A stretch of DNA of 61,388 nt, filler included, from Malassezia furfur (Eukaryota): NCBI GenBank assembly GCA_052055015.1. It is 2 parts of 2 records of this genome, joined end to end, with 100 filler letters (N's around TTAATTAATTAA, not from the genome) between each part and the next. Parts side by side here need not be neighbours in the genome. Positions count along the whole stretch, not along the records: positions 30,828 to 61,388 come from JBQJIT010000099.1; 1 more part is not named here. One strand, 5' to 3'. The translations under genes and the position numbers were made by a program. Shown piece after piece: positions 1 through 61,388 of this stretch. Positions within the stretch are counted from its first letter, which is position 1. Each line of letters starts with the position of its first letter. Under the pieces are notes generated by a model, which ran no database searches, had not been told where the DNA came from, and saw nothing but the letters and a program-made list of their open reading frames with translations.

Positions 1-2
1 TG

Positions 3-1835
3 CCGCCGTGCAACCACCGCATCTGCCACATCTGCTCGATGCGTCTGCGTGCGCTGTGGAAGAAGCGCGACTGCACGTTCTGCAAGGCCGAAGCGACGAG
101 TGTTATCTTTACGCCGAATGGTGTGCGTAACTACGGCGACTTTACGCCGGCCGACCTGCCGTACCGCGACGAGAAGCTGTCGATCAGCTTTGAGCGCGCC
201 AAGGACTACGAAGACACGATGGCGATGCTGCGCTTCAACTGCCCGATTGAGCGGTGCGAGGTAATGAGTGCCGGGTGGTCGGATCTCAAGTCGCACGTCA
301 AGCGCGACCACTCGCGCCTGCTGTGCGACCTGTGCATCAAGCACAAGAAGATTTTTTCGCACGAGCACAATGTGTACACCGCGGCGTCGCTGCAAGAGCA
401 TCTCTCGGCGGAGCACCGGTACTGCGAGTACTGCCGCCAGCACTTTTACAGCGACGACGAACTGTGGGTGCACATGCGCGACCGGCACGAGCAGTGCCAC
501 ATCTGCAAGAGCCGCAGCGAAGAGGAGCGGTGGCGCTACTACAAGGACTACCGCATGCTCGAGCAGCACTTCCAGGACGCGCACTACCTGTGTCCCGCGC
601 CCGAGTGCCTCGCGCAAAAGTTTGTCGTGTTTGAGAACCAGATGGAGCTGCAGGTGCACCAGGTGCAGGAGCACGGAAAGACGCTGTCGAGCCGTGAGAA
701 GCGCGACGCGCTGCGCGTCGATGCCAGCTTCATCCACGACACCGACGCGCCAGAGAGCAGCAGCAATGCGCGCCGCCGCAAAAAGGGGCGCGAGCCCGTG
801 TCGATCCAGACGCCCAGCCAAGGCGGCACGGCGTCGCGCCGCGCGCAGTTCGGCCACGCGCTCACCGAGCAGCCCGAGCAGGGCGGCGGCACGCAGCAGC
901 AGTCGGAAAAGTACTGGTCGACCGTGCTGACGGTGCTGAGCGACTCGCAGATCAAACTGACGGCGTGCCGCAGCGCGCTGCAGGCGTACCGGGCGTCGGA
1001 GCTGAGCGTCCACGACCTGCTCAAGACGGTGATGAACCTCACTGCGGACGGTGCCGATCACTACGATTACGGCTCCACCGACCTCATCGTCCAGAGCCTT
1101 GCCGAGATCGTGCAGAATGCCGAGAAGCGCCGCGAGATGGTCGACGAGTGGAACAAGATCAAGGCGCGCGAGAACCGCTTCCCAACCCCGCTCGAGTCGC
1201 ACGGCGGAGCGGTGCGCCAGCTCAAGCATGCCGCCTCCGGCAACAACCGCGTCTGGGAAAACGTGGCGCGGGCCGCGGCCAATGCACCAAGCGTCGGCAG
1301 CCACGCGCACTTCCCGCGTCTCGGCGGCGCGCCGTCCAACGCCGCGCGCGTTCCCGGCTCGGCGGCACACAGCGCCCAGGCATCGCGCCGCACCCAGGCA
1401 GGCTTAGGCGCGCCGTGGGGCAGCAGCACACCGTCCACACCGCGCGCCTCGGCGCCCACGCCGCGGCCCACGCCGTTTTCCGTGTCCGTGTCGGCGCCCC
1501 GCGCGTCGGGCGGCGCGGCGCGCACCATGCTTGGCGCGAACCAGTTCCCGAGCCTGCCTACGAACCAGACGGTGGCCCAGCGCCAGGCTGAGAAGCGCAT
1601 GCTGCTTGGCCGCTCGGCAGCGCCTGCCGTGCCCCGGTCCTGGGGCGCCAGTGCGTCGTCGTCCAGCACGGCCGCGACGAACCCCGAGGCGTTCCCGTCG
1701 CTGAGCGAGGTGTCGGGCGCACTGCCGCGCCCCACGTCGTCTGCGACCGAGCCGGTGCCCGCACAGGGCGCCGGGAAACAGCGCCGCAAGAAGGGCGTGT
1801 TGCTCTCGTCGGTGTCGTCGATGCACCATGTGTAA
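3..1835 (+). CDS. HEL2: Ribosome-associated RING/C2H2 E3 ubiquitin ligase Hel2/ZNF598, 5'-partial
   Basis: Open frame from the window edge gives PCNHRICHICSMRLRALWKKRDCTFCK (RING remnant), then several C2H2 fingers and a low-complexity tail. Confidence 0.85.
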   Translation, partial: PPCNHRICHICSMRLRALWKKRDCTFCKAEATSVIFTPNGVRNYGDFTPADLPYRDEKLSISFERAKDYEDTMAMLRFNCPIERCEVMSAGWSDLKSHVKRDHSRLLCDLCIKHKKIFSHEHNVYTAASLQEHLSAEHRYCEYCRQHFYSDDELWVHMRDRHEQCHICKSRSEEERWRYYKDYRMLEQHFQDAHYLCPAPECLAQKFVVFENQMELQVHQVQEHGKTLSSREKRDALRVDASFIHDTDAPESSSNARRRKKGREPVSIQTPSQGGTASRRAQFGHALTEQPEQGGGTQQQSEKYWSTVLTVLSDSQIKLTACRSALQAYRASELSVHDLLKTVMNLTADGADHYDYGSTDLIVQSLAEIVQNAEKRREMVDEWNKIKARENRFPTPLESHGGAVRQLKHAASGNNRVWENVARAAANAPSVGSHAHFPRLGGAPSNAARVPGSAAHSAQASRRTQAGLGAPWGSSTPSTPRASAPTPRPTPFSVSVSAPRASGGAARTMLGANQFPSLPTNQTVAQRQAEKRMLLGRSAAPAVPRSWGASASSSSTAATNPEAFPSLSEVSGALPRPTSSATEPVPAQGAGKQRRKKGVLLSSVSSMHHV

Positions 1836-1839
1836 CGCA

Positions 1840-2147
1840 CTACATAGCACTGGTATCCTCTGCGCCCTCCTCGGCGCGTCGCGCATGTTCGGGGTTCGGC
1901 ACGCCCGCCTGCGTCATCAGCGCAGAAAAGCGGCCCCACAGCTCGGCGATCGAGTCAAAGCCCTTGCCCACCGCGATCTGCTCTTCGAGCCGCCGGTTGG
2001 TCGCATTCACGTTCCCGATCACCGTCTCGAGACTCTGCGGTGAGCATCACAACATACACCAGCGATGTCGGCGAGAAGCCGCTCGCGCTCCCGCGCAAAG
2101 TACGACGGCGCGGCCGACGTCGCGCCCTCGTCCGGCGGCGCGACCAT
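1840..2147 (-). CDS. DAD1: DASH/Dam1 kinetochore complex subunit Dad1
   Basis: ATG 2147. 23-nt intron 2057-2035 (GTATGT..GCTCAC.GCAG). Spliced product YFARERERLLADIAGSLETVIGNVNATNRRLEEQIAVGKGFDSIAELWGRF. Confidence 0.85.
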
Positions 2148-2183
2148 GGAGGCTGCTGGCGACGCGGGGTCGCGGTCACGTGC

Positions 2184-3655
2184 CTACTTTTTGGGCGCGT
2201 AATACTGCACGGTGAGGGCCGCGCGACGTACCAGGTTGCGGAACTCGTGGGGGTCCTCGTTGGCGCGCACGGGCGCGGGGGCCGCCGCGGGGCGCGGCAT
2301 CGGCGCATTCGGCGCGTCCCGCTTCTTCTCGAGCGTGATCAGCCGGCGTCCCCACTTGCCAAAGTCCTGCAGCGAGTGCGCCACGAGCTCAAAGTGGGGG
2401 TGGGTCGGAATCGGCGTCTCGTGGTTCTCCTCGTTCATCGTCGGCAGCCAGAACACGAGGCGGCCCTCGGGCTTCAGCAGCGCCGACGCATACTCGAGCA
2501 GGTCGGCCGTCAGGTGCGACAGCGGGTACGGCTTCGTAGGCGGCACATAGTCCGGCAAGGTGTGCGACAGCGTTCCATCGGGCATCACAAACGGCTCGTC
2601 GCGCTGCTGCGCCACATCGCGCTTCCCAAGCCGCTTGGCCCCAGCACGCACACCATAGGGAGCTGCGTCAGTCTTTCACACGTACGGTCCGTGACGATCG
2701 CATCAAAGATCCCACCGCCCCCGCCGTCGCAGAACGGCGAGCGCCAGGGCGCATGCGTCATGTCAAACGTGATGGTGTCCAGAATGCGCCCCGTCAATCC
2801 ATACTGCTTCGCGCTCAGCGCAATGCCACGGCCCCCATGCTTGTCCTGGCGCCCGCGTAGCATGCGCCCATCAATATCGCTGCCGAACGAGAATGCGCCC
2901 AGCATCGAGCACGCATACAGCATCGAGCCCGTGCCCGCGAATGGGTCGTACACAAACTTGGACGGGCCAGCCAGCGCCATGTTGGCCATCACGACACTCA
3001 TCTCGCTCTCCATGCTCGTGTTCCCAATGTACTGCCGCTTCTTCAGACTGAGCTCGTCGATCAGGTCGCGCGCAGGCACACGCCCGGTACGGTCCTTAAT
3101 TTTCCGCCCAAAAAAGAGCTGCACCAGACGAGGGTCCTGGTCGCCCTGCGGCGGCGGCGCTCCGCCCGCATCGTGCGAGCGCAGGTACTCCTCAATCACG
3201 CCCCACGTCAAGTCTGCGCCCTTCATCCTCGTTGGCCCAGGCATGTCCATGTAAGAAAACGACTCGATCAGCTCCAGCCGACGCGCATCCGAAATGGCCG
3301 CATTGAAGCCCTGCATGAGCGCTTTCCACGAGACGTCCGGCCGACTGAAGGCCGCATATGGCTTTTCCGCTTGGTTGCGTGCATGCAGCTCGGCATATGT
3401 ATCCGCACAGATCCACAGCTCCCACACGGCACGCAGGCACGAGCACCGGCCGAGCAGCTCGCGCGCGGCGTCGTCCGACGGCAAACGGCAGAGCACAAAT
3501 GGGCGCTGCTCAGGCCGCACCGAGTCCAGTCGCGACGGCGTATCGAGCAGCTCATAGGGTATACCCAGGTACTTGGCCGACGCCGCAAACTCCGGCAGGC
3601 GAAAGTCGGTGTGCGACTGCGCAAAGTGCAGCACGTACACTGGCGCTTCTTCCAT
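2184..3655 (-). CDS. TRM11: tRNA (guanine-10-N2)-methyltransferase Trm11
   Basis: YIGNTSM and YDPFAGTGS SAM-binding motifs. Removing the 23-nt intron 2685-2663 restores DAIVTDPPYGVRAG. Confidence 0.92.
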
Positions 3656-3692
3656 GGTCGCACGCCGAGTGGAGGGACTTCTCCACTTGACC

Positions 3693-5410
3693 ATGTTTGG
3701 CGCGCGTCTAGGGGTGGGTCGTGCGCGAGGCAGGCCACCGGGCCGTGCGTGCGGAGGCGCGCTCGTGCGGTACGCGAGTCAGGTGCCCAAGCCCCTGGCA
3801 CAACTGCAGCGTCTCCAGTCGTTTGTGGGGGAGGCATCGGCCACAAATAGCCTGCTCGAGAAGAAGGCCATTCTTGCACGGTACCCTGACCTGGTGCCTG
3901 TCCTCGAGCGGTAGGTGCGCGACTGACTCAGGCTGTACCTTCGCTCTATGCGCTTTCATGTGTCGTCGTCCGCCTTGCGCAAGTACCTCAAACAGCATCC
4001 AAGCAACTACAACGAGCCGGCGACCCTGCCCTCTTCGCTCGAGTCGCTGTTGGACGCGCTCAGTTCGCGCACCGTGGCAGGCAACCAGGCCAAAGAGGTC
4101 CTGCGTGCATTCCTACTCAAGCACAAGATTTTTCCCAGCCGTGACGCACCGGCAAGCTCGGCGCACACGTCCCCACCGCTGCTCGACCTCTTCTATCGGT
4201 GCCTCGACCGCAACCTCAAGGCGGGCATCTCGCAGACCTCGCTGCGCAAAGCGCTCGAGTCGACGCAGGCGCACACGCGGACGCAGCAGTTCCTCGAGAT
4301 GCTGCGCACGACGGGCTCTGTCAATGCATTCCCGATGGACATTGCCCTCGCACACACCGCGACGCCCAAGCGGCTCCAACACCTGCGCAAGCACGCGCCG
4401 TGGTTCGTCTCGCGCAAGCTCGACGGAATCCGGTGCATTATGGTTGCCTCCATTGACTGTTCCCAGGGCAGCCCACGCGTGACCCACTTAGATACCCTTT
4501 CACGCACGGGCCGACCCTTGCCGTCGCTCGCGTCGCTGCGCGCTCAGCTCGCTGAGGATCTGGCGGCGTACCCAGACCTGCTTGCACTGTGCGGCGCTCC
4601 GGATGCGCACGGTATGGCGCATCTCGTGCTGGATGGCGAGCTGTGTGCGCTGCGGCCCACTGATGATGCACGCGGCGATGCCTACGTCGAGGATTTCCTA
4701 CACACGCTCTCTGTGGTGCGGCGGCACACCGACAGCCAAACGCCGATCGTGTTTTTCCCGTTCGATGGCCTGCTGCTCGACGCGTTTGTGTGCTGGCGCA
4801 CATACCTAGGGAAAGAGGATGCCCGTCCGCTGCACGCGCGGCTGGCACCCCTGCAAGCTTGGGTATCCTGGTGCCTGGCGCATCGACCCGAGACGTGCGT
4901 GCGGCGCCTCGAGCAGGTGTGTGTGTCGGACGTCACCAAGGTGGACCTCGAGCGCATGCTAGCGCAGGCGATCGAGAAGCACTGGGAGGGGCTCGTGCTG
5001 CGCGGCGATGTGCCGTACGAAGGGCGGCGGTCCAACGCGATGCTCAAGCTTCGCCCCACGCAGGAGGCCGAGTACATCGTGCGCGAGGCGGTTGTGAGCC
5101 AGATGCGCCTGCCCTTGGAGGGGCACTACGAGGAGCGCCCCGCATTGTCGCGTACGTCGCCTTCTCACCATGCAGACATTGTGATCGAGCACAAGGGCGA
5201 GCCGGTGTCGGTCGGGTCGGGCTTTTCCGCGGCCCAGCGGCTGCATTATGGCGCGCACCCCGACGAGCTACGCGGCAAGGCGGTCACAGTGATGTGTACG
5301 TGGTCCGCTACACTGACGCAGACTACCAAGAATCCATCAAAGACCAGTCGTCTTCGCTCCGATTCCCCGTAGTCAAGGGGGTATATGACACGGCCCACCG
5401 CACTCTGTAA
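3693..5410 (+). CDS. Compact ATP-dependent DNA ligase (phage/bacterial-like architecture) with putative mitochondrial presequence
   Basis: Motifs SRKLDGIR (KxDG), VLDGEL, WEGLVLR, MLKLR, VGSGFS, SLRFPV. Introns 3911-3931 (21 nt), 5152-5175 (24 nt), 5296-5321 (26 nt). Arg-rich, acid-free N-terminus. Confidence 0.85.
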
Positions 5411-5424
5411 TGCACCGCCCCCGG

Positions 5425-7340
5425 CTACTTCATCGCGCCGCCCATCCAGGCGAACACGAGGAACGCACATCCGTACGGCGAGGCAAGCTGTGTCAGTCGA
5501 GCGACGTACACGGTTCAGCATGTAGCCCATCGGCGCAGCAATCTTTCCTGTGCGCGGCCCCAACCGCTGCGCAAAGTGCCAGAACCGGCTCCCGAGCGTG
5601 CCCGCCTCCGGGCGCAGCGCCTGCAGGATCGGCGTCGGCGGCTGCGGCAATGCGGGCGGCGCAGCTCCCCATGGCCGCGGCGCGGACGCCTTGCACAGCT
5701 CGGGATACACAAACGGGCGCACAAAGTACGTCTGCGCCAGCAGCCGCAGCGACGACATGCGCGAGCCCGGCGGCGCGGTGAGTCGCGCATACCGCAGGAG
5801 CTTGGTAAAGGTGCTCTGCGCGTAGCGACGCTTGCGTGCCTTGGCGCGCGCGCGCATGGCACGCACGTTACGCGGCGGCGACGGCGGATGCGACGCGGAG
5901 GTGCGGTTCGCCGGCACACCCTTCACGACGCGCGGCAGCGAGATGCGCCGGCGCAGAGGCCGCAGGCGCCGCACCGACTGGGTGTAGCTCACGCGCGGCA
6001 CTGGGTACATGGTGCGGACCGGGCGCACCGTGTATGCGACGCTCGCCCAGCGGTGCGGCGGAATGCGCGACCTGGACGGCGTGCGCAGCGCGGACGCAGC
6101 GGGCCTGCGTGGGCGGTCCCAGACGTGCAGGCCGTACCAGAGGACCATGCGCATGTACTCGATCGGGCGGCTCACCAGTTCGTACAGCAGCGCACCGATC
6201 GCGCCGCCGCACACGAGGATGAACGCCGCCGTGATCCGCCCGTACACGGTGTGGCTTGCATTGTACGAAAAGTCGAGATGCACCTTTTCCCCGTCGTCTT
6301 CCGTGTGCTGGTTCTTGGCGAGCGCGCGCGGACCACCAAGTCGAAGGAAGCGCACGACGTTGTCGACCGCGAGCGACGCATGGAACGCGACGTACCGCGC
6401 CCACTCAAATGACACAAAGAAGCACGAGAACCCAGCGGAGTCGCGGATCAGCGAGAGGAACAGGCTTGTACCGTGCACGCGCCGCGACAGGAGGCGCAGG
6501 TGGTTCGGCAGGTGCTGGAACGCCGTCGCGGTCTTGGGCTCGCGCGAGACGGTCGGGCGCGTCATGCGCTGGATCAGGCGGTGGTACCAGTTCTCCGGCA
6601 GGAAGGGCAAGATACCGGCCTGCATGATCGTGCGCCAGGTCTGCACGGGGTGTCGTACGACTGCGGGGAGCATCGCCTGATTGCGCACATCGCGCACCAG
6701 CAAGCGCTGCAGCACCAGGCGCACGTTGTCGAGCGGCGCCGCGATGATACACTGCGCCGCACCAGCGACGGCGCCGGCAATCGCGACCACCTTGGTGGGC
6801 GTAAACCGCCCGCTGCGTTCGTACGCCTCTTCGGCGTGGTGCTTGTGAAGCAGCAGATCCTGCGTCAGAGTGTACGTCTGGAACAGCGTGAACCCGATCG
6901 CGATGTTGGCGACTGTGTCAGTTGCATCACCTACACATGGGCGGAACCACCAGCGAGAGCAAGAGGATGGGCTGCGTGAGCGGCCCAAGGCGGACGTACC
7001 TTTTCTTGTCGGATGAGCCGGCGCAGGTAGGGCACGCCGAGTTTCTTGCCCTCACGGCGTGCCATCAGCTCGACCAACGAGAGAGACGAGACTACGTGTA
7101 AGTGTGGCACGTACACTGCATGGGCCGAAACAGGCGGATCGGCCGCTGGAACATGAACGACAGCGAGCTGACCACCGCGCGCACAAAGGCGCTCGCCGCC
7201 GAGTCGATGCGGTTGATTCCGGAGCGTGCGCTCTTGACGAGCTCGCGCGACTCGGAGTCCGAGCCGTCGTTCGCAGGGATCGTTGCTGCGTCGGCCGCAT
7301 CCTGTCGCAGCGGCCCCGCTGCGCCTGTTTCCCCCGGCAT
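5425..7340 (-). CDS. Mitochondrial carrier-like membrane protein
   Basis: Carrier signatures AAPLDNVR and SRPIEYMR, plus LIRDSAGFSCFFVSFE. Introns 7114-7092, 6999-6972, 6934-6913, 5509-5488. Confidence 0.7.
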
Positions 7341-7474
7341 GCAAAAGCTTCGCGGAGTGGTGTGGTGTGTGGAGGGACGCGAGCACAGACGCCGGCCCCG
7401 CGCGGCCCCGCGTCGGCGCCGTGCATGCGGCGCGCAAAAAGCCGCGCCACGTTGGAGAACCGACACATAAGACA

Positions 7475-8963
7475 CTATTTCCAGCTAGACGAGACAAGCA
7501 CCGCGAGTGTCTGCAACGCGGCATGCCGCACCTCGGGGTCGTCGTAGTCGACCAGCCCCATGATCGCGTCCTTGGCGCCCAACGCCGTGACGCGACGCCG
7601 CCCCGTCTCAAAGTGGTGCACAAAGCGCCCAATGTCGTGGCATGCCACGGCGAGCGTCTTGGCGTCCGAGTGCGCCTCGGGCTTGACGAGCGACACGAGC
7701 AGCTTGAGGTCCTGCTCGTTGTGCTCGACGAGCTTCTCGGCGTTCTCCTTCCAGAACTCGTCGAGCGTGTGCACGGGGTTGTCGAACGAGAGGTGCTTGC
7801 TCTGCAGCTCCGACTGGTACTCCTCGTAGGAGCTCATCTGGTCCAAGCGGTTCGACAGCACCGACACGACGTATTTCAGCTGGTCACGCATCTCGTCGTC
7901 GGGGTAGTTGCGCTCCTGCAGCGTCTTGCACAGCGGCAGCACTTTGGCGCCCAGCAGGCGCGTCGCATTGTCCTCCTCGGACGCGTCGGGCGCCGTGAGC
8001 ATGTTGTCCCAGATGCCCACGATCAACCGCACAATCTTGTGCTTCAGCGCGGTCTGCGCAAGGTGCACCAGCACCGTCGCCAGCTCAAAGGACTCGTCAA
8101 TCCCCGCGGCCGCCTCAGGGTCGAAGGTGAGCACCCACAGGACAAATAGGCCTTGGTATTGCAGCTGGGGGTATCCCGCCGTGCCTTCGCGCGGCGTCTG
8201 CGTGCCCCCCCGCGTACTGGACGCCATCTTCTCCTCGAGCGACACGAGCGTGCCGACGATGGACGACTGCGACGCCTTGCGCCCTTGGACCGCCTGCTTC
8301 CACACCAGCGTACGGAACGGCGCCTGGCGCACGATCTCGCCAAGGATCAGCAGCGCGATGGATGCCGCGTTGCCGTCCGTGCGGTCGTCGGTGCCGTCCA
8401 GCGCGGTCTGCAGCTGCTTGTCGAGGAACACGAGGAGCTTCTCGAGCACCTCTTGCGGTGACGCACCGTGCGACGACGACACCGACTGGGCGCTCAGGAA
8501 CAGCGCAAGGAACTGCGCGGCCTTGAGCGAGACGAACGCGTCTTGCACATCGAGCAGTCTGCGGTGAGTCGGGGGCCACCTACTTGAGCAACGACGCATA
8601 CAGCTGCGGCGCATCCAAGAATGCGTCCAGGCGATCAGGCGCGGCCTGCACGAGATCGTCCGCCAGGAGCACGACCTGCTGAATGGTATCGGCGCGGCTC
8701 AGCTTTCCAAAAAGCCGCGTGTAGAGCGCGGCATACTGCGGTTCCTTGTCGAGGACGGTACGGAGCTGCTTATCGCGCCCCGCCTGCTCGGCGTCGCGGA
8801 GCATCTGCAGCTCTTCGGAGCTGATCAGCTCGGCGCGCTGGTAGCCCTCCCACGCAGTCTGTCGCGCACGCACCTTGTCCGCCGTCTCCTTCAGCCAGCC
8901 GTTGTCCAGCGGCATCAGCGGAGACGTCGACACCGCCTGTTGCCCGCGCTTCTCTTCCGGCAT
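7475..8963 (-). CDS. VMA13: V-ATPase V1 subunit H
   Basis: WEGYQRAELIS, QLQYQ, KHKIVR, EFWKENA, LAVACHDIG motifs. 25-nt intron 8583-8559. Confidence 0.93.
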
Positions 8964-9005
8964 GGTGAGGCCAAGCGACCCGACCCGCCGCCCGTGCGGA
9001 CGACC

Positions 9006-9021
9006 CACGTGGCGCCACGTG
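9006..9021. promoter_or_regulatory. Double E-box palindrome CACGTGGCGCCACGTG in the VMA13/MRPL17 divergent promoter (example of the recurrent CACGTG element)
   Basis: Perfect 16-bp palindrome in an 80-bp head-to-head gap. CACGTG recurs in most intergenic gaps of the window. Confidence 0.65.
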
Positions 9022-9043
9022 ATAAGGAAGAAGAGTTTCGACC

Positions 9044-9832
9044 ATGCTACGACCGCTGCGCTCCGCAGCGACGGTGTGCGCGCGGCGTGCCGTGAGCACG
9101 GATGCGAAGGCGAATACGCCACTGAGTGCAGCACTGCTTGTCACGCGCGCTCCCGTGCTCCAGCGCGAGCCGACCGCGCTCGAGCGCGAGTACTACCGCT
9201 TCAACACGGAACTCGCGCACAAACTCCAGCAGCCGTTCCCGCGCGACATGTACTTCAAAAAGGGCTCTGCGGCAGAGTCGCGCTTTGACGAATACTATAC
9301 ACAGCTCCAGAAGACGTGGGAGCTCAAGACGGACACGCGCGACCCTTCGAAGCAGGTACGGAAAGACGCGCCGTCCGACTCGGACGCCGAGCTGTACGCA
9401 ACCATGCCGCGCACTACCGATGCAGATGCGCAAAAGAATGTGAAGAGCATGGAGCGCGCGCTCGACCGCACGCTCTACCTCTTTGTCACGGACAAGCGCG
9501 ATGGCGGCGCCTGGCGTTTCCCGTCCAAGGCGCTCCCGGCGGAACGCACGCCGCAAGACTCGCTGCATGCGACCGCGATGAGCGCCGCGACCGAGACACT
9601 CGGAGATACCATGGACCTTTGGCTGGTGAGCAAGCTCCCGGTCGCCGTTGTGCCGGGCACGCCGAAAACCTACATCCTTCGCGCGCGCGTCCTGGCCGGT
9701 GAGCCGCGCGGCAGCAAGGAACAAGACTTTGCGTGGCTGACCAAGGAGGAGGCCGAGCACTACTTCTCGCAAAATGCGCGTGCCAAGGACGCGGCGTACT
9801 GGGCCAAGATCCGGGATCTGTTGGACGAGTAA
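9044..9832 (+). CDS. MRPL17: Mitochondrial large ribosomal subunit protein mL46
   Basis: Presequence, PRTTDAD..KSMERALDRTLYL, WRFP, DFAWLTKEE (Nudix-like mL46). Confidence 0.88.
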   Translation: MLRPLRSAATVCARRAVSTDAKANTPLSAALLVTRAPVLQREPTALEREYYRFNTELAHKLQQPFPRDMYFKKGSAAESRFDEYYTQLQKTWELKTDTRDPSKQVRKDAPSDSDAELYATMPRTTDADAQKNVKSMERALDRTLYLFVTDKRDGGAWRFPSKALPAERTPQDSLHATAMSAATETLGDTMDLWLVSKLPVAVVPGTPKTYILRARVLAGEPRGSKEQDFAWLTKEEAEHYFSQNARAKDAAYWAKIRDLLDE

Positions 9833-10086
9833 GCCGCCGGGTCTTGCTCTCTGTGGTGCGCGCCCCCCGGATCAGCGCATTTGTTCCCTGGGTTCTGCAC
9901 ACACGTACAGCGCCCCTCGGTACTTCGCTGGTAGACGTACGTAGCCAGCGCCCGCCATATCAACCCCCCTACTCGTGACATACGCAGCTGGTCGCGCTCC
10001 GTGGTCCGCCGAGCCTCCACACGCCACGTGGGCCTCGTCTCACGCGTCCTTGGCAGCGCGATTTCCGGGCGCCGGGTCGGGGAGCC

Positions 10087-11508
10087 ATGCTGGGCGAGCG
10101 TCGGAAGAGCGACGCGGGTGCGAGCACGGCCTCAGGCAGCCCCGCGTTCTCGGCATGGCCGAGTCGCCGCAATGATCGGCGCATCGCGCAGATGAAAAAC
10201 CACCACCTGCACGCGCTGCACGCGATCCGGCACTTTCTGCGCACGCGCAGCAGCTACGACGTGTTGCCCGTGTCGTTTCGCCTGGTCGTACTCGACACAA
10301 AGCTCACAATCAAGTCGGCACTCGATGTTATGTTCCAGTCGGGTGTTGTCTCTGCACCGCTATGGCGGTCAACGCTGTCGGACGACGAGCAGACAGAGCG
10401 TCCTGTGAACGAGGCGTACTCGAGCCGCGCCGATGGGCGCCCGGGCTTCTCTGGGATGATCACCGTGCATGATATCATTCATCTCATTCAGTACTATTAC
10501 CTTACGGCATCAAACTATGTCTCGGCGAGCTTGGACGTCGAGACGCTACGGCTCGAGCGACTGCGCGAGATCGAAGAGACGCTTAAAGTGCCGCCCCCGC
10601 CGCTGCTGTGGATTGGCCCGTTGCGTTCCCTGGCCGAGGCCGGCGAACTGCTGGTGCGCACGCATGCGCGGCGTATCCCGCTGCTCGACTTCGACGAGGA
10701 CCTCGGCGTAGAGACGGTGGTGAGCGTTTTGACGCAGTACCGTCTGCTCAAGTTTATCGCGATGAACTGCCACGAGACAAGCGGGCTACGTGCGAGTATC
10801 GGGTCACTCGGTATCGGCACGTACACATACGAGCACATACAAAAGCGGCGGCAACGCACGCCGCTGGCACGCCTCAAGATGGGCGCGCCGCCGCCGCCGG
10901 GCGCCGGCCCCTATTGGCCCATCCAAACCGCGTCGCTCGATACGCCCGTGTCGGACATTGTGCACATCTTCTCTGAGAAGGGGATCAGCGCGGTGCCAAT
11001 CCTGGACAAGGATGGCGACGTGGTCGACATCTACGAGTCGGTCGACGTCATTACGCTCGTGCGCACCGGCGCTTACTACCAGCTCGACCTGACCATCCAG
11101 CAGGCGCTCGAGCGCCGGCCTGCGGACTATGTCGGCGTGTCGTGCTGCTCGTCGCAGGACTCGCTGGCGGACGTCTTTGCGCAGCTCAAGACGCGGCGCA
11201 TGCACCGTATGCTGGTGCTCGACGACGAGCCGGACTCGTCGCGCAACTCGAGTGCCGCGTCGCCCGTACTGTCGCGGCGCGGCTCAACCAACTCGATGGA
11301 GGACGAGGGGCTGCGCACGCGGCCCAAAGGCAAGCTCGTGGGGCTGCTGTGCCTGTCGGACATTTTGCGCTACATTATTGGCAACCCCACGGCGCAGGCG
11401 CAGCCGCCGGTACCCTCGCCGCTCTCCAACGCCGTGCCGCACGCGGTGGGGGTGGCGCCCGCGGCCGCCGAGCCAACGGCGGCCGCCGAGCCTTCCGCGC
11501 ATCCCTAG
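10087..11508 (+). CDS. SNF4: AMPK/Snf1 gamma subunit (CBS domains)
   Basis: SYDVLPVSFRLVVLDT, SAPLW, VLTQYRLLKFIAMNC, four CBS repeats. Confidence 0.93.
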   Translation: MLGERRKSDAGASTASGSPAFSAWPSRRNDRRIAQMKNHHLHALHAIRHFLRTRSSYDVLPVSFRLVVLDTKLTIKSALDVMFQSGVVSAPLWRSTLSDDEQTERPVNEAYSSRADGRPGFSGMITVHDIIHLIQYYYLTASNYVSASLDVETLRLERLREIEETLKVPPPPLLWIGPLRSLAEAGELLVRTHARRIPLLDFDEDLGVETVVSVLTQYRLLKFIAMNCHETSGLRASIGSLGIGTYTYEHIQKRRQRTPLARLKMGAPPPPGAGPYWPIQTASLDTPVSDIVHIFSEKGISAVPILDKDGDVVDIYESVDVITLVRTGAYYQLDLTIQQALERRPADYVGVSCCSSQDSLADVFAQLKTRRMHRMLVLDDEPDSSRNSSAASPVLSRRGSTNSMEDEGLRTRPKGKLVGLLCLSDILRYIIGNPTAQAQPPVPSPLSNAVPHAVGVAPAAAEPTAAAEPSAHP

Positions 11509-11524
11509 CGGATAGCCAGTATGT

Positions 11525-12562
11525 CTAGATACGAGTATACGCCGAAACGACCGGCATCGACTGCCCGCTGCCGGCGGCGCCGCGCGTGGATGCCGCATCG
11601 ACGGGCGTCGCCATCGATGGCTGGTGCTCGATCGGCACGTTACGCACCGCATGCACATCGCCGTCGAGGATCGCCTGGTCGGGCAGGTGGCCAAGCCGGT
11701 AAATCTCGCGGCGCAGCCAACGCGTCACACGTTCGAGGTGCTGGGGAAAGAGGATCTCGGCGCGGATCGCGCGGTCCTCCTCCATCTCGCTGTTGATCGG
11801 TGCAGGCGCCAAGCCTGGGTCTTCCTTGTCCACAGCAAGCACAGGGAGACCCTCTTCGCTGGGGTCTTCGCCACGGCGCGTGCGGTCAATCGGCGTCTTG
11901 CGCTTGACGCCGCCGATGGTGCCCCAACCACCACCCCACACGTTGCGCCAAACAGCGCCGGAGAGGCGGACGTCGTCGGTTGCAAGCCCTTCGTCGTAGG
12001 CAATCATAGAGCCGCGGTGTTGCATGTGCAAATCTTTCAAGTAGCCCTTGACGAGGCGTGACGTCTGTACACCAAAGCGCTCGCGCATGCGCGACTCGGT
12101 GTCAATGAAAAAGTGGTTGATGAGCTCCTGTGCATAGGTGCGTGCCTCGGCCTTGGGCAGTGCGCGGAAGCGGCTCAGCAGGAGGAAGACGTGCAGGTTG
12201 GTCAGCTGGAACCACGTCTGGAAGGAAACAGGCAGCGCACACTCCTTGTACCAGAAATGCGCCTCGGCATGTGCACGCTGCGCTGCGCGGTCATACAGGT
12301 CGCCCGTGACCTTGATGGCCTTGCTGCGCACAAAGTTGTAGCCCAGTAGACGGCCCGTGCCCTTGATGAGCGACACGGCCCAGGGGCTGTACGTCTTTTT
12401 CGACGGTGGGGGAGTCGGAGGTGAGAGCGGCGCAAGCGAGCGGCGGAGCAGCAACTCACGCGTGCGTCCTGCGCGCTTCTCTGTACCTGACGTGCTCGCA
12501 CGCACGCCGAGCGCGACGCGAGGCACGGCGCGCGGCCGGACCGCCAGCGTCCAGGGGATCAT
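11525..12562 (-). CDS. CBP3: Ubiquinol-cytochrome c reductase chaperone Cbp3
   Basis: LPVSFQTWFQLTNLHVFLL and AYDEGL..DDVRLSGAVWRN. First ATG at 12562. Confidence 0.88.
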   Translation of the reverse strand: MIPWTLAVRPRAVPRVALGVRASTSGTEKRAGRTRELLLRRSLAPLSPPTPPPSKKTYSPWAVSLIKGTGRLLGYNFVRSKAIKVTGDLYDRAAQRAHAEAHFWYKECALPVSFQTWFQLTNLHVFLLLSRFRALPKAEARTYAQELINHFFIDTESRMRERFGVQTSRLVKGYLKDLHMQHRGSMIAYDEGLATDDVRLSGAVWRNVWGGGWGTIGGVKRKTPIDRTRRGEDPSEEGLPVLAVDKEDPGLAPAPINSEMEEDRAIRAEILFPQHLERVTRWLRREIYRLGHLPDQAILDGDVHAVRNVPIEHQPSMATPVDAASTRGAAGSGQSMPVVSAYTRI

Positions 12563-12598
12563 CGAGAGAGTGAACACGTGACACCACTCGCCGGCGCG

Positions 12599-13426
12599 AT
12601 GGGGTCACGGAGCCAGTTTAGGCCATGCATTGACCTGCATGGCGGCGAGGTAAAGCAGATTGTGGGCGGCACGCTCCAGCAGGACGAGTCGACGCTGCGC
12701 ACCAACTTTGTCGCGAAGCACCCGCCGGCGTACTACGCTAAATTGTACGCGGACCACGCCTTGCGCGGCGGGCACGTCATCAAGCTCGGTCCGGGCAACG
12801 ACGCAGCGGCCGAGGAGGCGCTCGCCGCGTGGCCCAACGGCCTGCAGGTGGGCGGTGGGATCACGGGCGAGAATGCAGGCGCGTGGATCGAGCGCGGTGC
12901 CGAAAAGGTGATTGTCACCTCGTACCTTTTCCCCGCGTGCCGTTTCTCGCTCGAACGCCTGCAGGAGCTCGAGGCAGCGGTGGGCAAGGAGCGCCTGGTG
13001 GTGGACATCAGCTGTCGTCGGCGTGGCGACGAGTGGGTCGTGGCGATGAACCGGTGGCAGGACTTGACGGACATGGTGCTGAGCCAAGAGACGTTGGATC
13101 TCGTGTCGGCGCACTGCAGGCACGTACACGCTTTCTACTTACACAGCGAGCTACTGATTCATGCGGCAGACGTCGAGGGCCTGTGCCAGGGCATCGATGA
13201 GCAGCTCGTAACGCGCCTGGGCGAGTGGGTGTCGATCCCGACGACCTATGCGGGCGGCGCGCGGCGTACGTATGCGCGATGACTGACCTTTGCAGACATC
13301 GAGGACCTCGAGCTCGTCAACCGACTGTCGCGCGGCAAGGTCGACCTGACGTTTGGCAGCGCGCTCGACATCTTCGGCGGGCGCGGCGTGACGCTCGACG
13401 CGCTCGTCGCGTGGAATCGTTCATAG
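12599..13426 (+). CDS. HIS6: ProFAR isomerase His6
   Basis: [44 protein letters not shown] intron 13120-13146 (27 nt) and GT-AG intron 13266-13295 (30 nt). Confidence 0.93.
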
Positions 13427-13471
13427 TCACGTGCAGCACGGGCGGTCGGACGGACGTTGGTCGCGGCGAGC

Positions 13472-16184
13472 ATGGAGGGATTTGCTGGGCCGGGCGGCGC
13501 GGGCCCTGCGGGCCTGTCGCTCTCCGAGATTCTGCAGCAGTCGCGCAAGCTGACGAACCAGCTGGGGCGCGACTCGGATTTGCCGTCGATCCAGCTCGGC
13601 ATCGACCAAATTGAGAGCCAGAGCCGCAAGCTCGCGAGCAAGAGCGTGCGTAACGGCACGCCCGCCGCGGATGCGCGCGCGTACGTCCCCGAGTGACTGA
13701 CCCAGGCATTATTTGCTCGCAAGCGGCGGCATCGATGCGGTGCAGCTCACCAATGCGATCGAACACACCAACATCGCCAACACGTTTGAGCCGCTGCAGC
13801 CCGTGTACGACACGGACTTGGACGGTTTCAACCGACACGAGCACGAGCAGGTTATCCTGAGCATGATTGAGGAGAGCCGCCGCGAGACGCTGGACGACTT
13901 CCAGCGCCGCCTGGGCGATGCGCTCCACCACGACTGGCAGCGGCAAAAGCGGCGTCTCGTCGAGGAGCTCGGCGAGCACCAGCCGGATGCCCACGAGGCG
14001 AGCGCACTGCTGCGCCGCTCCGCGGGCGCCTCTGCGGCGCCCGCCAGCATCGCGGACGATGCGCCCAATGCGGCGCTGCTCCACGGCCGCATGGTGCGCT
14101 ACGACACGGTCGTCGCGCGCATGAACCGCGCGCGTGCGGAGCACGAGCCGACGCCTGTCGTGCACGCGTTCATGGAGACGGTCGAGAGCATGGTGCAGGA
14201 TGCGAGCCGCAAGCGCGCACTGCTCGAGGCGTGGACCGTGCTGAAGCACATGGTGCGCAGTGCGAGCGGCGAGCGGTCGTGCGCCGCGGCCTACCTCGAC
14301 CTCGACGCATTCCGCAGCGCGCCGGGTGCGACGCTGCGTGAGGCATGGGTCGCCGGTGCGCGCGCCTACCTCGAGGCGCAGTTTGCTGCGTACATGGAGC
14401 AGGTGATCGCCGCGGCGCCGCTGCAGGCGCAGCGCGGCGGCGTGCCGACGGTGCGGGCGACCGTCGCGGCGTTTCTGCGCGCCCAGCTGCGCACGCCGCA
14501 GGGCACATGGCCCGCGGGTGTCGCACGCGAGATGGACAGCGAAACGGACACGCCGCTGTGGGCGCACCTCTTTTACCTTGTGCGCACCGGCCACGCCGCC
14601 GAGGCGCTGCAGTGTGCGCACGCCAACGAGGCGGTGCTCCAGCGCGCGGACGGCGCCTTTTTGGCGTATTTCAAGGCGTGGCTCGACACGCCCGCACGGC
14701 AGCTGCCGCGCACGATGCGCGAGCACCTCATGGCCGAGTACGTGACGCGCTTCCGTGCCACCTCGCTCGACACGCAGGACCCGTACCACTATGCGCTCTA
14801 CCGACTGATGGGCCGCTTCGACGTTGCGAAAAAGTTTCCGGCGGCGCTCGTGGGCAGCACGGAAAACTGGCTCTGGCTCCAGCTTTGCCTCACGTGCGAG
14901 GTGCCGGGCGACGGCGACGCGCAGGACCCGACGCTGCGCGCGCTCACCCTGCGCGACCTGGCGGGCAAGCTGGAGAAGTACGGCGCGGCGCACTTCGACC
15001 CCAAGGGCACGCGCCCGCTGCACTACTTCCAGCTGCTCGTGCTCGTCGGCGAGTTTGAGCGTGCGGTGGCGTCCCTGTACGCTCAGCCCGCGTACCAGGT
15101 GGATGCGGTGCACCTGGCCATTGCGCTTACCTACTACGGCCTGCTCCGGGTGCCGGCCGCGGTGGATGCGTCGCAGTTTGAGCTGCTGAGCGTCGTGCGT
15201 GGCGTGGCGTACGTGGACCTCGCCAAGATGGTGCAGCGGTACACGCGCGCGTTTGCCTCGTCGGCGCCGCGCGAGGCGCTCGCCTACATCAGCGTGCTCA
15301 GCCTGAACGCCGATGCGCCCGCGCCGATCGGCGCCGAGCAGGTGCAGCGCTGCCACGAGTTGGTGCGTGGCCTGATCCTCGACGCGCCCTCGTCGAGCTT
15401 TGTCGAGCTGCTCGGCACGACACGCGCCGACGGCACGCCTGTGCCCGGGCTCGTCGAGCAGCACCTCGATTTGCTGCACCTCGACGACCAGCGTGCGTTT
15501 GTGCGGCGCATCGTGCTGTCAGCCGCCGAGCAGTGCGAGCGTGAGCAGCGCACCACCGACGCTATCCTCCTGTACAACCACATCGGCGAGCGCGACACGG
15601 TGATCCGCGTGCTCAACGCCGAGCTCGGCGCGACGCTCATGGACCCGGTGCCCCTCGCCGAGTTCCAGGCGCCGGGCGACGGCGCGGCGCCTGCGGCGCT
15701 CGGTGCGGCGCCGCGCCTCGTGCCGCTTGCGCGCAGCATCCTCGCAAGCTACGAGGGGCAGTTCGGCTACCAGGGCGCGGCGGGTGCCGTGTGCCACACG
15801 CTGCTCGGCGTGAAGCGTGCCGTATCGCTGTACAACGACGCGCAGCTGCTGCCCGCGCTGCAGGCACTCGAGGCGCTCCACGTCTTGCCGCTCGACGCCG
15901 AGGCTCGCAAGGACGTCGTGAGCATCACGCGCAAGGCCGACGAGTTCAAGACGCTCGACGAGAACCTCACCAAGAACTTCTCCGACGTGGTGCTGATGGC
16001 CATGACGCTGCTGTACAAGCTGCACCAGGAGCTCAAGGCGTCGGTCACGCGTACCCACTCGGGCGCGCTGTACGAGTACCGCGCGCAGGCGCGCGCACTC
16101 ATGATGTGGGCCGGCATGCTGCGCTTCCGCATGAGCAACGAGACCTACAGCCAGCTCACGCGCCTCGACGTGTACCTCCACTAG
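13472..16184 (+). CDS. NIC96: Nucleoporin Nic96/Nup93
   Basis: DLPSIQLGIDQIESQSRKL, EPLQPVYDTD, LWAHLFYLVRTG, ENWLWLQL. 25-nt intron 13681-13705. Confidence 0.92.
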
Positions 16185-16227
16185 TCGTTCGTATCTCTAC
16201 AGCGTGCGCACCTCCTCCTTGCTACGG

Positions 16228-18645
16228 CTAGGGCTCGGCGTCCCCTTGCGACAATCGCGTGGACGACAGCTGGTCCTGCAGTGCACGGGTGTCGCTCGCC
16301 ATGCTCGCAGCAAAGCCCGACATCCGCGGCACCGAGTTGTGCGGCGAGTCCGCCGGCGACGACGCCAGCGAGCTCACCGGCTTCAGCGCGTCCTCCACAT
16401 CCAAATCGCGCCGGCTCGGCGGCCAGGCGGCATCGGCGGCGTGCTCACCGCGCTGCTGCGCCTGCAGCGCCAGCTCGATCTCGCCCTGCGTCACCACGCC
16501 GTCGAGCCACGGGTGCTCGAGCGCCTCGCGTGCCGATGCGCGCTCCTTGGGATTAAGCCGCAGCATCGGCAGCAGGAAGGAAGAAAGTTGTTGCGCGCGG
16601 TCGAGCGGCAAGAGGTATTTTTCTTGCAGCACATTGATCAGTGGCCAGTAGCGCAGCTTGTGGATGTGCCGCGGCTCGCCTTTGCGATTAAAAATCTCCG
16701 CACTGTACTTCCCCGAGAAGGCCAGGCTCTTGGGGAAGTCGCCCAGGAGCTCGATGATCTGCGCAATGTGGTCGTCGTCCTTGTTGTACTTGGCGCCCGC
16801 CGCGGGGTCAAACAGGTAGTCACCCGTCAGCAGCTCAAAAAACATGGCGCTCGCACTCCACAAGTCGGCCGTGGTGCCCCACTTGGCCCCGAGAATCGCC
16901 TCGGGACACCGGTACTGACGCGTTTGGATATCGTTCGTAAAGTGGTGGTCCGTCCAGCACGCATTGCCCAGGTCCGCAATCTTGACCGTGATGCGCTCCA
17001 GCGACGACGGATCGTACGGCGGTGGCGGCGGCAGTACCGTCGGGTCTCCCGCCGCGGGCGCGGGGCGCAGCACCGAGTCGAGCACCTCGGGGCCGGACGT
17101 CGACGTGGCCGCCGATGCGGGCGGCGATGAGGACGCGGGCGGCGACACCTCGGGGGGCACCGCGCCCGCCGACGCCCCGGGTGCATTGCCATCGTCAGCC
17201 TTATGCGACGACGGCGAGGGCGACGATGACGACGAGTGCACGTCCGCCTTGGGCGCCTGCTGCGACAGGAGCGACGGGCCCTTTTGCACGGGCAGCGCCA
17301 TCTTACCGCCCAACGACACATTGGCGTTGCTCGGTTTCCCATCGGTGGGTGACAGTGGGTTGGCCGATGCGTTGTGCGGCAGATTCGACGTGGCCAGGCT
17401 GCCGCTCAGCGACGCCAGCGATTGGCCCTGGCCCGAATCGACCGAGCCGCGCGACTCGTGGTCGAGGCGCGACATGCTAAACACAAGCTTGTCCAGCATG
17501 GGACTCGAGCACAGCGAGCTGCTCGGACTCGGCAAAGGGCGCGAGCTCGTGATAAATACAGGGTCGCGCCGCGGCGTCTGCGTGCCGCCGCGCCCCTGAC
17601 TAGGGGGTACACCGACGAGCTTGGTTGCCACCGCCATCGGGTTTGTCCGCAACTCCGCCTCGACGACTGCCTCGACGTCGTCAATGCAAATGAGCACATT
17701 CTCGGGCTTGAGGTCAGTGTGGATGATACCGCAGCTGCGGTGCATGTAGTCCAATCCGAGCAGCACCTGCTTAGCGATCTGCTTCACAATGTGCGTCGGC
17801 ACACCGCGGTGCTGATACCGCTTGATCAGCCCCAGCAAGTTCTCGCCGAGCACCTCAAACACCATGCACACGTGCGATCCATTCGGGCCCTTGTGCCGGA
17901 AGTGGTCCAGCAACGACACGCAGTGGCGACACCCGGGATGGTTGCGGTCCGCGGACACGAGGCGCTGCAGCAGTTTGATCTCGTCGAGCGCCGTCTCGGT
18001 ATAGTGGGGGGCCGACTTGACCACCTTCATCGCGACGTGGCGATTCGCCCTGAGGTCAGCGCCAGACACGTACACCACATCCTTTGCGAGCCACACCGTC
18101 GAAAAGTGGCCCCAGCCCAGCTTGCGAACAATCACGTATCGCCCGTTCGAGAAGCGGTCGCCGACGTTCACGGGGTGGTACCCACCTCGGCAGTAGTCCT
18201 CAAAGTCCTCCTCGTCCTCGGTCAACACTGAGTCTGCATTCTCCGAGCCAGTGTGTTGCGAACTGCCTGTGAGGCTCTCAGCCATGAGGTCGCTGTCCAA
18301 CACCGATCCCGTCTGCACATGCAACGGCATCGCGTTGGGTGGCTGCGACGCCGCCGGCGGCGTCGGGATGTCTTTCGCCCCCGACACGGGAGGCATCGAG
18401 GATGCCGCGGTATGATGCTGCGTGCTCGCCGTTTGCAAGGCACTACGCTCTGAGTTTGACGCAGACGACGCGTGCGACGACCCGTGCGTGGTCGCACTCT
18501 CGTGCGACACTGAGGTCGAGGCACCCGCGTTGGACGGCGGCCAGAACAACCGCTTCATACTGTCCACAGGTGTTAGCACATGCGGCCCACGACACAAAGA
18601 TACGCACGGATTTGTTGTTTCTCCGGTATGCGGAGCTGATACCAT
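16228..18645 (-). CDS. SKY1: SR-protein kinase (Sky1/Dsk1, SRPK family)
   Basis: GGYHPV, KLGWGHFSTVWL, HTDLKPEN, spacer insert, KIADLGNACW, IQTRQYR. 24-nt in-frame intron 18073-18050. Start uncertain (possible 48-nt intron before MKRLFW). Confidence 0.92.
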   Translation of the reverse strand: MVSAPHTGETTNPCVSLCRGPHVLTPVDSMKRLFWPPSNAGASTSVSHESATTHGSSHASSASNSERSALQTASTQHHTAASSMPPVSGAKDIPTPPAASQPPNAMPLHVQTGSVLDSDLMAESLTGSSQHTGSENADSVLTEDEEDFEDYCRGGYHPVNVGDRFSNGRYVIVRKLGWGHFSTVWLAKDVVYVSGADLRANRHVAMKVVKSAPHYTETALDEIKLLQRLVSADRNHPGCRHCVSLLDHFRHKGPNGSHVCMVFEVLGENLLGLIKRYQHRGVPTHIVKQIAKQVLLGLDYMHRSCGIIHTDLKPENVLICIDDVEAVVEAELRTNPMAVATKLVGVPPSQGRGGTQTPRRDPVFITSSRPLPSPSSSLCSSPMLDKLVFSMSRLDHESRGSVDSGQGQSLASLSGSLATSNLPHNASANPLSPTDGKPSNANVSLGGKMALPVQKGPSLLSQQAPKADVHSSSSSPSPSSHKADDGNAPGASAGAVPPEVSPPASSSPPASAATSTSGPEVLDSVLRPAPAAGDPTVLPPPPPYDPSSLERITVKIADLGNACWTDHHFTNDIQTRQYRCPEAILGAKWGTTADLWSASAMFFELLTGDYLFDPAAGAKYNKDDDHIAQIIELLGDFPKSLAFSGKYSAEIFNRKGEPRHIHKLRYWPLINVLQEKYLLPLDRAQQLSSFLLPMLRLNPKERASAREALEHPWLDGVVTQGEIELALQAQQRGEHAADAAWPPSRRDLDVEDALKPVSSLASSPADSPHNSVPRMSGFAASMASDTRALQDQLSSTRLSQGDAEP

Positions 18646-18821
18646 TTCCGTGTGGGAGAGGTTGCTGGCCAAGGCCACCAGCGCACAGGCACCCCACCGA
18701 GCCCGATCCCAGTCGCGCTGACTCAGCGCGCGAGATAAAGACACCGCTGGCGGTTCGGCGATAACGCGACGGTACCCTGTCAGGTCCTTCTCCACGTGCG
18801 CCCGATTGCCCGATTGTTGCC

Positions 18822-19624
18822 ATGCTCCAACCTCGCTCGCCGTGCAGCGATGTGGGGGGCGCACGGCTCACGCTGTGCCAGGCCGTGTACGTGCCCCACT
18901 CACATTGCAGCGCCCACCTAAGCAGACAGGGGGCATGTCCGGATGGTGTATACGTGTCACCAGACAACCAAGACACTCTTCGTACGCACGCGATCCGCTC
19001 ACACAGGCTGGAACGGCGTCGTGTTCGTACGATCTGGCGCGTACGCTTCCGGCGTGTTTCGGTTCAGCATTCAATTTACTACGGTTGGAAGCATTCTGGC
19101 GATACCGTCCGTGTTTTTGCCCCAGATCCTCTTGCACCCACTCGTAGAGGTACGTCGCTGCTGCCCTCACGCAGCCGGGCGATGGGCGCCTCAATCTGCA
19201 GCCGTTCCTTGCGCTCGCCCATGAGCACGGGTGGGAAACGGTGCCAGATCAACCAGAATTCTTTGCGGCACTCACGCAGTATATCGCAGCCTGTTTCGAC
19301 GACACGCTCCTCGAACGGCTCTCCGCGTCGTGGATCCGGAATGAGCGCATGTATACGTACGTTGCCCCACCCGGACCCTGACCCAGCCTCTTTACCACCG
19401 AAAAAACGCTCTTTGGCCGCCTCGCACAACAATCGGCAAGCTTGTCCAACGCCGACGCGGGCCTCTACGATGCGCACTCAGGCAGCAACGTCCCCGGCGA
19501 CATGGACTTTACGCTACTGCCCCATCACAAACAAGCGCAAAAACAGCCACCATCCAGTGCACTTCCTTTCGCACCCTTGTCCGATATCGAGTTCGCGCGC
19601 ATACGCGACCACATCCAGCCATAG
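18822..19624 (+). CDS. UBC-fold pseudo-enzyme, FTS/AKTIP/crossbronx-like
   Basis: Appears only after removing introns 18887-18910, 18982-19006, 19150-19174 and 19357-19386: CPDGVYVSP..LRWNGVVFVRSGAYASGVFRFSIQF..LHPLVEPGDGRLNL. Confidence 0.8.
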
Positions 19625-19718
19625 CCGCCAACCCACTGCGCGCACGGGCGCCGAGCGGCGTCTGGGGAAACGAGGAAATATGTTGGTCTGCAGACGCGTG
19701 GTCTCGGCGCTTTCTGCG

Positions 19719-20372
19719 ATGGCATCGACGGCGCCCCCGCGGCGTCCCAAGCGCAAGCGTGTGCGCAAGACACGTACAGCCGTCATCAGCTCGTCCGAGA
19801 GCTCATCAAGCGATGAGCAGGTGCCTGTAAAATCACCCGATGCGCCGAAACGTACATCACCCACAACGCAGCGTGCCCCGAGTGGGCCCAAGGGCGGCTA
19901 CGACTCCGACTCGGGCAGCGAGCTGGGTCATGACGACCTCGATACAGCACAGCATAGGCGCGACCTGAACGATCTTGCCGATGCGCTATCGCCGCCGCTC
20001 ATTCACGTGCCAACGGGCGACGACGAAGCACCGGTCGACACCTATACGCCAAAGATCCGCGTGGGCAACCGCATGGCGACGCTCACGCCACAGGCCATTT
20101 CTGATGAGCTACATGAAAAACAGAAAGAATCATTCCACTCGCTCTGGATGCAGTCACTCACCGAGGAGTTCGGCAACGAGCTCGACGAACTGCGCCAAAA
20201 CGACCCTCGCCTGAGCTCAGGACCGGCGAACGCCACGAATGCCACCGCACGTCTCCCACTACTTATCGATGCGCTCTCGTTCGGGAGCGAAGTGTACTCT
20301 CATGCACCTACAACGAAGGATGAGACGGGTCACGACATGGTGGACGAGATTCAAATGGCTCTGCCAGACTAG
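19719..20372 (+). CDS. RSA3: Ribosome assembly protein Rsa3
   Basis: Basic RRPKRKR plus Ser/Asp N-terminus. C-terminal FHSLWMQSLTEEFGNELDELRQ..LPLLIDAL. Confidence 0.8.
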   Translation: MASTAPPRRPKRKRVRKTRTAVISSSESSSSDEQVPVKSPDAPKRTSPTTQRAPSGPKGGYDSDSGSELGHDDLDTAQHRRDLNDLADALSPPLIHVPTGDDEAPVDTYTPKIRVGNRMATLTPQAISDELHEKQKESFHSLWMQSLTEEFGNELDELRQNDPRLSSGPANATNATARLPLLIDALSFGSEVYSHAPTTKDETGHDMVDEIQMALPD

Positions 20373-20397
20373 TGATTATGTATACCTAGACGGCCCA

Positions 20398-21201
20398 CTA
20401 CAGACGGAACGGAGTACGAGGGTACTCGGTCTTCTTCGATGCCTCGTTGTCTGTAAAGAAGAGCACATCGCCCGGCACAAACGGACGCACGCGGCTCGCC
20501 GGCAGGTGCTGCTCAGGGTCGCCCAGTACCTTGCCGAGCGCATCCTGCTTGCCCTCACCGGTAAGCACAAAGGCAACGTGGTGCGCATGGTTCAACACGG
20601 GATAGGTGAGGGTAATGCGGCGCAGCGGTGGCTTCGGCGAGTCGTAGATCGGCGCCACCCAGCGGCCGTGCTCCCCGAGCAGCGGGTGGTTCGGGAACAA
20701 GCTCGCGGTGTGGCCGTCAGGGCCCATGCCAAGCAGAATCAGGTCGAACACGGGGTTACGCACCGAGTCCTTGCCCGTGAATGCCTCAGCCAGCTGCTTC
20801 TCATACTCGTCCGAGAGCTCCTCGGGGTCCTCGAGCAGCGACTCCTTGATCGTGTGAATCTGGCTGGGCTGCAGTTCGGGGACCTTAGAGAAGAGCTCCT
20901 TGTTGCACAAATCGTAGTTGGAGTCTTCATGATCGAGCGGAACCAGGCGCTCGTCTGCGAAGAAAATTTGCCACTTGTCCCAGCGGACCGCCTTGTCCGA
21001 GCGGCCGACCAGGTGCTTGGCCAGCAGCTTAGGCAGCGAGCCACCGGACGTTGCGACCGTGAACATGTTGCGGCGCTCAATTGCCTCGTTCTGCACCTTG
21101 ATCACGTACTCGGCCAGTGCCTGGCTGAGCTCATCGCCCGTGGCAAAGTCATACAGGACGGGCTCACTGTGCTCGCGCTTCGGGTCCTGAGTGCCCACCA
21201 T
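20398..21201 (-). CDS. 6-phosphogluconolactonase (Sol family)
   Basis: SGGSLP, FFADERLVP, FDLILLGMGPDGHTASLFP, SPKPPLRRITLT. Confidence 0.95.
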   Translation of the reverse strand: MVGTQDPKREHSEPVLYDFATGDELSQALAEYVIKVQNEAIERRNMFTVATSGGSLPKLLAKHLVGRSDKAVRWDKWQIFFADERLVPLDHEDSNYDLCNKELFSKVPELQPSQIHTIKESLLEDPEELSDEYEKQLAEAFTGKDSVRNPVFDLILLGMGPDGHTASLFPNHPLLGEHGRWVAPIYDSPKPPLRRITLTYPVLNHAHHVAFVLTGEGKQDALGKVLGDPEQHLPASRVRPFVPGDVLFFTDNEASKKTEYPRTPFRL

Positions 21202-21282
21202 CCTTGTGTGGAGCCAGGCCTTGTCCCACCGGTCCCGCCATATGCACGTGGAATCATCGGGCATCGGGCGAATTCTTCCAGC

Positions 21283-23793
21283 ATGGCCATGGCGTGGCGC
21301 GCAGCGATGTTGGCCTCCCTGCGGCGCAGCGCGGCCGCGCAGCGCGGCACGCGCGCGCTCACCACGGCGCGCATTGCTCGCGCCGAGTCACGCACTATTC
21401 CGATTCCAGCACAGCCGACCGGCGTTGCGCAACTGCTCAACGACGCGTGCTCGAACGAAGCCGGCGCCTACCTCGCGGCGCGCGACAGCAAAGGCCAGCC
21501 TGTGTCATTGCATGCGCAAATCGGTGGGGAGAAGGACGCACAATCCATTACATTCCTTCCCTTCGAGTCCAAAGACAAGCTCGCGCAACGCTCCATGTGG
21601 ATTTCGGCGGCGTACCTCTTGAGCGCTGCACTGGACACTGTGTGCGATGGACGCATCATGACCAGCACGCCCACCGTCACATCCAACAGCGGCGACCGGA
21701 TTGATGCCACGTCGGGCTTTTCGCTCGAGGCACTCCAGAGTGCGCCCCCGGAACCGATCACGTACGGCGCCGATGCTCAAGCGGCGGCGTCAAACGTCGC
21801 TGCGGCGCTTGCTGATGCCTTCGCCCATGCTCATACCCCAAAACTTGCCAAGGGCGATAAAGAACTCCTGGAGAAGGAGATGAAGCGCCTTAGCAGCGCG
21901 AACCATGACTTTATTCTCGAAGAGGTGCCGTGGGAAGCGGCTTGGGCCCTGTTCGCACGCAATCCTCTTAAACTTGACGCACTCTTGCGTTTCGCGCGCA
22001 TGCGCGGGGAGGAGCGGCCTCATATACCTTTGGTACGTCTAAGCAAGACGTCGTTTGTCGATCTTGCGCCCTGGGACTGCGAGGACGCTGTCGTGCTACG
22101 CCGTACCAAGCCGATCAAGGCCAGCAAAGTACTCCTCAGCGCTGCGGCGTCGCTGCCAGCTGACTGGGCGAGCCTTGCACCCAATGCAGGGCAAGTTTTG
22201 CTACGTGTGCGCGGGATTGCATTCCCCAATGCGGCCGACTTGCAGCACTATGCCCAACAGATTGCCGAGATGGAAAAGGCTGACCACCGCCTACTGGGTC
22301 TGGCCCAGGGCCTGTTCTTTGCCCATGACTCTTCACCGGGCAGTCCGTTTGTGATGGTGCATGGGATGCGCCTCATTCGTAAAGTTGAGCGCGCTATCCG
22401 CGACTTATACGACGTGTTCGGGTACGAAGAAGTGCAGACGCCGCAGCTGTATCGCAGCTCGCTGTGGAAACAGAGTGGGCATTGGGACAAGTACCGCGAA
22501 GACATGTTTAGCGCGCAGGGCTTTGCGGAGGAGGCGGCTGCGTCACGCGGGTGCTGCGGCGCCCATGACGCGCAATCGCACCTCTTTGGCCTGAAACCGA
22601 TGAACTGCCCAGGGCATTGTGTGCTCTTTGCGCACCAGCCGCGCTCCTATCGCGAGCTGCCGATGCGGGTCGCCGAATTTAGTCCGCTGCATCGCAATGA
22701 GGCGACCGGCGCCTTGTCCGGTTTGACCCGCGTGCGGCGCTTCCACCAGGATGACGCCCACGTCTTTTGCACACCCGAGCAGGTCTCAACCGAAATCCAG
22801 TCGATGCTGCACATGCTCGCGCTGGCATACGGCGTGTTTGGGTTCGGCAGTCGCTTCGAGCTGGTGCTCTCGACACGCCCGGACAACTACATTGGCGAGA
22901 TTGACGTGTGGAACGCGGCCGAAGCCAGCCTTAAGGAGGCGCTCGACAAGAGCGGACGGCCCTGGTCGCTCAACGAAGGCGACGGTGCCTTTTACGGGCC
23001 CAAGATCGATATCCGGCTCGTGGATGCTATGGGACGCAAGCATCAAACGGCCACGATCCAACTTGATTTCCAGCTGCCTGAGCGCTTCCAGCTGGAATAT
23101 GCACTGCCAGACCCGAACGAGGTGCGTCCGGGGATGCGACCAGGGCATGCACGCCCCGTCATGATCCACCGCGCAATCCTCGGCAGCTTTGAGCGGTTTT
23201 TGGCAATTCTGTTGGAGCAGTGCCGCGGGTGGTGGCCGTTCTGGCTCAGTCCACGCCAGGCGGTAGTCGTGCCGACGTACAGCAGCTCTGACCCCGCGGT
23301 GCAGGAGCGTGTGTCGGCGTATGCACGTCAGGTGCGCCACCAGCTTGCTCGCGGGCTGCACGACGATGCTCAACATCCGAACGGGCCATTCTTGGTACCG
23401 GGGATGGCGCATCATGCGCTCGAGGTGCCAAGCCGCACGCGCTTCTTTGTTGAGCTGCCGCCTCACTACCTCGAGCCCGCCGGCGAGACGCTTGGGAAAA
23501 AGGTGCGCCAAGCGCAGCTGAATCGCTTCAATTTCATCGTGATTGTTGGACAGCAAGAGGCCGAGCAGGGCACAGTCAGTGTGCGGATCCGCGACGAGCG
23601 CCATGCGCCTGCCTGGCACACATCGGTCGACAGCGCACCGGGTGTGCCGCAGGCCAAGGTACAGGATATGGTGCTCTCGGCGATCCGTGCCACGTTCCCA
23701 GACAAGCCGCTTGGCACAGGCGTCGACCTGGGGACATGGCGCGTGGAGGAGCTCCGCCGCCTGTTCTGTGTCTTGGATGCGCTCCACGTATAG
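21283..23793 (+). CDS. MST1: Mitochondrial threonyl-tRNA synthetase
   Basis: Presequence at ATG 21283, then LKPMNCPGH, HRNE..GLTRVRRFHQDDAH, GAFYGPKID, IHRAILGSFER. The ORF-track extension to 20239 is antisense to the lactonase. Confidence 0.9.
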   Translation: MAMAWRAAMLASLRRSAAAQRGTRALTTARIARAESRTIPIPAQPTGVAQLLNDACSNEAGAYLAARDSKGQPVSLHAQIGGEKDAQSITFLPFESKDKLAQRSMWISAAYLLSAALDTVCDGRIMTSTPTVTSNSGDRIDATSGFSLEALQSAPPEPITYGADAQAAASNVAAALADAFAHAHTPKLAKGDKELLEKEMKRLSSANHDFILEEVPWEAAWALFARNPLKLDALLRFARMRGEERPHIPLVRLSKTSFVDLAPWDCEDAVVLRRTKPIKASKVLLSAAASLPADWASLAPNAGQVLLRVRGIAFPNAADLQHYAQQIAEMEKADHRLLGLAQGLFFAHDSSPGSPFVMVHGMRLIRKVERAIRDLYDVFGYEEVQTPQLYRSSLWKQSGHWDKYREDMFSAQGFAEEAAASRGCCGAHDAQSHLFGLKPMNCPGHCVLFAHQPRSYRELPMRVAEFSPLHRNEATGALSGLTRVRRFHQDDAHVFCTPEQVSTEIQSMLHMLALAYGVFGFGSRFELVLSTRPDNYIGEIDVWNAAEASLKEALDKSGRPWSLNEGDGAFYGPKIDIRLVDAMGRKHQTATIQLDFQLPERFQLEYALPDPNEVRPGMRPGHARPVMIHRAILGSFERFLAILLEQCRGWWPFWLSPRQAVVVPTYSSSDPAVQERVSAYARQVRHQLARGLHDDAQHPNGPFLVPGMAHHALEVPSRTRFFVELPPHYLEPAGETLGKKVRQAQLNRFNFIVIVGQQEAEQGTVSVRIRDERHAPAWHTSVDSAPGVPQAKVQDMVLSAIRATFPDKPLGTGVDLGTWRVEELRRLFCVLDALHV

Positions 23794-24794
23794 TTAGCCG
23801 TACCAGGCAGTGGTGCCGGTCGGTGCTTGGTAGCGACGTGTCGGGATCATGGGCTCGGTCACATTGTACAATGCACACAAGTCACGCCACGTCGCCTCGT
23901 CGAGCTTGAGGACAATCTGGCGCCGCGTCAGACCAGCACTGCGATCCTCCTCGGTCGGCTCGTAGGAGCTCATTAGTCGTGGGTCGCCGTCCTCGTCCTC
24001 AATGATTGCTGCTTTCCCGTCGCGAATCAGAAAGCTGATGTAGAACAGGTTTTCCACCGTGTTGCTAAAACTCTCGGGGTTGAAGGCGAAGCGGAACAGG
24101 CACACGCCTTCCTCGCCTGACACCGCTTCGAGCCGGGAGGCAATGTCGAGCACCATGCGCGAGGTCTCGTTTTCGGACTGCGTAATGTCGTGTGCGTCCA
24201 GCTGCTGCGGCGCAGCTTGCTCTGCGTCCGCCTCGAGCCGCGTGGTGCGCGCCGCTTTGCGGTGTTTCGGCACGACTTGCAGCGGCCCTAGCAGGAACTC
24301 GGGGATGGGGGCGCGCCGCGTGTACTGCGCTGCAACCGACCCAAGCTTGTCCCAGTCCCAGAGTTCGGTATCACCTGATGCCAGGGCATCGTCATCGCCG
24401 CGCGCGTGTCGCCGGCTGCTCACGACATGGCCGCCAATGAACTGCGCGACGCGGTGCATATAGTCGTCCATATCGAACGCGTCGGCTCCGATGCGCCGCG
24501 TGCGTGTCATTTCAGCGCCCATATCAGACATGCTCAGCAGGAAGCGCGAGTCAAGCAGGCTGTCGGACGGTGCCTTGACTACGGTGAGCGCATTAACGAC
24601 GTACCTTTGGTGTACAGCTCGTCACCGAGGCGCACCATATCCCCCACATCGGCGATCGAGCTCTCGGGCAGGTGTCGCCGCGTGTTCTGCGCCGAGGCGA
24701 GCAGCGCCCGGTACTCGCGACGGAGCTCGCGCTGCTCCGACGCGTCCGGGCGCGGCTCGTACGCAAACGCGTCGACGTCCGACGCGCCGCTCAT
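23794..24794 (-). CDS. NSE4: SMC5/6 kleisin subunit Nse4
   Basis: LRREYRAL, LLDSRFL (after 26-nt intron 24604-24579), FNPESFSNTVENLFYISFLIRDG. Confidence 0.9.
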
Positions 24795-24875
24795 GGTGGA
24801 GGGATGAGGTAAGCCGAGCCAGCACGAGCCACCTAGGAAGAGAGGTAGGGGGTGGGGGGCGGGGGTATGACGACG

Positions 24876-27233
24876 CTACCGACGTATGAGACGCGCGACC
24901 ATTTCGCGCTCACGCAGCCGCTTTGATGCAGCCTCTGTGCCACCCGGCTGCGTGGTGTAGTATTGGACGAGCTTGTCTAGGATGCTCGCAACCTTGGTGG
25001 GCTGCGCCTGGGGGAACTTTTGGTTGCGCGCCAGCGGCGACAAGGCATACTCAGAGATGGACTCCGACAAGACCACTGCGAGCGTCTGGCGCACCTGGCC
25101 AAATACCCCGTCCATGCCTTCGATATGGAGCGACTTGGCAAATTGATACAGGTAGGTGATGTCGAGCTCGAAGTTGATCAGCCCATTCACATTGATCATG
25201 CGTACGTCACGGTCCAACAGCACGGCATTGAGCAGGCGACTCGTGATGTGCATGAAACATGACGTGAACGTCGCGGCCTTGGCCTCGGGCGAAAGCAGCA
25301 CAAGCGCCGATTCCATCATCGTCGACAGCCAGTCCATCATGTCCACAATGTAGCTCGAAGCATGTGCCTGGTCGTCGCGCTTGGGCACCGCCGGTGTCCA
25401 GTCGTACTCGAGTAGGTCGAGGAATTGATCGAGCTTGACAAAGAGCGCCGTATCAATACGCTTCTGGGCGACCTCAAGCGTGCCGGCGAGGTGGTGTGAT
25501 GCCTCCAAATCGAGGCGTCCGCCGCCCTTCGGGTTGCGCGAGTTTGCCAGCCACACTTCGAGCTCGGAGCAGGCGAGCTGGAAGTGCTCGACGTTGACGA
25601 TGATCTGCGCAATCTGGCTCAGGTTGTGCGACTGCTCGACAGTTGCGCGAATATGGACGCTGATCTGCTGCACGAGCAGCTCGTCGAGCGACTGCTTTAG
25701 GATCGAGTCAATCTCGCGGTGGTACTGTGTGAAGCCGCTGGAAAAGTTGTAATACTGTTCCACCAGGTTGCGGATGTCCATACAGCACAGCGGGTAGGTC
25801 TGCGAAAAAGGCAACGACAGGGGAAACGGCTGCCTCTGCAGCGCCTCGACCTCGCTCGGCTTGAGCCAGCATACATTCAGCACCTTGGCGAGCTCGTCCT
25901 TATCGTTCACCAGCATCGGCTGGTGCTGCGCCTCGCGGATTGCCTGGTGGAAGTCGTTGGCAAAGCGCTTGCGCAGCAGCTCGGCAAAACGCTTGAACAG
26001 GTTGAGCAGCAGCGCATTCAAACGGCCCACGCCAAACTCAAGGCTCTCGAGCGTGCGGATAAATGTCTGCACAGCAGACTTGGTCTCGACGTACACCTTC
26101 GAATCCTGGCAGTCGCGCAGGCCCAGGTTCACCATGTCGACGACGCGCTCACACATCGTCTCCCACAGGTCCTCGACTTCGGCAGCCGGACGGAAGCCAG
26201 GCGGAGAGGTGTGCATGACGTGGTTCTCCACCACAAAGAAGCCCACGACCTCTTCCAGCAGGGTGATCAGCGCGCGGCTGCCCTTTTGGATGACGAGGTT
26301 CTGCGAAAGGAGCAGATTGGCCTGCGCCTTGCGGTCTTCTTGGTAGTTGGTTTGGAGCTTTTCGCGCTGGTCCAGCACCTCGTAGATATGAATGCACTGG
26401 TACAGCGGCTTAAAGTCGACCTGCACCCGCTCGTTGTCGAGGAAGTTGACGTCGATCTTTTCGTTGACGACCTGCTCGATTGGCGAGTTGATCGACGACA
26501 TCCGCAGCATCGGGTCTTTTTGGCTGCGGTGCCGCCAGCGCTGCTGCCGCGCCTCCATCGTCTCGAGCGCCACGCGGCCAATCGCGCCGCTCTTTTCGCG
26601 CACGTCGTACATCCAGCCCTTCATTTCCTTGGTGACCTCGAGGCGGATTCGCTCGCGAATTTCGGGGATACTGTCGCGCAGCATGCGCGCAAACTCGAGG
26701 TGCATCAGCGGCTTGAGATGAATGTTGCCCAGCTCGTCCAGCCGGCGGAGCGCGGAATAGTACTTGCGCTGCTGAATGAGGTCCTCAACCAACACGCTCA
26801 GCTCCAACACATGCATGCACTCCTGCAGCGACTCAAGCGCCTCGTCAACGTTTTGAATGGTCTTTTGCTTGTCGATCAGGTCCCGCTTCTTGGTGCTCAG
26901 CGCATGCCCGCTCGTCTGGATCTCCTGGTCGAGCTCGTTGATTCGGTGTTTGAGCGAGACCGTGCCCGAGCGCACAATAAGCAACTGGTCCACAGAGGAT
27001 ACAAACTCTTGGTGGTTCTCGTTGCACACCACCTCAATCTCCTCGTCCTTTTGGCGCACAAACTTGCGCAGGTGCCGCAGGAACTCGTCCTGCTGCTGTG
27101 CCTCATCAAGGCTTTTGATGATCGGGCCAAGCTGCTCGACATTCTCTGGATTCGAATCAATGTCACTCAGCAGCGTCAGCTGCTGCAGCTGCGCCTCGAG
27201 CGACACATGCGCCGCACGGCCTTTCCGCGCCAT
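24876..27233 (-). CDS. SEC15: Exocyst subunit Sec15
   Basis: EQLGPIIK, VDFKPLYQCIHIY, LPFSQTYPLCC, QIAQIIVNVEHF. Confidence 0.92.
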   Translation of the reverse strand: MARKGRAAHVSLEAQLQQLTLLSDIDSNPENVEQLGPIIKSLDEAQQQDEFLRHLRKFVRQKDEEIEVVCNENHQEFVSSVDQLLIVRSGTVSLKHRINELDQEIQTSGHALSTKKRDLIDKQKTIQNVDEALESLQECMHVLELSVLVEDLIQQRKYYSALRRLDELGNIHLKPLMHLEFARMLRDSIPEIRERIRLEVTKEMKGWMYDVREKSGAIGRVALETMEARQQRWRHRSQKDPMLRMSSINSPIEQVVNEKIDVNFLDNERVQVDFKPLYQCIHIYEVLDQREKLQTNYQEDRKAQANLLLSQNLVIQKGSRALITLLEEVVGFFVVENHVMHTSPPGFRPAAEVEDLWETMCERVVDMVNLGLRDCQDSKVYVETKSAVQTFIRTLESLEFGVGRLNALLLNLFKRFAELLRKRFANDFHQAIREAQHQPMLVNDKDELAKVLNVCWLKPSEVEALQRQPFPLSLPFSQTYPLCCMDIRNLVEQYYNFSSGFTQYHREIDSILKQSLDELLVQQISVHIRATVEQSHNLSQIAQIIVNVEHFQLACSELEVWLANSRNPKGGGRLDLEASHHLAGTLEVAQKRIDTALFVKLDQFLDLLEYDWTPAVPKRDDQAHASSYIVDMMDWLSTMMESALVLLSPEAKAATFTSCFMHITSRLLNAVLLDRDVRMINVNGLINFELDITYLYQFAKSLHIEGMDGVFGQVRQTLAVVLSESISEYALSPLARNQKFPQAQPTKVASILDKLVQYYTTQPGGTEAASKRLREREMVARLIRR

Positions 27234-27282
27234 CACCACGGACGCCTGTGGGGAAGGCGGAACGTCACGTGGTCCACTTACG

Positions 27283-29093
27283 ATGGACGGTGCGCCTAAG
27301 CGCCGGCGCGCCGGCGACGAGGAGGAGTTTGTGTACACTTATGACGACGATACCTACCAGCCGTATATCCCGGTGAAGCAGCGTAAGCAGCAGACAATTG
27401 AGCGGCTAGGCTTGCGCGCGCGCGCGCCGCGCAAAGAGCCCGACGAGGCGGAGGAAGTAACGCCGCCGCCCGTGCATACCTTGCTCCAGGAGGCGCAGGA
27501 ACTGCGCGAGAAGCAGCGTGCACAGGGCCATGAACCCACGCAGGCAGAGAGGGAGGCAGAGGAGGAGCGCAGAATCCTTGAGGCGCACAAGGCCCACAAA
27601 AAACTGGCGTCGCATGCGGAATTAGCTCAGGGCATTCAGTACACCGACCCGCTGCGTCGCAGTTGGACGCCACCGCGGTTTGTACGTGCACGGTCGGCAG
27701 ATCACCATGATGCCATCCGGCAGCAGCACCATATCCTCGCCGACGGAGACCGCATCCCTCCGCCGATTGCCCACTTTCGCGATATGAAACTACCGCCGTG
27801 CATCCTGGCTTACCTTGCGCAGAAGAACATTCACACCCCTTCGCCAATCCAGATTCAGGGGCTTCCTACTGTCCTATCTGGTCGCGATATGATTGGCATC
27901 GCCTTTACTGGGAGCGGCAAGACCATCACCTTTACGCTCCCCCTCGTCCTCTTTGCAGCCGAGGCCGAAGCGCGGCTGCCCTTTGATGCTAGCGACGGGC
28001 CGCTCGGCTTGATTTTGTGCCCTTCTCGCGAGTTGGCACGACAGACGTACGACAATGTGCTGGCCATGGCCGAGGCCCTCGAGCAGGCCGGGTACGCGCG
28101 CGTCAAAGCGTTGCTATGCATTGGTGGCATCTCCATGTCGGAGCAGGCGCACACACTGCGCTCCGGCTTCCACATTGTTGTGGCTACTCCAGGACGGCTA
28201 CAGGATCTACTCGAGCAGGGACGGTTCTCGCTGGCATCGTGCAACTACGTGTGTCTGGACGAGGCGGACCGCATGATGGAGGGCAGCTTTGAGGAGAATG
28301 TGCGCAACATCCTCGATTTTTTGCAGCGGCAGCGCCAAACGCTGCTCTTCTCAGCGACCATGCCCAAAAAGATCCTCGACTTTGCCGAACAGTCGCTCGT
28401 GCAGCCCGTGGTGGTGAACGTGGGCCGCGCAGGCGCCGCTAGCCTGGACGTGATTCAGGAGGTGGAGTGGGTCGCACCCGAGACCAAGATGGCGGCGCTG
28501 CTCGAGGTGCTGCAGAAGACGGCGCCGCCCGTGATTATCTTTAGCGACAACAAGAACGAGGTGGACGACATCCTCGAGTTTCTGTTGCGCAAGGGCATCG
28601 ATGCCGTATCGATCCATGGATCTAAGACGCAGGAGGAGCGCGAGTATGCTATCTCCACATTTAAGCGCGGTAAGCGCGACGTGATGGTCGCGAGCGGCGT
28701 CGCGAGCAAGGGCCTCGACTTTTCCCAAATCCAGCACGTCATCAACTATACCATGCCCAAAGACATTGAGGATTACGTGCACCAGATTGGGCGAACAGGG
28801 CGCAGCGGCAAGACGGGCATCGCCACGACGTTTGTGCACAAAGGTGTACCGGAACCCACGCTACTCGATCTCAAGTATCTGCTCCTGGAAGCGAAGCAGC
28901 GGTACGTCTCTTGACTCACCTCAGGATCCCACCATTTCTTTTGGAGATCGAAGACAATCGTGCCTCGCTCGGCACCCACATGGGGTGTGCGTACTGCGGC
29001 GGCCTCGGGCACACCATCAAGCACTGCCCCAAACTCGAAGAAACCCAACGCCGCGCTACGTCGCACATCGGCCGCGATAGCGGCGGCTATTAA
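27283..29093 (+). CDS. DDX41: DEAD-box RNA helicase DDX41/Abstrakt
   Basis: GIAFTGSGKT, DEAD, SAT, VASKGLDF, C-terminal zinc knuckle CAYCGGLGHTIKHC. 23-nt intron 28902-28924. Confidence 0.92.
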
Positions 29094-29108
29094 CCCTATC
29101 CCTGGCCG

Positions 29109-29746
<638 letters not shown>

Positions 29747-29762
29747 CTATCACGTGATCATC

Positions 29763-30727
29763 ATGGCCCCCGCGCCGCTCACGCTGCACCAGCGGTGCTG
29801 CGTCGCGAAGCTCGGCGCGGGCGAGGTGTTGTTCGTGGGGCAGACGTCGTTTGCGCCAGGGCTCTGGATTGGTGTACAGCTGGATGCGCCCGTGGGAAAG
29901 AACGACGGGTCCGTGCAGGGGAAACGCTATTTCCACGCCGAACCCAACTATGGTGTGTTTGTGCGGCCCAGTCAAGTGGACGTTGCAGGCATCGCCGATA
30001 CGCCGCGCACGCCACGCGCACCCTCAAGAGAGCCAGGAACAAGCGTGCCGCGCACCGAGCCGCAGCCATCCCGGCTTTGGACGCCCGAAACACGCCCACG
30101 CGTTGCGGCGCCGTCCAGCGTCGGACGCTCCAGCACGCAGGAAAGCCCGACGATGCGCGCCGCAGACCGCGCCCGCGCTGCATTGCACCGTCCAGCCGCA
30201 CGTGCAAGTCCAGCTGGCGTACCTGTGCCGCGGGCGCCTGTGACGCCGGGGGCGACGGCGAGGGGCCCACTCGTGCCGCGCACGGCCGCCCGCCCCGTTG
30301 CGTCGGAGCGCACGCGCACCAGCGTGCCGACGGCGCGTGAAGCGGTGGGAACATCTACATTGGCCCACGGCGTACACGACTCGCCCAGCACTGCGCGTAC
30401 GCGCCTGGCTACGCCCGCTCGCGGTGCGACAGCGCGCCCAGCGCCCAGCAGCGCCCGCCGCCCGCTGCCCGGCACGAACGCCATAGGCACAGGGATCCGC
30501 ACGCCGCGCCCTGCGCCGACCATGCCAGGCTCGCCCATGCGTCGCGCGGTGGCTACGAGCCCCGAAGGGCGCGATACGGTGTCTTCGTCGAGCGCCGCCA
30601 CGGAGCGGATTGCCGCGCTCGTCGAGCAGTTGCGACATGCCGAGGCGCGGTGTGCAGATGCCGAGCGCCGTGCGACTGAAGATGCTTCGGCAGCGGCGGC
30701 GGCGCGCGCGGCGGCCGAGGCGGCCGA
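29763..30727 (+). CDS. CAP-Gly protein, probably dynactin p150Glued, truncated by assembly gap
   Basis: FVGQTSFAPGLWIGVQLDAPVGKNDGSVQGKRYF..GVFVRP, basic Pro-rich linker, start of a coiled coil. Confidence 0.75.
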
Positions 30728-30827
30728 NNNNNNNNNNNNNNNNNNNNNNNNNNNNNNNNNNNNNNNNNNNNTTAATTAATTAANNNNNNNNNNNNNNNNN
30801 NNNNNNNNNNNNNNNNNNNNNNNNNNN
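30728..30827. other. Assembly gap with artificial all-frame-stop linker TTAATTAATTAA
   Basis: N runs flank TTAATTAATTAA at 30772-30783. Confidence 0.97.
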
Positions 30828-31006
30828 CTGCGCGCCGGGGTACATGACGAGCCGCCCGTCGTTCGACGGCGCGCGGCGCGACGCGGGCGCCGCACGCCGC
30901 CAAGCGCGAGGCGGACGCACCGACAGATGCCGCGGAAGCACCTGAGGCTGCGCAAGTCGCGCCAGATGCGCTGGTCGCACCTCCCGCACCGTGGCCGCCG
31001 GCGCTC

Positions 31007-34000
31007 ATGGAGCTCGGCAAGACCTTTCGTGTACGTCACCTTCTGACGCAGGCGCTGTGCACCGTGTACACGTTTTGCTCTGCACACAAACAGCTCCTCA
31101 CCTCCTTTGATACGATCCGCAACGGCGTCGAGGCACTCACTCGGGCGTACGTTTCTCGCACTCACCCCAGCGCGCTGCGGGTCGAGGACCTGGCACAGAT
31201 CAAAGCCGTGTGCCCCGAACTGCTCGACATTGCCTATGTTCCTACAGCAAGCGTGCGAGATGCTGACAAGAAACGTAAGCGTGACGACGACGTCTATGCC
31301 CCTCCAGATGCGCAGGCCCCCGAGTACACGTTGCTCGTCGAGTTCACCGACGGCACCGTCGACACGGGCAAAATGTCGCGCCATGGCGTGCACCCTCCCA
31401 AGGTTGCGCCCGAGCATGCGACGCGTGCGCTGATTGAGCGACGCAACGACACGTTCCGGCGTGCCGTCGATACCCTGGTCGCTGCGAGCAACGAGGCGGT
31501 ACGTGCGCCGCTGACCCAGCACACGGACGCCGTGGCACTTGTCCGGGAGGCGAGCCACCAATACATCCCCGTACGCCCTGGCGAGGTGCCGGCCGACCAC
31601 GAGCGGCGTGTCCAGCGTGCGCGTCTCGCGGAATGGGAAGCCAACCCGGCGTCGAAGCCGAGTGTGCGCGCGGTGCTTGCCGCACTGCCCGAGCAGCCAT
31701 GGTGGCGCGAGCAGATTGTTCCGGGCGGGCGGCGGACGTTTGAAGCACGGGCAGCGCAGTACGCGATGCCGGATAGGCCGCTGCGTGCCGAAATTGCCGA
31801 GGCAATCGAACATGCCCATGGCATCACGCAGCTGTACACGCACCAGGCGCGCGCGGTGAGTGCGATGCAGCGGGGTCAGCACGTCGTGGTGTCGACCGGG
31901 ACATCGTCGGGTAAGTCCCTCGTGTACCAGATCCCGATCGCCACGGCGCTGCTAGACGATGCGGCAGCCACCGCACTGTGCATCTTCCCCACCAAGGCGC
32001 TGACGCAAGACCAGCGGCAGTCCCTTGAGCGCGTGCTGTTTGCCTGTGGCCTAAACGCAACGGTCGCCACGTACGACGGAGATACGCCGCGCGACGCGCG
32101 CCGTGAGATCCGCACATCGGCGCGCGTGCTGTTCACCAACCCCGACATGTTGCACCAGTCCATCTTGCCGCACGAGGAGGCGTGGCGCCGCTTCTTCCGT
32201 GGGCTACGCATCGTTGTCGTCGACGAGGTGCACGTATACACAGGGACGTTTGGCGTGCACGTCGCGCTTATCCTGCGCCGTCTCCGCCGCGTGTGTGCGG
32301 CACTCGGCAACGACCAGCTGCAGTTCGTAAGCTGCAGTGCGACGATCGCCAACCCGGCAGTGCACATGGCGACACTCCTGGCGCTTGCGCCCGACGAGGT
32401 CGCCAGCGTCGAGGAGGACGGCTCGCCGTGCGGTGCCAAGGAGTGGGTCGTGTGGAACCCGCCCGAGGTGGATCCGGATGCGCTCGTCGGCCCTCGCGTC
32501 AGTGCGTACACCGAGGTGTCGCGCGTGTTCCGGCACCTGCTCCTACACGGCCTGCGTACGATTGTCTTTGCCAAGGTGCGCCGCACGTGCGAGATCATCG
32601 TACGCCAGGTGCGCGAGGACCTGGCGCGCGACGGGCACGCGGACCTTGCCGAGCGCGTGCACGGCTACCGTTCGGGCTATTCGCCCGCGGACCGCCGCCG
32701 CCTCGAGCACGCGATGCGCGCCGGCGACGTGCTTGGTCTCGTGGCCACGACGGCGCTCGAGCTCGGCATGGACATTGGGAGCCTCGATGCGGTGGTTTTG
32801 TTTGGCGTGCCGTACTCGGCGGCGAGCATGTACCAGCAGGCCGGTCGTGCAGGCCGGCGGCAGCGCGATGCCCTCGTTGTCGTACTGACCGAGCCGTTTG
32901 CAGTCGACCAATACTGTGCCCAAAACCCCGAGGTGCTGTTTGCCGCGCCCCATGCACCGCTGGTGCTCGACGTGCACAACGAGCTGCTGCTTGTACCGCA
33001 CCTGCAGTGCGCCGCACTCGAGGTGCCGATCTGCGTCACGGACGACGAGCGCTTCTTTGGCCCGCGGCTCGCTGCGCTGTGTGCTGCGCACCTCGAGCGT
33101 GACGGCGCAGGCTACTTTCACTACACAGACGTGCACGGTGCACAGCCGGCGCGGGAGATTTCCATCCGCGGCGCACGCCAGGAGACGTACAAGTACGTCG
33201 ACGCACGCACCGGCACCGTGCTGGAAGAAGTCGAGCTGGAGCGCGTCTTTTTCGAGGCATTCCAAGGTGCCGTCTTCCTGCACCAAGGGCACAGCTACGT
33301 GTGCGACGACATCCTGCACGACCTGCACCTCGCATTGATGCGCCGCGCCGACGTCCTGTACCACACACGCCCGCGCGATCTAACCGACACGGACGCGACA
33401 CAGACGCGGCGCATCCGCACGCTCGAGCACGCCGCCGACGTGCTCGCCTACTTTGGACAGGTCACGCTCACCTCGCGCGTGTGGGGCTACTACAAGGTGG
33501 ACCGCCGCGGTAACATCCTCGACATGGTCGAGGTCGACGCCGCGCCGCTCGTGCGCACTACGCAGGGCCTCTGGATCGACGTGCCGTGGGCGCTTGTGCA
33601 GACCATCGCCGCGCAAGGCGTCAACGCCTCGGCGGCGATCCACGCCGCGGAGCACGCGATTTTGAGCCTCACGCCGCTGTTTGTCGCGAGCGGCACCGAG
33701 GACGTGCGCACCGAGTGCAAGCTCCTCCGCCGAGAAATCGGCGAGCAGCGGCGCGCGACGCAGCGCAAGCGGCCCTCACGCCTGATCTTCTACGACAAGC
33801 CCGGTAACGATGGGGGGACGTGCGCACTGGTGTTTGCGCACCTCGACGCGCTTCTGCGCATCGCACTCTCGGTCATCGAGGCGTGCCCGTGTGCGGATGG
33901 GTGCCCGGGGTGCATCAAAACCACGGCGTGTTCGGGCGATGCCGAAGTCTCGTCCAAGGCGGGCGCAGGCGCTGTGCTTCGTGGACTCCTCGGCCAGCGC

Positions 34001-34210
34001 GTGTTTCCCGACGACGAGCCGCTGCACCATGAGCCGGGGCGTGCGGCGCGTGCGCTCGACGCCGCCGAGTCGCTGGCCGCGACGCTATGCTCGCCGGCGC
34101 CCGTGCCGGCGGACGGCGAGGTGGCGGTAGAGCACGTCATCGAGGACGCGCTACCGCAGCGCCCTCCGCCCGCACGCCCGCACGCCCGGCCGCCGGTGGC
34201 CGCCGGCTAA
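31007..34210 (+). CDS. HRQ1: RecQ4-family helicase Hrq1 (with DUF1998 C-terminus)
   Basis: LYTHQA, TGTSSGKS, DEVH, SATIANP, ALELGMDIG, QQAGRAGR, CPCADGCPGC. In-frame 21-nt introns 31031-31051 and 31499-31519. True start probably upstream (about 30844). Confidence 0.92.
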   Translation: MELGKTFRVRHLLTQALCTVYTFCSAHKQLLTSFDTIRNGVEALTRAYVSRTHPSALRVEDLAQIKAVCPELLDIAYVPTASVRDADKKRKRDDDVYAPPDAQAPEYTLLVEFTDGTVDTGKMSRHGVHPPKVAPEHATRALIERRNDTFRRAVDTLVAASNEAVRAPLTQHTDAVALVREASHQYIPVRPGEVPADHERRVQRARLAEWEANPASKPSVRAVLAALPEQPWWREQIVPGGRRTFEARAAQYAMPDRPLRAEIAEAIEHAHGITQLYTHQARAVSAMQRGQHVVVSTGTSSGKSLVYQIPIATALLDDAAATALCIFPTKALTQDQRQSLERVLFACGLNATVATYDGDTPRDARREIRTSARVLFTNPDMLHQSILPHEEAWRRFFRGLRIVVVDEVHVYTGTFGVHVALILRRLRRVCAALGNDQLQFVSCSATIANPAVHMATLLALAPDEVASVEEDGSPCGAKEWVVWNPPEVDPDALVGPRVSAYTEVSRVFRHLLLHGLRTIVFAKVRRTCEIIVRQVREDLARDGHADLAERVHGYRSGYSPADRRRLEHAMRAGDVLGLVATTALELGMDIGSLDAVVLFGVPYSAASMYQQAGRAGRRQRDALVVVLTEPFAVDQYCAQNPEVLFAAPHAPLVLDVHNELLLVPHLQCAALEVPICVTDDERFFGPRLAALCAAHLERDGAGYFHYTDVHGAQPAREISIRGARQETYKYVDARTGTVLEEVELERVFFEAFQGAVFLHQGHSYVCDDILHDLHLALMRRADVLYHTRPRDLTDTDATQTRRIRTLEHAADVLAYFGQVTLTSRVWGYYKVDRRGNILDMVEVDAAPLVRTTQGLWIDVPWALVQTIAAQGVNASAAIHAAEHAILSLTPLFVASGTEDVRTECKLLRREIGEQRRATQRKRPSRLIFYDKPGNDGGTCALVFAHLDALLRIALSVIEACPCADGCPGCIKTTACSGDAEVSSKAGAGAVLRGLLGQRVFPDDEPLHHEPGRAARALDAAESLAATLCSPAPVPADGEVAVEHVIEDALPQRPPPARPHARPPVAAG

Positions 34211-34908
34211 TTCCACGCGTCGCGTTGCACCGCCATGGCCTGCGCGACGTCGGCCCAGCCCGCGCACTCGACCACACGCACGTTGGGGCGCTGCGCTACC
34301 GCATGGGCATACAGCGCACGGTGCACCACATCGGCATCCGAGAATGGCGCGTCGGGGCCACGCACAAACGCCACGACGAGCACATCGACGGCCCGCGCGA
34401 TCTGCTCGAGACGTAGCAGGTAGGCCGGCACATCAGCATCGCCGCCCTCGGACACATACACGGCGCCGCTCGCATCCACGCTAAGCACCTCAACGTGACA
34501 CTGACACTGCAAGGCACGCGCCAGCATCGCGCGACCCTCGGCGTTGCTGTACGGCAGCACACGCAGCGCATCGACGCCAGGCAGCGCCGGTTTTAGCCCG
34601 CTTGGCGCATGCACGAGTGCATGCACGACAAAATCATCGGCCAGCTGTACAAGCAGTGCATCGGCTCCCTGCGCACACGCCGCCTCGGCGTCCATCGCCA
34701 GCGGCAATGACACGCTCAGTGTGGGGTTCTGCATCAGCGCTGCACCTACCTTCTTCGCCGAGCGCCGGGGCTTGTCGCCCGCATCCTGCGGCGGCCTAGG
34801 CCGAACACTCCAGCGGCGCACGGCCGCGCCGGCAAGGAGCGCGACGCCCACCACAAGCAGCGCCGTGCGTACCGGCCGCGGGGTCCGGCGGTTCGGCATG
34901 GTGGCCAT
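34207..34908 (-). CDS. N-terminally anchored membrane protein, possibly Pex22-like
   Basis: Basic N-terminus, one hydrophobic helix, small alpha/beta domain. Probable 21-nt intron 34749-34729. Family assignment is weak. Confidence 0.5.
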   Translation of the reverse strand: MATMPNRRTPRPVRTALLVVGVALLAGAAVRRWSVRPRPPQDAGDKPRRSAKKVGAALMQNPTLSVSLPLAMDAEAACAQGADALLVQLADDFVVHALVHAPSGLKPALPGVDALRVLPYSNAEGRAMLARALQCQCHVEVLSVDASGAVYVSEGGDADVPAYLLRLEQIARAVDVLVVAFVRGPDAPFSDADVVHRALYAHAVAQRPNVRVVECAGWADVAQAMAVQRDAWN

Positions 34909-35009
34909 GTGGAGGGAAACTAGGGGCGCACGCGCAAGGTCAAAAAGTGGAGGACTGGGTCGGCTACGTACAAGCAATGCACAAGGTAGGCGCGGAATTT
35001 CAATGTGGA

Positions 35010-36876
35010 TTACTCGTCGTTCTCGTACGACGGAACCCACATTTGTTCCTGGATCCACTTGTGCAGCTCCTTTTCGGAAAGACTGGCCGTGAAGCCATCG
35101 TCGCGCGCAAGTCCCTCCTTGTTGATCGTCTGAATGCACCTGGTCGCGATCCAGTTGGAGATCTCGCGCACGCGCTCAAGCTTGGGGTACACGCGGCCCT
35201 CCTTGATCTCCTCCTCATTCATCGAGTCAGCCAGCGCAAGCGCCGCCTGGGTGATCACCGAGTCGGTCATGTGCTTGGCCTTGGACAGCGCGCCGGCCAG
35301 ACCAAGGCCGGGGAAGATGTAGAAGTTGTTGCCTTGGTCGGCAAACCGCGTGTCGCCGTTGAAATCGACGTCGTCAAACGGCGAGCCTGCAGCAAAAATG
35401 GCACGACCATCGGTGTGTCGCAGCGCCTCTTCAAACGTGCACTCCGACTTGGACGTGGGGTTGCTCAGCGGGAAAATGATCGGGCGCTTGTTCAGCTCGG
35501 CCATCTTGCGCAGCACCGTCTCGTTGAACGTGCCAGCCACGGTCGAAAGACCAAAAATGACGGTCGGCTTGACGTAGTCGACAATGTCCACGAGATCCTT
35601 GTACTGCTGCTCGCCATTGTCCTTTCGCGCGAAATATTTCTTGTGCTCCGGCAGCGTATCGCCGCGGTTCATGGTCACCAGGCCCTTGGTGTCTGTCGTC
35701 CAGATGCGCGACCGGGCCTCTTCCTTCGACATGCCGTGAATCTCAAAGAAGGACATGAGCTGCTTCGCAACACCGATCGCAGCCGAACCAGAGCCCACCA
35801 TGAGGATGCGCTGGTCGGTGAGATCGTTGCCCGAAGCCGCCGAGCACATCCGCGCGGCGTTGATAAAGCCGGCCAGAATCACCGCACCCGTACCCTGAAT
35901 ATCGTCGTTGAACATGGGGTACTTGTTCTGGTACCGCTCGAGGAACAGGAAGGCGTGCTCACTGCTCCAGTCCTCAAACTGGATGATAAGGTTCGGGTAC
36001 TTTTTATTCAGAGCCTCCATCACTTCGTCCACAAACTCGACCAGTTCCTCGGTGCTAGGACGCTTGCGCTGCAGACCCAGGTAGAGCGGGTCGTCACGCA
36101 CCTCGTCCGAGTCTGTGCCAACATCCACGACGATCGGCACGGTCGACTGCGGGTGGACACCGGCACCGGCAACGTACAGCGACAGCTTGCCGATGCAAAT
36201 GCCCAGACCGTTCCAGCCGAGGTCACCCAGGCCCAGAATGCGCGAGCCGTCGGTAATAACGGCAATGCGAGGCGTGTCCGCCGGGCGCGGCCAATTGGCC
36301 ACGCACTCAGCCACCGAGCCCTTGTCCTCGAGGGTGATGGTCATACCCTCTGGACGACGGAACATTTTGGAAAACTTTTGGCACGATTCGCCCACCACGG
36401 GCGTGTAGACGAGCGGCAACGTCGAGCGCATGTGCTTAAGAATGTACGCGTAGAACAGGCGCTCGTTGCGCTGGCGCATGTTCATCAGCGTGATGTGCTT
36501 GTCAAACGTGCTCGGCTTCGTTGCGATCTGGTGCTCGACACGAGCGAGCTGCTGCTCCATCGTCTGCACCGAGGGGGGCAATAGACCACGGAGGCCCATC
36601 TTTTGACGCTCCTCCTTGGTGAAGCCGGTGCCTGGGTCAGTCCGGACACGTACCCTTGTTAGTGAACACGTCACGCAGACACGCGGCACCACCATACTCG
36701 TGCGTATCAATGGAGTAATGCACAGAGTCTTGCTTCGCCTCCAAATTAGACTGTCCATGCGAATGCGCCCCGCGGCAAAATGCGTATAAGCATCCATGTT
36801 CACGCTGAACTGCAAGACGCCGCGACATACTGCGCAGCGCCTGCACAGGTCTACGTACCTGCGCTTTGTACGACAT
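35010..36876 (-). CDS. Malic enzyme (NAD(P)-dependent)
   Basis: NKGTGF (after 22-nt intron 36653-36632), GLLPP, TDGSRILGLGDLG, FNDDIQGTG, GSGSAA, LSNPT. Confidence 0.95.
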
Positions 36877-37118
36877 CGTTGCGTAGGGGCAAACGCGGGG
36901 ACAAGAGGACGCAAGATTCTCGAACCCAGAGTGTGAGTCACGTTCCTGAGTTATGTAATTCGCGCATCGACTCCCGCGCATGCGGGGGTTCCAAGGTGGA
37001 GGGGGCCAGTCCCTGTGCAACCACGTTGCGGGCACGTGCACGCGTCCCGGCGCTTGCCGGCGCTTAAGTGTCAGACCGTTTGCGCCGAGGCTTCTCTCAT
37101 ACATCTTCTTTATCGATC

Positions 37119-38226
37119 ATGTTTGCTCGTGCCGCCCTGCGTAACAGCGTCCGCGCCCCGGCTTCGGCCCGTTACTTCTCGCAGACTGCGGCTGCTAACC
37201 GCAAGGTTGCCGTGCTTGGCGCCTCGGGCGGTATCGGCCAGCCCGTACGTTATACTATTCTGACTCGCAGCTCTCGCTCCTGATGAAGCTCAACCCCAAG
37301 GTCACCGAGCTGCGCCTGTACGACATCCGTCTTGCTCCGGGTGTTGCTGCGGACCTCTCGCACATCAACACGCCTGCGGTGACCTCGGGCTACGCCCAGG
37401 ACGACCTTGAGGGTGCCGTTGACGGCGCAGAGATTGTCCTGATCCCCGCCGGTATGCCGCGCAAGCCCGGCATGACCCGTGACGATCTGTTCAACGTACG
37501 TGAACTTGCTGACCCAGTCGAACGCCTCGATCGTCCGTGACCTCGCCAAGACCGTGGCCAAGGTTGCCCCCAAGGCCTACATTGGTATCATCTCGAACCC
37601 CGTCAACTCGACGGTGCCGATCGTCGCCGAGGTGTTCAAGAAGGCGGGTGTGTACGACCCCAAGCGCCTCTTCGGTGTGACCACGCTCGACACCACGCGT
37701 GCGGCCACCTTCCTGTCGGGCATCACTGGCTCGGACCCGCAGACCACCAATGTCCCGGTCATTGGTGGTCACTCGGGTGTGACCATCGTGCCTCTGGTCT
37801 CGCAGGCCCCCCAGGGTGACAAGGTGCAGGCCGGCGAGCAGTACGACAAGCTCGTCCACCGCATTCAGTTCGGTGGTGACGAGGTCGTTAAGGCCAAGGA
37901 CGGTGCGGGCTCGGCGACGCTGTCGATGGCCTACGCCGCCGCTGTCTTCACTGAGGGCCTGCTCAAGGGTCTTGACGGTGAGGCGGTGACGCAGTGCACC
38001 TTCGTTGAGAGCCCCCTGTTCAAGGACCAGGTTGACTTCTTCGCCTCGCCCGTCGAGTTCGGCCCCGAGGGCGTGAAGAACATCCCTGCCCTGCCCAAGC
38101 TCACCGCTGAGGAGCAGAAGCTGCTCGACGCCTGCCTGCCCGACCTTGCCAAGAGTACGTACATCAGTGTGATGACTGACGACAGACATCAAGAAGGGTG
38201 TTGCGTGGGTTGCCGAGAACCCCTAA
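37119..38226 (+). CDS. MDH1: Mitochondrial malate dehydrogenase (Mala f 4 allergen-like)
   Basis: [34 protein letters not shown]. Introns 37245-37270, 37496-37517, 38155-38185. Confidence 0.96.
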
Positions 38227-38335
38227 ATGCGCAGAACCAGCTTCCACGGAGCTTGCGCCAAGGAAAGGAAACGCACATTTCTATAGAGCGTAGCTTTGTC
38301 CCTTTCCATTTATGTGTGCGGAGTGCACCGTGTGT

Positions 38336-39427
38336 CTACAACACCTGGGTAACGGTAGTGTCGACAAAGCGAGAAACGTCCCACCCTTCTGCTGGCGTCT
38401 GCAAAACGCCGGCATCCTCCAGCACCTTGAGGGTGTGAAGAAGCATGGAAGACGAGAGCGTGTATGCATTCGTCTCTTCCGCACGGGGGTCGGTTGGTTT
38501 CGTGTTTTCGGGGTCGGGGGTCACCTCGCCCGCCCACCGCACCGTCGACGCCCACTCCGCAATGTCCTCGGGTTTGTAGTGATGGACACGTTCAATAAAC
38601 GCATGCAGCGAGCCGTCCTTGCGGGTTTCGGGGTTAGCGAATGATTTAATCGATTCATCCAACTTGTGCAAAAACGCTTCTAGCGTGCTCTTCTGCGACT
38701 GGAGCGCCGTGGCCTTGCTCGCGGCAATCGTCCACGACGGCCACGGCGTAGGCAATGACCCGATAAAACGAACTTCACCCGAGTCTTGAAAGGGTTTGGT
38801 CGTGAACCACTCCCTGCGTTAGCATGCAACTTACCACATGAAAAAGCCAGTCTCATGTCTGTGTCAATTATACCACGTACCCAGGCCTTTGGTTGACCCC
38901 GTCGCGAAGCGTCTTGAAGTCGTTGTTGACTACAAACTCTTGCGACGCGACCTTGCCATCTGCATCGGTCCAGCCTTGTTCAAGGCCAAGCACGCTTGCC
39001 ATCAAGTTTGAGCCACTGCCCAGGCGGCTCACTCCCACTTTCGCATGGCGCAAATCGGCCACGGTCTGATACTTGCTGGCAGCAGGCGCCGTACCCGTGA
39101 TGATGGCCCTGTATAAGCACGTAACATACCAGTTGAGGCTGCTGCGGACATAACTTCCCACCAGGGCATAGTCATCACGTCCCTTGGCTATTCCGGCAAT
39201 GAGCCCCTCGGTAAGGGCCACTGCCACATCAATTTTTTGTCCGCCAGGGCTGCTTGCATCCAGCGAAGTCAGCATTTGTCCCGTGCCAGACGACTGCTCC
39301 ACGAGCTGAATATGTTGTTTTCCCTTGGGTCAGATGTGCCACCTACCCATTCCGTCTCGGCCAATTTGAGCAACGGTGCCGCAAAGTGCTCTGGCACATA
39401 TCCAACGCGCAGAACAGGGCTGGTCAT
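38336..39427 (-). CDS. Periplasmic-binding-protein-II fold protein (SsuA/THI5/NMT1-like)
   Basis: [50 protein letters not shown]. Introns 39346-39324, 39129-39109, 38880-38859, 38834-38814. Confidence 0.85.
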
Positions 39428-39509
39428 GGTGGATAGAAACCAGCCGGCTTCCCCCCCACATCACGTGGGTGGGCCGTGCGTTGGCACCTGCGCATCGAGT
39501 TCACACGCA

Positions 39510-40290
39510 TTAGGCGTGCACAGGCCCAGCAGGGTAGCCGCGGTAGTGCAACAAGACCGCCTGTTGGTAGTGCCAGCGTAAAAAGTTGTCATTAGGACGC
39601 ACGAAGCGGCTGCCTGTAAACCGTGTCCGATCAAATTTTCGGCCATGAATGCCCATGCTATGCAGAGCCGGCCACAACCCAAACACGTGGATGACATAGG
39701 TCCCCTCCTGTGGTTAGATTGTCACGCACAGAGGGGTAAATGGCCACATCGTAGTTTGAAAATGCGTCGCGCATAATGGGGCTGAGGAGCAATACGTTGG
39801 TAATACCCGTCACATCTTCGTGTGTGCCCGCGAGTGCGCAGCGCAGGTCGGTAAACGCATATGGAACAATGTCACAGATACACTCGCCTTTCTCTCCGGA
39901 AATCACGCAACATCTGTCTCTCTCCTTGGCCAATGTGGTCAAAATGCTGGCCAGATAGCTAGGACGGATTGCACCCGATAAAGGAGCAATGTAGGGGCCA
40001 TATTGCAGTGGAAGACTGGCCAGTTGCCCATCTTTCAGTTTACCGAACAGGTACCTGCCGCAGAACAGATCATCAAGCTGATTTATAGCCTTTCCATGCA
40101 CCGTATGGAGTTCCCCAACATACTCTGGATCGTAAACGCATTGCCGAACGCAATGGAGCACGAAGCACCAGTTGAGGTTCCCGCTGGACTTGAGCGAGCC
40201 AATAGGAATGATACAGAGCCGTAAACCACAAGGGTCAAACACCTCTATTGCCCCATGCATAGGCCATTGGGTCATAGTTAAGCTGAACAT
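39510..40290 (-). CDS. Fungal HNH_2-type nuclease-domain protein with degenerate active site
   Basis: RDRCCVISG..CDIVP..NVLLL..AF..Y..IYP. The 22-nt intron 39729-39708 joins the typical tail PNDNFLRWHYQQAVLLHYRG. Confidence 0.7.
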
Positions 40291-40521
40291 GGCAGGAAAG
40301 ATGCTAGGACAGCGGAGTATGATAAGGAAGTAGGGGCGGGGGTATCTGGCAAGCGAGCTTGGCGTACTATATATGTCTCTACAGAACTGCCCATGCACGC
40401 AACACAAGAGCTGCACAGGTACAAACGCTTGCGGAACTGCAAGTGTGCAGAGAACGAGATATGCAGGGGCGCTGGAAGCTTCATTTAAAGCAACAAGGCA
40501 GCGAGGAGGAAGGGGTATATG

Positions 40522-41647
40522 TCAAACTGGCGCAGGTGCCTCCACCAAAGAGGTTGATACATCCGTTTGTGATTGGGCGCTGGGCGCGGAGGGTGAATCC
40601 GTGTTCTTCTTGGCGAATGGGGTGCAGTCTTGCAGGACCTTTTGCTCAAGTTGTACCACGGCCCCTGCAAGTAGTTCGATTTGGCGTCGGGCTTGTCCAA
40701 GCGTTTGTGCCTCTTCCTGCAGGAGCGTGGCAATTTGTATATTTGCGATCTCCTCCGGGGATGACGATGGGACTGGCTTGGCCGAGTTGCCAAATTGGAA
40801 AAACTCTGTGCGGCCGACATCTAACAGCTGCGATAGGCTCGATGTACTTTGCTCCAACGTAAGAAGTACAGCAGCAAAGTTCTGGCTCATCATCACAATG
40901 ATGTCGTACGTGGTTAGGCCCGGGAAGGCACGCGTCCACCAAGGCTGTGAGTCCCACACAACCAATTGGATCTGGATTGCAAAAACACACGCTTGAAGCA
41001 GGAGACCCCACTGGGTTAGAGAGGGACGTACGTAGGTTCCTGCACCCACTGCATGGCTTCTGCCGCGCCCAACAAGCCATGCAAGGACTTGCATGCCCAG
41101 GAATTGGAACTGTAGGGCAAAGATCATCCGCACGCCTTGAATAAGGAACTCGCGCATGGTGCTGAGCCTCCGCCACGAGTCGGGGTCTTCGCCAAACCTG
41201 AACGTAAATCTACCACACGTACCTGTCGTAAGCGTAGCGTAGTAAAGGGTCGGACAACACTGTATAGGCGTGCTGGAGCCGCAGAAACAGTCCTTCATGC
41301 TCGAGTCCAGCCTTGTCTGGGTGATAAATCCGGGCAAAATGGCGGTATCTTTGTTTAATTTCATGCTCTGTCGCAGAGGGGCTCAGTCCAAGGACAGCAT
41401 ATAGGTTCGGAGGCAATCCCGTATAGCTACGCACCACGCAGTAGGCCAGGTACAGCAGGACGACCATCATCCGGGCTGTATGCCAATGCGTGATCGCTGC
41501 GGCGCTTTTCGGCGGAGGTCGGTGCAGCCTGAATGGACCTGGCAGACCATATGCAGCTTGGAGGACCATACGAATGCCGAAGCTTTCCGCTGCACCCCAG
41601 GCGCCCCAGAGCAGGACTTGGTTGACGACGGCCTTCACTAAGCTCAT
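40522..41647 (-). CDS. Membrane-anchored DnaJ-domain protein
   Basis: NLYAVLGL..YHPDK..AYTVLSDP..RYAYDRFG with flanking TM helices. Introns 41222-41198 and 41031-41011. Confidence 0.85.
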
Positions 41648-41722
41648 GGTGGACGGGGGCGTGGATTTAAATTGGCACGTGCGCGTATCCTCGCGCGTTT
41701 GGGTGTTGGATTGCGTCGCGAC

Positions 41723-44286
41723 ATGCAAGTCCGGCGAGAACGAGGCATGGTCCGTGGAAGAAGTAGAGACACGCCGTACGAGATCGAAGATGCAGGACCC
41801 TTCGATGAGCAGGTGGAACTGTCTCTCTTGCACGATGGGAAGCCCCCGAGCCCCGGGGATGCCGAGTCACAGCTCTTCGACGAAGAGCATACGCTCCAAA
41901 TGGTGCGCCAAGTCGTGCCAGAAACCGATATACCAACGCTGCCATCCCTAACGTTTCGCTCCGTGCTACTCGGAAGTATTTTTACGGTTCTTGGTGCAGG
42001 GATGTCACAATTGTTTTTCTACAAGTCTAATGCACCCGTGTTCAGCAGTTACTTTGTGATCCTAGTCACGCTTCCAATGGCGCGTTGGATGGCAAGTGCC
42101 TTGCCAGACCGCCGCGTCAATCTATTCGGGTGGCATTTTCGACTAAATCCAGGGCCATTCAGTGCCAAAGAGCACGTCCTAATTGCCGTGACCGTGACGT
42201 CCGGCGCGACGAGTGCCTATGCTTCGGATATCATCAACATTCAGGAGCTCTTTTTCCACCAACACATGAGTGCAATTCCTGCACTCACTCTTCTGATTAC
42301 GACGCAGGTAATTGGATTCGGGTTTGCCGGGCTGGTGTATGACCTGTTGGTGCGGCCGCCGTCTATGGTTTACCCCAGTACGTTGGTGACCGTTTCCCTG
42401 TTCAATACACTACACGATACCGAGTCGTCTTTGACCCGCGTCCGAATGCGCTTCTTTCTGCTTGTGTTTGGTGGCATCTTTGTATACCAGTTCCTGCCGA
42501 CGACCCTGTTTCCCACACTCAGCAGCATTGCCACGCTTTGTTATGTGCATCGCAGCCGAGTAACACAAATTCTGAGCTCCGGCTACCGCGGGTTCGGTAT
42601 CCTCAACTTCAGCTTTGATTGGAACGTGGTGGGATCAAGTGGTCCGCTTTTCCAGCCATGGTGGGCGGCGCTCAACTTCTACGCAGGGATCATGGGCATG
42701 ATGTATGTGGTTATGCCTCTCCTCTACTTCTTCAACTTCTGGGAAGCCCAGTCGTTTCCAGCGGTACTCAGCTCGGGGCTGTTCACGTCAAACTACACGA
42801 AGTTTGACGTGGATGGCGTTCTTAAGAAAGACAACAGTCTGGATGACGCGGCATGGGAGCAAAATAAGCCCATGCTTCTTACGCCCTTTTGTACGTGATA
42901 TGCTCACCCAGTCGCATTGTCGTATGGCATTTCAGTACGTTTTTTTTACTGACCCAGTTTGCGGTGTTGACGAGCACAGTATGTGAGAGGCTGATCCAGA
43001 TCACGCATGTACTTTTGTGGCACGGCAAGGAGATCAAAAAGGCGCTGTTTAATCCGGTGTACTCGGTAGGTGCTTTGTGCTAACCCAGGATGTGCACAAC
43101 AAACTCATGCAGTCGTATCCCCTTGTTCCCCAGTCCTGGTATCTCTGGACGCTGGCGCTCTCGCTAGGCTCGGCATCGATCCTGGTCATGACAAACCCGC
43201 TGCAGTTCCCAGTCTGGGGTCTGCTGTTGTCGGTCGGCATGTCGCTGTTTTTCCTGATACCCATCGGCATTCTCAAGGCCGTCAGCGATACCGGCGTGGG
43301 ATTGAACGTGATTACTGAGTATGTGGTCTCTTAACCCAGATTTGTCGCAGGGTTCCTCATTCCCGGCAAGCCGATCGGAAGTGCGTTTACTTACTGCTGA
43401 CCTAGATGTGTGCTGGAAATGCTATGGATACATGAGCTGTGCACAGGCGCTGGACCTAATCGGCGATATGAAGCTGGCGCATTATATGAGTACGTTCTTG
43501 GCTGACCCCAGAAATCAATCCAAAACACATGTACGTACATGCAACGTCTGACTGGCAGGTTTTTGTCGCAGTTGTTGTACGTGTCGACCTGACGCAGGGG
43601 CACGGTGATTGGATGTTTTATGAACTATTTGGTGGTGTGCATTGTACTTGCGCCGCAGAATGGATACCGCCAGTTTTTAGACGGAAGCGGTACGTCACAA
43701 GCTCACACAGTACCGGATCCAAGTGGTCAATGGGATGGACGGTTCGTGACCTCACTCATCGCAGCAAAGTGCATATCTTTCGGTCAGCGTCGATTATTTG
43801 GGGTGCGGTCGGTCCTGAGCGCTTCTTTGCAGGACGCTACCGCAGCCTATACTGGGGCTTTGCTCTCGGTGTGTTGATTCCCCTGGTTCCCTGGTTGCTC
43901 CACAAGCGCCTGGAGCGGGCGAAGCGCATGGTCTTACGCGAGTCGGTTTTCAGCAAGACGGTTGTGCCTATCATTCTACACGGCGCCATTGCACCCCCAG
44001 CAACACCGACAAACGTACGTGCCGTGGCTCACCTAGATCATTTTGGGCGGATTGGTCTGTGCGTACTTGTCGCAGAAATGGGCGCGTGAGCGACACCCCG
44101 AGTGGTTCGGCAAATTCAAGTACGTGTGACGCTTACACTAGCTATGTGCTCTCCGCAGCCCTCGACGCCGGTGCATCTATCAATGCGCTGTCCGTCTTTG
44201 TGCTGTCCATTACGTTCTTCCGCTGGTGGGGCCTTCCCCACTTCTTTGCCGGAACCGATGCAGAGCACTGTCAGGTTGCCTCATAG
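41723..44286 (+). CDS. OPT-family oligopeptide transporter
   Basis: LTFRS, LNPGPFSAKEH, GLNVITEF, DMKLAHYMKI, NYVLSAALDAG. 13 introns of 21-28 nt between 42891 and 44141. Start is 41723 or 41747. Confidence 0.93.
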
Positions 44287-44407
44287 GATGACTAAACATT
44301 ACCTGCGCGCGGTTAACGCAACGCCACCGTCTAGCGGAGATATGCGGGGTGGCAGGCTGGTTCCTGGTTTCTTTTTATTCGGGCCTACTCTATGGCTGGT
44401 GGACGCC

Positions 44408-45448
44408 ATGATCATTCCTTCTGAGAGTACGTCGCGGACACGCACCATTTCTCTGGAGCGACGTCAAAGCGCGAGCGCGTCGTCGGGGAGCGGCGATTAC
44501 AATCCAGCGCCGTCGAACGACCCGTCCTCCTCCGGTGGTCCGATCTTCAGCTACCCGTTTATCACACTGGCTGTTGTGGCGGTCGCCGTATTTGTGCTCA
44601 TCACGATTCTGATTGCTGTACGCATGACGGTCTGGAATCGCCGCTCGCGTCAGCATATGCTGGACATGAACGAGGAATATTTTCCCCATCCATTCGCCCC
44701 TCAAAGACCTGTGATGGACCCCATCAAACCCCCGCCGATTCTGGAGAAAAAGATTGCACCGGTTGGTACCCACCATCGTCTCCCCTTCACCCATGCCACG
44801 GCCGATTGGAGTACGCTGCAGCCCGTCTCTGTGTGTTTCGACCATGAAACTTCAGACGCCATTCGCGCGTCGCCCAACTCAAAACAAGACCCGAACGAGC
44901 CGATTTCGCCCAAGGTGCAAGTGACGTGCCTCGTGAGCCTACCCACGGCACGCACTGCGTTCCCCGACCGGCTGCGCCGGCGGCCGCTCAAGGACGTGAA
45001 GGCGTCTATAATTAACCCATTGTTCCAAGGCGTTCATGGCAGGCCCAGTTATGAGGGTGATCTGACCGGCGATCTTTCACGCGGACCTTCAATCAAGCGC
45101 GCGGGCAGTATCCATTCCCGTATGTCGACCAAGGAGGCTAGCGATGCCCGCCGTGATGCGTATTTCGAAAACATGGAAAAGGAAGCACAGCTCGGTGGAC
45201 CTGGTCTGGCCCCACCCAAACCGGACCTCTCGCGCCGCAACTCTCGCTCGTCAATGGCCACCGACAACGAAGCCAAGGAGGGAGACATGGAACATGTGGG
45301 CATTTTTGCATTTGGCTCCGTGGTGCTTCCTGTGACCAAGAGCAAGGGTAAAGAGTTGTTTTCGGAGAAGAACGGGCATTTGAAGAGATTGGACGTAATG
45401 GCACTGATGGAGCATACTCAGCGTATCCAAAGCCCGACGAAGTTTTAG
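44408..45448 (+). CDS. Single-pass membrane protein of unknown function
   Basis: Long ORF with a Ser-rich N-terminus, strong TM segment FITLAVVAVAVFVLITILIAV and basic stop-transfer residues. Confidence 0.65.
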   Translation: MIIPSESTSRTRTISLERRQSASASSGSGDYNPAPSNDPSSSGGPIFSYPFITLAVVAVAVFVLITILIAVRMTVWNRRSRQHMLDMNEEYFPHPFAPQRPVMDPIKPPPILEKKIAPVGTHHRLPFTHATADWSTLQPVSVCFDHETSDAIRASPNSKQDPNEPISPKVQVTCLVSLPTARTAFPDRLRRRPLKDVKASIINPLFQGVHGRPSYEGDLTGDLSRGPSIKRAGSIHSRMSTKEASDARRDAYFENMEKEAQLGGPGLAPPKPDLSRRNSRSSMATDNEAKEGDMEHVGIFAFGSVVLPVTKSKGKELFSEKNGHLKRLDVMALMEHTQRIQSPTKF

Positions 45449-45475
45449 CGTGTTTTTATAGAGTTTCTATACCCC

Positions 45476-46614
45476 TCACGACCATGTGTTTCGCATAATC
45501 GTCATAATTGCCTCTTCGACATTGTCCGCGATAAGTGTTGGTTTGTGTGCCGGCGGACCTTCCACATCGCGAAACACACCCGTACGCACGAGAGCCGACG
45601 ACCAGCCAAAGTTGTTTGCGCCCATGATGTCCGATGCAGGGTTGTCGCCGATCATCCAGATGTTTTCTGGAGCAACGTGGATGTCATTGCCATTCGAAGC
45701 ACGGTTCAGCAACATTTGTAGAAGCTCATTGGCATATTCGTACGTCATTTGTTCGGGTTTTCCGAAGGTGATTGCGTTCATTTCGTCTCCGTCCGTGACA
45801 CGCTTGTACACAGCCTCGAGCGCCGTACGGAAAGCACCTTGCCCAAGGCGAGGGAGTGCAAAATCGTTACCCCACAGCAAATCGCCATGCGAGAAGTAGA
45901 TGGGAATCTTGCGCCGCTTCCGCAATTCTTCGTTGGTGATCATCGTGCCAAACACGCCCTGGTCCGAGCGCAGGATGTCCAGGCAGAATTGAATATCGCG
46001 GCCCCATTCACGACTGTCGTGAAATACAAAAATTGCTTCAAATTGGATCTTCGAGAAATCGGCGAGCCGCACGGCATCCTGCTGCTCAGGGTCAGGGTCC
46101 GCGTAAGGGAAAGAGGCAGGCGCATAGGCATGCAAATCAAATGCGGTGTACACTTGGTTGAAGCCATAACTGTGTCAGTGCATTTTACATACGACTCTAA
46201 GACAGAGCGAGAGCCACCAGGCGGCAGGTTGGGTCCTCCGATCATCAGGACGGGCTTGTCGGCGTAAAGTGATACCAACGACTGCATCACAGTGTGAGCC
46301 TGAATGACTTGCTCTGGCACGATTTTCTGCTGAAAATCATCCGACAGATCTAAAGCACGTTTTGCCTCTTCTTTTCCACCGCTGTTGGTGATGAATAGGT
46401 AAGGTACCTTTGTCTGCCAGGGATTATCACCCTCGAGCATCTTGAGTGTTCTCACAGCCTCAGGAAGCACGACCGAACCTTGCTTCAGTACACCATCAAT
46501 GTCGAACGCAATCGCAAGTGGAGTACGCTGCTTTGTAGTGGCAATCGTGCGCACCAGGTGCCTTGCGGATCCCAAACAGCGCACGCCCCGCAGACCACTC
46601 CGTAGAAGACTCAT
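45476..46614 (-). CDS. HAD-superfamily IIA hydrolase (CECR5/HDHD5-like), probably mitochondrial
   Basis: AFDIDGVL, ITNSGG, FGKP, MIGDNPASDI. 23-nt intron 46192-46170. Confidence 0.9.
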
Positions 46615-46745
46615 TAAGATACAACACCAAGGGTCGATTCGCCTGACGTAAGCGCTAAAGATCTGCGCACGGTCCCACGTGGACGGGCCACCGGGGCAAC
46701 CTAGGGTAGGGGGCTTGGCACTACGTTGAATCCACCATTGCCAAA

Positions 46746-47318
46746 ATGCTTCTCCGCTCGTACGCTCGCCCTGCTTCGCAATTCATGCGCTTGATGGCTC
46801 CGTCGGTGCAGCCTGTGCGCACCGTGACGTCGCTGAGCAAGACGATGTACACGGCGAAGGCGGAGTCGTCCGGTGGCGGTCGTAACGGCGTCGCTAAGCT
46901 TCGTGAGGAGGGCCCTTTGAAATTCCAGCTGGCCTTGCCCAAAGCGCTTGGTGGTAGCGGCGAAGGCCAGAACCCCGAGCAGTTTTTCGGTACGTTCCAT
47001 GCCTAACGTAGCCATGGGCTATTCTGCTTGCTTCTTGAGTGCGTTGAACAGCATTGCTCGTGGTCAGAAGTACAAGCTGCCCGAGGATGTTGAGGTGCAC
47101 GCAGATGTGAGCATCGGTGTGCCCGAAGGCTCGACGGGCTTTTCGCTTGCGGTGGAGCTCGTTGTGAAGGGCTCTTTCCCCGACTCTGACAAGACGACCG
47201 TTGAGAAACTGGTGCACGAGGCCCACCAAATGTGCCCCTACAGCCGCGCTACGTACGTTATTTTTCCATCCTCTCACACAGCCGCAACAACATTCCGGTG
47301 TCGGTGTCGGTGGCCTAA
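46746..47318 (+). CDS. ohr: Ohr/OsmC organic hydroperoxide reductase with mitochondrial-like presequence
   Basis: GGGRNG, NPEQFF, GYSACF, AHQMCPYSRAT. Introns 46990-47011 and 47253-47281. Confidence 0.92.
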
Positions 47319-47490
47319 GCGCACCGTGGTAGGCAAGTTCCGTAGTACACACCTACATTGCCACGTTCCCAGCACTTTGCTCCGCGTCCGCAGTCCACAT
47401 CCAGCGTGTAGTTGCTGCATTCGGTACCGGCAAAGCAGTGCAACGCAGTTGAGGTTTTCCTGACAGCGTGACGGCTGCCTATATATTAGA

Positions 47491-47801
47491 ATGCTGGGAC
47501 TAGGGACCATCTTCTATATGGCTTTGCTTTTAATTAATGCCATTGCGATCCTGAATGAAGAGCGCTTTCTGAACCGAGGTATGATGACAAGCTAACCGCA
47601 AGTGGGCTGGTCCAACAACTCCCGGTCGATGAGCTTCGACACTGACTCGGAAGCGGGGGTCAAAACGCGGCTCGTGAACTTAATAAGTGCTGTCCGTGTC
47701 TTGCTACGGAGTATGTCTGACTTGAACGTAAATCCCTTACAACAGTTCCGCTTATCGTCGTCAACATCCTTGTGATTATTTACGAGCTTATCCTAGGCTA
47801 A
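47491..47801 (+). CDS. YOS1: ER-Golgi trafficking protein Yos1/IER3IP1 (absent from ORF track)
   Basis: LLLINAIAILNEERFLNRVGW..KTRLVNLISAVRVLLRIPLIVVNILVIIYELILG after introns 47579-47602 and 47711-47745. Confidence 0.92.
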
Positions 47802-47948
47802 CAGTATGTAGTCTACCGTATCCAACGTCCGAGGTATGCCTGCCGTGCTGAGGCCTGACCCAGCGATGTAGGTGTGTGCCCGATCTAGCAGTGTTGGTTT
47901 GGGCCTCGGAACAGCGTATCGGGCGGGAATTTGTTAGGTTGAAAGTCT

Positions 47949-50900
47949 ATGTCGGAGGGTGTTGTTCCTAGAAACAACGTCACGTCCCAATACCTCAAAA
48001 TGGACGCCTATGCGCCAGACATGGCTGGCCCATCTGACGCCATGTACGAGCCTGATGCTAGACAGGTAAAACATAAGCGCACCGAGGCCAAGGAACATCG
48101 TCGCCGCAAGCGCCGCATGCAGCTGGCGGCAGCTCTCATTGAAGCTGACAACGATGAGATTCAACAGCGTATTGACTTTCTGGTGAACGTTGATCCGAGC
48201 TCAAAAGAGCTACTCAATAACGACTCGCTGCTGCCAAAGTATGCGAACCAAAGCATAATGTTTCATGGTGCCATTGACGCATCGGGCTGGCAGCACTACC
48301 CACGCCCAGTATACGTACATCCCCCTCAGTCCATGCGAAGCCTTACACAATCCTACCTTGGCATGGCGGGAAAGCTGGTTGGAGACGACTCAGGGGATCT
48401 GCACATTCTCGATGAAAGCACGGCTGCTGCACCCGAACCCACGTCAGTGGAAGAAGTTGCTCAAAATTTGTTGAGCATCAACTTACCTGACGAAGAGCTT
48501 GCCCCGAGCATGGAAAAGACATGGGATGCCGTGGAAGAAAAGGCCAGCAAGCGTCGACCCCAACTGCGAAATGCATCCTCGTTGCCCACCATACCCACTG
48601 TGGACAACCTTGATAATTCCCAAGACCTGTCGCTGGACACATCACAGATCAACCCAGAGACGCAGAGCCGAAGTGCCTTGCTTCTTGCACGAATTCGGAA
48701 GTCGCGCATTGTGTCAGACTCCAAGGCCTCGGAAGGTGATGTGAGCGCCGACTTGGATGATTCGCAGCAGGACAACAAGCCGGTGGAACAACAAGAGACA
48801 CAACATGACTCTGGGCCAGAACGACTTGAGCCACCAGTATCTCACGAATCCATTGAATCGTCTGACCCTGTCAGCGGTTCTCTTTCTGATCTTCAAGGAT
48901 TCCGTGCGAGAGTGCTCAAATCCCGACCTGACCGTCGCAGGTCGAGTCGGCGGCATTCGCTGGCCGTGTCTGGCTGGCCCGGGGAAGGGGCATCAAACGA
49001 GCTACTTCAGTCAGCGCAACCGGAGAGCGGGCCAGAAACCTATTCCGGGTTAACCACATTGCAGTTGCAGCGCCTTGCCCGAGGGGGAGAGGACGAGAAT
49101 AATAATGCGAATCATGGTGCGGACGGCACTGGGAATGAATCGATGCAAGCTATTGCCCCACTTCTTGCTCGACGCGCGTCGACACACCACAAAGATTTAT
49201 CGTCTTCGAAATGGACGAAACGTAAACATGGCCTGCGCGCACTTTTTCCCTTTGAACGGCGAAAACCGCCTAGTCAGGCCCGTATGGTCCAGGATGAACC
49301 GATGCTCCTTTTGGACGTATCTGAAGACCAGCCGGGTGCAACCAATGGACACACGATCCTAACGGAGCCGTCGCCGATTGTCGATCCAAAGCACACGGAA
49401 ACCTTTTCGGCGCCTCAACCGTACCAAGACGATGAGCTGGTGGGCGTCAGTTTGCAGACCCCCATTGTCGACCAACCTCCGCACCTAGAAGCTTCGCACC
49501 CTGTACATGAACCCGCTCCTGCATCCGCGAAGCTTCCCCAATACGAAACGCAACCCACCGACTCGTTCGAGCCCAACGAAGTCGCGCCTCCACCCCGTGC
49601 TCAGCGCATCACCTTCATTTGTATTCCAGCACCCTTGGAGCACATGCCGCGCGAATACCCACAAACCGCATTTTATGTTCCGCATGGAGCGTTTTATGTG
49701 GATGACCGAGGCGTTGTTCTCCCCCGCAACAAGACACAGAACGAGGCCCATTACGAACTGGACTTTGGACCCGTGGAGGTCCCTGCTGGCATTGGACGAC
49801 GTGTCTTGTATCCTACTACGGCTCTTTTCCGCAATGTGCTTGTGACACGAGATGAAGACCACGAAGGATGGGGTTTTGAACGATTCACAAATGCCCTGGC
49901 ATACTTTAGTGCATTGCATGCCGACGACGACGATTCGGACGACGAAGTGCCTCTTATGGACGTGCGCATTCAGACCAAAGAGGAGCAGCTTGCGCGGCGA
50001 CGCATCCACCGAGAGCGCGTTCGCCGAAAACGCGCACGTATGGAGCGACATCGCCTCCGCGAGCTCGCCAAACGCCAAGGAAAGCGCGCGTCAGTATTTG
50101 GCATTCCAGAGGAAAGCAGTGAGAGTGCATCTGACGGTGTATCCACTGACTATTCGAGCTTTAGCAGTGACGAGTCGGATCCTGAGCAGCTATGGAAAGA
50201 CGACCGCCGGCCGGCCGGTAAGCTTTATGGCAAGAGTCTGCTGGGCATGGCCAATGAGTACGACAGTCACAAACTGTCTAGGGTTCGCTTCTACGGCCAA
50301 AACCACACTAAGAATGTGCGACACAGTGCGCCCGGAGACGGGCTCAGCGGTTTTCACAACGACACGCGCGAGCGTATGGCCAAGGTGTTTGGTCCCCAGC
50401 CTCGCTGGATGAGTGACCTTGCGCGTCGCGATGCAGAGAATGCCACCGACCAGCTCAAAACCTTGTCGGTGGGCGGTACACCTCTCCTTGGCGAGCAGGA
50501 ACAAACCGACTTGTTGATGGAGCCAGGTGTCCAAGAGGGCATCATCTTCCCCTCAGTACATGACGCCCAAGAAGCCGAAGCTCGCGCGGCCGAGGAAGCT
50601 GACGATGTGGCTGTTGCTGCATGGCAAGACTCGTCATCGAGCGACGAAGAGCCCGAAGCGGACCGCAAATCGGCGCGATTCCAGCCAGAGAAACCGCGTT
50701 GGGAGGCCCAAGAAGAAGATGATTTGCCGCTCGACCAGCTGCGCCGCCGCTCGGCACCCGTACGCGCAAAGCCAACGATGGACGACTCGGACGATGAGCA
50801 GCCGTTGGGCAATCGACACCGCCAAGCGGCGATCATCGCCGAAAACCAGGCCTTGATCCGGCAGCTCATGGAGGAGAATCGGCAAGTGCGGATGTCGCTC

Positions 50901-52208
50901 CAGATGCTTACGTCGGCTCCATACGTCATGCCATGGATGCCACCGCAGCTTCCAGGGCAGTTTGCGCCCATGCCTCATTTCGATGAGGATGCGCCGCTGC
51001 TGGGCGACGAGGTGCAGGACGTGGGTATCATGGCATCCAACGACGCTGCTGCTTTGACCCATTACGGCACAACTCCCGTGGCTCAGAGCAAGGAGTACTT
51101 TGACGCCATGCGCAGCTCGATGTATTCGAGCGAGGCTCCTATGCCCATGGACATGAATTCTGGCCTGGGCCTCATGACTACGCACGATCCGAATGGTCAG
51201 GCGGAGCAGGCCGATGGTGTTGCGCCCTTGTACGATGGCAGAGAGGACCACTATATCCCTGAAGACCTTAACGAGGAGCATTGGGATGCCCACCTCGGGC
51301 TGCCATGGTCTCAAGAGCAACCGACCCGGTCTGAGGCGATGCACGGCGAGAACGCCCAGGGCACTCACGTCAACCAAGACGAAGGGCACCACTACGACCC
51401 AGCCTGGTCACATTCGCAACATGACTACGAGCCAGAGGCGTATGGACATGGGCAGTATTACACACAAGGCGACGATGGGCAACATTATGCGTACGACCAG
51501 GAGCAATATGCTTATCCTACCAATGAACATGGCCAATATGCCTACAATGCCGAGGAGCAAGAGCAGTACGCTTATACCGGCGAGCAGGACCAGTACGCAT
51601 ACGATGTCAACGAGCACGAGCAGTATGCATATCATGCCGGTGAGCAAAGAGGATATGCATATAACGGCAATGAGCACGACCAGTATGCCTACCAAACCGG
51701 CGAGCAGGAGCAGTATGCGTACAATGCCGATGAGCTTGGGCAGTACGCATACCAAGACGAGCACGAAACGTATGCATACACCGGCAAGGATGGCCAGTAT
51801 GGATACAATGCCGACGAGCATGTGGATCATGGTGATGGCTATTACGACCAGCAAAATGAGCCCGCTCAGTACGAATGGGAGAATCAGCATCCGAACGGCT
51901 ATAACGCATACGGAGAGGCAAATGGCGAGGAAACAATGCGCAGAAACTCCACTGAGTCCTTCCCAAATCCCTACCCCGAGCAATCTGCCGCTGCATACCC
52001 TGGAGAACTCGCACCTCAGCCCTGGGATGCACATGCCCTGCACCGCGAAGTCTCTGAGTGGCTTGCTGCACCCGAGTTGCGCACTGCTGCGGACATCAAG
52101 GGGCCTCGCTTTGAAGAACTTGCCGATCTGTCGCACACAGAGCAAGGGGCGACGGCACAGCCGACCGCCGAATCGGACCTACTCGATCTTTACTCGACAG
52201 AGATGTAG
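47949..52208 (+). CDS. Large, mostly disordered acidic protein of unknown function (1419 aa)
   Basis: Uninterrupted 4.26-kb ORF in a low-GC region, with repeated acidic-xPL motifs and a Tyr-rich tandem repeat. Confidence 0.8.
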   Translation: MSEGVVPRNNVTSQYLKMDAYAPDMAGPSDAMYEPDARQVKHKRTEAKEHRRRKRRMQLAAALIEADNDEIQQRIDFLVNVDPSSKELLNNDSLLPKYANQSIMFHGAIDASGWQHYPRPVYVHPPQSMRSLTQSYLGMAGKLVGDDSGDLHILDESTAAAPEPTSVEEVAQNLLSINLPDEELAPSMEKTWDAVEEKASKRRPQLRNASSLPTIPTVDNLDNSQDLSLDTSQINPETQSRSALLLARIRKSRIVSDSKASEGDVSADLDDSQQDNKPVEQQETQHDSGPERLEPPVSHESIESSDPVSGSLSDLQGFRARVLKSRPDRRRSSRRHSLAVSGWPGEGASNELLQSAQPESGPETYSGLTTLQLQRLARGGEDENNNANHGADGTGNESMQAIAPLLARRASTHHKDLSSSKWTKRKHGLRALFPFERRKPPSQARMVQDEPMLLLDVSEDQPGATNGHTILTEPSPIVDPKHTETFSAPQPYQDDELVGVSLQTPIVDQPPHLEASHPVHEPAPASAKLPQYETQPTDSFEPNEVAPPPRAQRITFICIPAPLEHMPREYPQTAFYVPHGAFYVDDRGVVLPRNKTQNEAHYELDFGPVEVPAGIGRRVLYPTTALFRNVLVTRDEDHEGWGFERFTNALAYFSALHADDDDSDDEVPLMDVRIQTKEEQLARRRIHRERVRRKRARMERHRLRELAKRQGKRASVFGIPEESSESASDGVSTDYSSFSSDESDPEQLWKDDRRPAGKLYGKSLLGMANEYDSHKLSRVRFYGQNHTKNVRHSAPGDGLSGFHNDTRERMAKVFGPQPRWMSDLARRDAENATDQLKTLSVGGTPLLGEQEQTDLLMEPGVQEGIIFPSVHDAQEAEARAAEEADDVAVAAWQDSSSSDEEPEADRKSARFQPEKPRWEAQEEDDLPLDQLRRRSAPVRAKPTMDDSDDEQPLGNRHRQAAIIAENQALIRQLMEENRQVRMSLQMLTSAPYVMPWMPPQLPGQFAPMPHFDEDAPLLGDEVQDVGIMASNDAAALTHYGTTPVAQSKEYFDAMRSSMYSSEAPMPMDMNSGLGLMTTHDPNGQAEQADGVAPLYDGREDHYIPEDLNEEHWDAHLGLPWSQEQPTRSEAMHGENAQGTHVNQDEGHHYDPAWSHSQHDYEPEAYGHGQYYTQGDDGQHYAYDQEQYAYPTNEHGQYAYNAEEQEQYAYTGEQDQYAYDVNEHEQYAYHAGEQRGYAYNGNEHDQYAYQTGEQEQYAYNADELGQYAYQDEHETYAYTGKDGQYGYNADEHVDHGDGYYDQQNEPAQYEWENQHPNGYNAYGEANGEETMRRNSTESFPNPYPEQSAAAYPGELAPQPWDAHALHREVSEWLAAPELRTAADIKGPRFEELADLSHTEQGATAQPTAESDLLDLYSTEM
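51483..51806 (+). repeat. Coding tandem repeat, about 12 copies of a 7-10 aa unit (E-H/Q-x-QYAY)
   Basis: Repeated CAGTAYGCNTAY cores, mostly at a 27-30 nt period. Confidence 0.85.
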
Positions 52209-52215
52209 ATGTACA

Positions 52216-52968
52216 TTATGTTTTCGCAATGCATGGGACCTGAACGATCCGGTCGCCCTGGGTACCAGCCCCGTCCACCTCGGGAAAGTGGTTAAACAGT
52301 GGCACGAGATGGGACATGATGCGCACCTTTCCGGGAAGTTGATGATGCGTCACGCGTGCACTTGTGGAAGGCGTGGAGAAGAAGAGCGTGACGCCATGGT
52401 CGTGCACAACACACGCAGGCAGAACGCCGTAGCCCGCATCAATGCGGGGGAAAGCGTCGTCATGCTTAGGATCAAACCAGAAGCCCAAGACTGACTGTGG
52501 GATCGCCAGGGAAACGCTTTCTGTACCAATCCAGTTCATTGTGTGCAGCTCACGGAGAAATGTCTGGCCGATTTGCTTTCCCACAAAGCAAACAACCTTG
52601 GGTTGGTACGTGCGCACTTTCTCAATCAGCTCGGGCACGCCCGCGGCAAGTTCTGACTTGGTCAGCTGCTCACTGCGGGCTGTTGGCCTGTGTGCGAGGT
52701 TGGTGAGGCCTAATTTGTAGGGCTCTTGCAGTGGGAACGACCAGTCGTCCGTCGGCGCGAGCCTTTCGGACGTCAGACCCGACTGATGCACGCACGTATA
52801 GAAATGGTTGGAGCGGTGCGCGTAATGCCGCTGCTGTGCACCCGACTCGGCACCCGGATTGATGCCACAGAACAAGACATCCAGACCATTGGCAAGGTAG
52901 TCTGGTACGCGCTGGGCACTCGGAGCGAAAAAGCGCGACGCAACCACCCGGCGTGGCGCGCGCACCAT
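52216..52968 (-). CDS. Mismatch-specific uracil/thymine DNA glycosylase (MUG/TDG family)
   Basis: VLFCGINPG, HYAHRSNHFY, GLTNL, PSTSAR. Confidence 0.9.
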   Translation of the reverse strand: MVRAPRRVVASRFFAPSAQRVPDYLANGLDVLFCGINPGAESGAQQRHYAHRSNHFYTCVHQSGLTSERLAPTDDWSFPLQEPYKLGLTNLAHRPTARSEQLTKSELAAGVPELIEKVRTYQPKVVCFVGKQIGQTFLRELHTMNWIGTESVSLAIPQSVLGFWFDPKHDDAFPRIDAGYGVLPACVVHDHGVTLFFSTPSTSARVTHHQLPGKVRIMSHLVPLFNHFPEVDGAGTQGDRIVQVPCIAKT

Positions 52969-52993
52969 CGAAGTGGAGGTACCTGGACCCACG

Positions 52994-53612
52994 ATGTTCG
53001 CTTCGCGGGTGGTGCGCACGCCTTGTGTACGGTTTGTGCGCAATGTGCAGAAATCGATGTAAGTGACTTGCTCACCCAGGCTCGAAATCGGCGGACATGA
53101 CTCGCACAACACAGCGAACCTGTCGGTGCTCAAAGCGCGTCCCGGCCGTATCGAAGGCGAGTTTGCGATCGGCAAGGAGAATTGTAGGTCGTGCTGCTGA
53201 CGCAGTGAACCGCGCCGGAACGCTCCATGGCGGTCTCATTATGACGCTCGTTGACTCGGTTGGATCGCTCGCTGTCGCTTCTAAGGGCTGGTACAATACA
53301 GGGATCTCGACTGACATCAACGCGACCTTTGTTAAGCCCGGCGGGCGCATGGGCGACAAGGTCACCGTTCTGGGCGAGGTCGTTGGCATGGGTACGTTTT
53401 GTGCACTCACGCAGGCAAGACACTCGCGTACACGCGCATCGAGTTGCGCGATCCCAAGACGCAGGCCATCCTCGGTTTGTCACTACGTGCTAACCGCAGC
53501 CTACGGCAGTCACACCAAATTCATCCGCATGGCGTTTGGGTCAAAGGAAAACGTAGAATTTGACGAGTCCGGTGAGAAGGTCGTGCAGGGCACGCTTCCG
53601 GAGGGCGTGTGA
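52994..53612 (+). CDS. Hotdog-fold acyl-CoA thioesterase (ACOT13/PaaI-like)
   Basis: LNRAGTLHGG..TLVDSVGS, GISTDI, GKTLAYT, AYGSHTKF. Introns 53059-53079, 53184-53205, 53392-53414, 53475-53499. Confidence 0.9.
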
Positions 53613-56600
53613 CTAGGGCTGCGTCACCCAGCGCCCCTGCTCGTAGCGCTGCTTGGCAGTGATGGCCGGTAGTTCCCAACCCAGTCCCTGTCCCGCCCCG
53701 CCGTCCTCCATCGCGCCCCCGTACCGCGGCGTGAGCAAGACGTCGCGCTCGAGCACCCCGCTTAAACCTTTTTTGCTTTCGCGTATCGAGGTCGCCAGTT
53801 TCCCAAGCGTCGCCGAGGGCTGTGCCTCGGTCGGCTGCGAAAAGGTGCACAGAGTGCGGCCGAGCTTGGGCAGCCACGCGGGGTTGATGCGTGTGAGCAT
53901 CTTGAGCCACACCTTGGGCGCTGGCGCCTCATCCTCCTCGGCAGCCGCATACTTCGGCGTGCTCTGGTGCAGTTCGCCAAACACGACCCACTCGGGCGGC
54001 GGGCGGTGGAAGAAGGTCGAACTCATGTGGATGTACACAGGCCCTTGAACGCCCAGCGCCACGTATGGAACGTGGCGCGTGCTTGCGAGCTTGCTGCCCC
54101 GCGCCGCAGGCGTGTTTTCCGCCTCAGGTGCACCAACGACATCGGCACGGACCGCGACACGGTCAATATAGATCGCCGCGAGGAGCTGACGGAGCACTTT
54201 GCACTGCACCGCGGACGGTGGCGCTAGTGACGGATCGAGTAGACGCCGTTCCTCGGCATCCGAGATGCCGCTCAAGTTCGCAAGCATGATCTGCCCTAGC
54301 TGTGCACGGAGCTGGTGGATCTCTTCCATGGCCTTGCGGCGCACAAAATGCGATTGGCAGAATGCCGAGGCAGCGCCTTGGGCGGCCTCGTGCGCGTAGG
54401 CGCCGACAACGCTCAGTAGACGGAAGGCATCACTCTGGCCCTCACCGAGCGCGTCAAAGACGCGCATTGCGCCATAGTAGGCTGCGCGCGCCTTGCGGCG
54501 CACCTCTTTGATCTCGGCAGGGTCCATGTCAGGCGGCACATCAGGCGTCCGATCCTCGCGCTCGAATACGTCGCCGACGCTCAACGCCGCGACCAAGGCG
54601 GCAGCATACGGCAGACACCCCTGCTGGTTGCCCTGGGCGAGCAGTTTGGCGTACCGCGGAAGCACGGGGAACAGCGCCATGACGCGACCCAAGGCGGTGA
54701 TTGACGCGTGCAGATCGCGCCGGCCACCGGCATGGCGAGCCTCGGCGGCCTCCAGGGCACCGAGGTGGACGAGTGTGCGCTCAGCGCGACGCAATGCGTC
54801 GCGCTCGGGCGCGGTGGGGAAGGGGAAGTTGGCGACGTTGTCAATGTTCATGGCCTTCATTTGCAGCACAAGCCCTTCGACCGGTGTGCGCAAAATTTCC
54901 GGCACACTAAACGGAGGGAATACTTCCTCGTACACTGCCGACGAGTACAGCCGGTAGCAGTGACCGGGGCCTGTACGCCCTGCACGACCTGCCCGCTGCG
55001 CCGCCGATGCCTTGCTGATCCATGTGATGTTGTACGACTGCACCTGGCTCCTCGAGTCCAAATGGCGCTCCTTGGCGCGGCCCGTATCGACGACGTACTT
55101 GATATTGGGAATCGTGATCGAGGTCTCGGCGACGTTGGTCGCGACAACAACCAGTCGCGTATTCTCCGGGGGGTCTTCAAACACGCGCTGCTGCTCCTCG
55201 TTGGGCAGCAACGAGTAGAGCGGCAGGATGTGCATCGGCATCGACGATGGTTCCAGCATACCGAGCTCGTCGTCCGCCTCTCCCTCGTCGTCGTCATCGT
55301 CCGTATCGAGTGCCTCGGGATCCGCTTCCACGTCCTCCGGCTCGTCCATGGCCGGCAGCGCATCGGTGCCGAGTTCGACGTCCTCGGCCTCGAGGGCAAC
55401 GTTGCGCGCCGAGAGCGCCTGTGTGCGCGCCGGTATACGTTGTGCCGCTTTGCGTGCGATCGCATCGGCGCCGTATCGCTGCTGCAGTTTGCGGCACACC
55501 AGCATCACCTCCTGTTGGCCCGTGACAAAAATGAGAATCCCGCCGTGAGGCAGCCGCGCGTGGATCTTGGACGCCTTCTTGATGGCCTCTGTGACGTAGT
55601 CCTGCACGGTGCGGCGGTTAAAGTGGATTGCCACGGGGTGCTGCCTCGCTCCAATCTGGATCAGCGGAGGTGGTGTAGGGAAGAGCGTGGTGTTCTGCGT
55701 AAAGTCACCCACACGCAGCGTTGCGCTCATGATCACCAGGCGCAGCGGACGCGGGGATGCGAGACCCAGCTCGCCACTCGCCCACCGCTGCTCGCGCAGG
55801 CGCACAACACGGCTCAGCATGCCGATCAGCACGTCGGTGTTGACGCTGCGCTCGTGCGCCTCGTCGACCACAATCACGCTGTACTTGGTCAAGAGCAAGT
55901 CTTGTGCCAGCTCACGCAACAGCACACCGTCCGTCATAAACTTGATCTGCGTGTGGGGACCGGTGGTTGCGTCGTACCGAATCTGGTGCGCCACGCGGTG
56001 CGAGTCCAGGCCCAGCTCATGGGCTACACGTTTGGCCATACTCACAGCGGCGACACGGCGCGGCTGCGTGACGCCAATCATACCAGGATTCGCTGCGTAA
56101 GTGGGGATGACATACCGCTCCCGGCTGTGGCGTAGGCAGCCTCGTACAAGAATTGGGGGATCTGGGTCGTTTTCCCGCTGCCTGTTTCACCACACAGCAC
56201 CGTCACCGGGTTTTCGTTGATGGTGCGCACGACGAGGTCTTCTTCCGCAACCACCGGCAGCGCCATGCGTGCCGCCTGTAGTGCCTCGTCGCGCTGGACC
56301 GGGACGTGACGGACGGGCGCTTGGGTTGCACGGAAATGCGCCTCTTCGTCGAAGAACCGCTTTGCAAACGACGACTTGGAGGCGGGCGACGCAACGTCTC
56401 GGCCTAGCGGACCACGCGCCTTGCCGTCCTGCGGGCCCAAGTCCCGCACACGCACGACGTGACCACCCACCGGCTGTAATTCGTGCCCGTCGGTGTCAAA
56501 ATCAGGACGCGCAAGGTGCATGGCCTCCATAGCCCACTGCTTGAAGGCCTTGGTGCGAGCCGACTCGCCGAGACCCCAGCGCTTGGACTGGGGTGCATCG

Positions 56601-58037
56601 GCCTCAGCAGTTTCCTCCGCATCGGCGTCAGAGACCTCGGAGTCATCTTCCTCCTCCTCCTTTTCGTCGTCGTCGTCCTCCTCCTCTTCGTCATCGTCCG
56701 AGTCAACGACTTCTTCCTGTTTCTCGTCGTCATCCTCCTCCTCTTCGTCATCGTCCGAGTCAACGACTTCTTCCTGTTTCTCGTCGTCATCCTCCTCATC
56801 TTCCTCATCTTCTCCGTCCCCCGTCTCTTGGTCTTCACTGTCGACGTCGCTCTCTTCCGTACTCTCGTCGGAATTTGAATCTGCTGCCTTCTTCTTCCCC
56901 TTACTCCTAGGAGCTTCGAAGGCGGCATCATCGGGAAGCATGCCGCGCAGGCGCATCGCATGCAGTAACACGGCTTCCTCCTCCTCATCCGTCTCTTCCT
57001 CTTCTGAAATAAGCTCATCGGTAGCGACCGATTCGTCGCTGTCCATAGCCTCATCGGCTTCCGGCCGCTTCCACGCACGTTCGGCAGCGACCCGTTTCCG
57101 CGACTCTTCGATGGCCTTGTCCACATCGTACATGTGCACGCTCTCGTCGTGGTCATCGCTGTCGTTGTCGCTGTCGTCGGTGTCGTCGCTGCTGCCTTCA
57201 TCGCTGTCACCGCTGTCGCTGTCACTGCGCGGTGCCTTGCCCATGCGTCCGTACCGAATACGGTCCTGTACAGACAAATTCACCTTGCTCTGTGGCCCCG
57301 TCCGCTTGCGCTTGCGCACGATTGGCGCGACCGGCTGACCGTCGGGGCCCATGGCGAGCGCCGAGCCGACGGCCGGCGCAGCGGCCGGCGCCGTCTCCGT
57401 CGATGGCGTATCAAAGCGGCGCGCGGCCTCAACGATGCGCGAATGCCGTGCATCGGCTTCTTCTTGCGTGGGGAGTTCGGGCTGCTCCGGCTCGTCGATG
57501 AGCTCGCGCTCGAGCTCCTCAGTGTCGGGCGCCGCATCGAGGTCCTCGTCCTCGTCGTCTTCTTCCACCTGGAAGGCGCCACGTTTGGAGGAGGAGTGTG
57601 CTCCTAGCATCTTTTGCACTCGCTCCGCCTCGCGTGCAGCGCGGCCCGTGCCGAGCGTGGCGGCGCTCACCAGCTCGGTGCGGTCGCGAATGTCGGCAGA
57701 CGAGTGCGCGAGCTTCTCCAGGAGCCGCGCCTTTTCCTCCTTGCGCAATTTGGCCTCAATGTACTTGTCAAGCCTGCGCTTCTTCTTGTTGTTGATACGT
57801 GTGCTTTCGTCGTTGCCGCCTTCGCGCAGGAGCTGGGTGAGTGCGTCAACGTACCTCGCGGCGACGCCGGTCGGCTTCAGCGAGCGCAGCGCGCGTCGCA
57901 TCATCCATGATGAGCGCATTGCTGTTCGCCTCTTGGTCGGCGATGCGCTCACGCATCGACTTCTTGCCCTTGTGCGAGCCGCCAACGCTCGACTGGCGCG
58001 CCTTGGCATTGAACCGCTCGCGCCGCTTTGGCCGCAT
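53613..58037 (-). CDS. DHR1: DEAH helicase Dhr1/Ecm16 (DHX37)
   Basis: RERFNAKAR start, GETGSGKTTQ, DEAH, MSATL, QRAGRAGRTGPG. Introns 57854-57833 and 56115-56093. Confidence 0.93.
56676..56789 (-). repeat. Exact 57-nt tandem duplication in the DHR1 acidic region
   Basis: Two identical units, 56676-56732 and 56733-56789, each encoding DDEKQEEVVDSDDDEEEED. Confidence 0.9.
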
Positions 58038-58106
58038 GGTGCGAGGTGGAGGCCACTTTTTTTCGCGCACGGCTTAGTCACCGGGGTTCGTGGTGCGCTA
58101 CGCTGG

Positions 58107-59200
58107 CTATATGGGGGGCACAAAGTCATTGATGCGGTCGCGCGCGTTCTGCGCGATACACTCGGCGATCCAGCAAATCGAGCGGATTTCCTGCTCTTTG
58201 AGTTTGAGCCAGGAGTAGAAAATGCCGTACTCGAACTGGTTCATCGTCAAAAGACGGTTCACTGCGGTCAGTGCTGCATCGACGTACTCTCCACCTCCAA
58301 CTCGAACATCTTGTCCTCAAGCATGTCGGCGTTCACCTCCCCGCCCGCCGACATGTTACTCCCGTTGTTGTCCTCAAACAGACGGCGGTATTCCGGCACG
58401 GACTCGACGATCGCCTTGACCTGGTCGAGTTCGTCGGCCTTGGCGAGCGCGTTGTTCCCCGCAGGGTACAGCTTGCCGATCGTCGGGAAGAGGCGCGCGC
58501 GCTCCGTCTTGCTCAGCGACGTGCCGAACGAGTTGATGGTGATATTAATCGTGCGGCGATCCGCCTCGAACGCCAGCAGTTCGCCCATGCTCTCGGCGGT
58601 CGTGGCGTTGAGTGTCTGTGTGAACTGGTAAAAGTCTTCCAGGTAAGCCTTGTACAGCTTGTTGCGAATGATCTCGATGTTGAGATCGTCCAGCTCCGAC
58701 GCCGAGAGACAGTCACGGAAGTAGGCGGAGAGCGGCGTCTCGACGAGCACGGTGCGATACAGCTCCTCGACGCTCGTTGCGACACACAGCGCCGGAAGCG
58801 TGTCGAACCACCCCAGCGGGTGGCACCGATCGAGCAGCTCGTGCGTGTCGCGGCCATGGAGAGTGCCCGTAATCAGGAGGATGACGTTGTCGATCATGTA
58901 CGAGTAGGTGAGATAGTCGAGGAACTTGCTCAGCGGCGCGGTCGAGTTCGTGCGCAAGTACTCAAACTCACTCACGAGCCGCTGCGTTGCGCGGTTCGCG
59001 ATTGCCGACGTGCTCAGCGGCGACGGCTCGTTCGCGAGGAAGTTGCCGTAATCCGTCGCGGAGAGCTGCATGCGCATGTCGTCCAGCGTCTCGCACTGCG
59101 TCAGCGCCTGGTAGTTGGGTCCAGTAAGCATCGAGTTGCGGTACCCGCGCACGATCCCCTCTAGGAAGCCGCCATTGATGTTGAACGTGAGCGCCTCCAT
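58107..59200 (-). CDS. VMA6: V-ATPase V0 subunit d
   Basis: MEALTFNINGGFLEGIVRGY, CHPLG, FEADRR, LKLKEQEIR..WIAECIAQ. 26-nt intron 58287-58262. Confidence 0.95.
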
Positions 59201-59287
59201 GCTTGCCCGTCGCTCCCGGCAAGGTGGAGCGACTGCGCGCTGCCCGCTCAAGCACGTGGACTCGGCCGAAACGCGTCGCCTCCTGCG

Positions 59288-61388
59288 ATGGTGTTCATTG
59301 TGAAGCTGCCGGCGCGCAGCGCGTCGCAGCGCCCGCTGCGGACCGACGACGGAGACCAGGCACTCTCTGGTGCGAAGGAAATGCAGGTTGGTACAGAAGA
59401 TATGCCGCGTGCGGCGCCGCCCGTGTCCGTCGCGACATGGGCGGCCCAACCTACCGCTCCGCCCGTCGCACAGACCGGCGGCGATTTACGCGCGGCCGAC
59501 GCGCCGTCGACGCCGCCCACGGTACACGACACCGTGCCCAAGCATGACGATGCGCCAATGACGCGTACTCAGCCTGCGCAATGCGCACTCGATATCCTTC
59601 TTGCGCCGTCAGTGCTCCGGCACCGCTATGTGCGCGGCGTCGACAAGTCAAGCATTGTCGAGCGCCCCGAGCGTATTCGTGCGGTGCTGCTCGGCATCGC
59701 AGGTGCCTATGGACTGTACGAAGCGATGCCCAAGGCCGCCAAGGCGGAGACCCCCGACGATCTCGCGTCGATGCTGTCTGGCATGGACATGAACAAGGAG
59801 CGGCCGACGGAGTCGCCGGCGATGCGCGCGTTCGTGAGCAGGCGAAGCGTTGCACTCGACGACACGGAGCCCGCACTCGCCTACGTGCATGCGCACGAGC
59901 CTGCCGCATACGGTACCGCGACGCAATACACGCCCGACTCCGTCGCCCACGGTACGACGCACCTCGCGCGCCTCGTCCAGCTGGGCGCGCAGGCGCCCAA
60001 TGCCGCACCGGACCGCGTGCAGCATCGTGCGGCTGCGGGCTCCGACGACTCGTCGAGCGATGGCGAGGGCGACGTGCGCATGCACCCTAGCGAGGTGCCC
60101 GAGCAGCTTCCGCAGGGCGACCTGTACCTGTGTGGACCGCACGCGGCAGGTGCCCAAGATACCCACGACGGCGGCTCGCGCGAGGCAATTAGCCACGCGC
60201 TCGGCGCGGCGATCGATGCGGTCGACCGCGTGGTGGCCGGCGCGCAGGCTGCGCCGCCGGTGCGCACCGACCTCGAGCTGCGTCCGCTCGCGGCGGCCGC
60301 AGCGCTCGCGACGGACGCGGCTGGCGTTGCCGCCGCACACGCGAGCGAGCATATACCCGCGCGACGTGCGTTTGTGCTCTCGCGCCCGCCCGGCCACCAC
60401 TGTAGCGGCGCGCAGCCACAAGGGTTCTGCTGGGTGAACAATGCCGTGGTCGCCGCGGCGCATGCGCATGCGGCGCACGGCATCGACCGCGTGGTGGTGC
60501 TCGACATCGACCTGCACCACGGCAACGGCACGCAGTCGCTCGCGTGGCGGATCAACGCTGAGGCGGTCAAGGCGGACGCCGACCGCGCTGCGCGCCTCGC
60601 CGCGCACCGCCGCGCGACGCGCGGGCGCAAGCAGGAGCGGCGTGAAACGTACGAGCAGCTGTGCGAGGACGAGACGCTGGTCGGCCGCCGTGCGTTGCAG
60701 ATTTGCTACACGAGCCTGCACGACATTGACAGTTTCCCGTGTGAGGACGGGGACGCGGAGTACGTGCGCAACGCGAGTGTGTGCCTCGCCGGGGCGCACG
60801 GGCAGTGGATTTGGAATGGTACGTTGCGCCCGAGGATGAGACGATGTCTAGTAAAAGGTCCGACGGAGCCGCGCGAGCCGCGTGCACCGCGTGACGAGGA
60901 CGCGACGCGGAGGGCTTCCTTCCAGGAGCAGGCTAACCCCAGTGCACCTCGCGACGCACCGCGACGACGCCGAGTTCGACCGGCTCTACACGGAGAAATA
61001 TGCGGCGATCCTCGCCAAGGCGCGCGAGTTCGCGCGTGCGACACACGCCCATGCGCCGCGCACGCTTGTACTGATCTCGTGTGGCTTTGACGCATGCACC
61101 TACGAGTACCCCGGGATGCAGCGGCACGGCAAGCACGTCCCGCCCGCATTCTACGCGCGGTTTGCGCGTGACGCCGCGCAGCTTGCCGACGAGATCGCCG
61201 ACGGGAAGCTCGTGAGCCTGCTCGAGGGCGGCTACTCGGACCGCGCGCTGACCAGCGGCGCGCTCGCACACGTCGGCGCGCTCGCAGGACTCGACGGCAT
61301 GCAGCACGAGCCGCGCCCCTGGAGCTTGGACCACTTGGCGCAGCTCGAGCGCATGGCCAAGCGCGTCGGCGCCGCAGGTGCCGCCGCG
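59288..61388 (+). CDS. HOS3: Histone deacetylase Hos3-like, 3'-partial
   Basis: ERPERIRA, QGDLYLC, RPPGHH, GFCWVNN, DIDLHHGNGTQ, SCGFDA, LEGGY. 124-nt intron 60819-60942 restores WNVHL. Confidence 0.9.
60828..60915 (+). ncRNA. Intronic box C/D guide RNA (sno/scaRNA) with antisense element to U5 snRNA loop 1
   Basis: Terminal stem GCCC/GGGC. Box C AGGATGA 60833-39, guide TCTAGTAAAAGGT 60847-59, D' CCGA 60860-63, C' GTGACGA 60891-97, D CGGA 60908-11. Confidence 0.75.

Follow-up and report, generated by a model that had tools for sequence, protein, structure and literature searches.

Introns of 21–35 nt and the spacing of their splicing signals in a 61-kb window of Malassezia DNA

Published introns of Malassezia are very short, with a mean of 30 bp in M. 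sympodialis and a median of 30 in M. restricta, and annotators of these genomes have run minimum intron settings of 10–20. Because both are already in print, a short-intron system is known in the genus, and the novelty implied by an earlier sequence-only reading of this DNA does not stand. In human data, the distance from the 5' site to the branch site physically constrains assembly, according to PMC6692369. We analyzed a stretch of 61,388 nt (the window), which is from the nuclear genome of Malassezia furfur or of a relative very close to it. One intronless ORF shared 99% identity with a protein of M. furfur, in agreement with the earlier assignment to Malassezia.

Length distribution and chance expectation

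We scanned both strands with a strict pattern of a 5' site (GT, A or G, any base, GT), a branch motif (CTNA followed by C or T), 0–8 nt, and YAG, a combination that needs at least 14 nt. The 61-kb window contained 57 matches, 54 of them ≤35 nt. These numbered 12, 11, 9, 5, 4, and 4 at 21, 22, 23, 24, 25, and 26 nt, followed by lengths with one or two matches, up to 35 nt. The strict scan found no matches at 14–20 nt, a range that it could detect and in which 0.84 were expected from first-order Markov resamples (n = 300). The same resamples yielded 0.21 matches at 21 nt, compared with 12 observed, and 3.56 at 21–35 nt, while dinucleotide shuffles (n = 200) had a mean of 5.05 matches ≤35 nt (maximum 11), including 0.86 at ≤20 nt. 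At 21–35 nt, 54 were observed vs 3.6–5 expected, and about 4–5 of these strict hits may be chance matches.

Seven slightly off-consensus introns, picked by reading-frame continuity, were added to the strict matches to give the curated set (Table 1); 5/7 were confirmed afterwards by orthologue alignment or a common intron position. The set comprised 61 introns of 21–35 nt (median 23), a count that introns with no recognizable branch site would escape because detection relies on the motif. Lengths of 21 to 27 nt were represented by 13, 12, 11, 5, 7, 4, and 1 introns, and the upper tail contained two of 28 nt, one of 29, two of 30, and one each of 31, 32, and 35. By hand count, 26 of the roughly 45 genes in the window held these introns. 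The earlier reading had given identical numbers (61 introns of 21–35 nt in 26 genes, 13 of them at the 21-nt minimum), and our independent scan, reaching down to 14 nt, confirms the micro-intron system it reported.

Reading frame, homology, and intron position

The locally best coding frame shifted by the exact intron length in 26/34 candidates that were not multiples of three, where chance would give one in three. Two of the eight failures were validated later in the OPT gene and the others adjoined short exons or lay at gene ends. Of the curated introns, 21 were multiples of three, and the frame test is blind for the 13 of these lacking an in-frame stop. Twenty junctions aligned without a gap to orthologous proteins, from the OPT (13/13), Ca3427-like (4/4, relative to full-length orthologues of smut fungi and M. 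cuniculi), and HRQ1 (3/3, colinear) genes, and about six more had continuous Pfam or PDB coordinates (two in Arf, two in malate dehydrogenase, and one each in V-ATPase d and V-ATPase H). The OPT oligopeptide-transporter gene (41723..44286, + strand) carried all 13 of its introns within the 3' 1.4 kb. Its spliced product (757 aa) shared 74% identity with the intronless orthologue L003:10001-12280, with no gaps at any of the 13 junctions, and was also colinear with P0123, P0124, and P0129.

Syntenic relatives had introns at the same positions in the OPT (3), thioesterase (3), and HAD (1) genes, differing in length and sequence. Both DPPY and GKTT were recovered in the spliced translations, as expected from the earlier claim that intron removal restores motifs. 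For the intron at 39324..39346 (- strand), a 41-nt alternative ending in CAG was rejected, as orthologues support the 23-nt AAG version instead. Support was weak or at the motif level for the 21-nt introns at 34729 and 41011 (two of the 13 of that length) and for those at 2205, 18887, 18982, 39708, and 47711. The anatomy, the excess over chance, the restored frame and homology, and the conservation of position with changed lengths in relatives are direct observations and support real introns of the GT-AG spliceosomal type.

Table 1 Curated introns, and one micro-exon, in the window. Branch: intron position of branch A, then nt from it to the 3' end. FS: expected frame shift. OPT n: nth intron of the OPT gene.
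Positions	Strand	Length (nt)	Gene	Branch	Evidence
2035..2057	-	23	Dad1	17, 6	FS; Pfam DASH_Dad1 16-55 from residue 1 of downstream exon
2205..2231	-	27	TRM11-like, ahead of 7-aa last exon	19, 8	Multiple of 3, no in-frame stop; motif-level only
2663..2685	-	23	TRM11-like	18, 5	FS; spliced product ...IVTDPPYGV...
3911..3931	+	21	DNA-ligase-like	16, 5	In-frame stop if retained; frame continuous only after removal
5152..5175	+	24	DNA-ligase-like	16, 8	Between exons with DNA_ligase_A_M 11-203 and DNA_ligase_OB_2
5296..5321	+	26	DNA-ligase-like	21, 5	FS
5488..5509	-	22	gene 5425-7340	17, 5	Reading-frame model; frame test failed, weak coding scores
6913..6934	-	22	gene 5425-7340	17, 5	FS
6972..6999	-	28	gene 5425-7340	23, 5	Reading-frame model; frame test failed beside 37-nt exon
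7092..7114	-	23	gene 5425-7340	16, 7	TAG 3' end; reading-frame model; frame test failed
8559..8583	-	25	V-ATPase subunit H	19, 6	V-ATPase_H_N 2-98 exon 1, 114-314 exon 2; FS
13266..13295	+	30	Histidine biosynthesis (His_biosynth)	21, 9	In-frame stop if retained
13681..13705	+	25	Nic96/Nup93	20, 5	FS
18050..18073	-	24	Protein kinase	18, 6	Kinase HMM resumes at 29 = residue 3 of downstream exon; multiple of 3, no stop
18887..18910	+	24	gene 18822-19624 (weakly supported)	16, 8	Motif only, low coding scores
18982..19006	+	25, probable	gene 18822-19624	20, 5	5' site GTACGC; relaxed pattern; least secure of set
19150..19174	+	25	gene 18822-19624	20, 5	FS
19357..19386	+	30	gene 18822-19624	25, 5	In-frame stop if retained
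24579..24604	-	26	Nse4	20, 6	TAG 3' end; FS
28902..28924	+	23	DEAD-box helicase	17, 6	FS
29457..29488	-	32	Arf-family GTPase		Pfam Arf 30-63 ends exon 2, 64-174 starts exon 3; FS
29593..29616	-	24	Arf-family GTPase		Pfam Arf 2-28 exon 1, 30-63 exon 2, split codon at 29; GKTT restored
31031..31051	+	21	HRQ1-type helicase	16, 5	Spliced N-terminus colinear with P0266, P0267, P0271, no 7-aa gap
31147..31170	+	24	HRQ1-type helicase	18, 6	Colinear with homologues
31499..31519	+	21	HRQ1-type helicase	16, 5	Colinear with homologues
34729..34749	-	21	gene 34207-34908, family unassigned	16, 5	No in-frame stop; motif-level only
36632..36653	-	22	Malic enzyme	17, 5	FS
37245..37270	+	26	Malate dehydrogenase		Exon 1 ends at 2dfd_A (PDB chain) residue 43, exon 2 starts at 44
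37496..37517	+	22	Malate dehydrogenase		Ldh_1_N 17-92, then 94-141 in next exon; FS
38155..38185	+	31	Malate dehydrogenase, ahead of 13-aa last exon	25, 6	Reading-frame model; frame test failed at gene end
38814..38834	-	21	Ca3427-like binding protein		Spliced model gap-free vs 6 full-length orthologues incl. U. maydis, M. cuniculi
38835..38858	-	24 (micro-exon)	Ca3427-like		Encodes HETGFFMW stretch, conserved in orthologues
38859..38880	-	22	Ca3427-like		Branch site TTGAC; gap-free vs orthologues
39109..39129	-	21	Ca3427-like		Gap-free vs orthologues, no 7-aa insertion
39324..39346	-	23	Ca3427-like		AAG 3' splice site
39708..39729	-	22, candidate	gene 39510-40290 (poorly supported)	16, 6	FS; gene model score near 0
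41011..41031	-	21	gene 40522-41364	16, 5	No in-frame stop; L003 orthologue uninterrupted there, ~30% identical only
41198..41222	-	25, probable	gene 40522-41364		Branch site TTTAC; relaxed pattern; FS
42891..42911	+	21	OPT 1		Alignment to L003, P0123/P0124/P0129; branch geometry
42935..42957	+	23	OPT 2, after 23-nt exon		Alignment to L003, P0123/P0124/P0129; branch geometry
42979..42999	+	21	OPT 3, after 21-nt exon		Alignment to L003, P0123/P0124/P0129; branch geometry
43066..43088	+	23	OPT 4		Alignment to L003, P0123/P0124/P0129; branch geometry
43319..43339	+	21	OPT 5		Branch site TTAAC; gap-free vs L003
43381..43405	+	25	OPT 6		Gap-free vs L003; position common to 25-nt L001 intron
43490..43511	+	22	OPT 7		Gap-free vs L003; branch geometry
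43531..43558	+	28	OPT 8, after 19-nt exon		Gap-free vs L003
43577..43597	+	21	OPT 9, after 18-nt exon		Gap-free vs L003
43690..43710	+	21	OPT 10		Gap-free vs L003; branch geometry
43742..43764	+	23	OPT 11		5' site GTTCGT; removal required for frame; gap-free vs L003
44015..44036	+	22	OPT 12		Gap-free vs L003; position common to 25-nt L001 intron
44120..44141	+	22	OPT 13		Gap-free vs L003; position common to 28-nt L001 intron
46170..46192	-	23	HAD-type hydrolase		FS; L001 orthologue changes frame at same residue (~141), 25-nt intron there
46990..47011	+	22	OsmC-like		Pfam OsmC 14-89 from residue 1 of downstream exon; FS
47253..47281	+	29	OsmC-like, ahead of 12-aa last exon	24, 5	Reading-frame model; frame test failed at gene end
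47711..47745	+	35, candidate	Upstream of ORF 47949-52208, outside confirmed coding sequence	29, 6	Motif only
53059..53079	+	21	4HBT thioesterase		In-frame stop if retained; 23-nt intron at same position in L003
53184..53205	+	22	4HBT thioesterase		FS; 28-nt intron at same position in L003
53392..53414	+	23	4HBT thioesterase		FS; absent from L003 (coding sequence contiguous)
53475..53499	+	25	4HBT thioesterase		5' site GTTTGT; relaxed pattern; FS; 28-nt intron at same L003 position
56093..56115	-	23	DEAH helicase (DHX37-like)		P-loop ends upstream exon, DEAD HMM resumes at 93 downstream; FS
57833..57854	-	22	DEAH helicase (DHX37-like)		FS; coding scores strong both sides
58262..58287	-	26	V-ATPase subunit d		vATP-synt_AC39 1-289 exon 1, 295-338 exon 2; FS

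Branch-site geometry and the 21-nt minimum

In none of the 61 introns did branch A lie before position 16 (it was at 16 in 19, 17 in 14, and 18 in 9, followed by a tail), upholding an earlier claim. A second branch-like motif occurred upstream in 6/61 introns, for which the downstream motif was taken as the branch site. Branch A was separated from the 3' end by 5 nt in 36 introns, 6 in 15, 7 in 6, 8 in 3, and 9 in 1, and the 3' splice site was the first AG past branch A in all 61. The polypyrimidine tract, already described as missing, has no space in any of the 61 introns because only these 5–9 nt are available. With branch A at position 16 or later and the first AG at least 5 nt further, the floor of 21 nt equals 16 + 5, two independent minimum distances added together, with introns crowding against both. 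The two minima coincided in 13 introns vs 11.2 expected under independence (Fisher p = 0.40). This floor is demonstrated for the window and not genus-wide, since the shortest of roughly 15 recognizable introns in the two related species, L001 and L003, was 23 nt. A 16 + 5 floor geometry was not found in the searchable literature. The accumulation of both distances at their minima is consistent with a hard functional limit at 21 nt. The limit may be steric, as the earlier reading proposed, and the minima may represent physical limits of the catalytic core.

The window very probably contains about 61 ordinary U2-type GT-AG introns cut to three near-contiguous signals and two minimum distances. 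Each begins with a 5' splice site, most often GTACGT, followed by a spacer of ≥6 nt and then by a CTNAC branch site with its A at position 16 or later; the first AG at least 5 nt past branch A is the 3' splice site, and splicing would have to do without a polypyrimidine tract. Splicing would have to be intron-defined because exons of only 18–24 nt separate such introns. Excision, the branch points, and lariat formation are predicted from these sequence features. The spliceosome may be specially adapted, and early complex assembly may differ from the human case.

It is unlikely that the floor is soft, with 21 nt marking the edge of a small sample from a genome that holds some functional introns of 18–20 nt. 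Introns <21 nt are reportedly spliced in other lineages, and with all 61 introns coming from one 61-kb window, shorter ones may occur rarely elsewhere in the genome. However, the mode is also the minimum (13 introns at 21 nt, 12 at 22, and 11 at 23) with nothing below, although two scans could detect 14–20 nt, each component distance piles up at its own minimum, and colinearity never required a shorter intron in any gene with homologues. We consider slightly less likely still an informational or mutational limit, where deletion bias shrinks introns to their signals plus a few arbitrary bases and the spliceosome could take shorter ones. That 14 nt suffices for the signals alone, that the spacers are unrelated (13 different hexamers, pairwise identity 0.31 vs 0.27 expected), and that the relatives with lower GC lie a little above the floor all agree with such a limit. 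Yet it predicts spacers of 0–5 nt and AGs 3–4 nt past branch A, neither of which was present in the 61 introns, and the human 5' site-to-branch distance is a physical assembly constraint (PMC6692369).

Very improbable is the idea that a noticeable part of the set, chiefly the stop-free multiples of three, consists of chance motif matches within coding sequence that are always retained. The frame test leaves room for it in 13/21 multiple-of-three introns, as does the expectation of 3.6–5 chance matches, but 8/13 stop-free introns were checked against homologues and were absent from them. Alignment excluded 42979, 43690, 39109, 31031, 31147, and 31499 from the homologues, and Pfam coordinates abut across 29593; the case is weaker for 5152, between two separate Pfam domains with non-abutting coordinates. 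The chance expectation at exactly 21 nt (0.21 vs 12 observed) also argues against it.

Errors in public gene models

Public models were faulty at such introns in M. furfur, M. yamatoensis, M. psittaci, and M. brasiliensis, and the earlier expectation of misannotated genes was borne out by an intron read-through and a lost micro-exon. The public M. furfur OPT model, P0118, treats the 22-nt intron 44015-44036 as coding sequence and stops 24 codons on. Two public models of the Ca3427-like gene, P0185 and P0186, are missing one exon, and P0185, the M. yamatoensis orthologue, is without exactly the 8-residue micro-exon HETGFFMW.

Intron census and identity

The window (61,388 nt) has a G+C content of ~62% and carries an intronless ORF for the exocyst subunit Sec15 (785 aa). 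This ORF was 99% identical to an M. furfur protein, with lower-ranked matches in M. yamatoensis (86%), M. vespertilionis (79%), other Malassezia (70–76%), and smut fungi (50–60%). Because of the 99% identity, we assign the window DNA to M. furfur itself or a very near relative. No matches came from Rfam or tRNA scans of the whole window, and no snRNA genes were found in it. At the 3' end of a CAP-Gly domain gene lie two N runs of 44 nt each, which leave the end of that gene unreadable. The top coding score of the window belongs to a 1419-aa ORF without introns, which has ~33–35% identity in the relatives' syntenic loci and contained no domains in a Pfam scan at E ≤ 0.001.

We scanned both strands for introns with a strict pattern consisting of a 5' GT followed by A or G, any base, and GT, a branch motif CTNA followed by C or T, 0–8 nt, and YAG. 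The scan returned 57 sites, 54 of which were ≤35 nt, with lengths of 21 (12 sites), 22 (11), 23 (9), 24 (5), 25 (4), and 26 nt (4) and a sparse tail to 35 nt. No intron of 14–20 nt was matched on either strand of the window, though the pattern reaches down to 14 nt, its shortest possible match. Dinucleotide-preserving shuffles (n = 200) yielded a mean of 5.05 sites ≤35 nt (maximum 11) and 0.86 at ≤20 nt, and first-order Markov resamples (n = 300) gave 0.21 sites at 21 nt, 0.84 at 14–20 nt, and 3.56 at 21–35 nt.

Seven off-consensus introns were added for reading-frame restoration. Each has one deviating signal, namely a 5' end of GTTCGT, GTTTGT, or GTACGC, a branch motif of TTAAC, TTGAC, or TTTAC, or, in one case, an AAG 3' end. 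Relaxed regular expressions served only to choose these seven, since they gave hundreds of matches that were mostly in coding sequence and without frame change. The curated total was 61 introns (13 of 21 nt, 12 of 22 nt, 11 of 23 nt, the longest 35 nt), spread over 26 genes by hand count. The sequence-only reading had reported this same number of introns and genes, a range of 21–35 nt, and 13 introns at 21 nt with none shorter, and an independent scan reproduced all of these figures. A Viterbi gene finder of ours that had no prior on length was rejected, as it spanned stop codons by weak pseudo-introns of 60–100 nt and merged genes. A stricter version still merged adjacent micro-introns over micro-exons and was kept only for its candidate length spectrum, which above threshold begins at 21 nt except for one unused 17-nt match.

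Four lines of evidence (reading frame, domain coordinates, orthologue colinearity, and conservation of position across species) agree in identifying these elements as predicted canonical U2-type GT-AG introns, and the earlier claim that they are introns is upheld. In a frame test based on codon log-likelihood trained on nine long intronless ORFs, 26/34 candidates of a length not divisible by three displaced the best local coding frame by precisely their own length, against a chance expectation of 1/3. Two of the eight failures were later validated in the oligopeptide-transporter gene (OPT), and the rest lie next to very short exons or at gene ends. Pfam scans of one exon at a time divided domains at the introns, with profile positions 2–28 / 30–63 / 64–174 for Arf over two introns and, over one intron each, 17–92 / 94–141 for Ldh_1_N (malate dehydrogenase), 1–289 / 295–338 for vATP-synt_AC39, and 2–98 / 114–314 for V-ATPase_H_N. 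Mapped on human mitochondrial malate dehydrogenase (2dfd_A), the junction of exons 1 and 2 falls between residues 43 and 44.

Junctions that were gap-free against orthologues numbered 20, and ~6 further junctions were backed by Pfam or PDB coordinates. OPT needs 13 introns, and its 757-aa product aligned at 74% identity and with no junction gaps to an uninterrupted orthologous ORF in the metagenome locus L003, one of the loci L001–L006. The product was also colinear with M. vespertilionis and Pseudozyma flocculosa proteins. The gene for a Ca3427-like binding protein needs introns of 23, 21, 22, and 21 nt along with a 24-nt micro-exon, and this model was gap-free against orthologues of Ustilago maydis, U. 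bromivora, P. flocculosa, M. cuniculi, and others. Alternatives with 41-nt and 67-nt introns for this gene were ruled out by the orthologue alignment. The HRQ1 introns (21, 24, and 21 nt) were colinear with four homologues. Within the 21-nt class (n = 13), nine introns were confirmed at amino-acid resolution, those at 3911 and 53059 have an in-frame stop, and those at 34729 and 41011 are motif matches only.

All 61 introns begin with GT and finish with AG, as built into the search pattern, and none of the 61 has a 5' hexamer of the extended U12-type consensus. There was no copy-like similarity among them that would mark introners or mobile introns. The 13 spacers of the 21-nt class all differ (mean pairwise identity 0.31 vs 0.27 expected), evidence against introns that are mobile or recently copied.

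Coordinates of features in the window. Positions count along the whole stretch.
Feature	Position	Strand	Size	Remark
Sec15 ORF	24879-27233	-	785 aa	intronless
CAP-Gly domain gene	29646-30779			3' end in N runs
N run	30728-30771		44 nt
N run	30784-30827		44 nt
Ca3427-like gene	38336-39427	-
Micro-exon, Ca3427-like gene	38835-38858	-	24 nt	between two micro-introns
Intron with AAG 3' splice site	39324-39346	-
Gene directly upstream of OPT	40522-41364
OPT	41723-44286	+	757 aa	13 introns
Micro-exon, OPT	42912-42934	+	23 nt	between two micro-introns
Micro-exon, OPT	42958-42978	+	21 nt	between two micro-introns
Micro-exon, OPT	43512-43530	+	19 nt	between two micro-introns
Micro-exon, OPT	43559-43576	+	18 nt	between two micro-introns
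OPT intron read through in P0118	44015-44036	+	22 nt
ORF without introns	47949-52208	+	1419 aa	top coding score

Intron anatomy and the 21-nt floor

Signals. The most common 5' hexamer was GTACGT (39/61), followed by GTAGGT (8), GTATGT (7), GTAAGT (2), GTGCGT (2), and three singletons. Position +4 of the 5' site was C in 43/61 introns, a preference that could come from GC pressure or from a matching change in U1/U6 snRNA. Every intron contained a YTNAY branch motif near the 3' splice site, assigned by motif only, with CTGAC (24) and CTCAC (19) the most frequent. The 3' ends were CAG in 54 introns, TAG in six, and AAG in one, and the exon flanks held little information.

Distances. The length distribution in this one 61-kb window has its mode at 21 nt, a range of 21–35 nt, and a sharp lower edge. 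The branch A, as assigned by motif, was at position 16 in 19 introns, 17 in 14, and 18 in nine, with a tail to 29, and 6/61 introns hold a second branch-like motif farther upstream. The end of the intron lay 5 nt past the branch A in 36 cases, 6 in 15, 7 in six, 8 in three, and 9 in one, and in none of the 61 was it nearer than 5 nt although the pattern permitted 4. The first AG past the branch A was the 3' site in 61/61 introns, and an AG at 3–4 nt past the branch A occurred in none of them. The sequence-only reading had claimed a branch A at position 16 or later and no polypyrimidine tract. By motif assignment the former holds in all 61 introns, none of which has the branch A before 16, and the latter is borne out by the 5–9 nt between the branch A and the 3' end, which leave no room for such a tract.

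Since each distance piles up at its own minimum, we read the 21-nt floor as the sum of two separate constraints, one placing the branch A at position 16 or later and the other placing the intron end at least 5 nt past it (16 + 5). Both minima coincided in 13 introns, compared with 11.2 expected under independence (Fisher p = 0.40).

A steric limit may plausibly lie behind this floor. These canonical U2-type introns would be recognised across the intron (intron definition), as exons of 18, 19, 21, 23, and 24 nt separate introns and are too small to permit exon definition. With its minimum of 6 nt, the spacer may be the shortest link that allows the 5' site to meet the branch helix in the catalytic core, and the three nucleotides from the branch A to the AG may be the shortest loop by which the 3' site could reach the active site. 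The human spliceosome poses the same question of proximity between 5' site and branch. According to the available text of one study, ~50 nt are required from the 5' site to the branch site in human spliceosomes, and a gap of 15 nm, equivalent to ~52 nt, separates the U6/5' site helix from the U2/branch site helix in the human B complex (PMC6692369). In the window the branch A sits as early as nucleotide 16, and given the human requirement, early assembly in Malassezia would have to differ in geometry or order.

We regard it as rather unlikely, though worth stating, that the two minima (16 and 5) represent real physical limits set by the catalytic core, with assembly taking place on 5' and branch sites six nucleotides apart and without reading of a polypyrimidine tract. 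Such limits would imply that early recognition follows another order or has another architecture, because 5' and branch sites six nucleotides apart are incompatible with the geometry of the human A and B complexes. For example, U1 might depart before U2 and the tri-snRNP engage, or U2AF-type factors might have been lost or remodelled. If physical limits of this kind were true, Malassezia would be a culturable, transformable yeast for the biochemistry and structure determination of a minimal-intron spliceosome.

Comparison with other short-intron systems

Malassezia. In the curated annotation of M. sympodialis, 5350 introns have a mean of 30 bp and 99% are supported by RNA-seq, which gave 156% more supported introns than homology-only annotation (PMC5389616, including the legend of its supplementary figure S8). 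In M. restricta, introns have a median of 30 bp, and the annotations used minimum-intron settings of 20 and 15 (PMC6473144, PMC9241646). A review also mentions very short introns in Malassezia genes (PMC7426719). Because the available passages of these texts describe short introns, the micro-intron system and the accompanying gene-finder warning are already published for Malassezia. The introns of the window are of the same GT-AG micro-intron kind as those described for these two congeners. Unlike the 30 bp given for them, the median in the window is 23 nt and the mean 23.9 nt (n = 61), a comparison of one window with other species. Within the literature searched, the accessible text mentions no 21-nt floor, no 16 + 5 geometry, and no study of the Malassezia spliceosome, and where it deals with Malassezia introns it states neither a GTACGT / CTGAC or CTCAC / CAG consensus nor chains of 18–24-nt exons. 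The sharp geometry, the very low M. furfur median, and the annotation errors that persist add useful detail and no new kind of biology.

Ciliates. Paramecium-type ciliates are described, in the part of the source available, as having narrow intron lengths of ~25 nt with a sharp lower edge (PMC5014332), and the window resembles them in its narrow distribution, mode below 30 nt, and sharp lower edge. Set against Paramecium, the branch site in the window is a strong consensus at a fixed position in GC-rich DNA. Paramecium is reported to avoid multiple-of-three introns without stops. Unlike in Paramecium, such a deficit was not seen among the 61 introns of the window, a small sample, in which lengths divisible by three are not depleted (21/61) and 13 of these 21 have no in-frame stop. 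When retained, a stop-free intron of this class would add 7–10 residues without triggering nonsense-mediated decay.

Microsporidia and animals. Median introns of 22–27 bp are given for Microsporidia, dicyemids, and myxozoans, which have compact or parasitic genomes, and the ultra-short introns of animals have reduced splice-site motifs (PMC13644364, available passages). Unlike in those animals, all three signals are strong in the window, and unlike Microsporidia, dicyemids, and myxozoans, Malassezia is a culturable, transformable yeast. As known exceptions below 30 bp, this 2026 study of the shortest introns in animals gives ciliates, Microsporidia, and dicyemids, and its available text does not name Malassezia (PMC13644364). 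Malassezia therefore seems under-recognised in intron research. The ~50-nt human need between 5' site and branch raises the question of how a spliceosome excises introns so far below it, and most organisms with introns of this kind are difficult to culture or manipulate. A yeast whose introns have a median of 23 nt, strong signals in fixed places, and a clear-cut 16 + 5 geometry would open the way to simple deletion series, lariat mapping, and structural work.

Gene models, micro-exons, and intron turnover

Gene models. The sequence-only reading had warned that gene finders with larger minimum-intron settings would misannotate many genes, and public Malassezia protein models contain such failures. 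The M. furfur OPT model P0118 (697 aa) agrees with ours over 11 junctions, then runs through a 22-nt intron and reaches a stop 24 codons on. Its tail matches the read-through translation of the window at 16/24 residues and is of equal length. The OPT models P0119 (M. yamatoensis), P0120 (M. psittaci), and P0143 (M. brasiliensis) deviate locally at clusters of 18–23-nt exons, and P0185, the M. yamatoensis model for the Ca3427-like gene, is short by precisely the 8 residues that the 24-nt micro-exon encodes. In at least four Malassezia species, protein models are thus wrong exactly where micro-introns and 18–24-nt exons cluster, and the protein sets of a medically relevant genus consequently still hold avoidable errors. 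In chains of such micro-exons, neighbouring splice sites are nearer to each other than the footprint of a spliceosome, which suggests that the introns must leave in some order.

Relatives. The G+C content of the loci L001–L006 is 47–50%, and they apparently derive from two related species. They are syntenic with the window from the gene directly upstream of OPT, through OPT, and onward to a DEAH helicase gene. Intron positions common to the window and these loci were found in OPT (3), a thioesterase gene (3), and a HAD gene (1). The introns at shared positions differ in sequence and in length (e.g., 21 vs 23 nt, 22 vs 28, and 25 vs 28), which is the pattern expected for real introns. The recognisable introns of the relatives (~15) were 23–38 nt long, with the branch A at position 17 or later and at least 5 nt following it. 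They are compatible with the same distance rules, and the 21-nt floor itself was not seen among these ~15. The lower-GC relatives divide their 5' splice sites more evenly among GTATGT, GTAAGT, and GTGCGT.

Turnover. All 13 OPT introns of the window are in the 3' 1.4 kb of the gene. The syntenic orthologue of one related species (L001:3103-5463) retains three at identical positions, and that of another (L003:10001-12280) has none. Because related species differ this widely (13 vs 3 vs 0), we interpret intron turnover as fast inside the genus, which may reflect loss in the relatives or gain in the window.

AAG splice sites. AAG was the 3' splice site of one minus-strand intron where it is the first AG past the branch site, as confirmed by homologue alignment. 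It likewise occurs as a 3' splice site in both relatives, near 4640-4670 of L001 and near 18761-18783 of L003.

Follow-up and report, generated by a model that had tools for sequence, protein, structure and literature searches.

A candidate box C/D guide RNA complementary to U5 snRNA loop 1 in a conserved HOS3 intron of Malassezia furfur and related fungi

The window (the whole stretch of Malassezia furfur DNA that was analysed, 61,388 nucleotides long, filler included) has a G+C content of 62% and carries a gene for a HOS3-type histone deacetylase, which is interrupted by a long intron (Table 1). The intron begins with GTACGT, ends with CAG, and has a branch sequence CTAAC at 60933-60937, nine bases before its 3' end. 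The reading frame on the exon 1 side closes with ...GAHGQWIWN and that on the exon 2 side opens with (V)HLATHRDD, and the Pfam histone deacetylase domain PF00850 matches both exons, at profile positions 76-163 and 217-297. The annotated orthologues of M. yamatoensis, M. psittaci, M. pachydermatis, and M. vespertilionis read WIWN/[VI]HL across the junction (slash) with nothing inserted, as do those of M. furfur, M. japonica, M. brasiliensis, and U. maydis; one protein in the database, with the same sequence as the HOS3 product of the window, reads WIWN/VHL. This uninterrupted junction in the orthologues and in the identical protein indicates that the 124-nt splice, proposed in a preliminary description of the locus, is right. 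An alternative 5' site, GTGACG at 60891, which would give a 52-nt, frame-preserving intron, was rejected, as it adds 24 residues found in no annotated orthologue. Candidate introns with consensus signals in the window are mostly 21-31 nt long, and the HOS3 intron, with its 124 nt, can fairly be said to exceed the local norm about fivefold. Joining of open reading frames, a heuristic with no discriminating power for long introns in the GC-rich DNA of the window, returned 19 further candidates above 70 nt, three of them alternative 5' sites sharing the 3' site of the HOS3 intron.

The intron contains a set of motifs in the arrangement of a box C/D RNA, and every motif listed in the preliminary description was found in its place when the sequence was read, including the D'/C' pair with its CGG/CCG stem. 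Boxes C, D, D', and C' are each one base off the consensus in the window. The K-turn arrangement comprises the GCCC/GGGC stem, the GAG bulge, and the GA of GAUGA facing the GA of CGGA. The U-to-G change in box D places a U.G pair where U.U is usual, and the mismatch in box C falls on the base that normally protrudes from the K-turn (the U); both changes are probably tolerable in such a structure. The K-turn layout described earlier is therefore present, and so are the one-base deviations noted for boxes C (AGGAUGA) and D (CGGA), but the term "canonical" was an overstatement, since boxes C, D, and D' all deviate.

Table 1. The HOS3 intron of the window, the motifs within it, and the translated read-through tails of its relatives
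Feature	Position or source	Strand	Description
HOS3-type histone deacetylase intron, spliceosomal, phase 1	60819..60942	+	124 nt; supported by orthologues and an identical protein
5' strand of terminal stem, GCCC	60828-60831	+	pairs with GGGC at 60912-60915
3-nt bulge, GAG	60832-60834	+	directly after GCCC
Box C-like AGGAUGA	60833-60839	+	consensus RUGAUGA, one mismatch at position 2; includes GAUGA at 60835-60839
D' antisense element UCUAGUAAAAGGU	60847-60859	+	abuts the D' box; holds the core GUAAAAGG
Conserved guide core GUAAAAGG	60851-60858	+	kept in 47/47 informative read-through tails
Box D', CCGA	60860-60863	+	consensus CUGA, one base off
Internal loop region	60864-60889	+	closed by CGG 60864-60866 / CCG 60887-60889
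Box C'-like GUGACGA	60891-60897	+	weak; one base off consensus
Putative D antisense element GGACGCGACG	60898-60907	+	sequence read
Box D-like CGGA	60908-60911	+	one base off consensus
3' strand of terminal stem, GGGC	60912-60915	+	directly follows CGGA
Tail after WIWN	window's species and M. furfur cluster		GTLRPRMRRCLVKGPTEP...
Tail after WIWN	P0014, P0022, P0158		...LVKGLKELNRHLVTTC[DN]RYLS...
Tail after WIWN	P0017		...NLVKGLKELHRHLMPTRNRYLS...
Tail after WIWN	P0016, P0018		...GRPSKRSEGA[SW]RHP.TTGNRYLS...
Tail after WIWN	P0007, P0010		...FTCKRAEGASRHP.T.EQISEA...
Tail after WIWN	P0025		...ASKRAEGAAS...
Tail after WIWN	P0027, P0035 (Pseudozyma hubeiensis), P0036 (U. maydis cluster)		...KMVKGLKK...
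Tail after WIWN	P0028, P0032		...MVKGP[KR]...
Tail after WIWN	P0029		...NGKRSEEAG...

Within the window, the degenerate C/D layout does not by itself exceed chance. Searched for on both strands as a 4-bp stem, 3 nt, GATGA, 45-110 nt, CNGA, and the matching stem, it occurs once, in the HOS3 intron, vs. 0.44 occurrences expected in random windows, and the 8-mer GTAAAAGG is found twice in the window vs. 0.48 times expected. The folding energy is ordinary (z = +0.84 and -0.23). A comparison with Rfam, suggested in the preliminary description, yielded no family: the covariance models had no match at the gathering score in the whole window and none in the segment 60700-61050 even at E<=10, the snoRNA and scaRNA families included.

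The evidence that goes beyond chance comes, as far as protein-derived sequences tell, from the relatives and not from the M. furfur window. Their intron was read through open reading frames of a protein collection that had been called on unspliced contigs and run from exon 1 into the intron; conservation is thus derived from degenerate back-translations of protein tails, not from DNA. Among 102 such read-through tails, 47 (23 of the 43 distinct ones) fit GTAAAAGGNCYGA in a codon-consistent test, and all of these back-translate to GUAAAAGG-N-CYGA; they represent every tail that reaches past that place. The other 55 are 2-25 residues long and end before the guide position, six of them being 25 residues long and stopping just upstream of the place which the motif occupies in their sister P0025. 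The motif is read in three codon phases, one giving LVKGL, MVKGL, or MVKGP, another SKRSEG or GKRSEE, and the third CKRAEG or SKRAEG. No compatible site occurs at 258,618 coding-body positions, and shuffling of the tails gave 6 compatible ones in 2000. The carriers belong to clusters with proteins named M. furfur, M. brasiliensis, and Ustilago maydis, and include a Pseudozyma hubeiensis record. In the D' position, 37 of the 47 fitting tails are compatible with CUGA and 10 with CCGA only, the latter comprising the window's species, the M. furfur cluster, P0028, and P0032. The core GUAAAAGG is the sole invariant part: position 1 of the guide, adjoining D', is either U or G, and upstream of the 8-mer the lineages diverge (CUA, AUG, NAG, NUG). 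On these back-translations, the guide and D' are conserved in the orthologous HOS3 intron across Ustilaginomycotina, with no exception among the 47 informative tails, and the conservation in Malassezia and Ustilaginomycotina that the preliminary description had named as a check was borne out.

The remaining parts of a box C/D RNA were sought in the same tails. All ten Malassezia-group tails are compatible on back-translation with a GAUG located 17-32 nt into the intron, and five of them with the full RNGAUGA. Two of the six Ustilaginales-like tails fit a GAUG away from the guide, three fit only a GAUG abutting it, and one fits none. RMR, the translation of the box C region, recurs in P0002, P0003, P0016, and P0035. 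A CUGA 38-44 nt after D' is compatible, by back-translation only, with P0007, P0010, P0014, P0022, P0016, P0017, and P0018, and NUGAC is compatible at the place of C', a weak sign read by eye from the back-translated tails. Three of seven relatives are compatible with a K-turn-register terminal stem of 5-6 Watson-Crick pairs, also a weak sign; three more fit other registers only, and the canonical register fails in four of the seven. The D-side guide GGACGCGACG is not conserved in the relatives when the back-translated tails are compared by eye. Counted by hand, with the end of the intron taken where the tail enters the frame-shifted exon 2, the intron measures 116 nt in P0007, 115 nt in P0010, 143 nt in P0018, and 151 nt in P0158; in U. 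maydis it is ca. 287 nt long (P0036 together with the N-terminal extension of P0229). The exon 2 open reading frames, examined for N-terminal extensions into the 3' half of the intron, nearly all begin at the V codon of VHL, and the branch and the 3' end of the intron are readable only from P0121 and P0229. Taken together, the two readings in which the intron houses a snoRNA make it very probable, from these comparisons, that a conserved box C/D snoRNA is located there.

The predicted target of the D' element is loop 1 of the U5 snRNA. Passages of PMC6679479 and PMC2784804 give the consensus of this 11-nt loop as UGCCUUUUACY, of which the 9-nt GCCUUUUAC is invariant. The guide 8-mer is complementary to CCUUUUAC of this literature consensus, which is not the organism's own U5, and the complementarity claimed in the preliminary description holds against that consensus as a 10-bp duplex. 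The predicted energy of the duplex of the M. furfur guide with the loop I consensus is -11.5 kcal/mol, a value matched or beaten by 0.18% of random 17-mers from the window, and a longer predicted pairing of the guide with U5 would read ...GCCUUUUACUAGA. Counted upstream from D', the fifth nucleotide is the A at 60855, which would lie opposite the second loop U, equivalent to human Um41. In passages of PMC7960923, the human loop is given as GmCCUUmU-psi-ACm-psi, with scaRNA5/6 (U87) named as the guide of Um41, which agrees with two earlier statements, one that the D+5 rule leads to the second loop U (human U41) and the other that the methylation of human U41 is guided by U87/U88.

An invariant 8-mer with lineage-varying flanks fits, as read from the tails, a target with loop I as its conserved, single-stranded part. 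The length of the pairing counts against the U5 reading, as 8-10 AU-rich base pairs are few for a guide of the C/D type; the lineage of P0007 and P0010 has a G at guide position 1, which would be mismatched to the loop G, and a U at position 10, leaving 8 bp. According to passages of PMC7960923, U5 of Saccharomyces cerevisiae carries one pseudouridine and no 2'-O-methyl group, which means that not all fungi have the modification. Of the fungal U5-guide reading put forward earlier, the box C/D part is now strongly supported by the conserved guide and D', evidence that the preliminary description lacked; the match to the loop stands as one to a consensus loop, and the K-turn had been drawn too canonical. 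Judged against that consensus, U5 loop 1 is the best-supported target, and its chance of being the true one seems slightly better than even.

It is possible, though not the probable case, that the box C/D snoRNA of the intron is real and conserved but its D' guide has a target different from U5 loop 1. The conservation evidence is equally compatible with such a target, which could be a lineage-specific part of rRNA, the 18S sequence GGACUUUUAC, another snRNA, or a tRNA; an orphan or a chaperone snoRNA is another option. Ribosomal RNA was surveyed in 106 fungal rDNA stretches from metagenome contigs, fetched by the ITS1-F primer site, of which 32 contain a near-complete 18S and 7 have at least 3.9 kb downstream (most of the LSU), and none is known to come from Ustilaginomycotina. 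No conserved rRNA site pairing with the 12-nt or the 9-nt guide, and none free of mismatches, was found in these 106 loci, in which the coverage of the LSU is thin. On the rRNA sense strand CCTTTTAC is present in three of the 106 loci, twice in a variable place of the 18S and once in ITS2; the variable-region match GTCCTTTTACCAGG, found in two rDNA loci, makes a lineage-specific rRNA site possible. The nearest conserved site is that of 18S GGACUUUUAC, CCAGGACTTTTAC[TC]TTGA, which pairs with the guide over 8 contiguous bases and is mismatched at guide position 2. The G's at guide positions 2 and 3 are invariant and need CC in the target, but the 18S site has AC, i.e., an A where the G at position 2 requires C. 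Guides for rRNA usually conserve more than 8 nt, and here conservation ends at the edges of the loop-complementary core. We know of no 2'-O-methylated U in yeast at the 18S site with which the guide pairs.

That GUAAAAGG-N-CYGA is a regulatory element of the HOS3 intron, such as a splicing or retention signal or a sequence which could pair in cis with U5 loop 1, with the box-like motifs being coincidental, is improbable. The degenerate boxes of the M. furfur window, where the layout is at chance level, and the lack of a stable structure in folding and of a match in Rfam would suit such an element. It would leave without a reason the CYGA found immediately after the 8-mer in all informative lineages, the second CUGA of Malassezia at its fixed spacing of 38-44 nt, the GAUG upstream, and the stem in the K-turn register compatible with three of seven relatives. 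Moreover, the introns stay 115-287 nt long where others are very short, as expected for the housing of an RNA of ca. 90 nt and unneeded for a 13-nt signal; the HOS3 intron may well have stayed long because it houses the element. A coincidental set of motifs in an intron long by accident would agree with the figures for the window (1 vs. 0.44 for the layout, 2 vs. 0.48 for the 8-mer, and a folding z of about 0), but it is very unlikely already, with a 13-nt motif kept in 23 distinct tails and three phases against a null of 0/258,618.

The best explanation of the locus, for which the odds appear to lie somewhat above even on the sequences compared, is that the HOS3 intron encodes a stand-alone box C/D snoRNA of ca. 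88 nt (ca. 60828-60915) aimed at U5 loop 1. We infer a stable RNA, its assembly into a particle, its targeting to U5, and the methylation. The intron would be excised from the HOS3 pre-mRNA by splicing, and its lariat would be debranched and trimmed back to a core of Snu13, Nop56, Nop58, and fibrillarin assembled on the K-turn, itself built from GCCC/GGGC, the GAG bulge, GAUGA, and CGGA. The sequence GUAAAAGG upstream of D' would then pair with CCUUUUAC of U5 snRNA loop 1, and fibrillarin would add a 2'-O-methyl group to the second U in the tract, which corresponds to Um41 in human U5.

U87 and U88 are long composite C/D-H/ACA Cajal-body RNAs. The predicted RNA of the HOS3 intron would differ from them in being a simple C/D RNA of ca. 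88 nt with no H/ACA domain visible, and in being fungal and located in a HOS3 intron. It would resemble the vertebrate scaRNA5/scaRNA6 (U87/U88) as a guide of the C/D type directing 2'-O-methylation by fibrillarin to the second U of the U5 loop (passages of PMC7960923), but it matches no Rfam family at E<=10, theirs included. Its location has a parallel in snR59/snR39, guides residing in conserved introns of RPL7 that are retained in intron-poor fungi, as described in passages of PMC8476143, whose species include Malassezia sympodialis and Ustilago maydis. In both cases a guide RNA, predicted in the case of HOS3, occupies a conserved intron of intron-poor fungi; snR59/snR39 guide rRNA and have ribosome-related hosts, while the HOS3 element has a chromatin-enzyme host and a guide matching an snRNA loop. 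The HOS3 intron is not among the two conserved introns, those of RPL7 and NOG2, highlighted in the passages of PMC8476143. A precedent for fungal C/D guides to spliceosomal RNA is the family predicted to target U6-70 (U6-55 in Neurospora crassa) in virtually all organisms (passages of PMC5824354), its snRNA being U6 instead of U5. The main-text passages of PMC5824354 contain no U5 target and no mention of Malassezia or Ustilago. No fungal U5 guide was found described in the main-text passages and abstracts covered; the supplements of PMC5824354 could list such a family.

It is an evenly balanced possibility, judging from the orthologous introns, that Malassezia, Ustilago, and Pseudozyma keep the animal-type methylation of the second U of U5 by means of a simple C/D guide in the HOS3 intron, which would be the first fungal U5 guide, and this in fungi whose introns rank among the shortest. 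Loop 1 of U5 holds the exons through both splicing steps. To our knowledge, its modifications are conserved in animals and have no known function, and budding yeast, whose U5 is devoid of methyl groups, cannot serve as the usual genetic model to address it. If the U5 reading is true, the question of U5 methylation would become directly testable through deletion of one intron-borne guide in Ustilago maydis or Malassezia, which are both open to genetic manipulation, and the extreme introns of this lineage, 21-31 nt long, make exon alignment especially interesting to probe.

The HOS3 intron is not present throughout the collection. In P0132 its place is taken by an intron of ca. 58 nt without the guide motif. 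It is absent from P0041, P0044, P0045, P0050, P0056, P0061, and P0062, some of which may come from RNA assemblies, and the intron-less open reading frames read WIWN[TSV]HL or WI[QT]NVHL without a break. The gene models of M. sympodialis, M. cuniculi, and Pseudozyma hubeiensis are inconsistent at this junction, probably because of the intronic element.

The tail of P0002, a protein record of the M. furfur cluster that translates the unspliced HOS3 intron, was compared with positions 60864-60897 of the window, which comprise the internal loop of the candidate box C/D snoRNA and its C'-like box. This tail runs ...LVKGPTEPR and then LAACAA before a stop, and LAACAA with the stop agrees, when read by eye, with a different frame of the window's GCCGCGUGCACCGCGUGA, which points to an indel inside the internal loop separating the two species. 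On the same by-eye reading, the stop of P0002 is probably the UGA of the C' box. The conserved 8-mer core of the D' guide, GTAAAAGG, has only one further copy in the whole window, at 22988-22995 on the minus strand.

In the U. maydis cluster, the start of the exon-2 ORF (P0229) overlaps the stop terminating the read-through tail (P0036), and the two records jointly span the entire intron, which at ca. 287 nt by hand count is far longer than its Malassezia counterparts. At this intron, the public gene models behind the annotated proteins of relatives (P0035, P0015, and P0021) differ from one another. For Pseudozyma hubeiensis (P0035), the annotated protein runs on into the intron and terminates there (...WIWNGKYFF...MVKGLKK...). 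For M. sympodialis, the model gives the junction as WIWN|DDAEF, leaving out VHLDTHK, and the M. cuniculi model is devoid of GAHSQWIWN.

Extremely short introns, of the 21-31 nt class, are expected in Malassezia, and a consensus-signal search of the window found numerous candidates of this size on both strands. HOS3 and a neighbouring ORF that looks like V-ATPase subunit d are divergently oriented, and therefore a short promoter region near 59200-59500 would be common to both.

Candidate short introns (examples) and features of the gene neighbouring HOS3
Feature	Position	Strand	Signals or resemblance
Short intron	28902-28924		GTACGT/GTATGT, CTGAC/CTAAC, CAG
Short intron	31031-31051		GTACGT/GTATGT, CTGAC/CTAAC, CAG
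Short intron	43577-43597		GTACGT/GTATGT, CTGAC/CTAAC, CAG
Short intron	5488-5509	-	GTACGT/GTATGT, CTGAC/CTAAC, CAG
ORF MEALTFNINGGFLEGIVRGYRNSML...	58268-59485	-	resembles V-ATPase subunit d
Candidate 26-nt intron	58262-58287		at V-ATPase subunit d-like ORF
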